In this document: positions 1 through 64,000 of the stretch, one piece after another
How the letters are laid out: the number at the start of each line of letters is the position of its first letter
How positions within the stretch are numbered: the first letter of the stretch is position 1
Notes under the pieces: model-generated
Databases searched by the model: none
What the model was told of the DNA's origin: nothing
What the model saw: only the letters and a program-made list of their open reading frames with translations
Position numbers and translations under genes: made by a program
Assembly: GCA_046754465.1 (NCBI GenBank)
Contig: JBHHVU010000010.1
Coordinates: 15,067-79,066, forward strand
Length of the DNA stretch: 64,000 nt
Origin: Nitrospinaceae bacterium
Lineage (GTDB): Bacteria > Nitrospinota > Nitrospinia > Nitrospinales > VA-1
Direction: 5' to 3'

Positions 1-614
1 GGGCCTTGAACGAACAGGCAGGTATCCTGATCCGATTGAGGGAACTGGCGTCCCAGGCCGCGACGGGAACCATCGGCCAAACGGAACGGGAAACCATTCA
101 ACTGGAGTTCGACGCGCTTCGCAAGGAAGTGGACCGGATCGGGAATACGTCGGAATTCAATGGGCAGAAACTGATCGACGGGTCCCTGGCCGCCGGTTCG
201 GGACAATCCGTGGTTTTGCAGATCGGTCTGAATTCATCGCAAAACAGCCGGATCGACCTGAATCAGGAAGTCAACATCACGGCGGCCACCTCACAAGCCC
301 TGGGCTTCGCGGATTCGTCCATCCTGACCCAGGAGGATGCTCAAAAAGCCCTGGAGTCGTTGACCCAGGCGATCAGTCAACTCAGTGGCATTCGGAGCAG
401 GGTGGGGGCCAACCAAAACCAGTTGATTCGGGCCTTGAATACCCAGAACACGACCATCGAAAGCCTGACGGGCGCGGTCTCGACCATAAAAGATGCTGAT
501 CTGGCGGAAGAATTCGCGCAATTGACCAAGAACCAGATCCTGGTTCAGGCCGGGGCCGCAATGGTGGGTCAGTCCAACCTGATTCCCCAGTCCGTATTGA
601 CCCTTCTGCAATAA
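1..614 (+). CDS. fliC: Flagellin (5'-truncated by window edge)
   Basis: RLRELASQAATGT...IQLEFDAL...SEFNGQKLIDGS and C-terminal RSRVGANQNQL...IKDADLAEE...ILVQAGAAMVGQSNLIPQSVLTLLQ flagellin motifs; frame open at the window start. Confidence 0.95.
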   Translation, partial: ALNEQAGILIRLRELASQAATGTIGQTERETIQLEFDALRKEVDRIGNTSEFNGQKLIDGSLAAGSGQSVVLQIGLNSSQNSRIDLNQEVNITAATSQALGFADSSILTQEDAQKALESLTQAISQLSGIRSRVGANQNQLIRALNTQNTTIESLTGAVSTIKDADLAEEFAQLTKNQILVQAGAAMVGQSNLIPQSVLTLLQ

Positions 615-701
615 GCGCTGGAGGACGCCGTTCTGGCATGTTCGGAGAAAAATCTCCCTCGTGGATTCTGGTTAACCTTCGAGCGGAGCTTGTTGGAAAG
701 C

Positions 702-731
702 ATTCCCGTCCCCCGGGCGGGAATTTTTTTT
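702..731 (+). terminator. Rho-independent terminator after flagellin
   Basis: ATTCCCGTCC-ccc-GGGCGGGAAT stem followed by T7. Confidence 0.75.
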
Positions 732-870
732 GAAATGGCGCCAAGCCGAATAATTTCTTTTGAAACCCCAAGGGAGACAAGATGATATAATAAAACACGC
801 TCCGGTAAGGGAGCCAGCCGCGCGGACTCTTTCAAAAGTTCAAACCCTTCTTCGAGCATTTCCGTCATTC

Positions 871-1908
871 ATGGAACAACTTAAAGTGGGCCTCATTGGA
901 TGCGGCCGGATCGGGACGCTTCTGGAGGACGACCCCCTCCGTGGAAAACCCTGCACCCACGCGGGCGGCTTCAATGCGATTCCGTCCGTGCGCCTGGCCG
1001 CGGGTTGTGACATCGACCGCACCCGGTTGAAACGATTCGGGGAGCGTTGGGGGGTCGGCCGGCTCTACACGGATTATCGGGAAATGCTCGGGCGGGAGGA
1101 TTTGGATATCGTATGCATCGCCACCTGGACCCACCTGCATCATTCCATGACCCTTGATGCGGTCCGTTCCGGTGTCAAGGGAATATATTGTGAAAAACCC
1201 ATTGCCATCGATCTCCGTCAGGCCCGGAAAATGGTTCGGACCTGCGAGCGTCATCAAGTTCCCTTGGTCATCAATCATGAGCGCCGCTGGGAATTTTACT
1301 ACCGGAAAGCCCGGTCACTCATCGGTTCCGGAAAAATCGGAGAGGTGAGAACGATCATCGGCAACGCGTTGAGCTGGAAACCGGGAAAGTTGCGTTGCGG
1401 CACTCATGGCGGGGGCGCGCTGTTCCACGACGGCACTCACCTGACCGATCTGCTTCATTATTTTGGCGGCCCCATCGATTGGGTCTCGGGACACGAGGTG
1501 CGGCCGAACGGAAAAAATTTTATCGAAGAAACCGCTTGCGCCATGATGGGTTTTAAAAACGGGGCCTTGGGTTTCATCGAAGGCGGCGGCGCGAGGAAAT
1601 ATTTTAATTTTGAACTCGACATCCAGGGATCCGAGGGAAGGCTCCTGATCGGCAACGACGGAAGAGCACTGTATCGCACCCGCCGGAGCAAGAGGTTTAC
1701 CGGGTTTCAAGAACTCGAGCGGGTTACGTTCCCGGAACCCAAACGGTATACCAGCCCCTTCATCGCCGGGGCGCGGGACCTTGTCCAGGCGGTCCGTTCC
1801 GGCCGGGAGGTGCTGTCGACGGGACGGGACGGGTTGAAGGCTCTGGAAGTCATTTTGGCCATATACCGGTCGGCGCAACAAAAAGGAAAGCGGATCAAGA
1901 TGAGATGA
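871..1908 (+). CDS. Gfo/Idh/MocA family NAD(P)-dependent oxidoreductase
   Basis: KVGLIGCGRIG Rossmann motif, DIVCIATWTHLH, IYCEKPIA, HDGTHLTD; start moved to ATG 871. Confidence 0.9.
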   Translation: MEQLKVGLIGCGRIGTLLEDDPLRGKPCTHAGGFNAIPSVRLAAGCDIDRTRLKRFGERWGVGRLYTDYREMLGREDLDIVCIATWTHLHHSMTLDAVRSGVKGIYCEKPIAIDLRQARKMVRTCERHQVPLVINHERRWEFYYRKARSLIGSGKIGEVRTIIGNALSWKPGKLRCGTHGGGALFHDGTHLTDLLHYFGGPIDWVSGHEVRPNGKNFIEETACAMMGFKNGALGFIEGGGARKYFNFELDIQGSEGRLLIGNDGRALYRTRRSKRFTGFQELERVTFPEPKRYTSPFIAGARDLVQAVRSGREVLSTGRDGLKALEVILAIYRSAQQKGKRIKMR

Positions 1909-2555
1909 TTTTAAAAAATACGGCCGCCATAATCTCTCTTCTTGTTTTCATTCTTGGTTTCAGCACATTCGTGAAGGTGTGCTGGAACGCCCGGGAAGAA
2001 TTGCAGGTGGCCGAAAGGTATGCACGGCAGAATCAGAACGCCCAGGCGGCGGTCCATTACGAACGTTCCATCCATTGGTTTGTTCCCGTGCTCGATTTTC
2101 AATGCCGTGCCGCGGAGGGATTGTGGAAAATCGCCCGGGATTATGAGGCCCGGGGGGACACGGAAAACGCCCTTGGCACTTATCGGCTGCTGCGGGGAGC
2201 CTTTTATTCCGTTCGCAGCTTTTACACGCCGGGAAAACAATGGATCGAACGCAGTAACGAAAGAATCGCCACGCTTATGGCGATGAAACCGGAATCCGCC
2301 CCGGCTGAACGAACCCAAACCTTCGACCAGAGAAGGAACGAAATCCTGAGTCTTCTTTCCCGGGAGAAACCTCCGCGGCCCCTATGGGCCTTGCTTACCG
2401 AGCTGGGTTTTTTCGGATGGGTGACCTGTTCGGTGCTGTTTATATTCAAGGCGATGACGAAATCGGGAGGCATCCTGCTCCGGCCCGCCCTCTTCTGGAC
2501 GGGGGGATTCGTTGTGTTTTACAGTTTGTGGATCCTGGGCATGTTTAACGTATGA
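1905..2555 (+). CDS. Hypothetical membrane protein with helical-repeat-like soluble region
   Basis: One N-terminal and two C-terminal hydrophobic segments; ATGA overlap with the upstream gene. Confidence 0.75.
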   Translation: MILKNTAAIISLLVFILGFSTFVKVCWNAREELQVAERYARQNQNAQAAVHYERSIHWFVPVLDFQCRAAEGLWKIARDYEARGDTENALGTYRLLRGAFYSVRSFYTPGKQWIERSNERIATLMAMKPESAPAERTQTFDQRRNEILSLLSREKPPRPLWALLTELGFFGWVTCSVLFIFKAMTKSGGILLRPALFWTGGFVVFYSLWILGMFNV

Positions 2556-2746
2556 TTTTGTTTGAGCCAGTCTGGACGAAGTTTTAAGGTAAAGAATTAA
2601 AAATTTTTAATTGAAAACAAAATTGCGGGTGTGGTAATTTTTTTTAAACGGCCAATTCCTCGTTAATTTCTACATCGGTTCATTCTTCCAGATTTTTTTG
2701 TCCGGAATAAATATTTGGATGCTCTTAAAGGTTACGGAGATGCCGC

Positions 2747-3703
2747 ATGATTGAAGTGGATAACCTGACCAAGTTCTATGGTCCCCGGCCCGCCATCAAA
2801 GGTCTCACCTTCGAGGTGAACCGGGGAGAAGTGGTTGGGTTTTTAGGTCCCAACGGGGCGGGAAAAACCACCACGATGAACATTTTGTGCTGTATCATGC
2901 CCGCTTCGAGCGGCGGGGCAAGGGTTTGCGGGTACGACATCTTCGAGCAGTCCCTGGAAATCCGCAAACGGATCGGGTACCTTCCGGAAACACCCCCGGT
3001 TTATACCGACATGATCGTCGCGGATTACCTGAAATTCTGCGCCAGCATCCGGCGTGTTCCCGGGAACCAGGTTTCGGCGGCGGTGGACCGGGTGATCGAA
3101 AAATGCGTGCTTCGAGAAGTCCGGCACCGCCTCATCGGCCGGTTGTCCAAGGGATTTCAACAGCGCGTCGGGCTCGCCCAGGCCATGATCCACAATCCCG
3201 ATATTCTGATTCTGGACGAACCGACCATCGGTCTGGACCCCATACAGATCATAGAGATCCGGAAACTGATTCAGGAACTGGCCGACTCCCACACGATTCT
3301 TCTGAGTTCCCACATCCTTCCCGAAGTCACCCAGATCTGTAAACGGGTGATCATCATCAATGAAGGCGAAATCGCGGCGATGGATTCCCTGGAAGGGTTG
3401 ACCTCCTCCCTGAATAAGGGAGAGCGCCTTTTGTTTAAGGTGCGGAACGAAGACCATGGGATTGTGGAAAAACTGGAAGCCCTCGATAAGGTCTGGGACG
3501 TCAAACGGGAAAAGGACGGACAATTTCTCATCGAATGCGAAATGAATTCGCATTTGCAGGACCAGGTGGCCCGGCTCGCGCTGGACAATGCTTGGGGAAT
3601 CGAGGAATTGAAACCCATGGCCATGACGCTGGAGGATATTTTCATCAAATTGACCCTGGAAGAAAAAGAGGTCAAAACCGTGGAAGAAGGAGCCGCTTCA
3701 TGA
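2747..3703 (+). CDS. ABC transporter ATP-binding protein (GldA-like)
   Basis: Walker A GPNGAGKTT, signature LSKGFQQRV, Walker B ILILDEPT, SSH switch. Confidence 0.95.
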   Translation: MIEVDNLTKFYGPRPAIKGLTFEVNRGEVVGFLGPNGAGKTTTMNILCCIMPASSGGARVCGYDIFEQSLEIRKRIGYLPETPPVYTDMIVADYLKFCASIRRVPGNQVSAAVDRVIEKCVLREVRHRLIGRLSKGFQQRVGLAQAMIHNPDILILDEPTIGLDPIQIIEIRKLIQELADSHTILLSSHILPEVTQICKRVIIINEGEIAAMDSLEGLTSSLNKGERLLFKVRNEDHGIVEKLEALDKVWDVKREKDGQFLIECEMNSHLQDQVARLALDNAWGIEELKPMAMTLEDIFIKLTLEEKEVKTVEEGAAS

Positions 3704-4467
3704 AAAATGTCTGGGTCATTGCCAAACGGGATGCGGGTTCATATTTCAACTCCCCGGTTTTTTACGTAGTTACCACGGTGTTCCTGGTCATTTTCAGTTT
3801 TATATTCTTTAACATTTTAAATTTTTTCAGTTTTCAAAGTTTGCAGGCGGGCCAGTTTCGAAGCATGAATATCGGCCTTAACCTGAATGAGATGGTCATC
3901 GAACCTTCCTTCCACAACATGGCGGTGATCCTGCTTCTGATGATTCCTGTCATCACCATGCGCAGTTTTTCCGAAGAGAAAAAAAGCAAGACCTTTGCGT
4001 TACTCCTATCCTCCCCCGTTCACCTTAAGGAAATCATTTTTGGCAAATTCCTGGCCTGCATGGCCGTGATCGGTTTAATGATCCTGTTGTCCGCTTATTC
4101 CACCGGTTTCCTTTTTCTTCTGGGGGAACCGGATACCGGACCGGTAGTGACGGGATACGTGGGCATCCTTCTCATGGCAGGATGTTATGTGGGGTTGGGA
4201 GTTTTCGCCTCTTCCCTGACCGACAATCAGATCATCGCGGCGGTGATCGCTTTCGGATTTTCTCTTTTTATGTGGATCATCGGCTGGGCGGCGCAAGCGG
4301 CCGGCAGCGGGTGGGGCGAGGTGTTGCAGTTTCTATCCCTTATCGACCACCTGGACCGGTTTTTAAAAGGGATCTTCGACACCAGTGACTTGGTGTTCTA
4401 CCTTTCCTTCATCGCGTTTTTTCTGTTTCTGACCCATCGGGTGCTCGATTCTCAAAGGTGGAGATAG
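3700..4467 (+). CDS. ABC-2 type permease (GldF-like)
   Basis: IAKRDAGSYFNSP, ITMRSFSEEKK...LLLSSP, DNQIIA; about 6 TM helices; ATGA overlap gives start 3700. Confidence 0.9.
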   Translation: MKNVWVIAKRDAGSYFNSPVFYVVTTVFLVIFSFIFFNILNFFSFQSLQAGQFRSMNIGLNLNEMVIEPSFHNMAVILLLMIPVITMRSFSEEKKSKTFALLLSSPVHLKEIIFGKFLACMAVIGLMILLSAYSTGFLFLLGEPDTGPVVTGYVGILLMAGCYVGLGVFASSLTDNQIIAAVIAFGFSLFMWIIGWAAQAAGSGWGEVLQFLSLIDHLDRFLKGIFDTSDLVFYLSFIAFFLFLTHRVLDSQRWR

Positions 4468-4472
4468 CATTC

Positions 4473-6053
4473 ATGAATAATCTGGTGTCACTTTCCGGCT
4501 GGCTGGCTTTGTTTTTCGGATTCGCGGCCCTGTTCTTTTATATTGTGGTTCCCGACCAGACGATATTGATATTGTCCCTCACGGGGGTCGGGCTGGTGAA
4601 TGCCCTGTTTATAATGATTGTGAATCGGCAGGCCATCCGGCGTGGATTGAAAACACGCACGGCGTTGCACGGGGTGAACACGGTAGTCCTCATCGTGGTC
4701 TTCCTGGGGCTCCTCATTTTCATCAACCTGCTTTCCTATCGCCACAAACATCGATTCGATTTGACTGCCACGGGATATTTTACCCTCGCCCCACAAACCC
4801 GTAAACTCGTATCGAACCTCCCGCGTGAAGTGACCATAACCGCGTTTTTCCAGACCGACTCCCCCAATAAAACCCAGTTTAAAAACCTGATTGACGGCTA
4901 CCTGGGATTGACGGACAAGATCAAATTGGCCTTCGTCGATCCAGACAAAAACCCCGCCATCATCAAACGATATGGGGTGACTACCTACGGAACCATTGTC
5001 CTCGAAAGCGGAAAAAAAGAAACCAAGGTGCAAAATCCAACGGAGGAAAACCTCACGAACAGTATTTTGAAAGTCATCAAGGATGAAAAGAAAACGGTCT
5101 ATTTTCTGGAAGGGCACGGGGAACGGGATCTCGATAAATCCGAGGGAGAAGGATACGGCAACGTCAAAAAATCCCTGGAACGGGACGGATTCAAGGTGGA
5201 GAAACTGCTCCTGCTGAAATCCGGAACCGTTCCCAAGGACGCCGATGTGGTGGTGATGGCCGGACCCAAAAAGCCCATCCTCGTCAAGGAACAGAAAGCT
5301 CTTGGCGATTACCTCGCCATGGGGGGATCGGTCTTTATCCTGGTCGATCCGCAATCGGAATTTCAGATGGAAGATTTTCTCCTCAAATGGGGTGTCGTGT
5401 TGAAGAATGATATCGTCATCGACCCCTTGTCCAAGTTGTTTGGCGGCGATTATGCCGCTCCCGTGGTCAATCAATACACTTTTCATGACATCACCAAGGA
5501 TTTTGGGCTTCCCACGATCTATCCGGTGGTACGCTCCGTGACCGCCCGGAAGGTAGAGGGGGTTGAGACGACGGAATTGCTTCAGTCCGGCGCCAACAGT
5601 TGGGGCGAGACCGATCTGAACGCGGAAAAGGTTCAATACAATGAAGGGATAGACGAGAAAGGGCCGGTGCCGCTGGCCGTGGTCGTGACACGGGAAATTG
5701 AATCCGCTGGCAAAAAGGATAAAAACGGCCCCACTGGATCGGAGAAGAAAATCGATGCGGCGGAGAAAAAAGAATCCGGTCCCAAGGCCCATTTGATAGT
5801 GATCGGCGATTCGGATTTTGCCAGCAACAATTACGTTAATTTCACGGGCAATGGGGACTTTTTTCTGAACATCGTTTCCTGGTTGGCGGAGGAGGAGAAT
5901 CTGATCTCCATCCGCTCCAGGGAACGAAAAGATACGCCGATCCAATTGACCCGCGAGTGGGGCAGTACTATTTTTCTGATGGGCACCATCGTGTTTCCCG
6001 GCTGCGTGGTCATCGTGGGACTGAGAAAGTGGTGGAGGAGACGGCGTTTATGA
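4473..6053 (+). CDS. GldG family ABC auxiliary component
   Basis: RFDLTATGYFTLAPQT, VYFLEGHGE, VIGDSDF, GNGDFFLNIVSWL; N- and C-terminal TM segments. Confidence 0.9.
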   Translation: MNNLVSLSGWLALFFGFAALFFYIVVPDQTILILSLTGVGLVNALFIMIVNRQAIRRGLKTRTALHGVNTVVLIVVFLGLLIFINLLSYRHKHRFDLTATGYFTLAPQTRKLVSNLPREVTITAFFQTDSPNKTQFKNLIDGYLGLTDKIKLAFVDPDKNPAIIKRYGVTTYGTIVLESGKKETKVQNPTEENLTNSILKVIKDEKKTVYFLEGHGERDLDKSEGEGYGNVKKSLERDGFKVEKLLLLKSGTVPKDADVVVMAGPKKPILVKEQKALGDYLAMGGSVFILVDPQSEFQMEDFLLKWGVVLKNDIVIDPLSKLFGGDYAAPVVNQYTFHDITKDFGLPTIYPVVRSVTARKVEGVETTELLQSGANSWGETDLNAEKVQYNEGIDEKGPVPLAVVVTREIESAGKKDKNGPTGSEKKIDAAEKKESGPKAHLIVIGDSDFASNNYVNFTGNGDFFLNIVSWLAEEENLISIRSRERKDTPIQLTREWGSTIFLMGTIVFPGCVVIVGLRKWWRRRRL

Positions 6054-7810
6054 AATTCAAGGGAACGATCTGGCTGAGCGCGGCTTTTTTCGGCATCGTT
6101 CTTTACTACTTCTTGGTCGATCTGCCCACTGAAAAAAAACATAAGGAAGAGAAAGAGCGTTCGGAAAAAGTTCTCCTTTTCGACAGGAAGGATGTCGAAG
6201 GATTTTCTCTCACCAAGGGAGAACAAACGCTGCAACTGCAACGGAAGGGGGAGGAAGGATGGAAACTCCTGCAACCCCTGAAAGCCGAGGCCGATAAGGA
6301 AGCCGCCGCGTCTTATCTGTCCCGGCTTGAAGACGCACGGTTCTCCCGGGTCGTTGAGGAGTCCCCAAAAGATCCCGCCGTATACGGACTGAAAACTCCC
6401 TCTCTCAAAATCACCCTAAAATTGAAAGGCCAGGGCGAGAAGACCCTGTTGGTTGGGGACGAAAACCCGATGCGGAATTACCTGTATGTCCAGCGGGAAG
6501 GAGAAAAGAAGGTGCTCCTGGCCACGGTTTTCCGGAAAGACCTGGACCGGAGCCTTTTCGATTTGCGTGATAAAACCCTTCTGGATTTCGAGAATGAGGC
6601 GGTCCGGAAGATAAAGTTCCTGGCCGGCGAAAGTTCCTTCGATTTGGTTAAAAACGAGAAACAGTGGGAAATTGTCAAGCCGGTCCGGACCAAGGCCGAT
6701 CCCAATGAGGTCCGGAGGTTTCTCAATTCCGTGAAGTTCTCGAGGATCAGGGAATTCGTGGAGGAAAAACCGGAAACGCTGACCCCCTTTGGTTTGGATA
6801 CCCCCGTGATTCAGCTGGTCCTGGAAATCGGAAAGGAAGCTAAAACCTTGTCCCTTTTGGTGGGAAACCAAAAGAACGAGGCTGGGTTTTTTGGAAAAAC
6901 CGGCGATGCTTCCAACGTGGTCCTGCTGGGCAAGAACCTGGTTGAAACCCTCACCAAGAAACCCGTCGATTTCATGGATAAAATCCTCCTGGAGTTCAAG
7001 GAGGACGATGTGGCTCAAATCCAACTCCGGTCCCCAAAAGAGGAAATCGAAGTGGTGCGCGATAAGGACGAACCCTCCCTTTGGAAACTCGTCAAACCCA
7101 AAGCCTCCCGGGCGGATACCGCGGCGTTGAATAATCTCTTGTTGGATTTGAAGGAGGCGCGGATCAAGGAGTTTGTCAAAATATCGATGCAAGATCCCTC
7201 GCTTTTCGGACTGGACCGGCCGGTTAAGGAACTCACCCTCCATTGGAAAAAAGGGGCGCCCTGGACTCTTAAACTGGGGAACAAGTCCACGGACGGAAAG
7301 TATTATTTCGCCGGCCGGACAGGAGATTCGACAGTGTTCATGGTTTCCGGGGAAACGGTATCCAAAATCTTTCCCTCCCTTCACGCCCTGAAATATAAAA
7401 AACTGCTCAGCTTCAAGAGCGATGATGTCCATCGTATCCTGATTGAAACTCCCAAAAAAACCTTCGAGCTTCGCCAGAATAAAAAGAACTGGGACCTGTT
7501 GCAGCCTGAAAAAATCAAATCCCTGAAAGCATTTCAAGGGAAAGACATCCTCTGGACCCTGAGAAACCTGGAATATGAGTCGATCGTTGAACCGCCCCTG
7601 AGCGATCAGGAGTCGGGGCTGGATAATCCCCGTCTCGCGGTAAGTATTTGGAAGGGAAAAAACCGGAAAATCGCGAAGATCCTGGTGGGAAATTCCGTAA
7701 AAGACCGGTCCTTTTATTACGCCAGGGTGGAAGGGCAACCCTCCCTTTATATTATTAAGTCCCGGTTTTTGGACGAGATTCCGCGGGATTTGAAAAAATT
7801 CAAAAGTTGA
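6050..7810 (+). CDS. DUF4340 domain protein (three repeats)
   Basis: N-terminal anchor; repeated W.L..P...AD / (Y/F)GL..P / L.VG units; usual fourth gene of Gld-like operons; ATGA overlap. Confidence 0.85.
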   Translation: MKFKGTIWLSAAFFGIVLYYFLVDLPTEKKHKEEKERSEKVLLFDRKDVEGFSLTKGEQTLQLQRKGEEGWKLLQPLKAEADKEAAASYLSRLEDARFSRVVEESPKDPAVYGLKTPSLKITLKLKGQGEKTLLVGDENPMRNYLYVQREGEKKVLLATVFRKDLDRSLFDLRDKTLLDFENEAVRKIKFLAGESSFDLVKNEKQWEIVKPVRTKADPNEVRRFLNSVKFSRIREFVEEKPETLTPFGLDTPVIQLVLEIGKEAKTLSLLVGNQKNEAGFFGKTGDASNVVLLGKNLVETLTKKPVDFMDKILLEFKEDDVAQIQLRSPKEEIEVVRDKDEPSLWKLVKPKASRADTAALNNLLLDLKEARIKEFVKISMQDPSLFGLDRPVKELTLHWKKGAPWTLKLGNKSTDGKYYFAGRTGDSTVFMVSGETVSKIFPSLHALKYKKLLSFKSDDVHRILIETPKKTFELRQNKKNWDLLQPEKIKSLKAFQGKDILWTLRNLEYESIVEPPLSDQESGLDNPRLAVSIWKGKNRKIAKILVGNSVKDRSFYYARVEGQPSLYIIKSRFLDEIPRDLKKFKS

Positions 7811-8140
7811 ATTCCTTTCTTTCACCCTTTCCTGGAACCACCTCCCGACAGTCCGGCAATCCTGAAATCCTGGAATTCGCGAAGTATTACAAATCCTCAG
7901 GCCCTTCCTGGTTATCCTACCTATCATATTGAAAGGAATTCCCCGTAATTCCGACATCTTAAAGAATTGCCGTTAAAACAGGAAATCCGCCTGGCCGGGG
8001 AAAAGGTAAAAAATTTCGGTGTATCCGATGATAAAGATCTTCCCTTGGAGAGGATGCCGAGGGCAGGACCCGTCCTTTCCCCCCGGTTGAATCCCTTAAC
8101 GGATTCCCCGGAGGTTTTTCTGGCAGAAAGGAGCGTTCCC

Positions 8141-8506
8141 ATGACTAAACTGGAAACCATAGAATTGCTCGTTCAAAACATTCCCTGTCCCGTCTGCATG
8201 AATTCCCGATTCGAAATCAAACTGAGTTGTGATCTTCCCAGGTCACCCTGCGATTTTTATGCGGTTTGCGGACATTGTACTTATAAGTTCGTGGTCACCG
8301 AGGATTTCAAATCCAAGGGTAACCTGCTGGAGAGTGTGAAGAGGCATATAGAAAGATCCGGTTGTCCCAAGTGTGGGAGCAAACGGTTGGAAACGGAATT
8401 TTTGTGCGATCTGGGATCGGAAGATTGCTTTTTCCTCGTCAGGTGCGAGGAAAATAATCACTACAGCCGCATCAATCAAGGCGGTATCCGTTATCTTTTT
8501 AACTGA
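8141..8506 (+). CDS. Cys-rich putative zinc-binding protein with two internal repeats
   Basis: AGGAG RBS before ATG 8141; CPVC..CDLPRSPC..CGHC and CPKC..CDLGSEDC..CEENNH. Confidence 0.8.
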   Translation: MTKLETIELLVQNIPCPVCMNSRFEIKLSCDLPRSPCDFYAVCGHCTYKFVVTEDFKSKGNLLESVKRHIERSGCPKCGSKRLETEFLCDLGSEDCFFLVRCEENNHYSRINQGGIRYLFN

Positions 8507-9384
8507 CACCATCAAAAAGTTCCCTTGCGCCAACTCAGATTAGAGGTCGCCGAAAAGGGCGGGATTTTTCTCCGCCCCCCAACCGGGAACCATTAAGCTC
8601 GTCCGCGTCCAACCTCCAAATTCCTGTTATATTATTCCCTCCTGGGCAAAGGTTTGCCCGGCGGCTCGGTCTCTTGACCCTAATTTTTCCCGCCCACAAG
8701 GGATATTTTTCCCCATATAAAAGTTTTGCCCAAAGATTCCCGGAGGGGGGCCCTCGAACCTTAAATTTTTCCAACAATTTTTGTAATGATTGATGGATAA
8801 TCGCGACCGGACCCATGAAGGCGGTGGCGTTCCACCGGCTGGACCACCCGGACACGAACCATGGAAGACGTTCGGTGAAGGTGGAGACCCAGAGAAAGTG
8901 TGAGTTGCAAAGGGGGTGGAGTAAAAGTCAGGGTCATGACGTCCATTACCGCCTGATGCAGCTTCACCCAATGGTTCATTCAGAATCAAGAAGACCCAAA
9001 ACATTTTCCACCCTTTGAACATTGCATCCACCTCCCGTGGGATGACGTTAACCTGCATCAGGTCCTGAAGGTTAAAGGTTTTGGTTTGAGGTCCTTCTCC
9101 GCCGGGCTTTCATTAATGAATCCGGGGCGGGAGAACCCCTGGCTCCGGTTCGGAGCAGGTATAAAGGGAAGGCCTGAGGACACTCCCCTGGCAACATTTC
9201 ACTTCCGGAAAGAGGTGTTGCCGTTTAGTTTCCTTGGCCCCTATATATGGAAATTTTCATATCATTGCATACATCATATTGTGGGTAACGGGAGTTTTCG
9301 GTTCTCAGGAAATTATTTTTTCCGTTTAACCATTTGAATTTAAAGGTATATTTCTACTTATGCGCCCCGGGCCCAAATTATCTC

Positions 9385-9438
9385 TTGACAGGTACTATAT
9401 GTGGTGGTACCGTTCACTCGGCACACTACATAAAGGGA
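9385..9438 (+). promoter_or_regulatory. Sigma70 promoter overlapped by tandem NrdR-like boxes
   Basis: TTGACA(9385)-17 nt-TACCGT(9408) with extended TG; boxes CTATATGTGG (9395) and CTACATAAAG (9426), 31 bp apart. Confidence 0.7.
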
Positions 9439-10145
9439 TTTATGTTGATTTTGATTAGTACGGAAGGTAAGGTTTATCCGTATAGGTTTTTAATATTCAG
9501 GTGAATATAGGAATGCCGTTGAAATGCTCATCGGTATCAGGAGCTTCCACCGGCGGGTTACTAGAAGAGAGGTCTCCATGTTTAATGAGATGCATCCTCC
9601 GTCGAAAATCCTTGAAAAAGGAGCCTTGAAGGCAGGGATGTACGCCAGTCTCAAACCCCTTCCCAAACCCCCAAATGCAATGAGCGCCAGCCGAATCCTC
9701 CGTTGTTCTCGGCAGAAGAGTTCCTCCCAATCGGCGTATAATGGAGCCCCTTTTTACCGCCAGATGTTGGCCGTAGAGGTTTCTCTAGGCGAAATAGTAA
9801 CCCGCCTCCTTTCTTATTTTTTGAAACGCCCCGCCTGGTCCCGGCCCTGATGCGCGGCTTCGTGCTGTCCTCTTGTCAAGGGCGGGTTTTGGGTTTTTCG
9901 TGGATTAACCGGGTGAGGGAATCCGGGTAAAGGCGGCGGCGTTTTTTCATGCCTCAAATTTGTCAGTAAGTTAGCCGGTCCCCATTCATGACGGAATTCC
10001 GGTCCCCCCCCCCACCCCTCTGAGGGCAGGGTTCCCCCTGGGTCCGAATTCGGACGTTGAATCCACTTTTGTCTTAACATTCATTCCACTCTGTAGTAAA
10101 AGTTTTCCAACCAGCAAAATTGAAATAGAGGAGTGAGGCACCGTC

Positions 10146-10577
10146 ATGGGGGAAAGGTCATCACGGTCGGTCTGTGAGGTTTCCGGGCAATTTGTCCCCG
10201 TTTATATCCATCCTGGAGATGCAGGGGCGGATCTGCGTTCCGTGGTTAATGACGAGATCCCCGCCCGGGGCAGGAAATTGATTCCCACCGGAATCCGCCT
10301 CAAATTGCCTCCAGGGCATGTGGGGTTGATCTGGCCCCGCAGCGGGCTGGCAGTCCATCATTCCCTCGATTGCGGAGCGGGGGTGATCGATGCCTCTTAC
10401 CGGGGGGAAATCAAAGTCCTGATATTTAACCATTCGGATGAGGCTTTCCAGATCCGGGCCGGGGACCGGATCGCACAACTTTTGGTGCAAAAAGTGGAAC
10501 GGGTTGAATTCGTCCGGGTGGATGATCTGGAAGATTCGAGCCGCGGGGGGAACGGGTTCGGTTCCACGGGAAAATGA
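10146..10577 (+). CDS. dut: dUTP diphosphatase
   Basis: AGADL, PRSGLA, GVIDASYRGEI, GDRIAQL, RGGNGFGSTG: all five dUTPase motifs. Confidence 0.97.
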   Translation: MGERSSRSVCEVSGQFVPVYIHPGDAGADLRSVVNDEIPARGRKLIPTGIRLKLPPGHVGLIWPRSGLAVHHSLDCGAGVIDASYRGEIKVLIFNHSDEAFQIRAGDRIAQLLVQKVERVEFVRVDDLEDSSRGGNGFGSTGK

Positions 10578-11104
10578 AGATCCGCTTAAAAGATTCCGAG
10601 ATCGAACTGATCCAGGGAGATATCACTGAAAGCGCGACACAAGCCATTGTTAACGCGGCCAATTCCAATTTGATTCTCGGCGGGGGGGTTGCCGGGGCCA
10701 TCAGGAGAAAAGGGGGACCGGTCATTCAGCAGGAATGCAATGCCCACGGCCCCTGTCCCGTGGGGGAGGCGGCGGTGACCTCGGGGGGCGCCCTGAAGGC
10801 AAAATTCGTGATCCACGCCGTCGGACCCCGTTGGGGGGAGGGAGATGAGGAAAACAAACTCCGCGATGCCGCGCTCAATAGCCTGAAACGCGCCGAAGAA
10901 AAGGAAATAGAGTCTATTACCTTTCCCGCGATCAGCACTGGAATTTTCGGATTTCCCCTGGAACTTGCGGCTCGCATCTTGCTTCAAACTGTGAAAGAAT
11001 ACTTATTGGGAACTACGAAAATCAAAAGAGTCGTTTTTGCGTTGTTTGATAGGAAAAGTATGGCGGTGTTTCAAAAAATGCTTCAATCCCTGGGAGAGGG
11101 TTGA
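10574..11104 (+). CDS. Macro domain protein (YmdB-like ADP-ribose hydrolase)
   Basis: GDIT, AIVNAAN, GGGVAGAI, VIHAVGP, FPAISTGIFGFP. Confidence 0.95.
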   Translation: MKIRLKDSEIELIQGDITESATQAIVNAANSNLILGGGVAGAIRRKGGPVIQQECNAHGPCPVGEAAVTSGGALKAKFVIHAVGPRWGEGDEENKLRDAALNSLKRAEEKEIESITFPAISTGIFGFPLELAARILLQTVKEYLLGTTKIKRVVFALFDRKSMAVFQKMLQSLGEG

Positions 11105-11198
11105 ACCATTTGGCCGCGGATTGAATCTAAATTAAAAAGGTTTTTTTAATTTAAGAGATAATAATGATGACGGTTTGAGTTTTGCCGGGGAGATTGTC

Positions 11199-11897
11199 AT
11201 GGGCCCGTTCAGCGCCTGGGTGAAAAAAATTTTTGGAAGTAACAATAATAAAAAAGAAGAACCCGCCGGTGGTCAAGACCCTCCCCTCCAGGACTCCAAG
11301 GAATCCCAATTTAAAGTCGTCCGGGTGCAACCCACGCCCAACCCGGACGCGTTTCAATTCATCATGAATGGGCCCGTGATTGCATCGGGAACAAAAACCT
11401 TCAGTTCCGCGGACGAGGCTCAGGGAGACCCCTTGGGCATGGCCTTATTCGAGATCTTCGGGGTCGAAAATGTTTTCCTGAGGGAAAACTTCGTGACCAT
11501 CACCAAGTCCAAGGTGGTAGGCTGGCACACGGTCATGGAAAAACTGGGGGATACGATCGAAGACCATTTGACCTTCTATCCGGAAACCGGTACCGCGCCA
11601 GGGATTCCAAAAGATACTCATCCCATCCTGGATAAATTCAAAAAGGAAGATTTCATCCATTGCTCCGACATTGAGAAAACCCAGATCATTGAGGCGTTGC
11701 TGGATATCGCCGTGCGCCCGGCCCTGACCAACGATGGAGGGGGAATCAATATTCTGGGGATCGAAGGCAACGTGGTCAAAATTCATTACCAGGGTGCCTG
11801 CGGCAGTTGTCCGAGTTCCACCACCGGGACTCTCACCTATATCGAAAACTTTTTAAAAGAAGCCATCCATCCCGATATAGAGGTCCTGGCCGCCTAG
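11199..11897 (+). CDS. NifU/Nfu family Fe-S carrier (Nfu_N plus NifU_C)
   Basis: PTPNPDAFQF, NFVTITK; VRPAL..DGG; GACGSCPSS. Confidence 0.92.
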   Translation: MGPFSAWVKKIFGSNNNKKEEPAGGQDPPLQDSKESQFKVVRVQPTPNPDAFQFIMNGPVIASGTKTFSSADEAQGDPLGMALFEIFGVENVFLRENFVTITKSKVVGWHTVMEKLGDTIEDHLTFYPETGTAPGIPKDTHPILDKFKKEDFIHCSDIEKTQIIEALLDIAVRPALTNDGGGINILGIEGNVVKIHYQGACGSCPSSTTGTLTYIENFLKEAIHPDIEVLAA

Positions 11898-11931
11898 AAT
11901 CAGCAGACCTTCCGATAATTTTCCCGCCCTT

Positions 11932-12516
11932 TCAAAACCATTTGCTGGAAAGTTTTGGAGGTTCGTAGGAAAGGATATAGTCCAAGGCCCCTTGTGGATC
12001 GGGTTTTACAGCGAACAAGGCCAGACTTTCCTTTTTCGCGAACTTCAAGTCCACCATTTCCCGCAGGTTGGAAATCAGCCCATCATAAAAATGGTTGGTG
12101 TTGATAAACACCAACGCCTTGTCCGTGAGTTTGAGCTGTTTCATGGATAAAATTTCCATGGCTTCTTCCAGGGTTCCAATGCCTCCCGGAAGAGTGATGA
12201 ACGCGTCGGCCCGTTGATCCATGATGGCCTTCCGTTCGCGCATATCCCGTGTCACGATCAATTGATCCGCATCCTCATAGGGGATGTCTTTCACCCTGAA
12301 AAATTCCGGGAGAACCCCCACAACCTTTCCGCCTTCCTCGTGAACCCCGCGGGCGACGCATCCCATCAGACCGATGGATGCCCCGCCATAGATCAGATCG
12401 ATCCCCAGACGTCCTATCCTTCGACCCAAGTCCGTGGCTGTGTCCCGATACACGGATTCCACCGACTGGCTGGAAGCGCAGAAGACACAAATCGACCGAA
12501 TTTTCTTTATTTCCAT
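11932..12516 (-). CDS. LOG family (TIGR00730) nucleotide phosphoribohydrolase
   Basis: ICVFCASS, LIYGGASIGLMG, MRERK, LPGGIGTLEE. Confidence 0.93.
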   Translation of the reverse strand: MEIKKIRSICVFCASSQSVESVYRDTATDLGRRIGRLGIDLIYGGASIGLMGCVARGVHEEGGKVVGVLPEFFRVKDIPYEDADQLIVTRDMRERKAIMDQRADAFITLPGGIGTLEEAMEILSMKQLKLTDKALVFINTNHFYDGLISNLREMVDLKFAKKESLALFAVKPDPQGALDYILSYEPPKLSSKWF

Positions 12517-12789
12517 CAAAAATCACCCTTGGCGAATCTCATGATTCGGCCCCTTTCCTGATCCATTAAAAAGACAAGCCCGGCGAAAATTCAAAAAAAA
12601 TAAATCCCGTTAAAAGCCGGAGGCTGAGGTTTCCTCGGGGGCCCCCCGCCCCCGGTTTCCACATTCCGCGCCGGCGATAGAATTTTATCCCTAACCAACT
12701 GTTTACAAAAGGAATTTTCCTTTCCGCGAAGCGGGGTGGTGCGCTGAATCAATTCACCTATTACAACCCTCACTGGAAGTCAATGGGTT

Positions 12790-12805
12790 TGTGATTTTTA
12801 TCACA
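12790..12805. promoter_or_regulatory. CRP-family binding site
   Basis: TGTGA-ttttta-TCACA, perfect TGTGA-N6-TCACA core in a divergent intergenic region. Confidence 0.7.
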
Positions 12806-12848
12806 ATAATTTGTGACCTGCTTCCTTTCGTTTGGCAGGAAAAAATAT

Positions 12849-13154
12849 ATGTTGGAGTGGGAACAAAATTCCCTTCAAAAGGAGACGAGGAGAACGGTTT
12901 TTATTCAAAAGGAGACAAAAGGAGAGAACTTGATTTGGGAACTTGATTTGGGGAAACGTATTATGATTCATGAAGTGAAGATTATTGGACGGAATGGGAA
13001 AGTTAAAAAAATGATTTCCAGTAAGGATTTGAGCCGAGATCACTGGAAACACTTTAAAGAGTCCACTGACGATGAGAATGTCGTGAAATTGTCCAGGGGT
13101 AGAATTTTAAGGTCAATTCGCGAAAAATTGGACTCGGAATTCCCAGTGGAATAA
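12849..13154 (+). CDS. Hypothetical protein (101 aa)
   Basis: AGGA RBS before ATG 12849; protein-like composition; fills the gap between LOG and dgt. Confidence 0.7.
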   Translation: MLEWEQNSLQKETRRTVFIQKETKGENLIWELDLGKRIMIHEVKIIGRNGKVKKMISSKDLSRDHWKHFKESTDDENVVKLSRGRILRSIREKLDSEFPVE

Positions 13155-13213
13155 AATCCCTTTCCAATAAAATTATTCGTACCTTTTGAAAGGATTGCCC
13201 CCCAGTGAACGAT

Positions 13214-13371
13214 GGGGACCGGTTTTGCCAGACCCCGGGAAGGAAGGGTATACCCTGATTCCCGGGGCTCAAATGCCTGGGCCTTCACGTTGCGGGCATT
13301 TGAACGGCCATTCGCGTTTTCCGTTTTCCGTCTCCGCACTGGACCCTCCTTCCCCCAAAACCGGTGTCCCC
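13214..13371. other. Multi-stem structured element (candidate ncRNA or inverted-repeat element)
   Basis: Outer stem 13214-13227/13356-13371 encloses hairpins 13233-13267 and 13269-13303. Confidence 0.45.
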
Positions 13372-13414
13372 TGGCACACCTTGCGGTCACCGAATACCGT
13401 TGCGGGGCCGGGTT

Positions 13415-14563
13415 TCATTCTCTTTTATCCGGGGCAAACAGCTTTTCATATTCGCCGATGGCGTAGCGGTCGGTCATGCCCGAAATATAGTCGCAGATGC
13501 GGCGGTTCAGCGGCCCCTGGTACTCGCTTTTCAGAAGCGCCTCCGGTAAAAGTTCGGGGATCTGCTCGTAGGCCCGGAATATTTCCGTCAGATACATTTT
13601 GGCCTTGAATTCCATTCGCCGGACCTTTCGGTGGGTATACATATTCTTAAAAAGGAACCGTTTGAGTTCCTTGTTTTTTTCTTCGATTTCCGCACTGAAA
13701 CCGGCGACCCTCGCCCGGGCTTTTCGAACATCGTCCGCGTGTCCGATTTCGTTTTCCTTTAAGTTCCTGAGAGTGGATTCCCGGAAATCCGTAACCAGGC
13801 CGTTGATGATCCTTCGTACGATCTGGTATTTTTTCAGTTTGAAATCCAGGTTAGAATATTTCCGGTCCAGGAATTCCTCGTTTTCCTTCCAGAGGGCCAC
13901 CTGTCGCAGTTGGCCGATGTCCAGCAGGTTCGAAGTGATTCCATCATCGAGGTCATGCGCGTTGTAGGCGATGGCATCGGCGTAGTCGGCCACCTGGGCC
14001 TCGAGGGAGGGGTAGCGGAATCCTTCCCCGCCCGCAAGAGGGTTTTCCTCGTCCTTGAAATGTTTGCTGATGCCTTCCAGAACCTCCCAGGTGAGGTTGA
14101 GCCCCTCAAAATCCGGATATCTTTTTTCAAGGATTTTGACAATTCGCAGACTTTGTTTGTTGTGTTCGAATCCGCCCTGGTTCTTCATCAAGGTATTCAG
14201 GACGTTTTGCCCCGTGTGGCCGAAGGGGGGGTGGCCTAGGTCGTGGGACAGCGCAATGGCTTCCGCCAGGTCTTCATTCAGTTGTAGGGATTTACAGATC
14301 GAGCGGGCGATTTGGGCCACTTCCAGCGAATGGGTGAGGCGGGTGCGGTAATAGTCGCCCTCGTGATACACAAAAACCTGGGTCTTGTATTCCAATCGCC
14401 GGAAGGCGGAGCAATGAATAATCCTATCCCGGTCCCTTTGAAACCGGGTCCGGTAAGAGTGTTCCTCTTCCTGGTGCTGGCGGCCCCGGCTTTCGCCGCT
14501 TTTCACCGCGTAAGGGGCCAGCATGGTGGTTTCCTGTTGTTCGATGTTCTTGCGGGTAATCAT
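13415..14563 (-). CDS. dgt: Deoxyguanosinetriphosphate triphosphohydrolase
   Basis: FQRDRDRIIH..AFRRL..KTQVF, RTRLTHSLEV, HDLGHPPFGH, FEHNKQSLR, DYISGMTDRYA. Confidence 0.96.
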   Translation of the reverse strand: MITRKNIEQQETTMLAPYAVKSGESRGRQHQEEEHSYRTRFQRDRDRIIHCSAFRRLEYKTQVFVYHEGDYYRTRLTHSLEVAQIARSICKSLQLNEDLAEAIALSHDLGHPPFGHTGQNVLNTLMKNQGGFEHNKQSLRIVKILEKRYPDFEGLNLTWEVLEGISKHFKDEENPLAGGEGFRYPSLEAQVADYADAIAYNAHDLDDGITSNLLDIGQLRQVALWKENEEFLDRKYSNLDFKLKKYQIVRRIINGLVTDFRESTLRNLKENEIGHADDVRKARARVAGFSAEIEEKNKELKRFLFKNMYTHRKVRRMEFKAKMYLTEIFRAYEQIPELLPEALLKSEYQGPLNRRICDYISGMTDRYAIGEYEKLFAPDKRE

Positions 14564-14751
14564 TCCAGAAAATTCGATTTGAATTCCTTCCAGCCGGGAT
14601 ACCGGGGCAGCATGAATGCCTCATAGATTACCACTGGAGGACGTCCCTTTACAAATTGACCCTGGCAAGTTTTTTTCAGCGGCTCTTTGTCGAGGAAAAA
14701 TTTTTTTGGGTCCATCCATGGAGAGAGGGAAGAAGAGGGCGGAACCGGGTC

Positions 14752-16122
14752 TTAATTTCCGTTGTGTATTTTCGGAAGGTGAATGGTGAAGGTGCATCCC
14801 TGGTCGGGAGCGCTTTTTGCGCTAATCCTGCCTCCATGCCGATGAACGATTTTTTGACAGATGGCCAATCCCATGCCTGTGCCTTCGAATTCGCTTCGGC
14901 CATGCAGTCGTTCAAACGGTTTAAAAATCCGGTCGATGTACTTTTCCTCGAACCCGATTCCATTATCCTGGACGCGGATTTCGCAATCCCCCGATTTTTT
15001 AGTCTTTGCCAGGATTTTTACGACGGGGTTCTCACCTTTTTTATGGAATTTCAGGGCATTGCCGACCAGATTTTGAAATAACTGCCGCATCTGGAATTCA
15101 TCGGCATCAAGAATGGGCAGGGATTTCATTTCTATCCTGGCGCCGGACCGGGTGATCCGGGTTTCCAGGTCGGAAAGCACCTCCCGAACCACTTTGTTCA
15201 AGTCGGTGGATTTAAAGGATTTTGCTTTCGAGCTCACCCTGGAAAACTGGAGCAATTCCTCGATCAGTTTTTGCATTCGTGCGGTTGCGCTTCCCATTCG
15301 CTCCAGGCAGAGGGTGGTTTTTTCGTCGGCTTCAATGGATAAATTGTCTCTCAAACGGTCTCCGAACATGATCACTTTTCTTAAAGGTTCCTGCAAATCA
15401 TGGGAAGCGATGGAGGCGAACGCCTGCAAATCCTCGTTGCTTCGTTTCAGTTCTTCTTCCACCATTTGGCGGTCGTGGATTTCCTTTTTGAGTTTGGCGG
15501 CCTGTTTTTCCAATTTTAAGGTGCGTTTTTTTACCGTTTGTTCCAGGTTTGAGTTTTGTTGACTCACGAATTGGTAAAGGGAGCCGTTTTCGATGGCGTA
15601 GGCGGTATTGGAAAGAATGATGGAAATGATATGGAGTTTTTCTCCCGGAATTTTCTGGGTATGCCTTCCAAACCGTCCCACAAACATCCCCCGGACCCGC
15701 GACTTGGTCGCCAAAGCGTGAAGGATCAGTTTTTCGCCGGAAGAATCCATCGGACCAATCAAGGGACGATTTTGTTTCAAGGCCCAGGCAAAGTTTCCCT
15801 TTTCAATCTGGTTATTGACCTGTTTCCGAATCAGGTCACTTTCAGGTTCTGGATCACAAACGATTAATTCGAAATTCTGGGTCGATTCATCCACCAGGTA
15901 AAAAGCCAGGGTACTGAATCCGGCGAGCTGTTTTAGATATTTTTGCGCGACCCTGAAGATGAATTTCGGATCCTGGTAGCCTTCCACATCGACATGAAGG
16001 TCCCCTAGCGAGGCCAGCCGTTCCAGGGCGAAAAAATACCAGCTATTGGTTTTCTCAAGGTGCCGGATTCGCGCTTTAAGTTTGTCGATTTCTGTCAGGT
16101 CCCTATTTTTGCTCATGTACAT
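14752..16122 (-). CDS. Cytoplasmic sensor histidine kinase (GAF-like plus HisKA plus HATPase)
   Basis: ASHDLQEPLRKV H-box, QNLVGNALKF, DNGIG, FKPFERLH, GTGMGLAI; no TM segment. Confidence 0.93.
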   Translation of the reverse strand: MYMSKNRDLTEIDKLKARIRHLEKTNSWYFFALERLASLGDLHVDVEGYQDPKFIFRVAQKYLKQLAGFSTLAFYLVDESTQNFELIVCDPEPESDLIRKQVNNQIEKGNFAWALKQNRPLIGPMDSSGEKLILHALATKSRVRGMFVGRFGRHTQKIPGEKLHIISIILSNTAYAIENGSLYQFVSQQNSNLEQTVKKRTLKLEKQAAKLKKEIHDRQMVEEELKRSNEDLQAFASIASHDLQEPLRKVIMFGDRLRDNLSIEADEKTTLCLERMGSATARMQKLIEELLQFSRVSSKAKSFKSTDLNKVVREVLSDLETRITRSGARIEMKSLPILDADEFQMRQLFQNLVGNALKFHKKGENPVVKILAKTKKSGDCEIRVQDNGIGFEEKYIDRIFKPFERLHGRSEFEGTGMGLAICQKIVHRHGGRISAKSAPDQGCTFTIHLPKIHNGN

Positions 16123-16979
16123 TATTTGGACTCATCACCAATAAATATTTCTATTGTGGCATCAAAATGAGTCTGGACCTGGTCCCAGATGGAGGGCAAT
16201 AAACTGACGGGCAACCCAACCTTTTCCCAGATTCCAGGCTCGAGCGGGGGAACCAAACGCTCTCCGCTGCAACCCAGCTCCATGGCCTTGGAAAGCCCAT
16301 CCGCCAGATTCAAAATGGCGGTTTCGGTGGGATGATTGCGGGCTTCTAAAGGTTTATGGTGAAATTCAATCATTTCTTCCAGATATTCGGGAAGGTTCCA
16401 TGCCCGAGTCAATGCGGCCCCAACGGCTCCGTGGTCGAATCCCATGACCCGCTCCTCCACATGGTTCAGTAATTCATCATTGTCTTGGCGGAGGTCTATG
16501 ATTTCCTTCGCTTGGTCCGGGTGATTTTCAATAATTATTAACCGGCCCACATCATGCAGGATGCCAGCCAGGTAAAATCGCTCGGCCTGGTTTTGACGGC
16601 TGTGAATGGCCAGCACCCATCCCGTGATCCCGCAGCCTACACTGTGGCACCAGAAGGATTTCATGCTGACGAAATCCTCCGGGATCCCCCGGAAAAAGGT
16701 CATGACCATCGTAGCCAGGGCCAGGTCACGAAGTTGGTGCGTGCCAACGATGGAGATGGCATGGGAAATGCTATCGATTTTGGAGGGAAAATTATAAAAA
16801 GAGCTGTTTACCATTTTTAACAGCCGCGCCGAAAGGGACGTGTCGTTATTGATGATATCCGCGACATCGCCAAAAGAACATTCAGGATCATTCACCGCGT
16901 CGTTTATCTTAAAAAAGATCTCCGGTATGGAGGACAGCCTGACAGACCCCTTGACCATTTCCTGCGGGCTAATGAGCAT
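16122..16979 (-). CDS. HDOD domain protein
   Basis: D.SLSARLLKMVNSSFY, FWCHS, AGILHDVGRL, GFDHGAVGAAL..AWNLP, FHH.P. Confidence 0.93.
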   Translation of the reverse strand: MLISPQEMVKGSVRLSSIPEIFFKINDAVNDPECSFGDVADIINNDTSLSARLLKMVNSSFYNFPSKIDSISHAISIVGTHQLRDLALATMVMTFFRGIPEDFVSMKSFWCHSVGCGITGWVLAIHSRQNQAERFYLAGILHDVGRLIIIENHPDQAKEIIDLRQDNDELLNHVEERVMGFDHGAVGAALTRAWNLPEYLEEMIEFHHKPLEARNHPTETAILNLADGLSKAMELGCSGERLVPPLEPGIWEKVGLPVSLLPSIWDQVQTHFDATIEIFIGDESK

Positions 16980-17325
16980 GGGTATTTCCCTTTCCCGGTT
17001 TTCGCTGCAATTTGTTCAAGCTGCACAACCGCAACAATTCGGTGACCGCGGGGTGATCCAGGTTAGAATGTCGAAACAAATCCCTCGCTTCCTGCTCCGC
17101 TTTTTTCAATTGTTCGGGGTCAATAGAGTCGGACTCGATAACGGTGGTTGGTTTCTCGTCACCGAGTTCTATATCCGCTTCCGTCACTCCCCAAGCCTTA
17201 AAACTCATAATATGTTTTTCCTCGAGGACGGTTCCCCGGGGGAGCAGTTTCTTGCCAAAGGGATTTTTCAAGTCTTCCGCGAGGACCATTCCCGGCTTTA
17301 AGCTGTTGATCAGGATTCTGGTCAT
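16969..17325 (-). CDS. Small protein resembling the N-terminal module of HD-GYP proteins
   Basis: LKPGMVLAEDL....G..LL..GTVL...HI motif; GAGGA RBS; overlaps the HDOD start. Confidence 0.75.
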   Translation of the reverse strand: MTRILINSLKPGMVLAEDLKNPFGKKLLPRGTVLEEKHIMSFKAWGVTEADIELGDEKPTTVIESDSIDPEQLKKAEQEARDLFRHSNLDHPAVTELLRLCSLNKLQRKPGKGNTHAH

Positions 17326-17768
17326 TTTGTTTCCTCTTGAATCAGGGGTCTCCCACAGCACCCGGTTTCACTCCAGGAGATTTTATGGACGCCACCTTTA
17401 ATTTCCCCTGGAATTACGATCAAGAATCAATTTTTCAATAATTTTCATGCTCTTTCCTTGCGGAATCGGGCGAATCTTCCTTGAATCGTCTTTCTGTTCT
17501 ATTATGGGGCAAAAGAGGTTTAAAATCAAGAGGATAAAACGGGTTGGGCGATTGAAGGCGGGTGCGCGGGAATGGGTCCGATTGGGTCAATTGAATGGGA
17601 ATTATCCCTTCTTGCGGGTAAGGGGGGCACTAAATTTTTTTCTTATTTTTGGGGGTTCGGGGTCTCAGGGAGCAAAAAGGCGGGAGAGTTCCAAAACAGG
17701 GTCCAGACCGGAGCCGGAAGACGGGATGCATTTTATTATTGATGCAAGCCTGGAGGGAAGGGGTAGAG

Positions 17769-18440
17769 TCAGGAAGAAGTTAATTCTTTAATCAATTTAT
17801 CCCAATCCGTTCTTTCTATTTCCTTTTGGGTGATGGGCCCCAGTTTCTTGAATTTATCGCTCCGTTCCTCGGGGTCCAAGGGCGTCTGATCCGTCCGCAA
17901 CTCCAAAACTTCATCCAGGCTGGAGTCATTTTCATCCGGGTATGGGAGGGCTTCCATACTTTCTTCCATCTCGTTTTCCAGGGGGTGCTTTTCCTGGCTT
18001 TGACGTAATACCTTGAAAATCTGTTCAAAATTTTTGGTGATGGAGGTTTCCAGTTCGCCAAACTCTCTTTTCACCGAAGAAAGATATTCCCGGCAGAGGT
18101 CATAATGGTTGAACCGGTATGGACTAATTTTATTGGCCTGGAGGTAATCCTCCGAAGCGAGGCGGTAACGCCCCTCCCTGATGTAAAGCCTCCCCCGGTA
18201 AACCCTTGCCAGAAAATGATTGGACTTTAAACTCAATACCATATTCAAATTGAGTAAAGCGATCGCGGTTTTGTTTTCCTTTAGACTGGTTACGGCCTGC
18301 GTGAAATGCTTTTTAACATCGGGATTCTGGTTTTCCATGATCCGGAAAAAAGGTTCCAGCATAGGGAAAAAAATTTCCCCGACTTGGAACTGAATCCCTT
18401 GGATCATTTGGTTTAATTTCTTTAGTGTCGATCCGGGCAT
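17769..18440 (-). CDS. TPR-containing protein
   Basis: ARVYRGRLYIREGRYRLASEDYLQANKISP TPR-like unit; start uncertain (18440 or nearby). Confidence 0.75.
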   Translation of the reverse strand: MPGSTLKKLNQMIQGIQFQVGEIFFPMLEPFFRIMENQNPDVKKHFTQAVTSLKENKTAIALLNLNMVLSLKSNHFLARVYRGRLYIREGRYRLASEDYLQANKISPYRFNHYDLCREYLSSVKREFGELETSITKNFEQIFKVLRQSQEKHPLENEMEESMEALPYPDENDSSLDEVLELRTDQTPLDPEERSDKFKKLGPITQKEIERTDWDKLIKELTSS

Positions 18441-18782
18441 GGCATTCCCCGGAGTCCGCGCACGAACTCGAATTAAAGAAGGGATTGATAAAGGATAATT
18501 TCTCTCAGGGTTCAGCCCGATTTTATCCAAATTAGAAATGTCCGTCAAACATTATCGTTCCCATTTTGTAAGGAATATCGAATTTCAGAAAGATTCTAAA
18601 AAAAATAAATTCCCAGGCTTCTCGGAACAAGTTGTCATCCCATGAACAGAGGAGGAAAGGGTACGGCCCGGATTTTTCCTTTTTTGAGAAAACGGGCCGG
18701 GAATTTTCCCGAACCCTGTTGAAAATTGGATGCTTCAAAACCCTTGCGTCGGCGGCGTTTTTCCGCTAATTGTTTATTTTAC

Positions 18783-18811
18783 TTGACGTTATTCCATTTC
18801 TATATTATGTT
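18783..18811 (+). promoter_or_regulatory. Sigma70 promoter directly in front of ATG 18818
   Basis: TTGACG-17 nt-TATGTT, 6 nt before the ATG; no Shine-Dalgarno. Confidence 0.55.
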
Positions 18812-18817
18812 CAAAGT

Positions 18818-19882
18818 ATGGAATGCTCAAGGTGTGGTTACATTGGATTTAAATTGGTCCGCAAATGCGGGAATTGCGGTTTGGATCTCCAGAAGCAAAA
18901 ATCCGGCCAGGGTTCCTTTCTCAAACCCCAATATGATTTCACCATCTTTGTCCCTGAATCCGCACAGGCGAGGGTTTCCGCTGTTGAGGGGAGGGGCCAA
19001 ACCCATGAGGAAACCACCGCGGCCGTTGCGGAATTGGGACTTTATGAGGCCGGCGGCTTTTCGGAAACGGAAAGTTCCCATTCCCATATCACCGACTCGG
19101 GTGAATTTGTTCTGGACCTTTCCGAGATCATAGACCGGGTTCCGGAAAACGCGGATATGGAATCCCACACCGGCAATGAGGATAGAGCCGCCCTGGAGAA
19201 TTCCCCCGACGAAAATTATCCGGACGGTCCTTCCTTTGATATCGAGCCCAAGCATGATGTGAATGAACTGGAAGTGAAAGGACTGGGTTTTGATTTGATG
19301 GAGGATCCGGAAATCTCGGAACCCCTGGATTCGGATTTTACCGAGGAATCGCCCGGACCGGAATTGGAACCGGAACCCGAAAGCCCCGAACAGGCAACCG
19401 CAGAGGGGGAGGACAACATTCAGTTTGAACTGGACGCGATTGAAAAAAGCCTCGCCGACAGGGAAACGGAAAACGAACCGGCATCCGGACTGGAAGAGGA
19501 TTTTCAGGATATGGCCTTGGATTTGGAAGATTCTCCGAACAAACAAATTCTGGAATTGGAATCCAGTTTCTCCCATCTGAAAAAAGATAAAAAAGAACCG
19601 CGGCAGGATGGGGAACCGGAGTCCGATGCCCCTTTGGGAATATCCACCGAGGCCGCCGCGGAGACGGATTCCCGGAACCCTGGTACGGAAAACCAGGGAA
19701 CAATTGAAAATACTGAGGGAATAAATTCCAACCTGGAAATGGAGGAACCCCAAAAGGAAAACCCTCCCTCCGATGAAATGGGGCTTTCCTTAGAGGGTCT
19801 GGAACTGGAATCCGATTCCTCCAGCGAGAACCCCGGTTCAGAGGACCCCCCCTCGCTGGATACCCCGGAAACCCGGCCTTGA
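18818..19882 (+). CDS. Zinc-ribbon protein with long acidic, probably disordered tail
   Basis: MECSRCG..CGNCG then about 300 aa rich in E/D/S/P. Confidence 0.8.
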   Translation: MECSRCGYIGFKLVRKCGNCGLDLQKQKSGQGSFLKPQYDFTIFVPESAQARVSAVEGRGQTHEETTAAVAELGLYEAGGFSETESSHSHITDSGEFVLDLSEIIDRVPENADMESHTGNEDRAALENSPDENYPDGPSFDIEPKHDVNELEVKGLGFDLMEDPEISEPLDSDFTEESPGPELEPEPESPEQATAEGEDNIQFELDAIEKSLADRETENEPASGLEEDFQDMALDLEDSPNKQILELESSFSHLKKDKKEPRQDGEPESDAPLGISTEAAAETDSRNPGTENQGTIENTEGINSNLEMEEPQKENPPSDEMGLSLEGLELESDSSSENPGSEDPPSLDTPETRP

Positions 19883-20288
19883 TGCTTGCCCTGTTGACTT
19901 AGCAGGATTCCCCCGCCAACAAGAAAAATACTGGTTTGCCCCCCCCATGGAAAGAATTTCCTGACCCGGCCACTTTATAGACACCCTCCCGGTTGATCCA
20001 ATAACATTTTGAAAGGTAATGCATTATTTTGGTCTCGGGCTTGACGGCCCGGTTTTAGGTTTTTCAAGACGCTTACTGGCCGCGCCTCCATTTTCACCTG
20101 CCATAAAAAGATTGGATTTTATCGCAAAATTACATTATAAAACTATATCCTTGTGAGAGGTTCCATGCCCTTTGCCGGGTGTTCCATAGGTTCTTGAGCC
20201 TGGGAACCGGATTTTCACCGGAGGTGAGGTGTCCCATCCGGCCGAGCGCAGTTTTGCCCTTCGCATTTCATTCCGAAACTGACAGTTT

Positions 20289-20762
20289 ATGGAATACCCC
20301 AAGGCCGGATTTTTACGGCGGTTTGCCGCTCTGTTGATTGATGTTATTATATTAGACATTTTGGGCGCTCTGGTTACAATCCCCTTGCAAAGGAAATTCG
20401 ATCTTGAGGTGGAAGATATCCTGGAACCGTTTTTAACGGGGACCCATATTGAATCTCCGGTAATGGTTTTCCTCGTTTTACAGACGGTCATCATCACGGG
20501 ATTGTGGACCTTTTATTTTACTTTTTTTATCGGCGCGGCCGGGCAGACTTTGGGAAAGAGGCTTTTGGGTCTCCGGGTGGTCCGCGACGATGGTCAGCCC
20601 ATGAATTACCAGACGGGATTCAACCGTTTCATCGGCTATTCCCTGTCCGCGAGTGTTTTCTTTTTGGGATTTTTATGGGCTCTGTTTGACAGAGAGAAAA
20701 AAGCCTGGCACGACCGGTTGTTTCGTACATCGGTGGTGAGGGTATCATTCAAAAAAAATTAA
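20289..20762 (+). CDS. RDD family membrane protein
   Basis: AGFLRRFAALLID, GQTLGKRLLGLRVV, WHDRLFRT.VV. Confidence 0.93.
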   Translation: MEYPKAGFLRRFAALLIDVIILDILGALVTIPLQRKFDLEVEDILEPFLTGTHIESPVMVFLVLQTVIITGLWTFYFTFFIGAAGQTLGKRLLGLRVVRDDGQPMNYQTGFNRFIGYSLSASVFFLGFLWALFDREKKAWHDRLFRTSVVRVSFKKN

Positions 20763-20778
20763 CCGACAGGAAACGAGG

Positions 20779-21927
20779 ATGAAGAAAAAATATCTGCTTG
20801 CCCCGGGGCCGACCCCGGTTCCGGAACACGTGGCCCTGGAAATGGCCCAGCCCATGGTTCACCATCGGACCCCGGAGTTCAGTGCCATCTTCGCGGAAGC
20901 GGCGGAGGATGCCAAATACCTTTTTCAAACCCGGGAGGAGGCGCTGATCCTGGCATCGACGGGTACGGGCGGCATGGAGGGTTGCGTGACCAATCTGTTT
21001 TCCCCCGGGGACAAAGTTCTGGTCATCAACGGCGGAAAATTTGGCGAACGCTGGGGAAAAATATCCGAAGCGTATGGGATGAACGTGATCTGGCATAACG
21101 TGGAATGGGGAAAAGCCGCCGACCCCGATGCTATCGAATCGCTCCTGGCCAAGGAAAAGGATATCCGTGGAATCCTCGTCCAGGCATCCGAAACCTCAAC
21201 GACCGCGGCCCATCCCATCGAAGCCTTGTCCCGCCTGACCCGCGGCCGGGACGATATTCTCCTGGTGGTGGACGCCATCACGGGCCTGGGAGTGTTCAAC
21301 TTGCCCATGGATGAGTGGGGGATCGACGCCATGATCACGGGTTCACAAAAAGCCCTGGAACTGCCCCCGGGACTGGCCCTGGTTGCATTGAGCGAGAAGG
21401 CCTGGAAATTCGCCGATCGATCGGCCTGCCCCCGGTTTTATTTTGATTTTAAAAAAGAAAGAAAAAATCTGGAGAACAAGACTTCCGCTTATACTCCGGC
21501 GGTTTCCCTGGTCATTGGCTTGCGCGCGGTTCTGAAAGGCATCCGTGAAGAAGGGCTGGAGAATGTGTTCCGCCGCCACGACCGCCTCGCCCGGGCCACC
21601 CGCGCGGCGGTGCAGGCCATGGGACTCCGGATGATCGCGCCCGATTCCCCCGCCAACAGCGCCACCGGGGTCTTTGTTCCGGAGGGGGTCGACGGCGCCA
21701 AATTGGTTAAAAGTATCCGTGACGATTTCGGGGTGACCCTGGCGGGAGGGCAGGACCAGTGGAAGGGGAAAATCGTCCGCATCGCCCACCTCGGATATGT
21801 AGACACCTTTGACGTCGTGATTGCTATTTCGGCCCTCGAAATGGCTTTGAAAAAGTTTGGGGCCGAGGTGAAGTTTGGTCAGGGTGGCGCCGCCGCCCAA
21901 AAGATTTTAATGGAAGCGTATCAATGA
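20779..21927 (+). CDS. Class V PLP aminotransferase (alanine-glyoxylate/serine-pyruvate family; may act as phosphoserine aminotransferase)
   Basis: PGPTPVP, HHRTPEF, STGTGGME, VDAIT, GSQKALELPPGL, RIAHLG; directly upstream of serA. Confidence 0.92.
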   Translation: MKKKYLLAPGPTPVPEHVALEMAQPMVHHRTPEFSAIFAEAAEDAKYLFQTREEALILASTGTGGMEGCVTNLFSPGDKVLVINGGKFGERWGKISEAYGMNVIWHNVEWGKAADPDAIESLLAKEKDIRGILVQASETSTTAAHPIEALSRLTRGRDDILLVVDAITGLGVFNLPMDEWGIDAMITGSQKALELPPGLALVALSEKAWKFADRSACPRFYFDFKKERKNLENKTSAYTPAVSLVIGLRAVLKGIREEGLENVFRRHDRLARATRAAVQAMGLRMIAPDSPANSATGVFVPEGVDGAKLVKSIRDDFGVTLAGGQDQWKGKIVRIAHLGYVDTFDVVIAISALEMALKKFGAEVKFGQGGAAAQKILMEAYQ

Positions 21928-22055
21928 CAGGAATCCTGAAACCCGTGAATTCTACAGGGTCTTTTCCTGGGTGACCGGTTGCCCTTGAAAAGATCCGCCA
22001 TAGGTTCGCACCGTTTCCGGGCCTGTCGCAGGTCAATTGACAACTGGAGTTTCTG

Positions 22056-23633
22056 ATGAAAATTCTTGTTTCCGACAACCTTTCTCCCGCGGGCATTGAA
22101 ATTCTGCAAAACGAGGACGGAATTAATGTGGATGTTAAAATCGGCATGCCGCGGGAGGAATTGATCCGAACCATTCCCGAATACGATGGGCTCCTCGTGA
22201 GAAGCGCCACCAAAGTCACGCGGGAGGTGATCGAGGCGGCCCGCATCCTCAAAGTGGTTGGCCGTGCCGGGATCGGCGTTGACAATATCGATCTGGATGC
22301 GGCGGGGAAAAAAGGGATCATCGTGATGAATGCGCCGGAGGGCAACGTGATTACCACCGCGGAACACACGATGGCCCTCATGCTGTCCATGGCGAGGAAT
22401 ATTCCCCAAGCCAATATTTCGCTGAAGAATAAGGAATGGTCCCCGAAAAGTTTTATGGGGGTCGAACTGTACCAGAAAACCCTGGGCATTATCGGTCTCG
22501 GGCGAATCGGGTCCGTGGTCGCCGAGCGGGCCAAGGGTTTTCAAATGAAGGTCCTGGCCTTTGATCCCTACATCCAGAAGGAACGGGCGGACAAACTGGG
22601 CGTGGAGGTGATGGAACTGAAAGAGCTCCTGCAACGGTCGGATTACCTGACCCTGCACACGCCCGGAATTTCCGGCAAACCGCTTCTCAGCGAGCCGGAA
22701 TTTTCGCTGATGAAACCGGGGGTCCGCATCGTCAACTGCGCGCGCGGCACCTTGATTGATGAAAAGGCACTCATCGATGCCATTCGTTCCAAAAAGGTGG
22801 CCCAGGCGGCCCTGGATGTCTATTCCAAGGAACCCCTGTCACCCACCAGTCCCCTGTTGGGAATGAAGGAAATCATCTGTACCCCGCACCTGGGGGCCTC
22901 CACCGAAGAAGCCCAGGAAAAGGTGGCCGTCGCAATTTGCGACCAAATGATCGACTACCTGAAATACGGGAACGTGCGTAACGCCATCAACATGCCCGCC
23001 ATCGACGCGGAAACGCTCAACAAGATCAAACCTTATCTCGTTCTGGGAGAAGATCTCGGCCTTTTCGTTTCGCAACTGATAGACGGTCCCATCCAAAAGG
23101 TGGAAATCCAGTACAATGGAGAAATCGCGCGGGAAAATGTGGAGCCCATCACCATTTCTCTCTTGAAAGGTTTGTTCACCCGGTCCATCGACGGCATCAA
23201 TATGGTCAATGCCCCTTATATTGCCAAAGAACGGGGAGTGCAGGTTCAGGAATCCAAGAGTAACGAAATCCGGGAATACCGAAACACCATTCAGGTGCGG
23301 GTTTCCACCCAGCAAGGAACACGGTTCATTATCGGAAGCATCTTTGGCAAAGGGGATCCGAGAATTGTTCAAATCGATGAGTATTGTTTCGAGGCGGTCC
23401 TGTCCAAGCACATGTTGGTGCTGAACAATATGGATTTCCCCGGGGTCATCGGCAACCTGGGAAATATCCTGGGCAAGAACAACATCAACGTCGCCGGATT
23501 TCACCTGGGCCGGCTCAAGGAGGGAGGGAAAGCCGTGGCGGTGATCAATATCGACTCGCCCCCCACGAGCGAAACCTTGCGGGAGGTGAGGGAAACCCCC
23601 AATATTCTTTCCGTAAAAAGTGTGACTCTTTAG
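22056..23633 (+). CDS. serA: D-3-phosphoglycerate dehydrogenase
   Basis: VRSATKVT, GRAGIGVDNID, GLGRIG, NCARG, TPHLGAST; ASB and ACT C-terminal domains. Confidence 0.96.
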   Translation: MKILVSDNLSPAGIEILQNEDGINVDVKIGMPREELIRTIPEYDGLLVRSATKVTREVIEAARILKVVGRAGIGVDNIDLDAAGKKGIIVMNAPEGNVITTAEHTMALMLSMARNIPQANISLKNKEWSPKSFMGVELYQKTLGIIGLGRIGSVVAERAKGFQMKVLAFDPYIQKERADKLGVEVMELKELLQRSDYLTLHTPGISGKPLLSEPEFSLMKPGVRIVNCARGTLIDEKALIDAIRSKKVAQAALDVYSKEPLSPTSPLLGMKEIICTPHLGASTEEAQEKVAVAICDQMIDYLKYGNVRNAINMPAIDAETLNKIKPYLVLGEDLGLFVSQLIDGPIQKVEIQYNGEIARENVEPITISLLKGLFTRSIDGINMVNAPYIAKERGVQVQESKSNEIREYRNTIQVRVSTQQGTRFIIGSIFGKGDPRIVQIDEYCFEAVLSKHMLVLNNMDFPGVIGNLGNILGKNNINVAGFHLGRLKEGGKAVAVINIDSPPTSETLREVRETPNILSVKSVTL

Positions 23634-23644
23634 TGTGACTCTTT
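23619..23644 (+). repeat. 13-bp tandem duplication spanning the serA stop codon
   Basis: AGTGTGACTCTTT-AGTGTGACTCTTT. Confidence 0.85.
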
Positions 23645-23722
23645 AACGAAGGGCTGAGGCCATAAAAGAAATGGGGCCGATCAGGCCCCCTGGAATCTTT
23701 TGACCGAAGGGGAAGGCCGGAA

Positions 23723-24343
23723 TCAATCCCCTTTCTGGGTGGAGGAGGCCTCGTTCGATGAGGAATCGGCTTGCGCCGGTTCGGAAACGTCCTTTTTTCC
23801 CTCCGCCGGAGTTTTCTTTTGCTGGCCGAAGACCTGGGCGATTATTTCGTTAATGATATCGGGTCCCAGCAGGTTGTAAACGGCGTTTGCCGATTTGAAG
23901 TGCGGGCTGGTGAAAAGACTGAGAACTTTCTTGCTGGTGTATCCCAGCATCATGAACTCGTGGGCATAATTTTCCGCGACCAGCCGCAGGGTGCTGTCAT
24001 CGGCATCCTCATCCCCCGTGGGCGGTCCGGCGTCGGAATGGCTGTCGGTCTGGATTTCGTACACGTAGATCAAATGCCAGCCGAATTCGGTTTTGACGGG
24101 TCCCACCACTTCCCCCTCCTGGGCGGTGAAAGCGGCCACTTCGAAGGGCCGGACCATGGAGCCTTTCCCGAACCATCCCAAATCTCCCCCGCGTTTTTTG
24201 GAAGGGCATTCGCTAAACTCTTCCGCGAGCTTTGAGAAATCCTCCCCTTCATCGATCTTCTTTTTCAATTCATCGGCCAGTTCCTTGGTGCCGACCAGGA
24301 TATGCCTTGCTTGAACCTTTTTTACTTTTTTATCTGTTGTCAT
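23723..24343 (-). CDS. Parvulin-type PPIase fused to an uncharacterised C-terminal domain
   Basis: ARHILV, FSECPS..RGGDLGWF, PFEVAAF, PVKTEFGWHLI; extra AENYAHEFMMLGY...LFTSPHF domain. Confidence 0.92.
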   Translation of the reverse strand: MTTDKKVKKVQARHILVGTKELADELKKKIDEGEDFSKLAEEFSECPSKKRGGDLGWFGKGSMVRPFEVAAFTAQEGEVVGPVKTEFGWHLIYVYEIQTDSHSDAGPPTGDEDADDSTLRLVAENYAHEFMMLGYTSKKVLSLFTSPHFKSANAVYNLLGPDIINEIIAQVFGQQKKTPAEGKKDVSEPAQADSSSNEASSTQKGD

Positions 24344-24500
24344 TCCTTTTACCCGCTTTCTAAAATGAAGATCATTGCGCGTTACCGGGGAACCCGGGAG
24401 GCACTCCAGGAGGCGGCCGCGAATGGATTGGATTGAGTTTGCCGTGGAAATCTCCCGAAAGGCCCGGAACCGGGCGGGCGGAGCGTCTGATTTTTGTATT

Positions 24501-25289
24501 TCAGTTCAATTTCAACGCACAGCATTTTTTGTATTTTTTCCCCGAACCGCAGGGACACACATCGTTGGGTTTAATTTTCCCATGAGCGATTTTTGTTTCG
24601 GCGGGCACCTTTAAAAGTTCCTGCCCGATTTTCTTGGCCTGTTTGTATCGTACCTTGAGCCGGTTGTACAGATCGGGAATGCAATGGTTGATCGCTATCA
24701 CCATATCATTTTTTTCGGGGTCGAGCTTGGCATCTTCCTCGGCCCTTAGTTTCTCATTGAAGAAATACGTATACGAGAAAATGGGAGGCTGTTTGTTGCT
24801 GTCCAGTTCAAATTTATAAAACACCAAATGGAGATCCCGGTTGTCGTTCCGCGGGTCGAGATCATAGGAATCTTCGGCGAAATATTTTTGATCGTTACAG
24901 GTGAAGTCGAGCGTTTCCTGGTTGCGGGGGAACATCTCGATATAATTGACATACTTCCCGGGCTCGAACATGAGATAGGACATGGGGTTTTTCTCCCCAT
25001 AGGCCTTGGCTTCAAAATAACGTTGCTTGAAAAGCAGGAGCAATTCGTCCGGAATGTTTTTTGCGAAATTCTTGATGATTTCAGACTGAACATTGGACCA
25101 TTTTGGCGCATTGGGGAGAGGATTATGAGTTTTGTTGAAATTCAGCAGAAAAACAAAACGGTTGTTATCGTTATCCTTGTCGCAGAACGATACCGTCACG
25201 TGTTTGCAATCGCAGAACGGGTTCGTGCAGTAATAATCTTCAAGGATATAGGTGTTCCTGTAATCCTCTTCCTCAAAACGATACGTCAT
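24501..25289 (-). CDS. SEC-C motif protein
   Basis: C-terminal PNDVCPCGSGKKYKKCC; N-terminal YCTNPFCDC. Confidence 0.9.
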   Translation of the reverse strand: MTYRFEEEDYRNTYILEDYYCTNPFCDCKHVTVSFCDKDNDNNRFVFLLNFNKTHNPLPNAPKWSNVQSEIIKNFAKNIPDELLLLFKQRYFEAKAYGEKNPMSYLMFEPGKYVNYIEMFPRNQETLDFTCNDQKYFAEDSYDLDPRNDNRDLHLVFYKFELDSNKQPPIFSYTYFFNEKLRAEEDAKLDPEKNDMVIAINHCIPDLYNRLKVRYKQAKKIGQELLKVPAETKIAHGKIKPNDVCPCGSGKKYKKCCALKLN

Positions 25290-25384
25290 GATGGACGAAA
25301 AACATTCCTGATGATTGATGACCGCGTACGATTCGATGGCCAGCCTCCTTTCCTCTGCTAAACGAATGTGTTCACGGACTGGGT

Positions 25385-25870
25385 TTAACTCGTATACCGT
25401 CCCGAGGACAAACCTCCCTTGAACCGGGTCGGGGGAGGGGCTTCCCCACTGAGATTCCGCACCGCCCGGACCGAATCTTTGGTGATTCCTTCTTTATTGG
25501 ATAAATCACCGTGACCGTATCGGTAATAAAAAACCGCGGCCGTGCTGTGGGGCCTTTCGATACTGGTCCAGGAAGTGAACCCGCCGCCGGGTGAAAAATG
25601 CGAATCCAGGTGAATTTCGATCCGGTCCATATCCCGCAACGGAAAGTCCTCATCGTATAGGCTTTCCGCCTCCTCCAGGGTAGGGAGGCGCCAGTTGGTG
25701 TACCCCGCGAATTTTTTGATATTCAATTCACGGATATACTCGCTTGCGTCGTACCAGTTCATCCATTTGCTGGTATCCTGAAAGGAATCGGTCTGTTTCC
25801 ACATCAATTGGGTTTCATGATCAGTCACGGTACCGTCCCCATTATCAACGAACCTGTTTTTTGAATCCAA
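25385..25870 (-). CDS. DUF1566 (Lcl C-terminal) domain protein 1
   Basis: FVDNGDGTVTD..TQLMW, FAGYTNWRLPT, WTS, VRAVR; TTG start. Confidence 0.9.
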   Translation of the reverse strand: MDSKNRFVDNGDGTVTDHETQLMWKQTDSFQDTSKWMNWYDASEYIRELNIKKFAGYTNWRLPTLEEAESLYDEDFPLRDMDRIEIHLDSHFSPGGGFTSWTSIERPHSTAAVFYYRYGHGDLSNKEGITKDSVRAVRNLSGEAPPPTRFKGGLSSGRYTS

Positions 25871-25963
25871 TTTCCGCCCTTTCTTCCCAATAAATTAAAA
25901 CCCCGGAGGAAAATAATTCCTTCCCTGTTCAATTAGGGAATCCTGCTGATGGAAACGAATCCG

Positions 25964-26437
25964 TCATATCAGCCCGTCCTCCTTTTCAATGTCCCGAACC
26001 AGACGGGTGGAACCCCGCGAGGTTCGATAGATGTCGTCATGAATCTGGTGTCCTTTTCGGTAACCGAATCGGATGGCCTGGATTTTATTGCGGACCGTGC
26101 TGGTCCAGCAAAGGAATCCGAATCCCGGCTCGAAAATACTGACGTGGCGCACCACCTGACCCATGTGATCCTTGTTTTCCTGGTTTTTGTCAAAAAGACT
26201 TCTGGCCTCGTCGGCGGTAGGCATGCGCCAGCCCTGGAATCCGGCATATTGTTTCTTATTAAATTCCTCGGAAAATTCCCGGGCCTGGACCCAGTTCATC
26301 CACTTGCCGGTCAATTGCCAAGTGTCTTTCTTGAGCCAGAGCAGGCGTTTGACAGTATCGATGACGGTATCGTTCCTGCCCTCTAAGAATCGGGCACCTT
26401 TATTTATCTTTGAGGAGGCCGGGTTGGTATTATTCAT
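25964..26437 (-). CDS. DUF1566 domain protein 2
   Basis: TVIDT...LLW, YAGFQGWRMPT, CWTS, TRLVR. Confidence 0.88.
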   Translation of the reverse strand: MNNTNPASSKINKGARFLEGRNDTVIDTVKRLLWLKKDTWQLTGKWMNWVQAREFSEEFNKKQYAGFQGWRMPTADEARSLFDKNQENKDHMGQVVRHVSIFEPGFGFLCWTSTVRNKIQAIRFGYRKGHQIHDDIYRTSRGSTRLVRDIEKEDGLI

Positions 26438-26509
26438 GGACCTATCGATCTGGAAAAAACATTGTTTAAAAAATCCCGATCCCTTCTGGCCGGTATCCCT
26501 TGGCGAAAA

Positions 26510-27388
26510 TCATTCCTTAAGGGTTCGCACCGGACGGACCCCGTGACTTCTCAGCCCCTGTTTATTCCACTTGTAATCCCCATTATAAAAGTGAAACCGC
26601 ATGGCCAGGGTTTTATCGGTTTTATTGAGGGTTTTGGTCCAGCAAGTGAGACCGCATCCCGGGGGAAATCCCTTGACGATGAAAACGGTATCGCCATATT
26701 TGTCGGTAACTGGGTTTGAGGGGTCATAAAGCATTTGTGCTTCCTTGCGGGTGGGCATTCGCCAGTCGCTGTAATTCGCGAACCGTTCCTTGTTCAATTC
26801 CACCAAGTACATTTTGGCTTCCTGCCAAGTCACCCACTTGTCCTTGTCAATATAGGAATCGGTGGCTTTCCACATCAATTTGGCGACGTGGTCGGTCACC
26901 GTTCCATCCTCGTTGTCGACGAAGCGTTCGATGCCCTCGTCACCCGAATCCTTTACATTTTTTCTAACGAGGCGGACCGCGCTGGGGAACCCGTCGTTTT
27001 CCTTGGCCAGCCAAAACTCGTAATTCGACCCGTAATAGAAACCCAATGCCGCGTTGGCGCCGCGGGGTTAACTGGTCCAGGTGGGATACCCCCACCCCGA
27101 TGGAAAGATGGAATTGAGGTGAATCTCCATCCCCTGAACATCCGTATTCGTGGCCTGGGGGTCGTACAGCGATTTGGCTTCCGAGGCCGTGGGGATCCGC
27201 CAATTATGGTATCCCGCGAACTTTTTTTCATTTATTTTTTTGGAATACTCAAGGCTCTCGTGCCAGGTGATCAGTCTCCCCAACTCGATCCAGGTGTCTT
27301 TTTTAATCCACATGAGATCATGTTTCAGGTCGGTGATGGTTCCATCGCCGTTGTCAACGAATTCGGATTGTTTGGTTTTTGTATCCAT
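26510..27388 (-). pseudogene. Two-domain DUF1566 protein 3 interrupted by an in-frame TAA at 27068-27070
   Basis: ORFs 27068-27388 and 26510-27046 share a frame (879 nt = 293 codons); reads ...YPTWTS*PRGANAALGFYY...AVRLVR then a second complete domain. Confidence 0.85.
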
Positions 27389-27413
27389 CAGGCTCGATTC
27401 AAGTTCTCAGTAA

Positions 27414-27899
27414 TTACCGGCGCACCGGCGGACGGGTATGGTCTCTTTTGACGGGGTCCTTCCGGCACAGTCTCACCGCGCCGAAACTGTATTCATCCGC
27501 CGTGGTGGTCGTTCCATCCATGAATTCGAAACGGGGACGCCGCGTGGAGGTGTCTCCCATGAGCCAGCTGAATTTGAAGGCTCCCTCGGGAAACAGGGGA
27601 TCAATATGAATGGCCGCGCCGCCCTTCGCGGTATTTTCAAGATTTTCGTCATAAAGAGTGACTGCGTCATTGAATGTGGGCAGCCGCCAGTCATTGAATC
27701 CGCCGATCTTCCGCATGTTTTTGTTGTCCGCGTAATCCCGCGCCTCATGCCAGTTGAAGAATTTTCCTTTATCCTGCCAGGAATCCTTTTTCAGCCAGAA
27801 AATCCGAGTTTGATTGTCGAATATGACGTGGGGTCCCTTTTCCACGAAGCGTTTGGGTTTTGTGTCTTGTTCCTGGATTTGGGGAAGTTTTTCGTTCAT
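27414..27899 (-). CDS. DUF1566 domain protein 4
   Basis: FNWHEARDY, GGFNDWRLPT, IHIDPLF, AVRLCR. Confidence 0.88.
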   Translation of the reverse strand: MNEKLPQIQEQDTKPKRFVEKGPHVIFDNQTRIFWLKKDSWQDKGKFFNWHEARDYADNKNMRKIGGFNDWRLPTFNDAVTLYDENLENTAKGGAAIHIDPLFPEGAFKFSWLMGDTSTRRPRFEFMDGTTTTADEYSFGAVRLCRKDPVKRDHTRPPVRR

Positions 27900-28022
27900 T
27901 ATGGACCTTCACCTCCAACTGGTTTGGATAAAATCCTTTCCGGAATTCCCGCGTGCCAAAGACTCCCGGAAAAGAAATGAAATGGGTTTCCTCCCTGCAA
28001 GGAGGGTTTCCCGCTAGAAAAT

Positions 28023-28241
28023 TTATTCGGGGGCATAACCGATTTCTACATTTCCCTCATCCACTTCCACAATTACGGGAACAACATACTGGCCGTTGGA
28101 ATATTCCAGCAGTTTCTTGAGGCCGTGCGGGTTGGCATCCACATTAATGTAAATGAAGGATTTATTCTGCCTTAAGAAATCTTCTCGCGCCTTTTTGGTG
28201 TGCGGACAATTGTCCTTACCAAAAATTATGTAATGACTCAT
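28023..28241 (-). CDS. Glutaredoxin-like protein (CxxT; resembles Uxx-star family)
   Basis: IIFGKDNCPHTKKARE, YINV, cis-Pro motif VVPVIV. Confidence 0.8.
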   Translation of the reverse strand: MSHYIIFGKDNCPHTKKAREDFLRQNKSFIYINVDANPHGLKKLLEYSNGQYVVPVIVEVDEGNVEIGYAPE

Positions 28242-28295
28242 AGTCGTTTTTGGGGACAAAAGGGATCAAATCCTCGATGCATCCGTTCCCGTGCC

Positions 28296-28928
28296 TCACC
28301 GTGCGAATTTTTTCGATTTATCACGCCATTCCGGTTCCCACTCGTCCTTCACTTCATCCCGGACGACGCGGACGTGGGAGTATTCATTGTCCTTATGTTC
28401 CCAGACATCGGTTCCCGTCACGTAACTGAACTTAAGGGCATATTGCTGGTAGTCCGGTTTTTCATCATAGGTCCAGGTATTGTGTCCCTGGCCCGAATCG
28501 AAAATGGAGTCGATATGGATTTCAGCGCCGTCCTTATCGTAATTGCTCTTGGTGAAGGAGAAGAGGGTTTTCGCGTCCTCGAAACTGGCAAGCCGCCAAT
28601 CGTCATAGCCGGCAAAGTTTTTTTCATTCAGCGACTCGCAATAATCGTGAGCCTCGAACCAATTGATGCCATAACCGAATTCTCCGTAGGAGTCCGATTT
28701 TTTCCACATCAGGTTATTTCGGGGGTCGCTGATCGTGCCGTTTCCATTATCGACAAGGGTGGGAACTTCTTCTTCAGCCAGGGCCTCCTCGTCTTCTTCC
28801 AACCACTCTTCTTCCCCGATCCATTCTTCCCCGGCGTACTCCTCCTCATCTTCCTGATGGCTGGGGTTTTTCTCTTCGGTTTTTTCTTCGTTGAGTTTCT
28901 GTTCGTTGAGTTTTTTTTCGTCGGACAT
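28296..28928 (-). CDS. DUF1566 domain protein 5 with acidic N-terminal extension
   Basis: About 54 aa Glu-rich leader then LVDNGNGTISD...LMW, FAGYDDWRL, VRVVR. Confidence 0.9.
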   Translation of the reverse strand: MSDEKKLNEQKLNEEKTEEKNPSHQEDEEEYAGEEWIGEEEWLEEDEEALAEEEVPTLVDNGNGTISDPRNNLMWKKSDSYGEFGYGINWFEAHDYCESLNEKNFAGYDDWRLASFEDAKTLFSFTKSNYDKDGAEIHIDSIFDSGQGHNTWTYDEKPDYQQYALKFSYVTGTDVWEHKDNEYSHVRVVRDEVKDEWEPEWRDKSKKFAR

Positions 28929-29026
28929 GGTTTTTACCTATAACTTATCAAAGGTCCAAATGGGTTTCCGTGATATCCCGGATGAAGGATCCGGTGAAAT
29001 TATTGATCCGAAGGGCAGTCTCTTTT

Positions 29027-29467
29027 TCATATGTCGCGTACCAGCCGGGCCGATGTCCCCGTGGTCGATACGCTTTGTTCGACACAAACCTCCCGCTTGA
29101 TTGGAAAATAACTCTTCCAGGCATAGGAATCGAACCGTGTTTCACAAGTCCAGAGACTGGTTTCCCCTCCCGCCTGGTAGTTGGCCACCCGTCGCGAAGG
29201 TTTCTTGGGTTGCTTTAAAAAAATTTCCCGGTATGCATCCTGGTCCCGGAACAAGGAACGCACTTCGCTTTTGGTGGGAAGCCTCCAATTGTCATATCCC
29301 AAATATTTCTGTTCGTTGCAGGCTTTGACGAAGGCATTGGCCTCATCCCAATTGAGCCATTTTGCCAGTTCCTGGCGGGAGTCCTTGATAGCCCACTGCA
29401 AATCTTCCTCGGTGTCAGTTACCGTACCATCACCGTTGATAATAAAATGTTTGACTGTCTCTGGCAA
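29027..29467 (-). CDS. DUF1566 domain protein 6
   Basis: NGDGTVTDTEEDLQW, YLGYDNWRLPT, LWT, ARLVR; TTG start. Confidence 0.88.
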   Translation of the reverse strand: MPETVKHFIINGDGTVTDTEEDLQWAIKDSRQELAKWLNWDEANAFVKACNEQKYLGYDNWRLPTKSEVRSLFRDQDAYREIFLKQPKKPSRRVANYQAGGETSLWTCETRFDSYAWKSYFPIKREVCVEQSVSTTGTSARLVRDI

Positions 29468-29875
29468 GGCAAACCCTTTTTTTTCGAATACGAAGGAAAA
29501 TAAAAAAACACTCTATTCTTTGCGTTCATTCATTCCGGATGAAAACCATCTTGCTCCAACAATATACCTTTGGCGCAATCATCTGGAACAGGCCAAACAT
29601 AATTGAATGAAATGAAGAACTAAAGTGTTCTCAATCCTGGACAATAGTATTGTACTGGGTCAGGGGATTTAATTTCAATAAGGTAACACCAGGAGGGTAA
29701 ATTTTCAAGCCAAATTCAAGAGAAAAGAAAACCCGGAAACCCGTTTGCCCGGTGCGGAAAGGCATTCTCCGGGCTCCCGTTCAATTCTTCCATTGCGGAA
29801 GGGGGATGGAAAAAACAAAAAGGGCATGTTAGGAAACAGTCCCAATATCTGAATACCGGTTTGGGGAAGGTGCGG

Positions 29876-30370
29876 TCAACGCCACCCGCCTCCCTGAACA
29901 ACCCGGTCCCGGACGGCCGGCGGATTTTCCAACTTGATGGAAGGGTTCAAGGTGCCCCGGACCAGACGCACACTGGTGTTCAGAAGGTCTCCAGCTTCCT
30001 TGTGCCCCCCGGACCCGCTGTTGAATGAATAAACATACGCGGTAATTTTGCCGCGGGTGTTGCTGGTCCAGGTATCGTATCCACATCCCGGTCCAAAAAC
30101 GGGGTCGATGTGGATATCCATTTCGTATTTATCTTGCAAAGCTTTATTTTTATCAAACAGGGTATGGGCCTCCTTCTTGTCGGGAAGCCGCCAGTCCGTA
30201 TATCCCGCGAATGCTTCCTTATTTTTTTGATCCCTGAATTTGATGGCTTGGGCATGAGTTAAAAATTTTTTCAAATCCAGATAGGAGTCATTTTTGGCCC
30301 ACATCAGATGGGTCAGACTGTCGGTAATCGTGCCATCCCCGTTATCGATGAATCGTTGCCCGTCGGTCAT
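29876..30370 (-). CDS. DUF1566 domain protein 7
   Basis: AAGGAGGT RBS before ATG 30370; FIDNGDGTITD..THLMW, FAGYTDWRLP, TWTS, VRLVR. Confidence 0.9.
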   Translation of the reverse strand: MTDGQRFIDNGDGTITDSLTHLMWAKNDSYLDLKKFLTHAQAIKFRDQKNKEAFAGYTDWRLPDKKEAHTLFDKNKALQDKYEMDIHIDPVFGPGCGYDTWTSNTRGKITAYVYSFNSGSGGHKEAGDLLNTSVRLVRGTLNPSIKLENPPAVRDRVVQGGGWR

Positions 30371-30422
30371 GCAAAAGACCTCCTTGTTTTTCGGTGGCAT
30401 CCAGGTGTTTCAAAGAAAGCGG

Positions 30423-30455
30423 AAAAAAAAACCGGGAGGCAAGAGCCTCCCGGTT
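30423..30455 (-). terminator. Rho-independent terminator
   Basis: AACCGGGAGGC-aaga-GCCTCCCGGTT with an A-run on + (U-tract on -), just after gene 30477-30965. Confidence 0.85.
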
Positions 30456-30476
30456 AAAATTCATGCAACCAAGCAA

Positions 30477-30965
30477 TTACCTTTGACTTTCAGGCTTCTC
30501 TCCAGTCACACCAGCGATTCCCCTTTCCGTACCTTCGGGCATACCAAAACCCGGCTCGATGTACGTAAAGGGTTTAACATGGTCCAGATGATAATTGGTC
30601 TGGTAGGTTTTTCCGGAACCGGCATCCATTCTCCAGTCGTGGCGATCGTATCGCTGTCGCTGGCAATTCACGGAAATGAGGCCGGGACCTTTATTGGTAA
30701 TGATAGATTTTTGGGCAATGGCGTTGGTCTCGTATCCACCCGGAGGCAAAGTCGCCTTAAAAATCTTTTTCCACGCGTAAGCGAAGGGACCGATATCGAA
30801 CTCAATATTGGTGTCCTGGGTTTCACTCAGGTTGTAAGCGATCCACGATGCATTTTCACAGATTGCTTTGCCGCCCGGCGAAACTTCCACCACGTTGGCG
30901 CTGGCGATGGCGATAAAACCAAAAAATACAAATATAGTGGTTAAACTGGCAGCCGTCCTTCTCAT
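30477..30965 (-). CDS. Secreted hypothetical protein
   Basis: Sec signal ending ASA; GGGGGAG RBS; own promoter and terminator. Confidence 0.8.
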   Translation of the reverse strand: MRRTAASLTTIFVFFGFIAIASANVVEVSPGGKAICENASWIAYNLSETQDTNIEFDIGPFAYAWKKIFKATLPPGGYETNAIAQKSIITNKGPGLISVNCQRQRYDRHDWRMDAGSGKTYQTNYHLDHVKPFTYIEPGFGMPEGTERGIAGVTGEKPESQR

Positions 30966-31159
30966 GTGCTCCCCCTTTCCAAAAAAAGCGGAATTAAACA
31001 GGATAAAATCAAGTCAAACAAGAACTCCTAGTTTCGAATACCACCTCCCGTCGGCATTTCCAATTCTCTAATTTATTCAAAAAGATTCCAAAAGTAAAGA
31101 ATCAATATTTCTGACGGATTTATCCCTTCCAATTTACATTGGCTTTTTAGAGTCGCCCG

Positions 31160-31188
31160 AAAATAACAAACCCTTTACGAGAAGTCAA
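31160..31188 (-). promoter_or_regulatory. Sigma70 promoter candidate for 30965
   Basis: Minus strand TTGACT-17 nt-TATTTT with extended TG. Confidence 0.5.
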
Positions 31189-31286
31189 GATTTAAATTAA
31201 GGGGGAAACCCCTTTCAGGATAATCCTTTAAAAAAGAAAAAGTTAAAATAAAAAAACTTCCCGGGCGGTGATGCCGGTTCCAGACT

Positions 31287-31682
31287 TTATCTTTTGAATT
31301 TTAAGGAGGTCAGGTTCATCAGGTTCAGGGAGTTCCTCAACAGCTTTTCTCCGTCTTCGGTGATATCGTTGACCACGAGCTGAATACTCCGCAAGTTCTT
31401 TAAATACTTGGCGTTGGAAAGATGGCGGGCCCCCTCGTCGCCGATTCCGTTGGACGCCAGATTCAGGGTACGCAAATTGGAGAAAATCGGCGCTTCGGTG
31501 AGGGCGCGGACTCCATCGTCACCAATGCTGTTTTGCGACAAGTCCAGGGCCTGGAGACTGTGGAGGCATTCCACCTTTGCCAGGGCGCGAACTCCAACTT
31601 CCCGGATAAACTTGGCTTTCAAGCTCAAGACTTGTCCATCGCTACTCAGATTTTGCCTGACGAGTTCTTCGATATCCGCCAT
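31287..31682 (-). CDS. Small leucine-rich repeat protein (RI/GALA-like LRR)
   Basis: LQALDLSQNSIGDDGVRAL / LRTLNLASNGIGDEGARHL / LRSIQLVVNDITEDG. Confidence 0.9.
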   Translation of the reverse strand: MADIEELVRQNLSSDGQVLSLKAKFIREVGVRALAKVECLHSLQALDLSQNSIGDDGVRALTEAPIFSNLRTLNLASNGIGDEGARHLSNAKYLKNLRSIQLVVNDITEDGEKLLRNSLNLMNLTSLKFKR

Positions 31683-31734
31683 TTTGGTTTCCTAATGGAA
31701 AAAAAATTTACCCATGGATTTGTCCTACCGGAAG

Positions 31735-32568
31735 TTATCCGATCCCCGGAATGTCCTTGGCCTCGAATCCGTATTCATCGAAGGCTTTCCAACCCTCCTG
31801 AAGCATTTTTTTGGCGTACTTTACCATCAGGACGGCTTGCGAATGATTGGGATCGATGTCCAGGGTTTTTTTCAAATGCCGCAGGGCATTTTTGACATCC
31901 TTGATTTCATCTCCATAATGCTCGATTTGCCGGGATTTGTCGATGAGGTCTGAAGCCCATTTGTAATACGTGTCAGCGATTTGCCGGGGCGCGTTCTTAC
32001 TGACAAATTCCACAATTTCGTCATCGGCCTTCAACCGGTCCAAATCCTGGATCGCCGCCTCAAATTCCTGAATGGGAATTTCGTAATCCTCCCCGTTGAC
32101 TTGGGTGATGGTGTCACCCGCCTTGTGGGCGGAATGCAGTCCCACCGAGCTGCGCACCACCGTTCCCTGGATGCCGGCGATCAACTGGTTATAATGGAGG
32201 TTGCCGATGGCGAAATGAATAATGGAACTGAACTCCTTGTTGTTATCATATTTTAAAGCCAATTCGAATTCCGCCTTGGCTTCGTCATGTTGTTCCAGTT
32301 CCTCCAGCGCTTCGCCCAGGTTGTAGTGATGAACGCAGTTTTCCGGTTCTTCCTCGATCTGGTCGCGGAAAAACTCGATTTGGGCATCAAGGTCGAAATC
32401 GCCTTCTTCCTCCTCCTCTTCCTCGAACCCGGTTTCCTGGTCCAGCGCTTCCCCAGTGTCCGGTTCGGGTTCTCCGCCGGGCGGCCCGGCAATCCCGGGA
32501 TCTAATGCTTCCGCCGCCGAATCCTCTTCCTCGGGGGGGAGGTCATCCTTTTTTTCTTCTGGGTTCAT
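31735..32568 (-). CDS. TPR protein with acidic N-terminus
   Basis: HYNLGEAL...AKAEFELALKYD; LKKTLDIDPNH; poly-Glu leader. Confidence 0.85.
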   Translation of the reverse strand: MNPEEKKDDLPPEEEDSAAEALDPGIAGPPGGEPEPDTGEALDQETGFEEEEEEEGDFDLDAQIEFFRDQIEEEPENCVHHYNLGEALEELEQHDEAKAEFELALKYDNNKEFSSIIHFAIGNLHYNQLIAGIQGTVVRSSVGLHSAHKAGDTITQVNGEDYEIPIQEFEAAIQDLDRLKADDEIVEFVSKNAPRQIADTYYKWASDLIDKSRQIEHYGDEIKDVKNALRHLKKTLDIDPNHSQAVLMVKYAKKMLQEGWKAFDEYGFEAKDIPGIG

Positions 32569-32668
32569 GGTCCGCCGATAAGCAATGTTTTTAATTCACC
32601 GAAAGGGTATTTTGAAATTTTACCAGACCTTCCACCCTCTCAGTGAAAAAAACTCTTGCTGGGTCCCC

Positions 32669-33292
32669 TCATTTTTTTTCAGCCGCTTCCCGGTTGGAGT
32701 GGATGAATCTCACCGCGCGGATGACCGACAGGGACAGACCGGGACCTTCCTTGGGACTGGGATAAGCTTTTCCGCGGATGAAGTTGAAGGTCCACGCGTA
32801 AATGTCCTTATGGGTTTCACTGGTCCAGAAGCAGCAACTGGTGTATCCGAAAATGGGATCGATGTGCAACTTATTGGTGGTCCAATAATAATCCCAGGGG
32901 ATGCTTTTGCTCTCGTCATACAAGGTCTTCAGCTCTTTCCGGGTGGGGAGCCTCCAGTCGTCGTGTCCGGCGAAATGGCTTCCATTGATTTTATTTATGT
33001 AGTCGTGGGCCATTTTCCAGTTGAGCCATTGTTTGAGTTCCTGATAGGAATCCTGCTGTTTCCACATCAATCCTTCCTTCAAATCGGTCACCGTTCCATC
33101 CTTGTTGTCTTGAAACCGGGGATCGTTGGAAGGTTCCAGCACCTTTTTAGGCTCGGTCAGGGAACGGATCTGGCCTCCGAAAATGGGGTCTTTCCCCTGG
33201 CCCTCGCCCGCCGCCCAGGAAATCCCCATCGGGACCATGGGGAGGAATGATAAGCAAACCGAAATAATGACAACCTGGACACTGATTTTCAT
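32669..33292 (-). CDS. DUF1566 domain protein 8, with signal peptide
   Basis: MKISVQVVIISVCLSFLPMVPMGISWA signal; FQDNKDGTVTD...LMW, FAGHDDWRLPT, FWTSE, IRAVR. Confidence 0.9.
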   Translation of the reverse strand: MKISVQVVIISVCLSFLPMVPMGISWAAGEGQGKDPIFGGQIRSLTEPKKVLEPSNDPRFQDNKDGTVTDLKEGLMWKQQDSYQELKQWLNWKMAHDYINKINGSHFAGHDDWRLPTRKELKTLYDESKSIPWDYYWTTNKLHIDPIFGYTSCCFWTSETHKDIYAWTFNFIRGKAYPSPKEGPGLSLSVIRAVRFIHSNREAAEKK

Positions 33293-33326
33293 TTCAAGTC
33301 CCTTGCGGATGGTAAACCCGACACTC

Positions 33327-34343
33327 TTAATTCTCCTGTGGCGCCCAGTCTGGCTCCCACGAAAGGCACAAACCGGCTGGGTTGTGGAACTGACCGGTTT
33401 CTTTTCCAATGATACCCCAGGTGGAAACAAAGTTCATTTCCGGATCGAACTTTTGTATTCTCTGGTTGATGGTATCGACCACGAATACGTATCCGTAAGG
33501 GTCCTCCACCACCGCCATGGGACAGTTGAACTGTCCCTCCCGCTTGCCCATTTCACCCATCACGCCCAAGGATTTTCCCTCACGGGTGAAGATCTGCAGG
33601 CGGTTCTGACTTTTTTCGGCCACCAGGATCGTGCCGTCCTTGCGGACGGTCAAACCCGTAGGGAAATTCAGCCTTCCGGCCTCGAACCCGTATTCCCCGA
33701 ACTTGGCAACAAACTGGCCGTCTTCATTAAAAACCTGGATCCTCTGGTTGTCCCGGTCTGCAACGTAGATATTTCCTTCCTTATCCAAAGCGATTCCCGT
33801 GGGAAACTTGAGGAAGCCGTCGAAATCCCCCGCGAAACCGAAGCTCAGAAGGAAATCCCCATCATCGTCGTAGCGTTTGACGCAATGGTTGGAGGTATCG
33901 GCGACAAGAATGGTGCCCGTCGGTTCCGCGAGAATGGCTTCGGGCCAGTAAAACTTTTCTTGTCCCCAGCCCTCGCCGCCGAATTCGTGAAGGAAGTCTC
34001 CATCGGGATCGAATTTCTGGATTCGGTGGCAGCCCGTATCGGCCACCCAGATGTTTCCGTTGTAATCCACCGCCACCGACCCCGGGGTTTTGAACTCGCC
34101 CGGATTGTATGGGGGCCGCGTTCCGCCCGGGCGGCCAAAGGCAAAAAGAAATTTGCCATTTCCGTCAAACTTTTGAATGCGATCGTTGCCCGTATCGGCG
34201 ACCCACACATACAATTTGGAGTGGTCGACTTCGATCTTTTCCGGGAGTTCTTCAGGGAGGATCTCCGTTTCAACCACTTCGAGGGCCTGGGACTCCTCCA
34301 TCTCCGTTTGGTCCGCGGTTTCGTCTTGATTCTCTTTAGACAT
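33327..34343 (-). CDS. NHL-repeat beta-propeller protein with acidic leader
   Basis: Six VAD..N.RIQ.F..DG.F...FG-type repeats. Confidence 0.93.
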   Translation of the reverse strand: MSKENQDETADQTEMEESQALEVVETEILPEELPEKIEVDHSKLYVWVADTGNDRIQKFDGNGKFLFAFGRPGGTRPPYNPGEFKTPGSVAVDYNGNIWVADTGCHRIQKFDPDGDFLHEFGGEGWGQEKFYWPEAILAEPTGTILVADTSNHCVKRYDDDGDFLLSFGFAGDFDGFLKFPTGIALDKEGNIYVADRDNQRIQVFNEDGQFVAKFGEYGFEAGRLNFPTGLTVRKDGTILVAEKSQNRLQIFTREGKSLGVMGEMGKREGQFNCPMAVVEDPYGYVFVVDTINQRIQKFDPEMNFVSTWGIIGKETGQFHNPAGLCLSWEPDWAPQEN

Positions 34344-34673
34344 GGGACTCCATCAAAAGGGTGAAAGGTTCCCCTTCATAAAATTCCAGCGAAAAGGTTC
34401 ATCGAATCCGGGGCTACCCGGAGTGCGATGTCCGGCAAACGCAACTATTTGGGATAAGACCCCTCCCGGACTTTTTCGCCGGGAAAATTTTTTGGGTAAA
34501 GTGACGGGACTCAACCATGAAAAATGGCCAAGGCGGGAATTCCGGCTGAAAGCAACCGGCCGATTCCCAAGGGGGACCGCCCTGAACACCACGGGGGTTG
34601 GATATTAAATTATTGGGGAAAACCCTGACGGTTTTTTCCGCGCCCAAGCATTTTCCACGGCTTATCCGCACTT

Positions 34674-35285
34674 TTATTTGATCATGAACCCTTTGCAGTC
34701 AAGAATCTGGTATTCATAATCACAGGCTTTTTGCAGTTCCCCCAATCTTTCGTTCCAATTCTCCCTGAAATTGTCGAGGTTTTCCGATTTCGGTTTTTTC
34801 TTCATCAGACCCACCTCTTTGATCAGGGGTTTCACAAGATTTTTGTGAATCAACTGGAGCGTGTTTCGCAGTTTCAGAATACATTCCTTAGTGACCGTTT
34901 CGCGGGTCACCCCATCCACTTTTTCCAGAAGCCGGAGAAAAGATTGAATGGTTGTCAGCTGCGACGTATAACTTTCGGCCAACTTATGGTTGTATTTCAA
35001 TCCGCAGTCAATGTAAGCGGGCATCAACCACATGCCCACGTGGTGATCGAACTTGACGGAGAGGGTGATCAATTTCTGGAGGTAATCTACCTCCCTCAGA
35101 TCTTCCTCCTCCTCCTCCTCCCCTTCCTCGAGCTCTTGGGCGGCTTTTTCCTTTTCTTTCTGAAGCTCCAACTTGATTTTTTCGAGTTCACTCAGATCGG
35201 AAAGAGAATCGGCATCCGTCTTTTCGCTCTTGGCGGGGTCCTGATTTTCTTCTTCCTTTTTGGTTTCAGTATCCTGGTCGCTCAA
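34674..35285 (-). CDS. Hypothetical helical protein with poly-Glu N-terminal region
   Basis: AGGAG RBS, TTG start, EEGEEEEEEDL tract; downstream of a near-consensus promoter. Confidence 0.8.
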   Translation of the reverse strand: MSDQDTETKKEEENQDPAKSEKTDADSLSDLSELEKIKLELQKEKEKAAQELEEGEEEEEEDLREVDYLQKLITLSVKFDHHVGMWLMPAYIDCGLKYNHKLAESYTSQLTTIQSFLRLLEKVDGVTRETVTKECILKLRNTLQLIHKNLVKPLIKEVGLMKKKPKSENLDNFRENWNERLGELQKACDYEYQILDCKGFMIK

Positions 35286-35363
35286 AGGACAATCTCCTAT
35301 AAAACGCTGGTAATTAAAACAATATTTTCAATGTATTGCAGTTGCTTTTTGGGATTGGAAACA

Positions 35364-35392
35364 AGTATAGTCCTTTCATAACGGGGTGTCAA
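35364..35392 (-). promoter_or_regulatory. Near-consensus sigma70 promoter facing the minus-strand cluster
   Basis: Minus strand TTGACA-17 nt-TATACT. Confidence 0.75.
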
Positions 35393-35492
35393 GGTCTTAC
35401 CCCTCCGATTTTCAAGACGTTCGGCCCGAAAGGGGGCGGGATTTTCCAGGCCGGCCCCATGCCCCTAACACAGGCAGACGGGAAACGGTTCG

Positions 35493-35522
35493 TTGACAGG
35501 AGAATTGGTGGGGGTATATCCT
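35493..35522 (+). promoter_or_regulatory. Sigma70 promoter candidate for the radical SAM gene
   Basis: TTGACA-18 nt-TATCCT. Confidence 0.5.
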
Positions 35523-35591
35523 TAATGAATATCAAGCCCATCTTACAAAGATATTCCGCAAGATCCGGCAATGAATTGAAGGCATAAAACC

Positions 35592-37397
35592 ATGAAAACC
35601 GCATTGGTTTTCCCTCCACAATGGTATCCCAGTCAACCCTACCTGGCCCTGCCCACGTTGATGGCCTATCTGCAATCCAAAGGCCACGACGTCGAGCAGT
35701 TTGACTTCAACATAGAAAGTTATCAGATCTTTCTTTCCCGGGAATACCTCGGCCGGTGCGTGGATATCATACGCACCCGCCTCACGCAACCTGCCTATTC
35801 CCTGGAGGAAAGGGAAGTCCAATCCGTCTACCGGCAGATCCTTTCCGACAGCGAATATCTCGAAACCATCATGGAGGAAGTGGAGGACGCGGCGAATGTC
35901 CTGCGCGACGAGAAACGGTTTTTTCAGTTTCCGGTTTACAAAAAAGCGTATACCACCTTGAAAATCGCCATGAAGCTCATTTCTTACGCCCACTTCCCGA
36001 GCCGGATCGACCTGGAATCCTTCTTCATGCAGGGAACCCCCGAGGAAAGCCTTCAGGGGATTCTCTCGGCCACCGCCGATTCCGCACGAAATCCCTTCGT
36101 CCACCTGGTCCGGGACTATCTTTTATCCCAGGTGCAATGGGAGAATTACCGGCTGGCCGGAATATCCATCATCCATGTGGGGCAGGTGATTCCCGGCCTG
36201 ACCCTGGCGCGATGGTTGCGGAAGAGATACCCCCACCTCCATATTGTCATAGGCGGCAGTGTGTTCGCCCGTCATCAGGACATTCTGGAAAACAAGCAGG
36301 TCCTGTTCGAGGAATTTTTTCACAGCATCATCCTGTTTGAGGGCGAGCATCCCTTGGACCAGTTGATCAGCCATCTCAAGGAAAAGAAACCACTGGATAC
36401 CGTCCCCAACCTGATTCACCTGGTGAACGGGAGAGTCGTCCACAACGAAAAAGCCAAATCCCTGCCCTACGAAAAACTGGTGCCTCCCAATTTCGACGGC
36501 CTGCCCCTGGAAAAATACCTGATGCCCTATCCCGTTTTGCCCTACATGGCGAGCCGGGGCTGTTATTGGGGGAAGTGCACCTTTTGCACGCACAGTTTTA
36601 TCTACGATTCTTATTACCGGAAGGAAAACGAAACCCGGATGGCGGAAGAGATAGAGTACTTGAGTCAACGGTACCAGACCCGGTACTTCACCTTTTCGGA
36701 TGAAGCCATATCCCCCAACGCGTTTCGAAGAATGTCCAGCGCGATTCTGGCGCGGAACGTCGAAATGCGCGCCCTGGGCATGCTCAAGTTCGAGTCGGAC
36801 AACGTGGAAACCCCCGATCTGTTTGAACACATGTACCGGGCGGGATTCATCATGCTTTTTTTTGGCCTTGAAAGCGCCAACGACCGGGTTCTTTCCCTCA
36901 TCGACAAGGGGTGTGACCAGAACACCGAAAAGCTGGTCCTGGAAAACAGTTCCCGCGCGGGTATCTGGAACCATCTCTATCTGTTTTTCGGATTCCCCAC
37001 GGAAGAACGGGAGGAAGCCGAGGACACCATCCGGTTCACCATAAAAAATAGCGAAACCGGGACGGGGATCATTCACTCGGTGGGGCAATCCACCTTTTCC
37101 CTGGAGAAGGATTCCGCCATTTATCACAACCCGGGAAAATTCGAAATCGGCCGGATCTTTCACGATCCCGAACGGGACATGGCCATCATCTTCGACTTCG
37201 ATATAAAATCCGGGATGTCCCGGGAAGAAGTCATGGACGTCTACGAAAACTTCAACGGAATCCTTAACGAATGTTTTCCATCCCGGAAGATTTGGAATTT
37301 CCTTTCGAGGGAGCATTTTCTTCTTTACCTGGACCATTTCGGGAAAGAGGGGATCCTCGATATGGCGGGCCGCGAGGAGAACATGGCGCAAACCTGA
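35592..37397 (+). CDS. B12-binding domain radical SAM protein
   Basis: LVFPP..PYLALPTL.AYL...GHDV, LAGISI, HIVIGG cobalamin-domain elements; SRGCYWGKCTFC; FGLES, FFGFPTE. Confidence 0.93.
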   Translation: MKTALVFPPQWYPSQPYLALPTLMAYLQSKGHDVEQFDFNIESYQIFLSREYLGRCVDIIRTRLTQPAYSLEEREVQSVYRQILSDSEYLETIMEEVEDAANVLRDEKRFFQFPVYKKAYTTLKIAMKLISYAHFPSRIDLESFFMQGTPEESLQGILSATADSARNPFVHLVRDYLLSQVQWENYRLAGISIIHVGQVIPGLTLARWLRKRYPHLHIVIGGSVFARHQDILENKQVLFEEFFHSIILFEGEHPLDQLISHLKEKKPLDTVPNLIHLVNGRVVHNEKAKSLPYEKLVPPNFDGLPLEKYLMPYPVLPYMASRGCYWGKCTFCTHSFIYDSYYRKENETRMAEEIEYLSQRYQTRYFTFSDEAISPNAFRRMSSAILARNVEMRALGMLKFESDNVETPDLFEHMYRAGFIMLFFGLESANDRVLSLIDKGCDQNTEKLVLENSSRAGIWNHLYLFFGFPTEEREEAEDTIRFTIKNSETGTGIIHSVGQSTFSLEKDSAIYHNPGKFEIGRIFHDPERDMAIIFDFDIKSGMSREEVMDVYENFNGILNECFPSRKIWNFLSREHFLLYLDHFGKEGILDMAGREENMAQT

Positions 37398-37460
37398 ATC
37401 CCTCCCGCCATCGGAAGAAGGTGGCATCACCAACCGTTCCCCCTTCCAGGCCCAGTCCTC

Positions 37461-37489
37461 TTGACACCCCCCGCCGGATCACCTAGAAT
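37461..37489 (+). promoter_or_regulatory. Near-consensus sigma70 promoter
   Basis: TTGACA-17 nt-TAGAAT upstream of the TPR gene. Confidence 0.75.
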
Positions 37490-37562
37490 TCAACTATACC
37501 GCTCAATTACATGAAGGGAACAGGGGTTTAATCACTTGATGAAGTAAAGGAGTAGAAAGATT

Positions 37563-38693
37563 ATGAGCGAGTCCAAAGACACAGGCGGTTGGATCACCAT
37601 GAAAATCGCGCCCGAGATTTTTGACGAACTCGGTGTCCGGGATCCGGAGCAGATCAAGCTGGAAACCAAAATCATGAAGAAGGTCCGCCAAGTAAAGAAA
37701 GAATTGAAAAACGAACCCGACAACCTCGACAAGTTGAACGAACTGAGCACGTATTACATCGATGGGGGAAATTACGAGGATGCCATCAATGTATTGCGGA
37801 CGGTCATCAGTAAAGACAAATTCAACGTCCGTGCCTACAAGTTGATCGGCACCGCCTACGTTTTGTTCAATCACGAGGACGAAGCCATCATGGAATTGAA
37901 CCGCGCGGTCGAGCTGGACCCCAAGGACCCGGAAATTCATTTCAATCTGGGGGGCGTTTACATGCTCAGGGATTGCTTTCTGAATGCGATCCGCTGTTTC
38001 GAGAATGTGATCGAACTGGACCCAACCGATACCCTGGGATACGCCAATCTGGCTGCGGCTTATGACGCCGAGAAAATGTACGAGGAGGAAGTCCGCGTCC
38101 TGAAGCGGGTATTGATGTTCAGTCCGGAAGATAAAGAGTTGCGCTCCGCCCTGAGCACCGCCTATTTTAACTCGGGAAATTATGACGACGCCTTGAGCGC
38201 CGCCCTCTGCGTGGTGGACCTGGACGACAAGGATCCCCAGGCTTATTGCAACCTGGGAAGCTGTTATTCGGTGAATAACATGGTCGACGAAGCGGTCAAA
38301 GCGTTCAAGAAAGCCAGTGAGATTGATCCCGAATACAACCTGCCCCATACCAACCTGGGAAGCCTTTATGCCACTATGGGCCGGTTGGAAAGCGCCATCA
38401 AGGAATTCAAGCAGTCGGTCTCCCTGAACCGCGGTGACTCACTGGCCTGGTTCAATCTGTACAACTGTTACAAGGAAGTAGGGAGGATGGAAGATGCCGA
38501 GGAAGCCTTCCGCCATTACGACCGGCTGATGAAAGAACTGGATGGGCGGGCCCCGGGTGCCGAGGGGGATCAGACCAATTTATCCAATATCCCCGGTGGA
38601 GTTTCTCAAACCGGAAACCTGGCCGATGGCGCCAAACTGGAAGATAGCAAGGCCGGAATGGAAACCGGGTTCGGGGAAACCGAATCTCCTTGA
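37563..38693 (+). CDS. Multi-TPR protein
   Basis: About 8 consecutive 34-aa TPRs (e.g. HFNLGGVY...AIRCFENVIELDP); no signal peptide. Confidence 0.93.
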   Translation: MSESKDTGGWITMKIAPEIFDELGVRDPEQIKLETKIMKKVRQVKKELKNEPDNLDKLNELSTYYIDGGNYEDAINVLRTVISKDKFNVRAYKLIGTAYVLFNHEDEAIMELNRAVELDPKDPEIHFNLGGVYMLRDCFLNAIRCFENVIELDPTDTLGYANLAAAYDAEKMYEEEVRVLKRVLMFSPEDKELRSALSTAYFNSGNYDDALSAALCVVDLDDKDPQAYCNLGSCYSVNNMVDEAVKAFKKASEIDPEYNLPHTNLGSLYATMGRLESAIKEFKQSVSLNRGDSLAWFNLYNCYKEVGRMEDAEEAFRHYDRLMKELDGRAPGAEGDQTNLSNIPGGVSQTGNLADGAKLEDSKAGMETGFGETESP

Positions 38694-38721
38694 ACATGAT
38701 GTATCACCTGGGGGATTGTGA

Positions 38722-40116
38722 GTGGTGCCCATGACCCAGGAATCCCGAAATACCCTGCCACTTGGCGATTTCCAGCCCGCGGACCAATGGCAAATCCACG
38801 TCAATTCCATTTTTTACGGGACCCTTGGGCCGGCGATTCATAATCATTTCCAAACTTACGCCAGTCTGGATCACCGGTTGGCCCATTCCCTGGCAGAGGA
38901 ATATTTTGAGCAGGTGCGGGACCAGCCCCTCTCCCCCGGCCCCCGGTACATCCTGGAGTTGGGGGTGGGAAACGGAAACCTCGCGCGGTGCTTCCTTTCC
39001 CGGCTCAGGGAAATCGATTCCGGCGGTCGCGTCTACCCGCGTACGCATTATGTTCTTTGTGATTATTCCGAGGAAATCCTTAAAGGAGTGCGCTCCAATC
39101 CCCGATTGCGGGAACATGCGGGGCATTTTTCCACTATCCGTGCCGACGCCTCGGGCCTCGGCTGTTTCCGGCCCCAATCGGTTGATAAAATCATATCCAA
39201 TGAAATCTGGGACGATCTCGCCACCCGGGTTCTTTTAAAGCATCAAGGCACCCTCTACGAGGAATATCTACAGCCCCACCTGGACCCCGCCCTTATCGGC
39301 GGCGACTTTGAAACATTCAGCGGCTGCTTCGGCGGCAAAAACTATTCCGCCCTGCGGGAATATCCCCCCTTTCTTTCCCACATCCATTGGGAAAAAAGTT
39401 ATCAGCGTGTGGACATTGGAGACTGGCCTTACCCGGCGAACCTTCAAGCTCAGATCGAACGGTTCGCCGATGAGATCCCCATGCCAGTCAACATCGGCGC
39501 TTTTACGACCCTCGAGCGGGCCCGCGGGTTGTTGCGCCCTGGCGGACAGGGATACCGGGGGTTCGATTACGGGATGTTTTCCATCGACGACTTGAACCGT
39601 GAAGGACGGCCCTATTTCAACCTGTATGGTGGACAATATACCTTCATGGTGAATTTCGATCTCCTGGTCCGGGTGGGCAAGGCCGTCGGATTTGAAAATG
39701 TCGAAAAAGAATATCAGCACCATTACGTGGCTGGGAATTCGGCACGGAAAGTCACCAGCCTGGTGGAAATTCTCCAAAGCCATCCCCAGATTCCGCAAAT
39801 GGCCCCCTGGGACCGGGATCTCCTCATGGTTCAAACCCTCCACGCCCTCAACCGCGCCTACCGGAGCCCTTACAAGAACAAGATGGAATATCCCCTCCTG
39901 CCGGGCACGCCTAAAAAACAGAGAAAACAAATCGCTCAACTGGTCAAAAAACTAAGCCCCTACGGTGTTCCCGATACGGTGGCTTATGTAACCGACGGCG
40001 AAGTGTTTTCGGTGATAGGGACTCTCAAACGGCTAGGATACAGTGAAAGGGGTCTCCACCAGGTTTTCGATGGCCCCCCCGACGCCATCACCTTCGTCAC
40101 CCTGAATTTCCGGTAA
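38722..40116 (+). CDS. SAM-dependent methyltransferase, MidA/NDUFAF7-like, with C-terminal extension
   Basis: ILELGVGNGNLA SAM motif, IISNEIWDDL, FDYG, T.MVNF; start may be ATG 38731. Confidence 0.85.
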   Translation: MVPMTQESRNTLPLGDFQPADQWQIHVNSIFYGTLGPAIHNHFQTYASLDHRLAHSLAEEYFEQVRDQPLSPGPRYILELGVGNGNLARCFLSRLREIDSGGRVYPRTHYVLCDYSEEILKGVRSNPRLREHAGHFSTIRADASGLGCFRPQSVDKIISNEIWDDLATRVLLKHQGTLYEEYLQPHLDPALIGGDFETFSGCFGGKNYSALREYPPFLSHIHWEKSYQRVDIGDWPYPANLQAQIERFADEIPMPVNIGAFTTLERARGLLRPGGQGYRGFDYGMFSIDDLNREGRPYFNLYGGQYTFMVNFDLLVRVGKAVGFENVEKEYQHHYVAGNSARKVTSLVEILQSHPQIPQMAPWDRDLLMVQTLHALNRAYRSPYKNKMEYPLLPGTPKKQRKQIAQLVKKLSPYGVPDTVAYVTDGEVFSVIGTLKRLGYSERGLHQVFDGPPDAITFVTLNFR

Positions 40117-40274
40117 CCCGCCAATGGCATGAGGGGGAAGAACGGCGGTTCAATTTTGGTGCGGTTTTTTTATGATTTTTCGGGGGTGGGACGGCTTCTT
40201 TCGTGGCATTGCCGGGGGGGGGTCGTGAAAACCGGGAATTCTCCCCCCCGGTGTTTTGGATCGCCACGCCGGAT

Positions 40275-40796
40275 TCATGTCGTCAATATTTTTAACAGTG
40301 CGTCCACCATGGTCTCTATTTTTAGGAGCACCTTTGGCTCGGTCAGCTGGCCGTCTTCAAAATCGTCCGAACAGGAATAAACGATGGGATGAACCGTCAG
40401 CACGCCCGACTCAAAGGAAAGGATTTTGACCAGGTCCGACGAGGCGAGAAATGACTTGGTTCCCCCGGCGTTGCACAAGAGTCCCGCGGCCTTGTTCTCC
40501 ATGGCTCCCGCCGTGATGTCGATCAGGTTTTTGACCACTCCGGAGACCGACCAGCAGTAGACCGGCATACCAAAAATAAATCCATCAGCCGATTCCATCA
40601 GCCGATAGGCTCCCCGCATATCGGCGTTGTAATCCTGAATAGCCCTTCCATCACAAAATTGCAGGTCCAACGAGCGAAGGTCGAGAGTTTCAAAATCGGC
40701 ATTCCTTGTCCGGAGAATCCTTTCCGTCTCCGCCACCACGACGGCGGTTTTGGAGTGAGTGGAAAGGCTCCCCTGCACAATCACAATCCTGGCCAT
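40275..40796 (-). CDS. NADPH-dependent FMN reductase family protein
   Basis: GSLS..SKT, ADGFIFGMPVY.WSVSGVVKNLID. Confidence 0.9.
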   Translation of the reverse strand: MARIVIVQGSLSTHSKTAVVVAETERILRTRNADFETLDLRSLDLQFCDGRAIQDYNADMRGAYRLMESADGFIFGMPVYCWSVSGVVKNLIDITAGAMENKAAGLLCNAGGTKSFLASSDLVKILSFESGVLTVHPIVYSCSDDFEDGQLTEPKVLLKIETMVDALLKILTT

Positions 40797-40842
40797 GGTT
40801 AGAATTATCCCCGGCGGGCCTCCAGCGAATTAAACGGTTAAA

Positions 40843-40875
40843 AAAAGGCTTGCACCGGACCGGTGCAAGCCTTTT
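40843..40875 (-). terminator. Rho-independent terminator (possibly bidirectional)
   Basis: Perfect inverted repeat AAAAGGCTTGCACCGG-a-CCGGTGCAAGCCTTTT after the NHL gene. Confidence 0.85.
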
Positions 40876-40902
40876 GGATATCTTCCTGACAAACATCCAG
40901 GG

Positions 40903-42510
40903 TCAGGCCGAGGGAACCTGTTTTGGCGGCTCTTCCTCCTCTTCCGTTTCTTCACCCTCCTCTTCGGCGAACAAATCGTCCTCTTCATCCTCCTCCTCAC
41001 CGATGAGTGCGTTGGGATCATCAACTTCCATCTCGTTATCGAGCTCCTCCTCCCCCTCGCTAAAGGGAGAATTCGGAAGTTCGTCCCAAATCACCACACG
41101 GGCGTTTCCCCGGTCGGCGATATAAAGTTTGAAGGGTACTTCTTCGACCTCATCCTCATCCACATCCGGGTCTTCTTCCAGGAACAGGCCGAAGGGGTCG
41201 TTGAGGGTGGAAGCGGTGGTTTCTCCGCCCCGGTTGGAATGATTGTCCGAGAAGGTTTTTTGACCGAGGACGAGATCCGCCGGCTGGCCGTTTTCGGTGG
41301 GGACTTCCTTCCAATACAGGACGCGGTGGTTTTCCGTGTCGGAGACAAACAAGCCTGTTCTGCCGAAGACCACATCGGTCGGGAAATAGAGACCCTCGCG
41401 GCATGCGTTTTTGGCCCCATGACCGGAATTGGGCTCCCTGCTTTGAAAGTCCTTTTGTCCGATCACCACATCCGCGGGTTTGCCCGAATCGGTGGGAAGG
41501 TGATTCCAGATCAACACGCGATGATTTCCCTGGTCGACGACGAACAGATTGTCCCTTTCGGCATCGTAAAACACACCGGTGGGAAAACTGAGGGTATCGG
41601 AGCCGACATTGTCGAATTCTCCGCGATTGGGTTCCCGTTCGTCCATCCCCGATTGGCCCAGGCAAACATCGGCGTTCCAGCCGTTGTTGAAGGGAATTTT
41701 GCTCCAGATCAAAATCCTGTGGTTGTCCTTGTCGGCGATGAATACGTGCTGGTCGTCCCCCGAATGGATTCCCATGGGGAAAAACAGGGAGCCGGACCCG
41801 ACCAAGCCGCGCCGGTTGGCTTCGTTGCATTCCAGGTTGTCCTGACCCAGAACCAGGTTGGGGGCTTCGCCGTCCTCGGAAGGCAGGCCGCTCCAGCGGA
41901 TCGCCCGGTGATTGCCGCTGTCCACCACATAGAGTTTTCCATCGATGACAGCGAGTCCGGCGGGCTGGGAAAGGGTGTCCTCTTCTCCCTTACTGATGGT
42001 GAAATCCTCCAGGTTTTCGTCCCCCAGGCCGGAAGTCATCTCATCCAGCGTGGTCGTTATGCCCCGGTTTTCGAGGCAGTCGGCGAAATCTTCCTGTCCC
42101 AGCACGAGGCTGGCCGGTTCCCCGTTTTCCTCGGGGGGTTGTTCCCATACGAGAACCCGGTGGTTTCCGCGATCGGAAACAAAAACCATCTCGCCGAACC
42201 TGGTAATGTATTGGGGTTCGGCCAGCGTGTTGTCTCCCGGGTCATCCGCTCCCCGGTTGGCCTGGCACATGGAGAAATCGCCCTGGCCCATCACCAAGCA
42301 GGCGCCTTTTTCTGGCTCGGCTTCCTCCGTGGTTTCCCCCGTTTCTTCCATTTCCTCATCTTCGTCGAACTCATCCTCCTCGTCCGTTTCCTCGGATTCT
42401 ACCAGGGAAGCCGCCTCCCTATCATCCTCCGGCGGACTTTGGGTGTCTTCCACTTCGGTGGCTTCTTCCTGGTTGAGTTCTTCCTCGTTGTCTCTTTTGT
42501 CTTCAGACAT
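40903..42510 (-). CDS. NHL-repeat protein (VLGQ.DF subtype) with acidic N- and C-terminal tails
   Basis: Repeated D.GNHRVL.W...P...G.PA.LVLGQ; GGAGGT RBS before ATG 42510. Confidence 0.92.
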   Translation of the reverse strand: MSEDKRDNEEELNQEEATEVEDTQSPPEDDREAASLVESEETDEEDEFDEDEEMEETGETTEEAEPEKGACLVMGQGDFSMCQANRGADDPGDNTLAEPQYITRFGEMVFVSDRGNHRVLVWEQPPEENGEPASLVLGQEDFADCLENRGITTTLDEMTSGLGDENLEDFTISKGEEDTLSQPAGLAVIDGKLYVVDSGNHRAIRWSGLPSEDGEAPNLVLGQDNLECNEANRRGLVGSGSLFFPMGIHSGDDQHVFIADKDNHRILIWSKIPFNNGWNADVCLGQSGMDEREPNRGEFDNVGSDTLSFPTGVFYDAERDNLFVVDQGNHRVLIWNHLPTDSGKPADVVIGQKDFQSREPNSGHGAKNACREGLYFPTDVVFGRTGLFVSDTENHRVLYWKEVPTENGQPADLVLGQKTFSDNHSNRGGETTASTLNDPFGLFLEEDPDVDEDEVEEVPFKLYIADRGNARVVIWDELPNSPFSEGEEELDNEMEVDDPNALIGEEEDEEDDLFAEEEGEETEEEEEPPKQVPSA

Positions 42511-42652
42511 GAGACCCACCTCCAATGTATGTTGAAAAAAACTTCCTCAAACCCCGGTCCCTGTGGAACCGGGGAGAAGGAATGCACCGTAAATTAAACC
42601 TTCCAATGGGATTTTTTGACGGAAAACCCTATATTCGCCAACCCATGGTTTG

Positions 42653-44278
42653 TCAGGGAACATGCAGCCGCTGCCACATGGAAACCACCTTCCGGCCGTT
42701 CCTGTCCTGATAATCTCCGTTCCATATCGCGAACGCCACCAGTACGGGCCGATCATTTTGAAACTTGATGTCCCATTTGTTCAAGGACTCCAAGGTCCGG
42801 TAAAACACCACTTTCCATTTACCGTCCTTCCAAACCCCTTTTCCAAGGATATTTTGCTTGGTTTGGGGTTGCGGTGTCAAGGTTCCAAATCCTTCGGCAT
42901 TCAATTCTTCCACAGGAACATCGCGGAACGGATTCAGAGCATCCACCGGATTCACCTCCCCCCCAAAGATCATGGTGTCGAGATCCATTCCCTTGGTGGC
43001 GTATTCCAGTTTCTCCTTGGTTTCGATCTCCGTCTGCCAGTCGGCCCGCCATTGCCAGATATTGACGACTTTTCCCCGGTTGCCCATGCCGAAGAACGGT
43101 TCGTGGTGTCCATGTTTGTGAAGCAAGACGTCTCCCAGGGCGAATTCCATGGCGACGGCATCCTTGAAATCCTGATGCCGGCTGGAGGTCCGGTCCGCTG
43201 TCTTATCATCCCATTCCAGCCGGAACGCGATTCCCTCATCATTCATCACCGATTGGAAGCGGACTTGATTGATCGGATCCCTTCTGGCGCTGAGGGGAAG
43301 CGTGTGCACATTTTGGACCGGGACCTCGTCCCAGATGGTGTTTTCCGGGTTCAGGTCGATTTCGTCATCGATTTTCCGGACGGGCAAATCGATCTCATAT
43401 TCGGCTTTTTGAAGCGCGATTTGCCGGATATTGGATTGGATGTAGGCGGCAAGATTCCATCGTTCCTCATCCGAGAGGTGTTTGTAAGCCTTCATTGGGG
43501 TGCCGTCGATCCCCGTGGTGAGGGTCAAATAAATTTCTTTTTTGCCGGCACCAAATTTAATGGTATTGGGGTTGGTCAGATCATACACGAATACGCGATG
43601 GTCCCAGATATCGTAAAGGCCGTCGGCGAGGGGGCCGTTGCCCTTGAGATCGGTTCCGTGGCAACGGGCGCACCGCATTTCATCGTAAAGAATTTCTCCC
43701 TGCTTGATGGATTCCGGAGACGAGGGGGGAACCGATTTCACCACAATCGGCGGTTTGGGTTTTTCTTCCTGGAAGCGTTTGGAAAATCCCTTGATGTATT
43801 GGACGACGGACCAGGTTTCCTCTTCCTTGAGAGCACTGCCCCAGGAGGGCATGGATGTGCCGGGAATGCCCCGGGAGATGGTCAGGTAAATATCCGAGTC
43901 CAGGGGTAACGACCCGGTCGGAGTCGACCGGTGTTTGAAAACACCCTTCCGGAAATCCCGGGGCCAGGGATAAAGATAGGCCATGGCTTTCCCCCCGCCG
44001 TTTCCGTCTTGACCGTGGCAAAAAACACACATGTGCTGGTAGACGGTTCTGCCCAGAACCAGGTTGGCTTTTCCCTGGCCCGGCAACGCGCCGGAGGGAC
44101 CGGCAAGGGCGGGACGGCCCATTGGGCCGGATGCGCCGGGACCCTGGGACCCGGCATCTTGAGAATGGGCTAGCCCCCCGCCCAGGTAAAACAAAATAAA
44201 CAGAAAAACCGGTACAACGATAGATGACCTTCTATCGCACGCCAAGACTGGGAGTCGATAATGTGTACAATTGTTCAT
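42653..44278 (-). CDS. Diheme cytochrome c fused to an ethylbenzene-dehydrogenase gamma (EB_dh) domain; NxrC-like candidate
   Basis: CVFCH and CARCH; PWPRDF, GIPGTSMP, GIDGTPM; FRLEWDD, F.DAVAMEF, MG.....VNIWQWRA, AEGFGTLT, VAFAIWNG...RNGRK; start uncertain. Confidence 0.88.
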   Translation of the reverse strand: MNNCTHYRLPVLACDRRSSIVVPVFLFILFYLGGGLAHSQDAGSQGPGASGPMGRPALAGPSGALPGQGKANLVLGRTVYQHMCVFCHGQDGNGGGKAMAYLYPWPRDFRKGVFKHRSTPTGSLPLDSDIYLTISRGIPGTSMPSWGSALKEEETWSVVQYIKGFSKRFQEEKPKPPIVVKSVPPSSPESIKQGEILYDEMRCARCHGTDLKGNGPLADGLYDIWDHRVFVYDLTNPNTIKFGAGKKEIYLTLTTGIDGTPMKAYKHLSDEERWNLAAYIQSNIRQIALQKAEYEIDLPVRKIDDEIDLNPENTIWDEVPVQNVHTLPLSARRDPINQVRFQSVMNDEGIAFRLEWDDKTADRTSSRHQDFKDAVAMEFALGDVLLHKHGHHEPFFGMGNRGKVVNIWQWRADWQTEIETKEKLEYATKGMDLDTMIFGGEVNPVDALNPFRDVPVEELNAEGFGTLTPQPQTKQNILGKGVWKDGKWKVVFYRTLESLNKWDIKFQNDRPVLVAFAIWNGDYQDRNGRKVVSMWQRLHVP

Positions 44279-44732
44279 TGCCGTTCAATCCATCCTCGGA
44301 GATATCGACCCAGATATCCCTGCAGTTGCGTCGGAAATCCACTCCCAGGCAATAAAATAAGGGATGCCTGTTCGTAAAATAAATGACCGGATGAGAAAAG
44401 TATACACTCAGCCCATCGTGCTTGGCAATGGCGATGGCCTGTTCGATGCTGACTTCCTCCCTGGCGGCCTTCCTTTGAATCTTGCGGATGACCATATAGT
44501 CCAGTTCTCCGTCTAAGTCCAAATCGTAATAAGTCGAAATCAGGCCGTTGATGCTCATCACCTCCCAACCCCGGTAGGATGGATCGTTCCAGCCGGGTTC
44601 CTTGGGGATGGAGAAACTCTTTTCACCGTTTCGTGGTGAGGAGTTTTTGAGGGATTGGCCGTTTGAGGGACCCGCCACTACGGCTGCCTGGATATAACAG
44701 ATGGCAACCAAAAATAGGGTTTTTTTTCTCAT
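44232..44732 (-). CDS. Secreted hypothetical protein
   Basis: Signal-like N-terminus; YDLDLDGELDY and DISEDGLNGNE Ca-loop-like motifs. Confidence 0.75.
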   Translation of the reverse strand: MRKKTLFLVAICYIQAAVVAGPSNGQSLKNSSPRNGEKSFSIPKEPGWNDPSYRGWEVMSINGLISTYYDLDLDGELDYMVIRKIQRKAAREEVSIEQAIAIAKHDGLSVYFSHPVIYFTNRHPLFYCLGVDFRRNCRDIWVDISEDGLNGNEQLYTLSTPSLGVR

Positions 44733-44988
44733 GCAGAGGTCCTGTATAAATTTTGGCCCCCTTGAAAAATCAAGGAGGCTAAACTATCAAACTAGCATAT
44801 TTCCCCAATCCTGGAAACGTTTATATGGCCCCTTGATTTGGAGAAGTCCTCCCAGGCCGCGAAATGAAGGTCAAACACGGCGGTTTGGGAAAGAGGGCGA
44901 AAAAGGGGTCGGGCCTTTTCCGGCTTACAGCGCGGGGAGCCCATGCCGTCCATGGCGCGGAGAGGGCGCGGCTTGCTGAACCGCGCTA

Positions 44989-45369
44989 TTAAGGGGAGTG
45001 GCTTTGCAGCGCGGAGGGAACATCGGGATAGAGTTGAAATACATCATGCAGCTTGGCCATTTCGAAAACCTCCTTAGGGGCTCCCTGCAGTCCAGCCAGC
45101 AGAAACCGGCCCTTGGTTTTGCCCAGTTTCTGAAAACAATGGATAAAAACGCTGATCGTGGAGCTATCCAGATAGGTCACCTTTTCCAGGTTCACCACGA
45201 ATTCGTTGAACCCTCGTTGTATGTAGGCATGGATCAGCTTTTCCACATCGCCGGAATTGTAAATATCGAGTTGTCCCTTCAGGTCGACGACGATCATGTC
45301 ATTTTTATCCCAGCAGTCGATATCGATTTTTCCCATCAGCCCAAGAATTTCCTTGTGAATTTTCTCCAT
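44989..45369 (-). CDS. STAS domain anti-sigma factor antagonist
   Basis: GQLDIYNS, VVNLEKVTYLDSS; start chosen from GAGGA RBS spacing. Confidence 0.88.
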   Translation of the reverse strand: MEKIHKEILGLMGKIDIDCWDKNDMIVVDLKGQLDIYNSGDVEKLIHAYIQRGFNEFVVNLEKVTYLDSSTISVFIHCFQKLGKTKGRFLLAGLQGAPKEVFEMAKLHDVFQLYPDVPSALQSHSP

Positions 45370-45679
45370 GACCATTCCTCTTTCGCGGATTCCCCCAACA
45401 GGGACCAGGTTCTCTTGTTCCAGGGGGTCCGCCAATCAACGCGAACCTGTTTGCGGGAAGGGCCGGTTTTCCCCGGATCCTGTCCGGCGGCCCGTTGTTT
45501 GAAATTTACTCTGTCCAATCCCGCGCATACATATAATATTTTTGTTTTAAAGAAAAGAAAATAAATCGGGAGAGGCGCCAGGCGGAAATGGGAAAACGCT
45601 TTTAAACCGATCCTGGGGGATGACCGGGCCGCCGGAGTGCCCGCTGTTTTCCGTCCTTCTTCATGCCATGAATGGTCGA

Positions 45680-46417
45680 TCAGGGGGTCTCATAAATAGT
45701 TCTTATACTTTCCTCGCTGAGTTTTTCGGGGGGACCGTCGAAGACCAGCCGGCCCGCCTTGAGGGCCAGGATGCGTTGGGCGTATTTGCGGGCCAGTTCC
45801 GGCGAATGCAGGTTGCAAAGGATGGTGACCCCCTCTTGTTGATTGATGTTTTTGAGAATGTCCATGATGTTGCGTGCTGAGGAAGGGTCCAGGCTGGATA
45901 CCGGCTCGTCGGCCAGGATCAATTGAGGTTGCTGCATGAGGGCCCGGGCGATTCCCACCCGCTGTTGTTGGCCTCCGCTGAGGGTGCGGGCGAGTTGATG
46001 CATCTTGTTCCCCAGGTCCATATCCTCGAGTTTCCGGCGGGCGAGTTCGATTTCTGAGCGGGAAAAATAATTCACCAGTCCCGCCCAGGGCGAATGGTAA
46101 CCCAGACGCCCGGTCAGCACATTGGTCCGCACCAGGGCGCGGGGAACCAGGTTAAAGTGCTGGAAGATCATGCCGATTTTTCCACGGAAGGCTCGCAGCC
46201 GCCGGGGGCTGGCGCCGGTAATTTCCTGGTCCCGGAAATAAATATGGCCGGCGGTCGGCTCGACCAGACGGTTGATGCAGCGCAGAAGGGTTGATTTTCC
46301 CGATCCGCTCTTCCCCAGGACCGCGGCAAAGACGCCGTCCTCGAGGGTGAACGACACCTCTTCCAGGGCCGGAACCCCTCGAGGGAAAATCTTGGAAAGC
46401 TGTTCAACACGCAACAT
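45680..46417 (-). CDS. phnC: Phosphonate/phosphite ABC transporter ATP-binding protein
   Basis: GKSGSGKSTLLRCINRL, IGMIFQHFNLV, NVLTGRL, LSGGQQQRVGIARAL, ADEPVSSLDP, CNLH. Confidence 0.92.
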   Translation of the reverse strand: MLRVEQLSKIFPRGVPALEEVSFTLEDGVFAAVLGKSGSGKSTLLRCINRLVEPTAGHIYFRDQEITGASPRRLRAFRGKIGMIFQHFNLVPRALVRTNVLTGRLGYHSPWAGLVNYFSRSEIELARRKLEDMDLGNKMHQLARTLSGGQQQRVGIARALMQQPQLILADEPVSSLDPSSARNIMDILKNINQQEGVTILCNLHSPELARKYAQRILALKAGRLVFDGPPEKLSEESIRTIYETP

Positions 46418-46443
46418 GGGGTGTGGGGCTGAAAAAACTCTGG

Positions 46444-47358
46444 CTACCGCGTGGGCGGTTCCCGGTTCAGGCCAAGCAGACGGCCCGCCTCCCGGACCGG
46501 ATCGAATAAGGCATCGAGGTCCACTAATCCGCTGATGCCATAAACCCGTTTCAGGATTTTCCCGCCCTGGGGGGTTTTCGAGAGTTCTTTCAAAGCGTTT
46601 TGGATTTTCAGTTTGAGCGCCGCTGGCAGATTTTTCCGGGCGGTCACCGTATCGTTGGGAATATTCCGGGTGTAAGCGATCACCCGGATTTTATTAAAGA
46701 CGCTGGGGAAACTTCTCGCGACGGCGGCCCGGGCGTCGTCGTAGGTTGCACCGCCATCGACTTCACCTTTCAAGAGAGAAAGCACCACCGCGTTGTGGGA
46801 TCCCGCAAAGAGGGTTTTGGAAAAAAACGATTCCGGATTGTAGCCCCGGGAAATCAACAGAGTTTTGGGATAGAGGTGACCGGACGTGGAGGCGGGATCG
46901 ACGAACGCAAAGGTTTTTCCCTTTAAATCCGCCAGCGTTTTTATCCCGCTATCGGCGCGAACCATGATCTGGCCCCGGTAAAACGGGCTCCCAAACCGGA
47001 CCACGATCAAAAGCAGGTCCACCCCATACTTCTCCCGTGCCAGCACATAGCTGAACGTGGCCAGCCAGCCGATGTCCACCTTTCCCGCTCCCATGGCCTC
47101 GATCACCGCCGCGTAGCTGGTGGCTACCGAGGTTTGAAAATGCAGTCCGGTTCGGTCCTCCAGCATTCGTGCGATCTCGCGCCCTCCTTCCAGGATGACC
47201 TGGCTGTCTCCAGAAGGGACGAACATCATGCGGACCGGGTTGCCGGGGCTGCCCAGGTCACCGGCCTGGGAATGGGAAAGGGGGAGAAGGAGTGTTAACA
47301 GGAAAAACAGCGTCCGGAAAAGCCGTGAATAAACGGATTTTTGAATCCGTGAAGCCAT
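46444..47358 (-). CDS. phnD: Phosphate/phosphite/phosphonate ABC substrate-binding protein
   Basis: Signal peptide; SYAAVIEAM, FAFVDPASTSGHLYP, AGSHNAV, IPND. Confidence 0.9.
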   Translation of the reverse strand: MASRIQKSVYSRLFRTLFFLLTLLLPLSHSQAGDLGSPGNPVRMMFVPSGDSQVILEGGREIARMLEDRTGLHFQTSVATSYAAVIEAMGAGKVDIGWLATFSYVLAREKYGVDLLLIVVRFGSPFYRGQIMVRADSGIKTLADLKGKTFAFVDPASTSGHLYPKTLLISRGYNPESFFSKTLFAGSHNAVVLSLLKGEVDGGATYDDARAAVARSFPSVFNKIRVIAYTRNIPNDTVTARKNLPAALKLKIQNALKELSKTPQGGKILKRVYGISGLVDLDALFDPVREAGRLLGLNREPPTR

Positions 47359-47441
47359 TGGGGGCGGAACTCCTTGAGAACGATTCGCGGTTGTCGGCTT
47401 GCCAGGGGATTATATCACGGCTTATTCGGGGGAAATCCGGC

Positions 47442-47481
47442 AAAAAAAAGGGGCAACCCACCGAGCGGCGGATTACCCCCT
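47442..47481 (-). terminator. Terminator after cytochrome c gene
   Basis: A8 run then imperfect GGGGCAACCC...GGATTACCCC stem. Confidence 0.65.
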
Positions 47482-47499
47482 TATTAAGCGTGATGCGGT

Positions 47500-47934
47500 T
47501 TATTTCACGAAAGTGGTGCGGATGTATTTGATGACATCCCAGATTTGCTTGTCTTTCAGGGTCTTTTTGTGGGCGACCATTCCCGTTCCAGCGGAACCGT
47601 TCTTGATAACCCAGAACATTTGACCGGGGGATACCTTCTTCATGGTTGCCGCGCAGGCAAAATTCCTCGGTTTGGGTTTCAAGGCCGCGCCTAATTTTCC
47701 ACCGCCGTCCCCTTTGTCGCCATGGCACATTTTGCAAGCCATGGGTTTGGCGGTTTTGGTGTAGATTTTCTTCCCGTTGGCGGCATCGGCGGAGGCGGTT
47801 TTATCCAACTTGGCGGTACTGGCGGGAGCGGACTTGGTTTTCCTCGGCTGGGGACATTGGCCACCCGCATAGGCAGAACTCACCACAAAAAGGCTGAAAA
47901 CCGCTAACATACTGATTAAAACGAATTTTCGCAT
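47500..47934 (-). CDS. Monoheme periplasmic cytochrome c
   Basis: Signal peptide (..SAYA), CKMCH, PKPRNF, GTGMVA; AAGGAG RBS; Lys-rich. Confidence 0.92.
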   Translation of the reverse strand: MRKFVLISMLAVFSLFVVSSAYAGGQCPQPRKTKSAPASTAKLDKTASADAANGKKIYTKTAKPMACKMCHGDKGDGGGKLGAALKPKPRNFACAATMKKVSPGQMFWVIKNGSAGTGMVAHKKTLKDKQIWDVIKYIRTTFVK

Positions 47935-48172
47935 TTAATTTTCTCCTTCCTTAAGATTTCATTCAATTAAAAGAAAAAACCCTCACTCTTTGATTCGAAA
48001 CTCAAATTGTTTGGAACAAAGATTTCTTTTCCCATTTGGCTGCGGATACGAGAATCCAGAAAAAGGTCCAATGGATAACCCGGGGATAAAAAGAGACGCC
48101 CATCTCCACCCATTGGTCCGGAAATTCAGGTGAATAGGCCTAAAATGCGAAAATGAAAAAAAGGCGGTCAGC

Positions 48173-48200
48173 ATTATAATAAATCCCACCCACCTGTCAA
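48173..48200 (-). promoter_or_regulatory. Consensus sigma70 promoter for cytochrome c
   Basis: Minus strand TTGACA-16 nt-TATAAT. Confidence 0.7.
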
Positions 48201-48812
48201 TAAGAAATTCGTCCCCCACCATTTAACCTTTTGAATATCAATGAATTTTCTTGTGGGAAAGAAGGACAGGTATCCCCTGGTGGCAAAATTTCACCAAAAA
48301 ATATCCATGGAGGAGATGCGATATTTGTCTAAATTTATCAATAGGTTAGATGGTTTTTTTGAAAAATGCCCCTTCCGCGTGGTTTTCTCCGGCGGCCCTT
48401 TTTGCTTGCGCACTTTTGTCCGTTCCAGTATAGTCAACCCATTATAAATAACATTCGATGATTTGATTTTCCTGCAACCTGGTTTGGGAATGAGGCCGCA
48501 TGGGTGCTCTTGATCCTCAATCCTAAACCATTGGGGCATTTTTTGAGGAATGGGGTTCCCGGGCTCACAACCGTGAGATTATTTGTTTGATTCCAAAAAG
48601 GGGGCCTTGCATCCGATAAAATCGCTAATTTATCTACAGCACCCCAAATTACTAACTCCAATTCACATTGAATTTGATTTTTGACCGATGGTTCTACCAA
48701 GGGAGATTTTTTGCCTGTTGATAAAAACCAAGGAATTTCATTTCATAAAATGATTTCTTCCAAGAAAATCGTCTCCTGAATTGGTTTGGAGATATTGAAG
48801 AGGAGGTGAATT

Positions 48813-50018
48813 ATGCCCTTTTCTATAGAGAGCCGTGGAAGAACTGGCAATGGCACCAAACCCAAATACCTCACGAAACTCGATCAGATTCCCGAGTTGA
48901 GCGAGGAGGAAAGGTCACAACTTCAAAAGGTTAACGAAAAATTTATCTTTCGTTCCAACGAATATTACCAGTCCCTCATCGATTGGGATGACCCCAACGA
49001 CCCCATCCGCCGGATCGTGATTCCGGAAGTTCAGGAATTGCAGGACTGGGGCCGGCTGGACGCCTCGAATGAGGAAAAATATACCCGTGTCCGGGGGCTG
49101 GAGCACAAGTATGTTTCCACCGCTTTGCTGCTCGTTAACGAAGTTTGTGCCGCCTATTGCCGGTTCTGTTTCCGTAAGCGGTTGTTCATGAATGATAATG
49201 ATGAGGTCACCAAGGACATTACCGAGGGCCTGAAGTACATCCGCCAACATCCCGAGATCAATAACGTTTTGCTGACCGGGGGCGATCCCTTGATTATGTC
49301 CACCAGCAAGCTGGAGCCCATCATCGCCCAGCTTCGGGAAATAAACCATGTGCGGATCATTCGTATCGGCACCAAGATTCCCGCCTTCAATCCGTTCCGG
49401 ATTATTAATGATCCTTCGCTCCTGGAATTGATTGGGAAATATAGTACGGATGAGAAAAAGATCTACATCATGGCCCATTTCAACCATCCCAGGGAACTCA
49501 CCCCCGTGGCCGTTCAGGGTTTGAACTTGCTCATGAAGGCGGGGGCCGTCCTCGTCAACCAGACCCCCCTCATTCAGGGGGTGAATGACAATGCCGAGGT
49601 GCTGGCCATCCTTTTCCAAAAGTTGTCCTACATCGGGGTGCCCCCGTATTATGTTTTCCTTTGCCGGCCGACCTTGGGAAATGAGCCCTATTCCGTTCTT
49701 CTGGAGGACGGGTACAAATACTTCGAACATGCCCGGACCCAATGTTCCGGCCTGGCCAAACGGGCCCGGCTGGTGATGTCCCACGAAACCGGCAAGATCG
49801 AGGTGGTGGGGATGAACCAGAACCAGATAATCTTCAAGTATATCCGTGCCGCTCATGCGGAAAATAACTCGAGGGTCCTGGTATTCGACAGAAACCCGCG
49901 GGCGTCCTGGTTCGACGATTACAGGGAGGCGCAGACTCAGTTTTCCCTGAATAATTTAATGGAGGTCCCCGGTAACGGAAAGAATGGGAACAATGGGTTC
50001 AAGAAACACCTTGATTAA
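48813..50018 (+). CDS. KamA family radical SAM protein (lysine 2,3-aminomutase-like)
   Basis: GLEHKY, CAAYCRFCFRKR, VLLTGGDPL, HFNHPREL, NQTPLIQGVND, PYY; GGAGGT RBS. Confidence 0.93.
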   Translation: MPFSIESRGRTGNGTKPKYLTKLDQIPELSEEERSQLQKVNEKFIFRSNEYYQSLIDWDDPNDPIRRIVIPEVQELQDWGRLDASNEEKYTRVRGLEHKYVSTALLLVNEVCAAYCRFCFRKRLFMNDNDEVTKDITEGLKYIRQHPEINNVLLTGGDPLIMSTSKLEPIIAQLREINHVRIIRIGTKIPAFNPFRIINDPSLLELIGKYSTDEKKIYIMAHFNHPRELTPVAVQGLNLLMKAGAVLVNQTPLIQGVNDNAEVLAILFQKLSYIGVPPYYVFLCRPTLGNEPYSVLLEDGYKYFEHARTQCSGLAKRARLVMSHETGKIEVVGMNQNQIIFKYIRAAHAENNSRVLVFDRNPRASWFDDYREAQTQFSLNNLMEVPGNGKNGNNGFKKHLD

Positions 50019-50707
50019 CATATTGGTGGCAACACCCCCTAAGCATTGAGGATGCTCAGGGGGTTCCCTCAATCTTGAGAGGGAAAAGCACCCTGGTTTC
50101 TTTCTGGCAGATTCCTCCTTTCCGTTCCCGACGGCTGCAATGAATATCCCCCGTAGACCCTCACCCTTTTGCAAGAATTGGTATCTCCCTTTCCCTGGGT
50201 TCGCTACCCGCTATCCACCATCCCTTCCCAAGAGTGAACGGTCTTCCTTGACCACGGAAATTCTTATTTAAATTCTCGCCTGCTATTTTTGGTTTCGAGA
50301 TCCAGCCCGGTTTCCGCCGGGTGAGGATGCTATGAAACCGGAAAGCTCCATGCCAGAAATCTAATCCATTTAAAACATAGATGGAAAAAGAATTAATCCA
50401 TTGAAAAATAAAATAAAATTCCCATAATTCACCTTTCTGGTGTAATCTGGAATATGAAATGTAATTGTAATTCTAATTGGCTTGTGTTAATAGAAATATC
50501 AATTTCCTGAAAGCCGGAATTTGTTTTTAATCGCCTTGGAATTGGTTCGAGGGTGCGGTGCCGTCCTTTGCCGTTTTCGGCGGTTTGGGCATTGGGAAGG
50601 AAAGAGGATCTGCATAGGGTTTGAATTTTTTAAAAATTGAGAACAGGAGTTGGCCTTGGGTGAGGTCTCCAAGGGAGGAACAGGACCAAATTGAACAGGG
50701 GGGAAAC

Positions 50708-52309
50708 ATGACCAAACTGAGCAGACGCGACCTTATAAAAGTATCTATTTTAGGAGCGGTTTCTTTATCGAGTATTGGAAGTTGGATGGACTCATTGGTT
50801 TCCAGGCGATCTGGGGTCGCCATGGCTTCCATTCCAGAAAGCCCGGAGTTCACTCCTTTCACGGAGGACATGCCCCGTCCGGCAGTTTTGCAGCCGGAGG
50901 CATCTTCTTTTGTCACCGAGTGCGAAATTCCCGATTTACCGGGAGTGGATAAATCCGCCACCAAATTCTATAAGGTCACCGTCAGTAAGAACACCACCCA
51001 GATTCTTCCCGGTGTGGATACGGAAATCTGGGGGTACGAGGGTTTGTATCCCGGTCCAACCATCAAAGTCAAAAGGGGGGAACCGGCGATCGTCCGTTTC
51101 ATAAATGACCTCTCCGTGGAACTAACCGTTCACAATCACGGGGGCCATCAATCATCCGTTGCCGATGGGTTCCCCTCCGATTTGATACTTCCGGGTCAAT
51201 TCAAGGATTATTGTTATCCCAATATTTCTCCCGTGGAAAGGGATTCGTCGGGGGTTCTTCTAAACACCGATTCCGATTTCACCTCCACCCAGTGGTACCA
51301 CGATCATGCAGTGGACATAACGGGACAGAACGTGTACATGGGGTTGGCGGGATTTTACCTGCTTTCCGATGATCTGGAAGATGGCTTGATCAATACAGGG
51401 GTTCTTCCCGGAGGAGAGTTCGATGTCCCGATGGTGATTCAGGACCGGCGTTTCGCGGCCGATGGTTCGTTGGTCTACCGTCCGGAGGAGGATAACTTTG
51501 ATGGTTGGCTGGGGGATGTGTTTGTGGTCAACGGCAAGGCTCAGCCAAAGTTTCACGTGCGCCGGCGGAAATACCGGTTTCGGATATTGAACGGTGCCAA
51601 TGCCCGGTGGATGGAACTGCGATTGAACCGGGGCCGTTTCCTGCAAATCGGGAACGACAGTTGGCTCCTGGACCATGCGATCGCCCGGGATACCTTGCGA
51701 TTGTCCCCGGCGGAACGCGCGGAGGTGATCATTGATTTTCGCGACGCCCCCGCGGAAGTGTTCCTTGAAAATATTCTGGAGATGAAGGATGGACGCCGGC
51801 CCGAGGACGATCTTTTGAAGAAAGGGGTACCCCTCGTTAAGTTCATCGTGGACCAACAGGAAGAGCCCGTGGACAACGCCACCCTCCAGGAAGGGCAGAC
51901 CTTGCGTCCTCACACTCCCATCCGCGAAGATGAAATTGTAAAAACCAGGACCTTCAAATTTGACCGGCGCAAGGGGGCCTGGGCCATCAACGGGGAACAT
52001 TTCGATCCCGGCCGCGATGATGCAACGCCCAAGCTGGGCACCGCCGAGCGGTGGATCCTCAAGAACAGCAGCGGCGGGTGGGCGCATCCCATTCATATTC
52101 ATTTGGAAGGCCAGCAGGTTCAAAAGATCAATGGTTCACCCCCTCTCCCCCAAGATTCCTTCAAGAAGGATACGATTCAACTCGGGCCCAACGATGAAGC
52201 CGAAGTTTTTATTAAATTCAGAACCTTCGAGGGCAGGTTTGTTTTTCATTGCCACAATCTGGAACACGAGGACTCGTTCATGATGGGAAAATTCAATGTG
52301 AAACCTTAA
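50708..52309 (+). CDS. Tat-exported multicopper oxidase (bilirubin oxidase/CotA-like)
   Basis: SRRDLIK Tat motif; HNHG, WYHDH, HPIHIH, HCHNLEHEDSFMM copper motifs. Confidence 0.95.
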   Translation: MTKLSRRDLIKVSILGAVSLSSIGSWMDSLVSRRSGVAMASIPESPEFTPFTEDMPRPAVLQPEASSFVTECEIPDLPGVDKSATKFYKVTVSKNTTQILPGVDTEIWGYEGLYPGPTIKVKRGEPAIVRFINDLSVELTVHNHGGHQSSVADGFPSDLILPGQFKDYCYPNISPVERDSSGVLLNTDSDFTSTQWYHDHAVDITGQNVYMGLAGFYLLSDDLEDGLINTGVLPGGEFDVPMVIQDRRFAADGSLVYRPEEDNFDGWLGDVFVVNGKAQPKFHVRRRKYRFRILNGANARWMELRLNRGRFLQIGNDSWLLDHAIARDTLRLSPAERAEVIIDFRDAPAEVFLENILEMKDGRRPEDDLLKKGVPLVKFIVDQQEEPVDNATLQEGQTLRPHTPIREDEIVKTRTFKFDRRKGAWAINGEHFDPGRDDATPKLGTAERWILKNSSGGWAHPIHIHLEGQQVQKINGSPPLPQDSFKKDTIQLGPNDEAEVFIKFRTFEGRFVFHCHNLEHEDSFMMGKFNVKP

Positions 52310-52664
52310 GGGGAGCCAAAGTAACGGGGTGGATGATTTTTCCGCCCGCCAGGCAAGGGAACCTTTACATAAACGCTGTCAACACGGGGGTGCGGCATCC
52401 CTTGCCCGTATAATTAAAAAACCACCCTATCCTGATTCCCTCACAGGGTGCGTGTTTCTGGGGAAAGAGGAATTATTCTGGTAAAAGCACCCAACCCCAC
52501 CCGCCACCCCCTGGCGCCGCCCAGGGGAGAGGGGGGGCTGTTTTGTCCTGTCCGCTCAAAAAAGAAAAATTCGCTCCCGCCCGGAAACTTTGTGCTAAAC
52601 TATCGAACCTCCAATAAATCAAACCCAATATTTATTTTTTGACCCCCTTGTTGCGGAGAAAACC

Positions 52665-53264
52665 ATGGCGCGGTTGACTGGAAAAAATATCCTGATCATC
52701 ATCCCCAAGGATTATTACAATGAACAGGAACTGGATTTCCTGACCCATAAATTCAAGGAAGAGGAGGCTAAGGTTTATCTGGCTTCGTCCAAACTAAAAG
52801 AAGCGGTGGGAATGAAAAATGGCCGGGTGAAGCCCGACTTACTCATCGTCGATTCCATGGAAGGGATCACAGGCGATAGTTACGTGACGGGTGGGACGGG
52901 AACCCGTCAAATCAAGGGAATTTTTCACGGGGTGGTGATCATCGGCGGAAAAGGCGCCAAATCCTACCTTTGGAAAGACAACCTGGTGCGTCTTTTGATT
53001 CTCGACCGCCACCGCAGCGGATTCGTGGTTTCGGCGATCGGCAGCGCGGTCCCCTGCCTGGCCAATGCGGGGTTGATCGATAATATTGAGGTGGCCGCCG
53101 AAGAAAATAAGTACACCCTGAAAGCGATGGAAGAGGCCAAGGTGATGATTTCCGATGACGAGGTGACCTGCTTAGACCGGGTCATCACCGGCAAGGGTGC
53201 CTCGGCGGTGGAACCCTTCGCGCAGGCGGTCATCGAGGCGGTGGAAAAAACTCCCCATAAATAA
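52665..53264 (+). CDS. DJ-1/PfpI family protein
   Basis: ILIII..DYYNEQEL, VVIIGG.GA, VSAIG, LANAGL, RVITG.G. Confidence 0.85.
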   Translation: MARLTGKNILIIIPKDYYNEQELDFLTHKFKEEEAKVYLASSKLKEAVGMKNGRVKPDLLIVDSMEGITGDSYVTGGTGTRQIKGIFHGVVIIGGKGAKSYLWKDNLVRLLILDRHRSGFVVSAIGSAVPCLANAGLIDNIEVAAEENKYTLKAMEEAKVMISDDEVTCLDRVITGKGASAVEPFAQAVIEAVEKTPHK

Positions 53265-53294
53265 CGGGGCTCGACGAACCCTTAATCCAACCCG

Positions 53295-53654
53295 TCAAAA
53301 ACCTCTCTCCGCGTCTTCCCGTTCCTTGGCAGCCTTGATGATCTTTAAGCGAAGTTTCACCGCGGTGTTCAAGGCTTGCACGGTGCTGGCGTTGGCATCC
53401 GGAAAATGGAGTTTGGCATTGAATTCATCCAGGGAATGAGATTCCAGAATCTTGGCGAACGCCTCGTCTATAAAAGGACGGGTCATCTGGGCGATGCCCT
53501 CGAAATAAAGGGAGATCTTTTCGTATTTATCCCAATTATCCTCAATGAGTTTACGAATAGTATCCCCAGCAGGAGAACCGTCCTCGGAGGTTCTTCCATG
53601 GGGGGTGCTGGTCTGCATGATTTTGAAAATGTCTATTTTGTATTCACTTTCCAT
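53295..53654 (-). CDS. STAS-like (DUF4325) domain protein
   Basis: G..IR..IE, ISLYFEGI...TRPFIDEAF..I pattern. Confidence 0.75.
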   Translation of the reverse strand: MESEYKIDIFKIMQTSTPHGRTSEDGSPAGDTIRKLIEDNWDKYEKISLYFEGIAQMTRPFIDEAFAKILESHSLDEFNAKLHFPDANASTVQALNTAVKLRLKIIKAAKEREDAERGF

Positions 53655-53713
53655 CGATCTGCCTGTTCAATCGAGAATATTCCTTGCTGAATATTCCTTC
53701 AGGATGAGTAAAG

Positions 53714-54214
53714 TCAACGTTGTTCGATCCGGACCTCGGTCATCTCGATCCGTTCATTCGGATTATCCCGGGAATCCCTGGGAAGGTTTACAATTTTATC
53801 CGCCACATCCATTCCCTGGACTACTTTCCCAAAGACGGTGTACTGTCCATCCAGGAAAAAAGAATCTTTGACCACGATAAAAAACTGGGAACCCGCGCTG
53901 TCCGGGTCCTGCGCGCGCGCCATCGACAGGATGCCCCGTTCGTGGGGGATGTCGTTGAATTCCGCTTTGATGGTGTAGCCGGGTCCCCCCATTCCGTGGG
54001 ACGATTTGTCCTCGCTTTTGGAATTTGGGTCTCCGCCCTGGATCATAAAGCCGGGAATAACCCTGTGGAAGGTGGTCCCGTTGAAATACCCTTTTTTCGC
54101 GAGGTCCTTGAAATTTTTCACATGCCCGGGCGCCTTGTCCTCGAAAAATGAGATTTCGATGGTTCCCATGGTCGTATCCAGGATGGCGATATCCTCACCT
54201 TGTGCATCTGACAT
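53714..54214 (-). CDS. Cyclophilin-type PPIase (cytoplasmic)
   Basis: FHRVIPGFMIQGGDP, SMAR, SAGSQFFI, LDGQYTVFG. Confidence 0.96.
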   Translation of the reverse strand: MSDAQGEDIAILDTTMGTIEISFFEDKAPGHVKNFKDLAKKGYFNGTTFHRVIPGFMIQGGDPNSKSEDKSSHGMGGPGYTIKAEFNDIPHERGILSMARAQDPDSAGSQFFIVVKDSFFLDGQYTVFGKVVQGMDVADKIVNLPRDSRDNPNERIEMTEVRIEQR

Positions 54215-54450
54215 AAAATTGTATCTCCTCTTTTAATTTTGGCCTCGAGGCCAAAAATTTGGGTGGATGCCTTAGGGATTTTTCATGGTTCCCCGATATT
54301 TTTCCGCAAGACCCGTCCGTGGGTTCCCCAAACGGTAAAACCTTACCGGTTAACTTATCATCTTCTCAAAGATGAATTCAAACCCATGAGGGATGGAAAG
54401 TCCCTTTGGGGTCTCAGGAATGGTTTTCTTCAATCTTGACGGATCCAGGC

Positions 54451-54999
54451 CTATCGATTTTCGATCCGGACCTCCTTCATCACTATTTTTTCAATGGGGT
54501 TGTCTCGGGCGTCCCTGGGGACGCTGACGATTTTATCCGCCACATCCATCCCCTGGATCACCTTTCCGAAAACCGTATACTTTCCATCCAGGAACCGGGC
54601 GTCCTTGACCACGATGAAAAATTGCGACCCCGCGCTATCCGGGTTGCTGGACCGGGCCATGGAGACGATCCCCCGCTTGTGCGGAATCTCATTGAATTCC
54701 GCCTTGATGGAGTAACCGGGACCTCCCGTGCCATGCAGGGCCCGGTTATCGCCTCTGGAATTTGGGTCCCCTCCCTGGATCATGAATCCGGGGATGACGC
54801 GGTGGAAGGTGGTTCCATTATAAAAACCTTTTTTTGCCAGGTCCTTGAAATTTTTCACATGACCCGGCGCTTTATCCTCGAAAAAGGAAATTTCAATGGT
54901 TCCCAGGGCCGTTTCAATGACGGCGATTTCTTCGGCCTGCGCCGAACCCCATGCCAAAAATACTGCCAGCAAAGCAGCTAATCCGCTTCGATAAACCAT
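54451..54999 (-). CDS. Cyclophilin-type PPIase (signal peptide, periplasmic)
   Basis: Same motifs; MVYRSGLAALLAVFLAWGSAQA signal; GAGG RBS before ATG 54999. Confidence 0.95.
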   Translation of the reverse strand: MVYRSGLAALLAVFLAWGSAQAEEIAVIETALGTIEISFFEDKAPGHVKNFKDLAKKGFYNGTTFHRVIPGFMIQGGDPNSRGDNRALHGTGGPGYSIKAEFNEIPHKRGIVSMARSSNPDSAGSQFFIVVKDARFLDGKYTVFGKVIQGMDVADKIVSVPRDARDNPIEKIVMKEVRIENR

Positions 55000-55377
55000 A
55001 ATACCTCTCCAACGGTGCGCTGTTAACAATGGATACCCGGAAGTCCTCCCCAGGTCCGGTTTTGAAATTTGTCCTTCAATGTTCGAACTTTTTATTTGAA
55101 AAATCACGAGTTTGGATAGAAAGGTTCCTTTGGGAATTGGATCAATAAAGATGGTTCATGGAAGAATACTTCTCCAAGGTGGACCGTGAATATCCGGAAT
55201 CGGATCATTCTAAAAAATTGAAAAATGATTGTCAAACCTGGAAAGGAAAGAGAAGGCGGGAAGCCGCATTCGTTTTTCTCTAGTTCCAAGGGAGTTACGC
55301 AAGAGGTCAGAGATAAGAGGACTAAGTAGGAGGGGGAGCCTGGGGATTTTCCCTTGCGACTCTGTTTCAATTTGCAT

Positions 55378-55401
55378 TGTTGCAAAAAAACAATTGCAAC
55401 A
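55378..55401. promoter_or_regulatory. Palindromic operator TGTTGCA-N10-TGCAACA
   Basis: Upstream of the sigma54 activator; same motif at 58091-58113. Confidence 0.7.
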
Positions 55402-55481
55402 ACGGGGTTTTTATTTTAAAACCCAGATAGCGGTAATTTCTAGAGGGATTGGCAGGAAAATATCCCCTGGGTGGGGGAGCG

Positions 55482-56807
55482 ATGGAAAGGGAGCGGGATT
55501 CCGTGGAATATCTCAATACAATTTTCGATGTTTTGAATGAAGCGGTTTTCGTCTACGACGAGGAAATGCGGATCAAATATTTCAATGCCGCCGCTGAAAA
55601 GATCACCGGTCACAGTAAGGAGGAAGTGATCGGGAAAAAATGCGTCACTCTTTTTGATAAAAGCGTCTGCCTCAACAATTGCGCCCTTTGCCAGACGGTG
55701 AAACAGGATCCGGTCCAGGGCAAGGTGCGGTTCCAATCCCCTTTTATCCGGAAAGACGGACAAAAACGTTTCGGTGAGTTCCAGGCCGGACTGCTGAAAA
55801 GGGACGGGAATGGGAAGGTAGAGGTTTTGGTGGCGTTGACCGATACCACCGAAATCACCCGCCTGAAGGAAAAACTCCAGAAAACCCATTCCTTCAGAAA
55901 CCTGGTGGGGAAAAGTCATTTGATGAAAGACCTTTTCCAGGCCATCCACAATATTTCCGAATTCGATTCCACCGTCCTGATCCAGGGAGAAAGCGGCACG
56001 GGCAAGGAACTGGTCGCCCGGGCTCTTCATTATGAGGGCCCGCGCGCCCGGGAAAAACTGATCACCGTCAATTGTTCCGCATTTTCCGACAACCTCCTGG
56101 AAAGCGAGTTGTTCGGGCATGTCAAGGGCGCGTTCACCGGGGCGATCAGGGACCGGGCCGGCCGTTTCGAAGAAGGCAACGGGGGAACCATTTTCCTGGA
56201 CGAAATCGGGGACCTGGCCCCGAGGGTGCAAGTGAAACTTTTGCGCGTGATCCAGGAAAAGGAGATCCAGCGCGTCGGCGAAAACACTACCCGCAAGGTA
56301 AACATCCGCATCATCGCCGCCACCAATACAGACCTGTCACAGGAAGTCCGGGAAGGAAGATTCCGGGAAGACCTGTATTACCGATTGAACGTTATCCCGA
56401 TCCAGCTTCCCCCGTTGCGGCTGAGAACGGAAGACATTCCTCACTTGGTCAGGCACTTCATCGAAAACTGGAACGGGGTGCAGAAGAAAACGATCTCTGG
56501 GATATCCGAGGCCGCCTTGGGAAGGTTGATGGATTACGACTGGCCCGGCAACGTTCGGGAATTGGAAAACGCCATCGAGCACGCCTGCGTGAAGGGAACC
56601 CGGGAAATAATCGGAGTGGAGGATCTGCCGGCCTCTATTTTCCGTCCTCGAAAATTCAGGAAAACCAAAAGAAGCCCCGCCACCCGGGAAAGGGTCCTGA
56701 AAGCCCTGGCGGAAACCGGAAACAACCAGACTCGGGCGGCCCGGCTTCTGGAGATGCACCGGATCACCCTGTGGCGAAAAATGAAAACCTTCAAGATAAA
56801 CGTTTGA
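55482..56807 (+). CDS. PAS-domain sigma54-dependent transcriptional activator (Fis-type HTH)
   Basis: PAS (FNAAAEKITG) with Cys cluster; GESGTGKE, ESELFGH..GAFTGA, FLDEIG, FREDLYYRL, WPGNVREL, NQTRAARLL. Confidence 0.95.
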   Translation: MERERDSVEYLNTIFDVLNEAVFVYDEEMRIKYFNAAAEKITGHSKEEVIGKKCVTLFDKSVCLNNCALCQTVKQDPVQGKVRFQSPFIRKDGQKRFGEFQAGLLKRDGNGKVEVLVALTDTTEITRLKEKLQKTHSFRNLVGKSHLMKDLFQAIHNISEFDSTVLIQGESGTGKELVARALHYEGPRAREKLITVNCSAFSDNLLESELFGHVKGAFTGAIRDRAGRFEEGNGGTIFLDEIGDLAPRVQVKLLRVIQEKEIQRVGENTTRKVNIRIIAATNTDLSQEVREGRFREDLYYRLNVIPIQLPPLRLRTEDIPHLVRHFIENWNGVQKKTISGISEAALGRLMDYDWPGNVRELENAIEHACVKGTREIIGVEDLPASIFRPRKFRKTKRSPATRERVLKALAETGNNQTRAARLLEMHRITLWRKMKTFKINV

Positions 56808-56916
56808 AGGGGGCTCCGCGAATTTCCCTTGAAGGCCTCCCTGGCTGGTTCCCGCCGCTTCCACCATGCTTTTCAGGATAAAATGTCCCACCTCCCGGAT
56901 GGATTTTTCCGGGACC

Positions 56917-57921
56917 TTATTTGATCGATTTGAACACGGCCGGGTTGGCTTTCCCCTTGGCGGAAAGGATTCCGACCGCCCCCTTTGCCACCCTGAAAAT
57001 GCTGTGGTCCACCAGCAGGTAATCTCCCGGCACATCGACCTTGAAATCCACGATGACGGACCCCGCGGACGGCACCAGGGTGGTTTGCACATGGTGGTTG
57101 ACCGTTCCGCCCAAGGTTCCCTCCACATGCACCGTGTCGAATATTTCACCGATGATGTGAAAGGAGGAGGCGCTGTTGGGACCGATATTGCCAAAATAAA
57201 CCCGGACCCTGTCACCCACATTGGCTTTTAGGGTGGAGTCGCCCATCAACGCACCGGTTTTGCCGTTGAACACGACATAATCCGGGTGCTCCGCCAAACC
57301 CTTTTCCATGGACAGTTCCAAAACTCCCTTTTTGTCGGACGGCTTGGTAAAAAACTCGCTTTGCATCACGTAAAATTCCTTGTCCACTTTGGGCAGTCCC
57401 TCTTCGGGCTCGACCAGAATCAGGCCATACATCCCGTTGGCGATGTGGGCGGGGATGTTCGGCACCGGGGAGGCGCAATGATAAATAAACAGGCCCGGGG
57501 CCAAGGTTTTGAATTGGAATACACGCGTTTCGCCGGGAGCCGCCAGATTGACCGCCGCGCCCCCGCCGGGACCATTCACCGCGTGGATGTCGATATTGTG
57601 GGGGAACACGCTGTCCTTGTGGTTGGATAGATGAAACTCCACCGTATCCCCCGCGCGCACCCGGATCATGGGCCCGGGAACCGTACCGTTAAAACTCCAA
57701 AACTTGTATTTTTTCCCATCCCCGAGTTCCCCTACAAATTCCTTCGCCTCGAAATTCACCACCACCGTTGCAGGGGTGGTTCGTTTGATCGGCGCGGGAA
57801 CATGCGGGGCCGTGGTTAACCTGGCTTTTTCCGATGCCTGGAGACTCGCGGTCATCACCAGAAAAAATACGATCGATAAACCTGCCGCCGTGACCATGTT
57901 GCCGGACTTATCTATTTTCAT
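56917..57921 (-). CDS. nirK: Copper-containing nitrite reductase
   Basis: Signal peptide; HNIDIHAV, YHCA..P..HIANGMYG, SSFHIIGEIFD, VDHS. Confidence 0.95.
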   Translation of the reverse strand: MKIDKSGNMVTAAGLSIVFFLVMTASLQASEKARLTTAPHVPAPIKRTTPATVVVNFEAKEFVGELGDGKKYKFWSFNGTVPGPMIRVRAGDTVEFHLSNHKDSVFPHNIDIHAVNGPGGGAAVNLAAPGETRVFQFKTLAPGLFIYHCASPVPNIPAHIANGMYGLILVEPEEGLPKVDKEFYVMQSEFFTKPSDKKGVLELSMEKGLAEHPDYVVFNGKTGALMGDSTLKANVGDRVRVYFGNIGPNSASSFHIIGEIFDTVHVEGTLGGTVNHHVQTTLVPSAGSVIVDFKVDVPGDYLLVDHSIFRVAKGAVGILSAKGKANPAVFKSIK

Positions 57922-57987
57922 TCCTTCCTCCGTTATAAAATGTTACAAGGGAATTCAGAATCTTTCCCCGGACCAGAATCTCCTAAA

Positions 57988-58004
57988 TACAAATTCCGTA
58001 CCTA
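57988..58004 (-). promoter_or_regulatory. Sigma54 (-24/-12)-like promoter of nirK
   Basis: Minus strand TAGGTACGGAATTTGTA versus TGGCACG-N4-TTGCW (GG-N10-GT variant). Confidence 0.55.
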
Positions 58005-58090
58005 AATGGAAGCTCAAGGGTTTTCCCGGGAATTACAGGCCGGCAGCGGCTCAGCGGCAACCCTCCGCAATGTGGAAACCGGAAGGGTGA

Positions 58091-58113
58091 GTTGCATAAA
58101 AATGAATGCAACA
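58091..58113. promoter_or_regulatory. Palindromic upstream activator site GTTGCA-N10-TGCAACA
   Basis: About 90 bp upstream of the sigma54-like element; matches 55378-55401. Confidence 0.7.
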
Positions 58114-58269
58114 TTCTTTTGTTACACCGGTAACTAAAAGGTTGACACTGAAAAAATGATGGGAAATAATAAGCTAATTCATGGTTTTTTAAACGTTTAC
58201 AAGATAATTTCGCGAAAGGTCGGGCTCCTTTCCTTTCTCGCTTTCATTTTTTAGCATTCGGCACACGTC

Positions 58270-59403
58270 ATGGACCCTTACTGGGAACAATTTAAAACCC
58301 CGTTTTTGTGTTTCGCGGGTTATTCCGGAGTCGGCAAGACCACTCTGCTGGAATGCCTGATCCAACGGTTCAAGGAAGATGATTTTCGAGTGGGTTATTA
58401 CAAGCACGATGCCCACCGGTTCGTGATGGACCGCGAAGGCAAGGACACCCACCGGGCCCGCCGGGCGGGGGCGGGAATCATCACCATCAATGATCCCAGC
58501 CATTTCGCGGTGGTGGGGGAAAATGGTTTCAAGGAGCGGACCATCATCCACGCGCTGGAGCAATGCGATTGCATCCTCATTGAAGGCTACAAACAGTCGC
58601 CCTTCAACAAGCTGGTTTTTCTGGACGCCGAGGGTTCCCTGCCCATCCCCCTGGACACGCCTGGAATCAAGGCGGTCATCCACCAGGGGGTAGTGAATGA
58701 GAAACCGTTTCGGGAATCCGGTTTGCCGATGTTCCACCGGGACAACTTGGACGGCATTTACGAATTTGTCCGGGTGCATTTTAAAAGTTGCGCGAGCCCC
58801 CTCTTTGGCGCGGTTTTCGTCGGGGGACAGAGCAAACGCATGGGCAAACCCAAATTTTCCCTTTCCTACAACGGGGGATCCGAAACCGAGAGGATGGTCC
58901 GTATCCTAGGTCAGTACTGTGAAAAGATTTTCCTCTCGGCCCGGCCGGACCTGGATATGGGGCCCTTGGCGAAACTGCCCGATGCCGAAAGGGTCAATGA
59001 CGACCATATCGGGCTGGGGCCGGTCGGCGGGTTGGCCACTCTCATGGCGAGGCACCCCGGCAAGGCCTGGATGATTACGGCCTGTGATATGCCCTTCCTT
59101 ATAGAAAAAAATTTTGAGAGAATCCTGAACGAACGCGACCCCATGCGTTACGGGACCTGTTATCTGCAAAAGGGGAGATTAGGGTTCGAGCCCATGAGCG
59201 CCATTTATGAACCGAAGTTCATTCTTCCTCTTTATGAGGCCATGTCCCGCAGGGAACTCTCCCTGTCCCGGATCATCAGCGATTTGCCTTTCAAACAGGT
59301 CCGTATTCCCGATGAGGACCGTTATAATTTTATGAACATCAATACTCCGGAAGAGTATGAATTCGCCCGCATGAAACGGGAACAGGAGAGCGAACCGTCA
59401 TGA
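58270..59403 (+). CDS. mobB: MobB-MobA fusion (molybdopterin-guanine dinucleotide biosynthesis)
   Basis: GYSGVGKTTL, KHDAH, D.EGKD, ILIEGYK (MobB); GGQSKRMG.PK, GPVGGL, ACDMP, NINTPEE (MobA). Confidence 0.92.
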   Translation: MDPYWEQFKTPFLCFAGYSGVGKTTLLECLIQRFKEDDFRVGYYKHDAHRFVMDREGKDTHRARRAGAGIITINDPSHFAVVGENGFKERTIIHALEQCDCILIEGYKQSPFNKLVFLDAEGSLPIPLDTPGIKAVIHQGVVNEKPFRESGLPMFHRDNLDGIYEFVRVHFKSCASPLFGAVFVGGQSKRMGKPKFSLSYNGGSETERMVRILGQYCEKIFLSARPDLDMGPLAKLPDAERVNDDHIGLGPVGGLATLMARHPGKAWMITACDMPFLIEKNFERILNERDPMRYGTCYLQKGRLGFEPMSAIYEPKFILPLYEAMSRRELSLSRIISDLPFKQVRIPDEDRYNFMNINTPEEYEFARMKREQESEPS

Positions 59404-60611
59404 GTATGATCACCGTGGACGAGGCGTTGGAGATCATCCTCTCCAAAATAAAGTTCAAGGGCGTGGAAAAAATTCCCATTGGTGAATCGCTGGGCCGGGT
59501 GTTGATGGAAGACATCGTGGCCCGCCGCAATAATCCCCCCATGGACAATTCCGCCATGGACGGGTACGCCCTCATCGCCGCCGATATCCAATCCGCCAGC
59601 CCGGAAAACCCGGTCAAACTCGAAGTGACGGAGGAGATTGCCGCGGGGTATCGTTCCGAAAGCGTCCTCAAACCCGGGCAGGCTTTCCGGATCATGACCG
59701 GCGCTCCCATCCCCCAGGGGGCGGACGCGGTCATCATGCAGGAAGACACGGAAAAAAACGGCAGTTCCGTTCTGGTCAAGGATAATGCCGTGATAGGGGA
59801 AAACATCCGCGAGGCGGGGGAAGATGTTCGGGCGGGCGAGGTGGTGATCCCCAGGGGATCACCCATCACTCCCGCCCAGGTGGGGATGATGGCGGTCGTG
59901 GGCCGGTCCCAGGTCTTTGTCAGTCAGCGGCCGAGGGTGGCCATCCTTTCCACCGGGGACGAAATCCTGGACCTTGACGAACAGCCGTCCGGTCCCTGCA
60001 TTTTTAACAGCAACGGCTATATGCTGTCGGCGCAGGTCCGCTCCGCGGGGGGCATCCCGGTATATCTCGGCATCGCCCGGGATACGGAAAAGGACCTGCT
60101 GGAAAAATTCCACTGGGCCCTGGAATGTGATTTGGTGGTTTCCTCGGGCGGCGTATCGGTGGGAGATTACGACCTGGTCAAGGCCAGCCTCGAAAAACTC
60201 GGGCAGGAGATGCTGTTCTGGAAAGTGGCCATGAAACCCGGGAAACCCCTGGCGTTTGGAAAAATAGGGGAGAAACCAATTTTCGGCCTGCCCGGCAACC
60301 CGGTTTCCTCCTTCGTGTCCTTCGAGCAGTTCGTCCGTCCCTCGATCCGCAAGGTTTTGGGCTGCCGGGAACTGACCGCGAAAAAAGTGCGGGCCAAGCT
60401 GACGCGCACCATCCATAAAAAATCCGGCCGGCTGCACTTCCTCAGTTGCGTCGTGTCCTTGAACCAGGGACAATATACCGTGACCCCCGCCCAGGAACAG
60501 GGCTCCGGAATTCTGAAATCCACCGTAAAAGCCAACGGACTCCTGGTGTTTCCCCTCAATGCCACCGAACTCAAGGAAGGGGAAACGGTTACGGTGCAAT
60601 TGTTGGAATGA
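59400..60611 (+). CDS. moeA: Molybdopterin molybdotransferase
   Basis: NSAMDGYA, IMTGAPIP.GADAV, STGDE, SSGGVSVGDYD, KPGKP, GLPGNPVS. Confidence 0.96.
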   Translation: MSMITVDEALEIILSKIKFKGVEKIPIGESLGRVLMEDIVARRNNPPMDNSAMDGYALIAADIQSASPENPVKLEVTEEIAAGYRSESVLKPGQAFRIMTGAPIPQGADAVIMQEDTEKNGSSVLVKDNAVIGENIREAGEDVRAGEVVIPRGSPITPAQVGMMAVVGRSQVFVSQRPRVAILSTGDEILDLDEQPSGPCIFNSNGYMLSAQVRSAGGIPVYLGIARDTEKDLLEKFHWALECDLVVSSGGVSVGDYDLVKASLEKLGQEMLFWKVAMKPGKPLAFGKIGEKPIFGLPGNPVSSFVSFEQFVRPSIRKVLGCRELTAKKVRAKLTRTIHKKSGRLHFLSCVVSLNQGQYTVTPAQEQGSGILKSTVKANGLLVFPLNATELKEGETVTVQLLE

Positions 60612-60759
60612 CTCTCACGGACCAGCCGATGGCGTTGCTGCCGGGCCACTCCGAAATATCCAGGTTTCATTCAAGCCCAGAGTTTTTCATTAAGGTGGGA
60701 TCGTTCGGGAAATCCCCCCTCCGAGTCTATTTGAATGAAAAAATTACTTTATAAGGAAG

Positions 60760-62604
60760 ATGACTTTTAAACCGGCCTTGACCCTCCGCATCGCTCTCTT
60801 TTTGGTTCTCCCGCTCTGGGTTGCCGCGCCGGCAGGCGCGGCCGATTCCAATGTCGGGCTGGAACGCTTGGTGAGCCAGATCGAGACGATGTTCCCGCCG
60901 ATGGAGGGTTACGTGATCTCCGTCGACCAGGATATTCTCACCCTTGACCTCAAGCAGGGAGAACCGGTCCAAAAGGGCGATACCCTGAAACTCATCCGGT
61001 ACGGCAAGGAAATCATCCACCCCGTCACCAAAAAGAAAGTGGGCCGCCGGGAGACCGACCTGGGAACGGCCGAGGTTCTCGAGGTGCGGAAGGACTTCTC
61101 CCTGGCGCGGGTGACGGATCCCACGATCGAGGTCCGGCCCGGAGACGGGGTGCGCAGTCCTTTTCAAAAGATCCGCTTTATCCTGGCGCCTCCCCAGGTG
61201 GAAACCCAAAAGAAAATCGACGCCGGCAGGCTACGGTTGAATCTGGAAACCCAATTGAACCAACACCCGCGGTTCGAGGTGCCGGCCTTTGAACTGGGAC
61301 TGTGGCTGATTGAAAACGATTTGACCCCGCGGACGTTGCGTCAACCGGATAACCTCGCGCGGCTGCGGGAAGAGGTTCAGGCCGATTTTATCATGGTGCT
61401 GCGTGTGCGCTCGGTGAAGAAGAAAATGGTGCTGAGCTATAAGCTTTTTTCCACCACCGACGGCGCGCTTAAAAAGCAGGCCAAAATTTTATCCGGCCCG
61501 CTTCCCCTCGCACCCCGCGTTTCCAAATCCAGGCCCCGGGAGCAGGGCGTCCAGTCCAGCTTCGCTCCTCGCAAAGGCTTGTTAGCTTTTGAAGGCCGCC
61601 ACGAGTTCCCTTTCGAACTGGTCGATTTCGATGTTGGAGATGTCAATGGCGACGGGGAAAAGGATTTCGTCATCATCGACCGGTACCGGGTGATGATTTA
61701 TGAATTCCGCAAAGGCAAATTCAAACGCGTGGGGCAGATAAAAACCCGTCAGGGCGCCAATTGGTTTCTCACGGTGGATGTGGGCGACATCAACCAGAAC
61801 GGACGCGACGAAATTTTCGTGACCAACCAAGTGGATAAAAAGCTCCAGTCCTTCGTTCTGGAGTTTGTTCCCGGAAGCAAGCGGCCGAAAAAAATATGGA
61901 AGGACGTGAATCTTTATTTCCGCATCATCCACCCTTTCGGCGCCAAGCCCGTCCTCATGGCCCAAAGTCCGGGATTCCAGGAGCCCTTCAAGGGACCGGT
62001 CAAAACCATTCATTACAAGAACCACCGGTATATGGAAGGAGCGAAATTGCGGCTTCCCTCCCTTTACGGGACCGAATTTATTCTCTACGGGCTGACCCAG
62101 GCCAAATTGACTTCAAAAGGGGAGAAAGACACAATTCTTCTTGACACGGACTACCATTTGCGGGTATATTCTCCCAGCGGTCGTTTGCTAGTAAAATCAA
62201 ACGATTATTATGGTCATGACCCCAGAATCATTGACGTTGGGGTGCAGGAAGACATCGAAGGCATTGTTCAGCAAGGCGAACCTGTCCATTTCAAGGGAAG
62301 ACTCGAGTTCGTTGAAACCGGAGGGAGCAGGTTTCTTCTCTTGCCGAAAAACCACCGGTTAGGCGGGGAATTGCTTGCTAGGGCCGTTGTCGTGAGCAAC
62401 AGCAGCCTGGTTATTCTTAGCGTGACCCGGGAAGGTTTCGAGAAAATTTTCGAGACAAAAAAACAGCGAGGCTACTTGGCTGCCTATCAAGTAACGGCCT
62501 CGCCCGAATCAAACGGCACTAAGGTTCATGTTGCTACCGTGCAAAAAAGCGGGTTGTTCGGGAAAACCATCAGCACCATTTTCACTTACGATTGGCGAGG
62601 ATGA
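60760..62604 (+). CDS. Secreted FG-GAP/VCBS repeat protein with FlgT-C-like N-terminal domain
   Basis: Signal peptide; EIIHPVT...G motif; DVGDVNGDGEKD and DVGDINQNGRDEIFV. Confidence 0.85.
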   Translation: MTFKPALTLRIALFLVLPLWVAAPAGAADSNVGLERLVSQIETMFPPMEGYVISVDQDILTLDLKQGEPVQKGDTLKLIRYGKEIIHPVTKKKVGRRETDLGTAEVLEVRKDFSLARVTDPTIEVRPGDGVRSPFQKIRFILAPPQVETQKKIDAGRLRLNLETQLNQHPRFEVPAFELGLWLIENDLTPRTLRQPDNLARLREEVQADFIMVLRVRSVKKKMVLSYKLFSTTDGALKKQAKILSGPLPLAPRVSKSRPREQGVQSSFAPRKGLLAFEGRHEFPFELVDFDVGDVNGDGEKDFVIIDRYRVMIYEFRKGKFKRVGQIKTRQGANWFLTVDVGDINQNGRDEIFVTNQVDKKLQSFVLEFVPGSKRPKKIWKDVNLYFRIIHPFGAKPVLMAQSPGFQEPFKGPVKTIHYKNHRYMEGAKLRLPSLYGTEFILYGLTQAKLTSKGEKDTILLDTDYHLRVYSPSGRLLVKSNDYYGHDPRIIDVGVQEDIEGIVQQGEPVHFKGRLEFVETGGSRFLLLPKNHRLGGELLARAVVVSNSSLVILSVTREGFEKIFETKKQRGYLAAYQVTASPESNGTKVHVATVQKSGLFGKTISTIFTYDWRG

Positions 62605-62841
62605 GCGGGATAGAAAAAAATGGACCCGATAGGGCAGGACGGGAGGTGATTGGCGAATCAGGAATTGCGAAAAATATTTGATTCTTATAGCGTTGTACGT
62701 TATACTTTCGATGTAAAAATGCTCGCCCGGCCCTTCGGGTGTCCTCAGCTAAAAATAAACCAACAGAATTTATTGAGTTGTGATAGTCCTTAACCAGATT
62801 ATAGTCCCCTAGTAGCAAACCATTTCTTGGAGGAGACAGGT

Positions 62842-64000
62842 ATGAAAAAGCAACTTTTGACAGCAGTGGCCATAATGGTTTCCGCGTTTTTCGCTGGAAC
62901 CATGATTGCGCAAGCTGCCAGCGTCGAAATCGGCGGTCAGCTGCGGCCCCGGTTTGAATACAACGAGCAGCACAATTTCAATTCTAGGTTTACCACTTCG
63001 AATCCCACTCCCAGGCAGACGGACGGGGATTATTTCGTCAGTTCCCGGATTCGCCTGCACGCCAAGGCGGATATCCTTCCCGACACCAGCGCCTTCATCC
63101 AGCTCCAGAGCGTAAGGAACTGGGGTAATGACATTGAGGATATCTCTGGCCTCAACGTTCCCGCCACCTGTGCGGGTCCGGGCGGCGGTTGTACCTCCGG
63201 CGGTTCGGGAAACGCGTCTTTCTCCGCCAGCGACAACGATAATACCGTAGGCGTTCACCAGGCCTATTTCACCCTGAAAAACTTCGCCACCCTGCCCGTG
63301 GACTTGCAGGTCGGCCGCCAGGAAGTGGTGCTCGACGGTCACAGGATCCTCGGTAACACCGGCTGGACCCAGGGCGCGCAGACCCATGATGCCGCGCGCC
63401 TCACCCACCATTCGGGAAACCTCACCCTCGCTTATGTTTACATCATCTCCAACGAGGGTGCGAGAGGAACTGGCGCAAGTTCCAATGATTCCACGGACAT
63501 CGAAACCCACGTGATCTATGGCAACCTGCAGGGCATCCTCGGCGGCGCATTGTCCCTGTATTTCGTCGCGCTGGATGATGGGTGTTCCGCGGGTGGCGCG
63601 GGTACCGCTAATCCCGGTGGTTGTCTGTCTGGAGCGGGTGGCACAGGCGGAGTCGCTGGATCGATATTGGATAATAATCTCTACACCATCGGCGCCCGCC
63701 AGGCGGGTCAGCTCTATGGCATCGATTACCGCGTCGAGTTCTATTATCAGTTCGGCGACGCGGAAGGTGACGCCATTAACGTGAATGGCGCTGCTCCCGG
63801 CATTGGCGGTACTTCCGGTACCCCTTATTCTACTGTGGGTGCAACAGCATCCTCGGGCTTGGCCAAAACGTCGATCGACCGCGGCGCCTATATGCTGGGC
63901 GCCAGGGTTGGCAAAAAATTCACCAGCGTGATGTGGAAACCAGGAATCACCCTGTGGTTTGACTACCTTTCCGGAACCTCCGATGAGGATGCCCGGGATG
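62842..64000 (+). CDS. Alginate-export family outer-membrane porin (3'-truncated; absent from ORF track)
   Basis: GGAGGAG RBS, MKKQLLTAVAIMVSAFFAGTMIAQA signal, GGQLRPRFEY, SSRIRL, VHQAYF, VGRQEVVLDGHRILGNTGW; no stop seen before the edge. Confidence 0.9.
   Translation, partial: MKKQLLTAVAIMVSAFFAGTMIAQAASVEIGGQLRPRFEYNEQHNFNSRFTTSNPTPRQTDGDYFVSSRIRLHAKADILPDTSAFIQLQSVRNWGNDIEDISGLNVPATCAGPGGGCTSGGSGNASFSASDNDNTVGVHQAYFTLKNFATLPVDLQVGRQEVVLDGHRILGNTGWTQGAQTHDAARLTHHSGNLTLAYVYIISNEGARGTGASSNDSTDIETHVIYGNLQGILGGALSLYFVALDDGCSAGGAGTANPGGCLSGAGGTGGVAGSILDNNLYTIGARQAGQLYGIDYRVEFYYQFGDAEGDAINVNGAAPGIGGTSGTPYSTVGATASSGLAKTSIDRGAYMLGARVGKKFTSVMWKPGITLWFDYLSGTSDEDARD

Follow-up and report, generated by a model that had tools for sequence, protein, structure and literature searches.

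What does a run of small Lcl_C (DUF1566) genes, interleaved with genes for interaction scaffolds and helper proteins, encode in the genome of a Nitrospinaceae bacterium? A sequence-only reading of the window (the whole stretch of DNA analysed here, 64,000 nucleotides) had proposed a resident, multi-subunit intracellular assembly of about 19 kb with its own folding, redox and methylation helpers. We located a gene block of 16 genes on the minus strand at window positions 23723-35285 (about 11.6 kb), which is an ancient chromosomal, fixed trait of the order containing Nitrospina, 'Ca. Nitrohelix' and uncultured Nitrospinaceae. On balance, we favour the reading that the block represents an ancient, fixed set of binding modules that are probably cytoplasmic and whose genes are co-transcribed with those for folding and redox helpers. 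The block is apparently undescribed so far, as a description of the array was found neither by literature searches on DUF1566 and Nitrospina nor by a term search within Nitrospina genome papers. New here are its colinearity across the order, the positional clades with their own charge and C-terminal face, the order-wide Lcl_C counts with the lower ones of sister lineages, and the confinement of such arrays to Nitrospina-type loci in a motif scan across phyla.

Composition of the gene block

According to Pfam, the block contains eight Lcl_C/DUF1566 genes with nine domains; the other eight genes encode an NHL propeller, a TPR protein, an LRR protein, two orphans, a glutaredoxin-like protein, a SEC-C protein and a parvulin. 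Nine ORFs scored above the Pfam cut-off for Lcl_C (PF07603, 34.9 bits), with 46.7–84.8 bits, all on the minus strand: D1 (25385-25870), D2 (25964-26437), the two halves of D3 (26510-27046 and 27068-27388), D4 (27414-27899), D5 (28296-28928), D6 (29027-29467), D7 (29876-30400) and D8sec (ORF 32669-33430, gene 32669-33292; 84.8 bits). The halves of D3 (26510-27388) share one frame, in which a single TAA (27068-27070) interrupts the source-genome copy. Since D3 is an unbroken ORF of 293-338 aa covering both domains in all 12 relatives, the earlier count of eight genes and nine domains is correct, with one gene interrupted here. Every gene from 23.7 to 35.3 kb lies on the minus strand, back to back with a divergent radical SAM gene (35592-37397, plus strand), as had been reported. 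No transposase, integrase, reverse transcriptase, toxin or mobility gene was found among the ORFs scanned, which agrees with the earlier statement on mobility genes.

The remaining genes named by the sequence-only reading, including both of its NHL propellers and both of its TPR proteins, were all recovered. The upstream edge of the conserved block is formed by the orphan h203 (34674-35285, minus), which combines an acidic disordered N-terminus with a helical bundle and carries conserved His/Cys positions (H81, H82, C/H94, H100, and C188). Orthologs of h203 occur in 12 of 12 loci (65-83% identical), with just 22 matches among 1.84 billion representative proteins. It belongs to no Pfam or NCBIfam family, and its AF2 model (four helices, pLDDT 78) had no Foldseek match at E<=1e-3 and gave no functional lead. 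NHL1 (33327-34343, minus) is a beta-propeller of NHL repeats that lacks a leader and carries an acidic tail at its N-terminus (PF01436, 131.8 bits; ScyF-like match of 273 bits, under the cut-off of 350), and its orthologs in the 12 loci are 69-82% identical. TPRa (31735-32568, minus) matches TPR families; its N-terminal tail is strongly acidic, all 13 genomes showing a net charge between -14 and -26 per 40 aa. The LRR gene (31287-31682, minus) encodes a leucine-rich repeat protein (LRR_6, 46.2 bits) of exactly 131 aa here and in all 12 relatives. The second orphan, sp162 (30477-30965, minus), matched no family in the Pfam and NCBIfam searches, and its best three Atlas clusters are from Nitrospinota.

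The glutaredoxin-like protein (28023-28259, minus) matches the UXX-star family (NF041114, 76.9 bits; cut-off 72) and has a single Cys (CPHT); its gene lacks a selenocysteine codon, the ORF ending in GYAPE-TAA. The N-terminal domain of SecC (24501-25289, minus), about 230 aa long, is specific to the order; it is joined to a C-terminal SecA-like metal-binding (SEC-C) motif (PF02810, 35.9 bits), which is lost in some orthologs. This Cys-rich motif is shared with the enterobacterial YecA/YchJ proteins, but the NCBIfam matches span only the last ~20-70 residues of SecC; neither the SecC model (AF2 pLDDT 74) nor its N-terminal domain gave a fold match or a functional lead. Strong secC matches (E<=2.3e-19), full-length or clipped by contig ends, were found in 94 of 102 genomes of the order and in none of 18 genomes outside it; the eight order genomes lacking a match are 57-83% complete, and all named match sources are Nitrospina-type. 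The downstream edge is a parvulin-type prolyl isomerase (23723-24343, minus; PF13616, 89.2 bits; orthologs 72-87% identical), the C-terminal half of which (~110 residues) matches no family.

Conservation and distribution of the block

Comparison of 12 fetched loci from four families of the marine, nitrite-oxidising Nitrospinales revealed that the block is colinear from the parvulin gene to h203 in every locus, with each gene finding its positional ortholog as best match (47-88% identity). Both flanks vary by lineage while the block itself stays intact. In one family (f3), D7 is missing from both loci and D2 and D3 are swapped, so gene content and order are not absolute. In a tree of 115 Lcl_C domains, nine positional clades were recovered (SH-aLRT 97-100) with eight label changes, the minimum being eight, and relations among the clades were poorly resolved (SH-aLRT 28-88). 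The paralogs thus group by position rather than by genome and their orthologs are not scattered among relatives, so that the reading survives two outcomes which it had itself named as refuting; these clades and the colinear loci therefore support the proposed resident, conserved system. As Dandekar et al. (1998) reportedly argued, genes that keep their order at such divergence are usually co-transcribed, with products that are coupled in function and often interact physically.

All 31 genomes of the order that were searched hold 18-28 Lcl_C matches, and a genome of 1.6 Mb still holds 23. Five sister-family genomes have 0-7 matches, mostly leader-bearing and with no block genes alongside. Of 80 loci from many phyla that were scanned for the motif, 73 had an Lcl_C gene, with six or seven genes only in the two Nitrospina-type loci and at most three, mostly with hydrophobic N-termini, in the others. 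In the source genome, 17 of the 25 Lcl_C genes are single and lie beside unrelated housekeeping genes, indicating that the family is not confined to one machine and that its members can act outside any block. The block could be mainly the historical birthplace of the Lcl_C family.

The Lcl_C paralogs and their known relatives

The isoelectric point of the domain is conserved by paralog position. D1 is acidic (pI about 5), as is D5 (pI 4.8), which adds a 63-residue acidic tail and has the top best-match identity among the Lcl_C paralogs (88.5%); D2 is very basic (pI about 10 in 13 of 13 genomes) and lacks the DNGDGT motif, and D3 pairs an acidic domain (pI 5.3) with a basic one (pI 9.2). Eight of nine columns that are conserved within but differ between positions fall in the C-terminal third of the domain. 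Each paralog is an old ortholog group that keeps the structural core of the family and has its own net charge (pI about 5 to about 10) and C-terminal face, which argues for a hard-wired, non-redundant repertoire and not a diversifying or redundant battery.

A search of the PDB with the family profile found only the C-terminal domain of Lcl (8q4e, E 3e-4), the founding member of PF07603. In the available text of PMC11162425, Lcl of Legionella pneumophila is a secreted, collagen-stalked, trimeric adhesin whose lysine-rich face binds sulphated glycosaminoglycans and whose C-terminal domain is a stable trimer. The block domains share the conserved core, the Lcl salt-bridge pair R338/E344 aligns with conserved or nearly conserved residues, and the interface residue W315 has an equivalent Trp in eight of the nine domains, the exception being D7. 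In contrast to Lcl, the block proteins consist of the domain alone (146-210 aa), with neither leader nor stalk, span domain pI values from 4.8 to 10, and form a fixed array of eight genes. The broad fold is also that of the C-type-lectin variable proteins and DUF1566 targets of diversity-generating retroelements (DGRs). DGRs likewise vary the C-terminal region of the domain, the part in which the block paralogs mostly differ. However, neither a reverse transcriptase among the ORFs scanned nor a template/variable repeat pair was found, and the variety of the block is germ-line-fixed as eight old orthologs, not generated anew. Multi-copy Lcl_C families within one genome are known from Leptospira (lipoproteins and adhesins such as Lsa25), but the leptospiral proteins are, in the portions of the literature available, exported to the surface, whereas seven block proteins are leaderless and are encoded alongside scaffold and helper genes in a conserved array. 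Matches to Lsa25 (NF047850) were weak and limited to N-terminal motifs (21-24 bits against a cut-off of 260).

Predicted localization of the block products

Analysis of the N-termini revealed no leader for seven of the eight Lcl_C genes (D1-D7) in any of the 13 genomes: upstream extension of the ORFs is impossible, and the 10-63 residues preceding the domain contain no hydrophobic stretch. In D1-D4, D6, and D7, the domain begins just 10-36 residues after the first possible start codon. These seven proteins lack an export signal and therefore probably stay in the cytoplasm. D8sec, the sole Lcl_C protein of the block with a hydrophobic leader (13 of 13 genomes), is predicted to be exported, so the description of the array as cytoplasmic holds for seven genes and fails for the eighth. 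The orphan sp162, absent from the earlier gene list, also bears a hydrophobic leader in 13 of 13 genomes. Since two of the 16 gene products carry leaders, the proposal of a purely intracellular system does not hold, and the products may not all share one compartment. Elsewhere in the source genome, the domain is used inside the cell, in a receiver-Lcl_C fusion (response regulator), and leader-bearing Lcl_C proteins of the normal type are encoded as well, suggesting that proteins meant for export do receive a leader. A leaderless protein need not be cytoplasmic, and the absence of a leader is no proof of location.

Transcription units and proposed role

Intergenic gaps in the block are short save at three conserved places; the gap upstream of D6 measures 102-525 nt in the 11 genomes retaining D7. 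Strong terminator-like hairpins occur only 3' of sp162 (30455-30430) and of the parvulin gene (23689-23673), and a promoter-like TTGACA-17-TATACT (35392-35364) was detected for h203, which is probably a transcription unit of its own. Based on gap lengths and consensus scans, the block is probably divided into about four units: h203; NHL1-D8sec-TPRa-LRR; sp162-D7; and D6-D5-grx-D4-D3-D2-D1-secC-parvulin. The last unit, opened by D6, would join six Lcl_C genes with the monothiol glutaredoxin-like protein, the SecA-type metal-binding-motif protein and the prolyl isomerase. This division into about four units, with one strong terminator in mid-block, counts against reading the block as a single system, as does the interruption of D3 in the source genome.

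We infer that the leaderless Lcl_C proteins may serve as cytoplasmic recognition or adaptor subunits, the C-terminal face of each contacting a separate partner, either a protein or a glycan. The subunits may oligomerise like the C-terminal domain of Lcl and, in a common process, would act together with the interaction scaffolds (NHL, TPR, and LRR) and with the helpers for folding and redox.

Alternative explanations and neighbouring genes

The block may instead be the relic of a tandem Lcl_C expansion in the ancestor of the order, whose paralogs now act singly beside unrelated genes, each on a target of its own like the dispersed copies, the order being kept by shared promoters or low rearrangement. 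The dispersed single Lcl_C genes, the poor resolution among clades that an old duplication burst predicts, and the split into several units are all consistent with this account. We nevertheless regard it as a doubtful, if serious, contender, because the non-Lcl_C genes keep fixed places between the Lcl_C genes in all 12 loci while both flanks change, the glutaredoxin-like gene sits within the tightest Lcl_C run (gaps mostly <100 nt), and secC, h203, and sp162 are clade-only families whose range matches that of the block. Non-classical export of the leaderless proteins, with the SEC-C protein as export chaperone and the parvulin as foldase for adhesins with an extracellular role like that of Lcl or the leptospiral proteins, appears quite improbable. 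It would accord with the two leader-bearing products, with the portions of the literature surveyed, in which characterised DUF1566 proteins are all extracellular or DGR targets, and with the available description of the E. coli SEC-C protein YecA/AscA as a Sec-export chaperone; it conflicts with the short, non-hydrophobic N-termini across 13 genomes, with the normal leader-bearing Lcl_C proteins of the same genome, and with the receiver-domain fusion, which places the domain in the cytoplasm. Small leaderless paralogs in tandem are reminiscent of immunity arrays. A defence or diversification battery, either a polymorphic-toxin immunity array or a set of DGR targets (the C-type-lectin-like fold being the usual DGR target), is nonetheless hardly credible given strict one-to-one orthology over four families, the lack of reverse transcriptase, toxin and mobility genes among the ORFs scanned, and longest direct repeats of 25-31 nt (65-96% identity) that represent conserved motifs and not a template/variable repeat pair. 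This candidate was rejected as contradicted by the conservation pattern.

Compared with the favoured repertoire of binding modules, a single stable intracellular machine spanning the whole 19 kb, with the radical SAM and methyltransferase proteins as dedicated modifiers and NHL2 as a second scaffold, is unlikely. The radical SAM gene, a TPR gene (37563-38693) and a methyltransferase-like gene (38722-40116) form a plus-strand operon (35592-40116), a frequent neighbour that adjoins the block divergently in 8 of 12 loci. NHL2 (40903-42525, minus), a leaderless six-blade propeller with acidic tails at both ends that resemble those of D5, TPRa, NHL1, and h203, lies near the block, beyond the methyltransferase gene, in L002, L003, and L005, and on the other side, beside the parvulin gene, in L009. 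However, the radical SAM operon ortholog is on other contigs in three genomes (G013, G029, and G026), each genome carries 3-6 paralogs of the radical SAM family, which also occurs outside the order, and in L001 the operon is set apart from the block by 4.4 kb of inserted DNA that includes a HigB/HTH pair. The methylation helpers are accordingly not integral, and we treat the operon, an FMN reductase gene (40275-40796, minus) and NHL2 as neighbours of the block, not components. What stands of the original interpretation is the resident, conserved system; one physical assembly is a part of it that no result here shows. The labels B12 radical SAM and MidA-like correspond to matches that score below the cut-offs (B12-binding, 16.6 against 32.1 bits; PF02636, 18.6 against 23.3 bits).

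Gene content of the Lcl_C block

The window corresponds to positions 15067–79066 of contig C10 in the host genome G000, a 3.3 Mb assembly of 115 contigs, and close homologs of its genes carry the names Nitrospinaceae, Nitrospinales, Nitrospina watsonii, N. gracilis, and 'Ca. Nitrohelix vancouverensis'. Genes were assigned to Pfam families, to NCBIfam families, or to no family. All credible genes between 23723 and 35285 are located on the minus strand. From its upstream end, this block consists of h203 (34674–35285, no family), the NHL propeller gene NHL1 (33327–34343), the leader-bearing Lcl_C gene D8sec (32669–33292), the TPR gene TPRa (31735–32568), an LRR gene (31287–31682), and sp162 (30477–30965, no family, with a leader), followed by the Lcl_C genes D7 (29876–30400), D6 (29027–29467), and D5 (28296–28928), a glutaredoxin-like gene (28023–28259), four further Lcl_C genes, D4 (27414–27899), the two-domain D3 (26510–27388), D2 (25964–26437), and D1 (25385–25870), the SEC-C motif gene secC (24501–25289), and a parvulin-type prolyl isomerase gene (23723–24343). 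Divergent from h203, the radical SAM, TPR, and methyltransferase-like genes occupy 35592–40116 on the plus strand, and beyond them an FMN reductase gene and a second NHL propeller gene (NHL2) lie at 40275–42525 on the minus strand.

Nine ORFs of the window match Lcl_C (PF07603, DUF1566) at 46.7–84.8 bits against a gathering cut-off of 34.9, and the whole genome contains 26 PF07603 matches in 25 Lcl_C genes. D3 is cut by a single in-frame TAA (27068–27070, minus strand), just past the 'WTS' motif of its first domain. In all 12 relatives D3 is one intact two-domain ORF of 293–338 aa, and the TAA reflects a recent nonsense mutation or an error in the assembly of this MAG. The gene inventory of the sequence-only reading proved correct in the Pfam and NCBIfam scans. 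The scores behind its B12 and MidA labels fall short of the cut-offs. The radical SAM gene exceeds the cut-off for PF04055 (44.9 vs 29.5) and falls short of that for the B12-binding family PF02310 (16.6 vs 32.1); its best NCBIfam match, TIGR03975, reaches 116 against a cut-off of 281.85. The methyltransferase-like gene scores 18.6 vs 23.3 for the MidA-like family PF02636, stays below the cut-offs of the other Pfam methyltransferase families, and matches no NCBIfam family.

Conservation and phylogeny of the block

Each of the 31 order genomes sampled, from four families and 19 genera, contains 18–28 Lcl_C matches, and one of them, only 1.6 Mb in size, has 23. In sister families of the same class, five genomes gave 6, 7, 6, 0, and 0 matches; the copies inspected there are mostly leader-bearing, and none has a block gene alongside. 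All 12 fetched loci, which represent all four families, keep the genes from parvulin to h203 in colinear order, and the best match of each gene is its positional counterpart. Identity to the positional ortholog is 47–88% for the Lcl_C genes, 72–87% for parvulin, 65–83% for h203, 69–82% for NHL1, and 49–74% for secC. The sole exceptions to synteny are the two loci of family f3 (L010 in genome G029 and L011 in G026), in which D7 is missing within the locus and the order of D2 and D3 is swapped. In G026, the secC match is also interrupted by two TAA stops.

A maximum-likelihood tree of 115 domains revealed that the paralogs do not group by genome, the outcome that the sequence-only reading had named as speaking against its proposal; the nine positions form nine clades with SH-aLRT values of 97–100. 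The tree requires 8 label changes, the minimum possible, compared with a mean of 83 for shuffled labels. Relations between the clades are weak (SH-aLRT 28–88). The nine positional clades therefore indicate that the duplications are older than the order and that every copy has been retained since.

Limits of the block and its probable transcription units

Comparison of the 12 loci revealed that the flanks vary while the block stays constant. Downstream, serA is next after parvulin in 8 of 11 informative loci; NHL2 takes this place in L009 (genome G013), and a TPR gene with a 129-aa ORF takes it in the f3 loci. At the other end, 8 of 12 loci have the radical SAM-TPR-methyltransferase operon facing h203. 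A 4.4 kb insertion (3800–8280) separates the radical SAM gene from h203 in L001 (genome G002); it contains one ORF for a HigB-like toxin, one HTH ORF, and others without a family. The neighbours in L009 are a HAD hydrolase gene, a DUF547 gene, and the ftsZ region, a ribonucleotide reductase gene neighbours the block in both f3 loci, and L007 carries a DUF6978 ORF in the final 0.9 kb before the contig end. In G013, G029, and G026, an ortholog of the radical SAM gene (64–69% identical) is located on a separate contig, and its family has 3–6 paralogs per genome and also occurs outside the order. Because the placement of the operon varies and the family is multi-copy and extends beyond the order, the two SAM enzymes are neighbours of the block and not parts of it, and their inclusion as system members in the sequence-only reading is not supported. 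NHL2 is the only neighbour that stays partly tied to the block, being found close to it on one side or the other.

A second pair of leaderless Lcl_C and parvulin genes is located on contig C16 of the host genome (L020:60–1545), beside genes for a HAD hydrolase, a DUF547 protein, and a fatty-acid hydroxylase. The same trio directly adjoins the main block in G013 (L009:12613–15252).

Intergenic gaps within the block are mostly shorter than 100 nt in all 13 genomes, with three exceptions: h203–NHL1 (mostly 170–400 nt), LRR–sp162 (about 250–345 nt in 12 of 13 genomes), and D7–D6 (102–525 nt). The two strongest terminator-like hairpins of the minus strand follow sp162 (30455–30430, 11 pairs) and parvulin (23689–23673), and the best promoter-like site lies upstream of h203. 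Single sites carry little weight, since the scan counted 20 promoter-like sites where 14.8 were expected and 28 terminator-like sites where 32.1 were expected. The gap pattern, together with the hairpins and the promoter-like site, suggests that the block may be read as about four units, the last being D6-D5-grx-D4-D3-D2-D1-secC-parvulin. A search of the window between 20 and 46 kb against Rfam gave no match at E ≤ 0.1, and alignment of the three long intergenic gaps across genomes revealed no stretch of at least 80% conservation over 20 nt.

Features that distinguish the Lcl_C paralogs

In the family alignment (27 sequences, D1 numbering), W24, W60, R61, R135, and R138 are invariant, and D17, D28, N50, G56, P63, E67, and W101 are at least 90% conserved. 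The sole PDB match of the family profile is 8q4e, the C-terminal domain of the Legionella pneumophila adhesin Lcl (Lcl-CTD), with E 3e-4; a phmmer search of the PDB with D1 alone gave no match. In this alignment the stretch 'DWRLPT..E' corresponds to Lcl W337–E344, which places R61 and E67 at the positions of the intradomain salt bridge Lcl R338/E344. The Trp of the 'NW' motif aligns with Lcl W315, a residue described at the trimer interface (PMC11162425), and is kept in eight of the nine window domains, being missing in D7.

Position-specific columns, defined as at least 85% conserved within a position and with a majority residue common to no more than a third of the positions, make up 9 of 124 columns, and the stretch from D1 residue 95 to 120, in the C-terminal third, contains eight of these. 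Domain charge is likewise fixed by position across the 13 genomes: the median pI is about 5.0 for D1, about 10.0 for D2, 5.3 for D3a, 9.2 for D3b, 4.8 for D5, and about 7 for D4, D6, and D7. D3 is thus a fusion of an acidic and a basic domain. Acidic low-complexity tails are present in D5, TPRa, h203, NHL1, and NHL2, and are kept in orthologs of the first four. Judged from the position-specific residues and the charges, each paralog looks like a distinct binding module on a shared scaffold. A prediction of the D1–D2 complex (13-row alignment for each, two runs, without controls) scored 0.00, which is evidence in neither direction.

Leaders and probable cellular location

ORFs were called from the first start codon after a stop, so the block ORFs are not extendable upstream. 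The domain begins 12–24 residues from the ORF start in D1–D4, D6, and D7, and in D5 it is preceded by an acidic tail of 63 residues. Across 13 genomes, no 12-residue stretch ahead of the domain in D1–D7 has more than 9 hydrophobic residues, and counts of 3–6 are usual, the higher ones occurring only where the most upstream start creates a spurious extension; in D8sec and sp162 the count is 9–11 in 13 of 13 genomes. By ORF limits and this crude count, which define 'leaderless' here and are not a signal-peptide prediction, seven of the eight Lcl_C genes of the block have no export leader in any of the 13 genomes. We infer from these N-termini that D1–D7 are cytoplasmic. When the N-termini of all 25 Lcl_C genes of the genome were read by eye, 17 were leaderless, 7 had a hydrophobic leader, and 1 was ambiguous. 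One gene on contig C24 (L023:4000–5049, 349 aa, leaderless) fuses a response-regulator receiver domain to Lcl_C and lies directly downstream of a hybrid histidine kinase gene and an HDOD gene; the receiver fusion shows that the Lcl_C domain is used inside the cell. A similar pair of HDOD and histidine kinase genes is located at 14752–16979 of the window.

Components without an Lcl_C domain

Strong matches to secC (E ≤ 2.3e-19), full-length or cut by a contig end, were found in 94 of 102 genomes of the order, and the eight genomes without one are 57–83% complete. No full-length match occurs in the 18 genomes of the class outside the order, 11 of which match only the last ~70 residues, the SEC-C motif common to SecA. 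The N-terminal 235 residues have 143 matches in a set of 5.8 billion proteins, and all given names are Nitrospina-type. Some sources title secC orthologs 'YecA family protein', a name for SEC-C proteins with a UPF0149-type N-domain; the NCBIfam matches of secC reach 22–39 bits (cut-offs 68–158) over residues 188–259 only, with no whole-protein match. Since neither the CTNPFCDCNH Cys cluster at the N-terminus nor the SEC-C motif is kept in every ortholog, the conserved part of secC is a novel N-domain. In E. coli, SEC-C (SecA-type metal-binding) domains have been described to bind zinc or iron and to contact SecB and ribosomes, YecA is described as a Sec chaperone, and YchJ as a redox-sensing regulator. 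The AF2 model of secC (pLDDT 74, pTM 0.44) has no Foldseek match in the PDB at E ≤ 1e-3. Its best Z in a wide VIA-align search is 4.7, with PH/PTB-like, p32/Mam33-like, and SsgA-like folds tied, and is not interpretable; the Protein Atlas returned only SEC-C clusters.

The three best Atlas clusters for sp162 are all Nitrospinota orphans. The h203 profile matches 956 near-identical cluster representatives, named only as Nitrospina-type or 'hypothetical', and among 1.84 billion representatives at 50% identity h203 has only 22 matches, mostly fragments. These match ranges confine the secC, h203, and sp162 families to the block-bearing clade. The AF2 model of h203 (pLDDT 78, pTM 0.65, with the other four models at 50–69) gave no Foldseek match at E ≤ 1e-3, and its Pfam matches are weak (Sap1_N and a CZB-like domain, E 0.03–0.04, with 0.04 for the CZB-like domain). 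This four-helix protein has a conserved His/Cys cluster (FDHH 79–82, C or H 94, H100, C135, and C188), which suggests a putative metal or redox site. The glutaredoxin-like protein belongs to NF041114 (UXX-star selenoprotein family 1; 76.9 bits, cut-off 72) and has a single Cys, in CPHT. A selenoprotein of this family would have an in-frame TGA (Sec) three codons ahead of the true stop; the gene ends in GYAPE-TAA with no in-frame TGA after, so a selenoprotein was rejected and the protein is a non-selenium member of the UXX-star family.

Lcl_C genes in other lineages

To sample Lcl_C genes across phyla, one genome per species was scanned with the back-translated motif DNGDGTVTD, a scan that recovers only genes with this exact nine-residue motif and is a sample and not a census. 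It gave at least 123 stretches, and 80 loci, from many bacterial phyla and one archaeon, were analysed. Among these listed loci, 73 contain at least one ORF matching the family HMM, with one gene in 65, two in 5, and three in 1 (Methanogenium). Among the matches listed, six and seven Lcl_C genes occur only in two loci, with the titles Nitrospinaceae and Nitrospina, and the genes outside Nitrospinota are mostly long and multi-domain with a hydrophobic N-terminus. The largest cluster outside Nitrospinota among the matches listed is that of Methanogenium marinum (L102, NZ_JAKELO010000002.1:658263–670289), with three adjacent two-domain Lcl_C genes that have hydrophobic N-termini.

Interpretation of the block

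The block is an ancient, order-wide, interleaved array with strict positional orthology, paralog-specific conserved surfaces and charges, seven of eight Lcl_C genes leaderless, and tight spacing, a description that we hold with high confidence. The spacing is consistent with co-transcription of the Lcl_C genes with genes for a prolyl isomerase, a glutaredoxin-like protein, and a metal-binding-motif protein. The leaderless proteins would serve as cytoplasmic recognition or adaptor modules, each with different partners, and may work with the NHL, TPR, and LRR scaffolds in a common process; by analogy with Lcl-CTD, they might oligomerise. Description and proposed mechanism taken together have a slightly better than even chance of being right. 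That the block products form a stable physical assembly is a tentative suggestion. A still bolder proposal, which we consider improbable, is a new kind of intracellular recognition apparatus in Nitrospinales with about 17 germ-line-fixed leaderless lectin-fold subunits per genome (eight domains in the block), which would form defined hetero-oligomers (for example acidic with basic, as in D3), dock on NHL/TPR/LRR scaffolds through conserved acidic tails, and organise a lineage-specific cell structure or quality control. Such an apparatus would amount to a hard-wired equivalent, inside the cytoplasm, of the lectin-fold binders known from cell surfaces and DGRs.

The main alternative is that the array is the birthplace of the family, whose members now act independently, as the 17 Lcl_C copies dispersed in housekeeping contexts would suggest; the clade-restricted genes without Lcl_C, interleaved at fixed places while both flanks change, argue against it, and we regard it as rather unlikely. 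An Lcl-type adhesin is exported to the surface; seven of the eight Lcl_C genes of the block are leaderless in 13 of 13 genomes by ORF limits and hydrophobicity count, and export of these proteins by an unfamiliar route is a less likely reading. Targets of a DGR were rejected, as the ORFs scanned contain no reverse transcriptase family and the repeats are only motif-level (25–31 nt), with no template/variable repeat pair. Immunity-gene arrays show strain-to-strain variability and an adjacent toxin gene; the block has one-to-one orthologs across four families and no toxin domain was found among the ORFs scanned, so a polymorphic-toxin immunity array was also set aside. Defence or DGR function is accordingly less likely, as is a 19 kb machine including the SAM enzymes, whose placement varies among loci. 

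The Lcl_C domain family is already known. A fixed leaderless array, in a block with scaffolds and helpers and in one order only, is described nowhere in the literature searched, and no paper there mentions the family in Nitrospina. The papers listed on DUF1566 deal with Lcl, Leptospira, or DGRs or name the domain in passing, none of those listed on Nitrospina gracilis proteomics treats this subject, and the genome paper on N. gracilis and the cell-sorting paper on Nitrospinae mention neither paralogs nor lectins in the text searched.

Nitrospinales are the main nitrite oxidisers of the ocean. Their streamlined 1.6 Mb genomes still keep about 23 Lcl_C copies and the 16-gene block. If the leaderless proteins are truly cytoplasmic, the view of the Lcl_C fold would change, from a fold used on surfaces and phage tips to one with intracellular roles too. 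The block would also provide a defined, testable gene set for a lineage-specific process in cultured Nitrospina strains.

Other genes of the window and genome

Paralogous fusions of cytochrome c and EB_dh domains are encoded at 42653–44278 of the window (minus strand), adjoining NHL2, and on contig C49 (L026:1892–3634), adjoining a leader-bearing Lcl_C gene and a sigma-54 two-component set. The EB_dh domain of both resembles the gamma subunit of type II DMSO reductase-family enzymes. Multicopper oxidase genes are located at 50621–52309 and 56917–57921, and two adjacent genes for cyclophilin-type prolyl isomerases, the second with an N-terminal extension, lie at 53714–55107 on the minus strand.

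Follow-up and report, generated by a model that had tools for sequence, protein, structure and literature searches.

The founding member of Pfam family PF07603 (Lcl_C, DUF1566) is Lcl of Legionella pneumophila, a secreted, surface-bound trimeric adhesin that sits on a collagen-like stalk and binds sulfated glycosaminoglycans. Excerpts of the report on its solved domain (Lcl-CTD, 8q4e) describe a trimer, propose that trimerisation may be favoured by DUF1566, and state that the domain "lacks disulfide bonds" and is without the EPN/QPD and WND motifs that bind carbohydrate and Ca (PMC11162425). The domain is also found in canonical exported proteins of the DUF1566/Fib_succ_major type, including Lsa25-type adhesins of Leptospira, and, as far as excerpts of the two source papers go, the characterised relatives (Lcl, Lsa25-type, LdtA) are all surface proteins (PMC11162425, PMC5758913). 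C-type-lectin-like (CLec) folds further occur in proteins diversified by diversity-generating retroelements (DGRs), such as TvpA (2y3c), Mtd (1yu0) and the DUF1566-type LdtA of Legionella, and in domains of the FGE/EgtB/PvdO type, which are about twice as large and are cytoplasmic or periplasmic enzymes that bind metals and thiol substrates. FGE/EgtB-type CLec domains bind Cys-containing clients or low-molecular-weight thiols.

The locus described here shares the DUF1566 domain with the canonical exported proteins, but its sequence similarity to Lcl is weak and its make-up differs: in place of a stalked, secreted adhesin it encodes free-standing domains of 140-210 aa without leaders (d1 excepted), collagen-like repeats were absent from all array ORFs, and a PDB search with the array profile gave 8q4e as its sole match (E 0.011), while a PDB sequence search with d9 alone gave no match at E up to 1.

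Make-up of the array

In the window, the whole 64,000-nucleotide stretch analysed, the minus strand of positions 25385-33292 carries an Lcl_C/DUF1566 array of eight genes and nine domains that are co-oriented and closely spaced, with every domain exceeding the PF07603 cut-off of 34.9 bits (scores of 46.7-84.8 bits). No other cluster of the family in this genome is as large; genome-wide the family accounts for 26 domains in 25 genes, or about 1 gene in 120 of this 3.3-Mb genome, and two-thirds of these family genes look cytoplasmic. The 17 dispersed paralogues stand singly among housekeeping genes, and greedy ORF picking around these 17, which missed the Lcl_C ORF itself in 2, revealed no recurring partner gene. 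An ESM Atlas look-up returned Lcl_C clusters only, with Nitrospinota as the commonest phylum. The features of the array are as follows.

25385-25870, minus strand: d9, leaderless, a single Lcl_C domain, 161 aa, TTG start (MDSKNRFVDNGDGT)
25964-26437, minus strand: d8, leaderless Lcl_C protein, 157 aa, basic (group mean pI 9.3); Pfam 66.1 bits
26510-27388, minus strand: d6-d7, judged to be one gene with two Lcl_C domains, about 292 aa; in-frame TAA at 27068-27070 in the window
27414-27899, minus strand: d5, leaderless Lcl_C protein, 161 aa, basic; Pfam 46.7 bits
28023-28259, minus strand: glutaredoxin-like gene, at most 78 aa, active-site motif CPHT; Pfam Glutaredoxin 34.4 bits against 22.9
28296-28928, minus strand: d4, leaderless Lcl_C protein, 210 aa, domain pI 4.5; Pfam 69.8 bits
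29027-29467, minus strand: d3, leaderless Lcl_C protein, 146 aa, TTG start; Pfam 61.5 bits
29876-30400, minus strand: d2, leaderless Lcl_C protein, longest ORF 174 aa; Pfam 68.2 bits
30477-32568, minus strand: three non-Lcl_C genes between d2 and d1 (162 aa, 131 aa, 277 aa)
32669-33292, minus strand: d1, exported Lcl_C protein with a signal-peptide-like start (MKISVQVVIISVCLSFLPMVPMGISWAAG; MKISVQVVIISV...); Pfam 84.8 bits

Several copies have features of their own. In d5 the WT is replaced by a W-LMGD-T insertion and the terminal strand reads VRLCR, d4 has a very acidic N-terminal extension of about 50 residues that is present in 11/11 orthologues, and d1 has a vicinal Cys-Cys ahead of WT that is retained in at least 9 of 11. 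Two Cys of d3 are likewise retained in at least 9 of its 11 orthologues. The start of d2 is likely the second ATG, at 30370, which lies behind AAGGAGG and gives 164 aa where the orthologues have 164-165 aa; a terminator-like hairpin lies just upstream of this gene, at 30455-30430. The three genes of the d2-d1 interval encode a protein of 162 aa with a hydrophobic leader and no family, an LRR protein of 131 aa and a TPR protein of 277 aa whose N-terminus is acidic (Pfam assignments).

The initial annotation had counted eight genes, and this count holds for the array although the window itself displays nine ORFs, since the TAA at 27068-27070 splits one frame into 27068-27388 and 26510-27046. Contigs of four runs differ from the window by ten substitutions within 62 bp (27031-27092), among them 27070 A>C, whereby TAA becomes GAA, and the nine amino-acid differences of the contig version all agree with ten orthologues. 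The d6-d7 gene was matched without an internal stop in 68 of the 70 relatives searched, so that, with this genome counted, 69 of 71 genomes of the order have the two-domain gene, and the stop is found in this genome only. Because contigs of four runs read GAA and the orthologues agree, we judge the TAA to be a probable assembly error and the two ORFs to be one gene. The same contigs, with the intact gene in the other matching genomes, ruled out a pseudogene, and selenocysteine or other recoding was rejected as the codon is TAA rather than TGA and the contigs give GAA.

Leaders, cysteines and conservation across the order

We called leaders by a hydropathy scan and inspection rather than with a dedicated predictor. 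Within the array only d1 has a hydrophobic leader, and in the other seven genes a stop codon lies 3-24 codons ahead of the earliest possible start and closes the frame, which excludes the possibility that upstream starts add signal peptides. The pattern repeats across 11 genomes: orthologues at the d1 position have a hydrophobic N-terminal stretch in 11/11 (Kyte-Doolittle 12-residue maximum 2.5-3.1), the other eight positions stay at or below 1.54, and the exported or leaderless state is constant for each position in 11/11. The initial reading of seven genes without signal peptides and an exported 32669-33292 is thereby borne out, and its "one exported member" is correct for the array, but not for the genome, where at least seven further exported or membrane-anchored paralogues lie elsewhere. 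From missing Sec-type leaders only, we infer that the seven genes, with their eight domains, encode cytoplasmic proteins.

The cysteines turned out to carry a different message from the one first drawn from them. The helix motifs listed in the initial annotation (ASEYI, AREFS, SLEYS, AKMYL, ARDYA, ANAFV, AIKFR, AHDYI and AHDYC) are confirmed, as are the terminal strands given there, and the YC...RCVR pair is missing from all array genes; d4 is the sole copy with a Cys at the helix position (AHDYC), and it has that one only. Both Cys occur together in 0/26 domains of the genome, the eight genes with hydrophobic leaders included, and the solved Lcl domain has no disulfides either. As exported copies lack the pair equally, its loss is no mark of cytoplasmic life, contrary to the proposed cytoplasmic adaptation. 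By comparison, YC...RCVR occurs in 6/7 of the fetched genes that score highest against Pfam (109-128 bits; other orders of the same class). The possibility that Cys-less members are simply the family norm is partly borne out: of 325 complete domain instances, both Cys were present in 87, a single one in 60 and neither in 178, in a sample of the 150 best database representatives that is biased towards the query profile. The shared signatures had been overstated in part, with W.K.D[ST] present in 5/9 domains but the full [IL]H[IL]D..F..G.G...WT in only 3/9; looser forms reach further (W...D[ST] 9/9, F..G.G...WT 6/9, WT 8/9). Residues D17, D28, N50, R61, R135 and R138 (d9 numbering) are invariant.

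Array gene order is identical in 10/10 relatives examined, which come from two of the four sampled families, and the nine positions fall into nine separate clades (SH-aLRT 99-100; 99 for d8 and 100 for d3). Against a genome of another family, 25 of the 26 domains gave reciprocal best hits at 54-75% identity, with the next paralogue, where it is a separate gene, at 32-49%. Charge is also distinct and conserved for each paralogue, with domain pI from 4.5 to 9.3. These comparisons of gene order, clades and best hits strongly support the "fixed panel" first proposed, and the array as a presumably old, fixed core-genome component in one Nitrospinota order.

The neighbourhood is conserved as well. 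The glutaredoxin-like gene lies inside the array in 11/11 genomes (10/10 relatives), is leaderless and keeps CP[HY]T; the three genes of the d2-d1 interval have the same order in 10/10 relatives, and the flanking serA, parvulin, SEC-C, LRR, TPR and NHL genes are syntenic in 9-10 of 10. Genes for SEC-C-motif and parvulin proteins follow immediately downstream, and leaderless TPR and NHL genes flank the array; together with the glutaredoxin-like gene, the SEC-C and parvulin genes may point to a connection with thiol or folding biology. The neighbouring gene at 24501-25289 has weak PADLOC matches, to the SEC-C motif only. GC content of the region is unremarkable, Rfam gave no match within 24000-35500 at E up to 0.1, and neither promoter-like sites (13 against 9.8 +/- 2.5 in shuffled sequence) nor terminator-like sites (16 against 17.2 +/- 4.7) exceeded expectation.

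The post-WT segment and its possible roles

Paralogues diverge most strongly in the segment from WT to the last strand, which the initial annotation had described as different in each copy, yet this segment is conserved within orthologue groups: identity is 17% between paralogues and 72% within groups, against 37% and 65% for the rest of the domain. In d6 the segment contains most of the residues that are invariant across 33 orthologues. The array has the C-type-lectin-like fold of the solved Lcl-CTD, in keeping with the fold first proposed, and its best structural matches include TvpA and Mtd, with EgtB and FGE also among the neighbours. A model of the two-domain protein (pLDDT 74.2, pTM 0.57) places the d6 segment below pLDDT 50, so this segment need not resemble the beta-sheet surface modelled in d9.

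We favour, with a probability of about 0.6, the reading that the array is an old, fixed set of Lcl_C paralogues that serve as non-enzymatic recognition modules in the cytoplasm, plus one exported member, with distinct conserved ligands. A common scaffold (TVTD..LMW..D, DWRLP, WT, VR.VR) would present some 30 C-terminal residues as a segment that is paralogue-specific and appears to be held constant by selection, and because it is both, a separate, conserved endogenous binding partner is to be expected for each copy, whether a protein, a glycan-like or an anionic ligand. Since most array proteins have no export signals, the Lcl_C domain probably acts intracellularly here. The predicted mode of action is binding through the post-WT segment, without catalysis. 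Against this, the invariant D, N and R residues might serve in catalysis or bind metal instead of being structural.

Other readings place the proteins or their segments differently. The leaderless copies might serve as adhesins on the surface or outside the cell, having left it by a signal-free route (through vesicles or lysis, or by a type I or type VI-like system), much as the characterised relatives are all surface proteins in the excerpted sources (PMC11162425, PMC5758913) and as this genome has at least eight exported paralogues, d1 among them. Several features speak against such an exit, to which we give little credence: columns past the last strand have a within-group conservation of 0.38-0.6, i.e. 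there is no conserved C-terminal tail, the embedded glutaredoxin gene is of cytoplasmic type, the flanking TPR and NHL genes are leaderless, and the leader state of each position does not vary. If the paralogues were instead subunits of homo- or hetero-oligomers in a structural or scaffolding assembly, the specific segments would be interfaces rather than ligand sites. The trimeric Lcl-CTD and the role in trimer formation suggested for DUF1566 in the excerpts of PMC11162425 fit such an assembly, as do the permanent fusion of two domains in d6-d7 and the co-oriented, close genes, and we regard it as unlikely all the same.

A thiol- or redox-linked handling of clients, in which the array would bind Cys clients or low-molecular-weight thiols together with the CPHT glutaredoxin-like, SEC-C and parvulin proteins, agrees with the retention of the glutaredoxin-like gene inside the array, the syntenic SEC-C and parvulin genes downstream, the single Cys retained in groups d2, d3, d5, d6 and d8, and EgtB and FGE as structural neighbours. 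Gene adjacency counts for little here, as synteny is generally high in the region; no Cys is common to all paralogues, with none retained in d4, d7 and d9, and the nine domains, unlike those of FGE/EgtB/PvdO proteins, share no invariant Cys or His and gave no match to FGE-sulfatase (PF03781) at E up to 0.01, so that a thiol role seems improbable to us. Hardly credible at all is an origin of the variable segment by diversification, with the array as targets or relics of a DGR, or the array as a phage-defence island. Variable regions of DGRs commonly overlap DUF1566 domains, according to excerpts of PMC5758913, and TvpA and Mtd are structural neighbours, but the 97%-complete genome has no RVT_1 (PF00078) match, the window holds no template/variable-region repeat (its only direct repeats are at 53.7-54.9 kb), and within orthologue groups no part is better conserved than the post-WT segment; PADLOC, for its part, assigned none of the nine Lcl_C ORFs to a defence family.

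Comparison with known systems

The preferred reading of cytoplasmic recognition modules has a more ambitious extension that we consider doubtful, an intracellular recognition system of about 16 leaderless lectin-fold adaptors with one client or metabolite each, in a network with the CPHT glutaredoxin-like, SEC-C and parvulin proteins. If true, these adaptors were fixed before the families of Nitrospina's order split, as a network for client-specific assembly, folding or thiol control, and would be the cytoplasmic equivalent, encoded in the germ line, of the ligand panels produced by DGRs on CLec scaffolds. Irrespective of this extension, an order of marine nitrite oxidisers of global importance has retained the set copy for copy, and strict conservation of about 25 distinct predicted binding surfaces would imply about 25 distinct conserved partners. 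Such partners could reveal an unrecognised intracellular recognition layer, or a part in assembly of the nitrite-oxidising machinery. To our knowledge, DUF1566/Lcl_C has otherwise been described only in surface proteins, either adhesins or proteins diversified by DGRs, and among the papers listed by full-text searches for DUF1566, as judged by titles and the starts of abstracts, none gave an account of the array.

Set beside the described systems, the array differs from each in its own way. The canonical copies (L011-L016), which belong to other orders within the class, reach Pfam scores of 109-128 bits, compared with 87 for the top-scoring copy of this genome, and they have hydrophobic N-termini in 6/7 by eye and YC...RCVR in 6/7, whereas array copies have neither, the d1 leader aside; matches of array proteins to Lsa25 in NCBIfam are weak. 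Where DGR-diversified CLec proteins such as TvpA, Mtd and LdtA owe their diversity to retroelements, that of the array lies in old paralogues fixed in the germ line, which makes it a natural, stable set of CLec scaffolds, with predicted fixed specificities, for comparison with those that DGRs generate.

Composition of the array and an apparent internal stop

Nine minus-strand stretches within 25385-33292 score 46.7-84.8 bits with the Pfam model PF07603 (Lcl_C, formerly DUF1566), whose cut-off is 34.9 bits, and the other copies share 34-42% identity with d9, the last domain in transcription order. Three unrelated genes, encoding a leader-bearing 162-aa protein, an LRR protein and a TPR protein, separate d1 from d2, while a glutaredoxin-like (Grx-like) gene stands between d4 and d5, its CPHT motif placed where CxxC would be and found at the same location, as CP[HY]T, in all ten relatives compared. 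The closest named database relative, labelled Nitrospinaceae, showed 76% identity, and further database matches bear the names Nitrospinae or Nitrospinota.

Lcl_C domains of the array and neighbouring genes (window coordinates)
32669-33292, minus strand: d1, PF07603 match
29876-30400, minus strand: d2, PF07603 match
29027-29467, minus strand: d3, PF07603 match
28296-28928, minus strand: d4, PF07603 match
28023-28259, minus strand: Grx-like gene between d4 and d5, active-site motif CPHT, at most 78 aa
27414-27899, minus strand: d5, PF07603 match
27068-27388, minus strand: d6, PF07603 match
26510-27046, minus strand: d7, PF07603 match
25964-26437, minus strand: d8, PF07603 match
25385-25870, minus strand: d9, PF07603 match
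24501-25289, minus strand: 262-aa protein with C-terminal SEC-C metal-binding motif, downstream of d9, syntenic in 10 of 10 relatives
23723-24343, minus strand: parvulin-type prolyl isomerase, downstream of d9, likewise syntenic in 10 of 10 relatives

Base composition across the array is unremarkable, and searches found no Rfam match in its region and no direct repeats near it. Elsewhere in the window, at 53718-54942, two direct-repeat families of 281 and 194 nt (75-81% identity, spacing 737) indicate two diverged paralogues in tandem, unconnected with the array. Between the leader-bearing 162-aa gene and d2 lies a strong terminator-like hairpin (30430-30455, minus strand; 11 pairs, 8 of them G-C, then a T run), suggesting separate transcription of d2-d9 and the genes upstream. 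The 408-bp gap between d3 and d2 (29468-29875), whose length among relatives is about 176-526 bp, contains neither an Rfam match nor a minus-strand ORF reaching 62 aa. The N-terminus of d4 (28776-28928, minus strand) is a highly acidic extension of about 50 residues with a recurring E-W-(I/L/V)-G-E/D-E/D-E/D-W motif, seen in 11 of 11 orthologues, and acidic low-complexity N-termini also occur in the neighbouring TPR (31735-32568), NHL (33327-34343) and 203-aa (34674-35285) proteins.

Domains d6 and d7 share one frame and are parted by a TAA at 27068-27070 plus seven codons. Contigs of all four DNA runs (one sample of one study; the assembly may derive from two of these runs) differ from the window at ten single bases, all inside 27031-27092 (62 bp), and in every run 27070 A>C turns TAA into GAA. 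Applying the ten changes removes the stop and alters nine residues, and because all nine then equal the residue in ten orthologues, the TAA looks like an artefact, probably a local mistake made when the recorded genome was assembled or polished. With an orthologous protein as query, the two-domain gene was found in 69 of 71 genomes of the order, the internal stop in the source genome only. The array thus has eight Lcl_C genes, the number counted in the initial annotation, with d6 and d7 joined in a single two-domain gene by the contig-supported GAA.

Leaders and the cysteine pair

Leaders were called from frame closure and a 12-residue Kyte-Doolittle hydropathy scan. For all seven genes called leaderless, the first ATG, GTG or TTG lies 3-24 codons downstream of a stop that closes the frame, and inspection of these frames left no room for a hydrophobic stretch ahead of the domain in any of them. 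Across the source genome and ten relatives, the 12-residue mean before the domain is at most 1.54 at the eight leaderless positions, the higher of these values stemming from over-long ORF calls, and 2.5-3.1 at the d1 position in 11 of 11 genomes. The proposal that seven of the eight genes lack a signal peptide and that one (32669-33292) carries a leader is thus borne out, both by the closed frames and by a hydropathy pattern constant in 11 genomes.

The same annotation noted that the cysteine pair (one Cys at the helix position, one in the terminal RCVR strand) is missing, which is correct, and read this as a mark of cytoplasmic adaptation, which is not supported. None of the nine array domains has both cysteines, the helix Cys occurring in d4 alone, and two observations support the pair as a family habit: among the best Pfam-scoring Nitrospinota copies, which belong to other orders of the class and reach 109-128 bits, six of seven genes fetched read YC...RCVR, and six of the seven have hydrophobic N-termini as judged by eye. 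Part of a survey of diversity-generating retroelements (DGRs) likewise describes related Fib_succ_major proteins with lipoprotein signals and conserved cysteines (PMC5758913). The pair is not universal, however: according to passages of PMC11162425, the solved Lcl domain is without disulfide bonds, and its C-terminal strand reads VRAVR. Of 325 domain instances covering both positions, drawn from 736 in the 150 best database representatives (a sample biased to the query profile and to giant multi-repeat proteins), 87 have both cysteines, 60 one and 178 none. What did not hold is the link to location: the pair is absent from all 26 Lcl_C domains genome-wide, including those of the eight genes that carry a hydrophobic leader or a membrane anchor, so its loss is a trait of the lineage and not of cytoplasmic copies. 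The exported d1 (32669-33292, minus strand) has a vicinal Cys-Cys shortly ahead of its WT motif (SCCFWT), which at least 9 of its 11 orthologues share. Cysteines also occur in d2, d3, d6 and d8.

Conservation of the panel and divergence after the WT motif

The source genome encodes 26 Lcl_C domains in 25 genes, 16 of them leaderless, eight with a leader or anchor and one ambiguous. Each of 41 sampled genomes of the order, our own included, has 13-28 matches; other orders of the class gave 0-12 first-look candidates, with one at 24. An array-derived profile recovered 7-8 copies, mostly of the same subtype (94-133 bits), in two genomes of one other order, and distant copies alone (at most 62 bits) in three genomes. 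The array recurs with all eight genes in unchanged order, and with an unbroken two-domain gene, in ten relatives drawn from two (f1 and f2) of four sampled families, and the flanking serA, parvulin, SEC-C-motif, LRR, TPR, NHL and 203-aa protein genes are syntenic in 9-10 of the ten. A maximum-likelihood tree of 99 domains (quick search, LG+G4, with unreliable deeper joins between long branches) resolved one clade per position, nine in all, at SH-aLRT 99-100. Against one complete genome from a different family, 25 of 26 domains found a reciprocal best hit at 54-75% identity; the next paralogue, where it was a gene of its own, reached 32-49% (the second hits listed for d3, d4 and d5 repeat the first gene, from an overlapping locus). 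Gene order, clades and reciprocal hits together uphold the fixed panel that had been suggested.

The 17 dispersed paralogues each stand alone, surrounded by housekeeping genes, and no partner gene recurs near them. One (locus L020:4000-5049, plus strand, contig C24) joins a response-regulator receiver domain, a predicted membrane-spanning stretch and an Lcl_C domain, adjoins a hybrid histidine kinase and an HDOD protein, and finds its reciprocal best hit in a different family of the order; another, an exported four-Cys paralogue (L021:3983-6390, minus strand, contig C6), directly adjoins molybdopterin oxidoreductase-domain and FGE-sulfatase-domain genes.

The segment between WT and the last strand (about 31 well-filled columns) does differ in each copy, as the initial annotation held, with 17% identity between paralogues, yet 72% within orthologue groups; the corresponding values elsewhere in the domain are 37% and 65%. 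Domain pI ranges over 4.5-9.3, the charge differing by paralogue (d4 is acidic, d5 and d8 are basic) and constant within orthologue groups, and in 33 orthologues of the two-domain protein the d6 segment holds most of the invariant residues. Low identity between paralogues with high identity within groups is the pattern that distinct binding surfaces under purifying selection would be expected to leave, and is the opposite of that expected from an arms-race or DGR-driven region. The nearly invariant d6 segment (L034:1498-2379, minus strand, residues 107-134) was modelled at pLDDT below 50, partly as helix, its d9 counterpart as beta-strands.

Probable working mode and relation to known systems

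An AF2 model of d9 from a 78-row alignment reached pLDDT 88.6 and pTM 0.81. Foldseek returned no match to it at E 0.001 or better; its top hit was the Lcl C-terminal domain (E 3.8e-3), ahead of EgtB, LOX-1 and Bd2740. VIA-align matches among 48,161 chains include many C-type lectin domains. No array domain matched FGE-sulfatase, no Lcl_C gene matched in PADLOC, and RVT_1 had no match in the 97%-complete genome.

Most likely, the array works as a common scaffold presenting a paralogue-specific C-terminal surface, with one conserved endogenous partner per copy. Each leaderless copy would bind its own partner inside the cell, probably through the post-WT segment and without catalysis, and the same would apply, in the periplasm or on the surface, to d1 and the remaining exported copies. 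That the paralogues instead form an oligomeric assembly is unlikely, and export of the leaderless proteins without an N-terminal signal slightly more so. The nearby Grx-like, SEC-C and parvulin genes suggest a thiol- or folding-linked client system, to which we give a similarly low chance, about one as small as that of signal-free export.

A literature search over the main texts of papers found no published description of this array. By sequence and fold the array proteins belong to the Lcl_C family. Unlike its characterised members, namely Lcl, the Lsa25-type lipoproteins and DGR targets, they are leaderless and free-standing, and together make up a germ-line set of about 25 fixed copies that is conserved order-wide.
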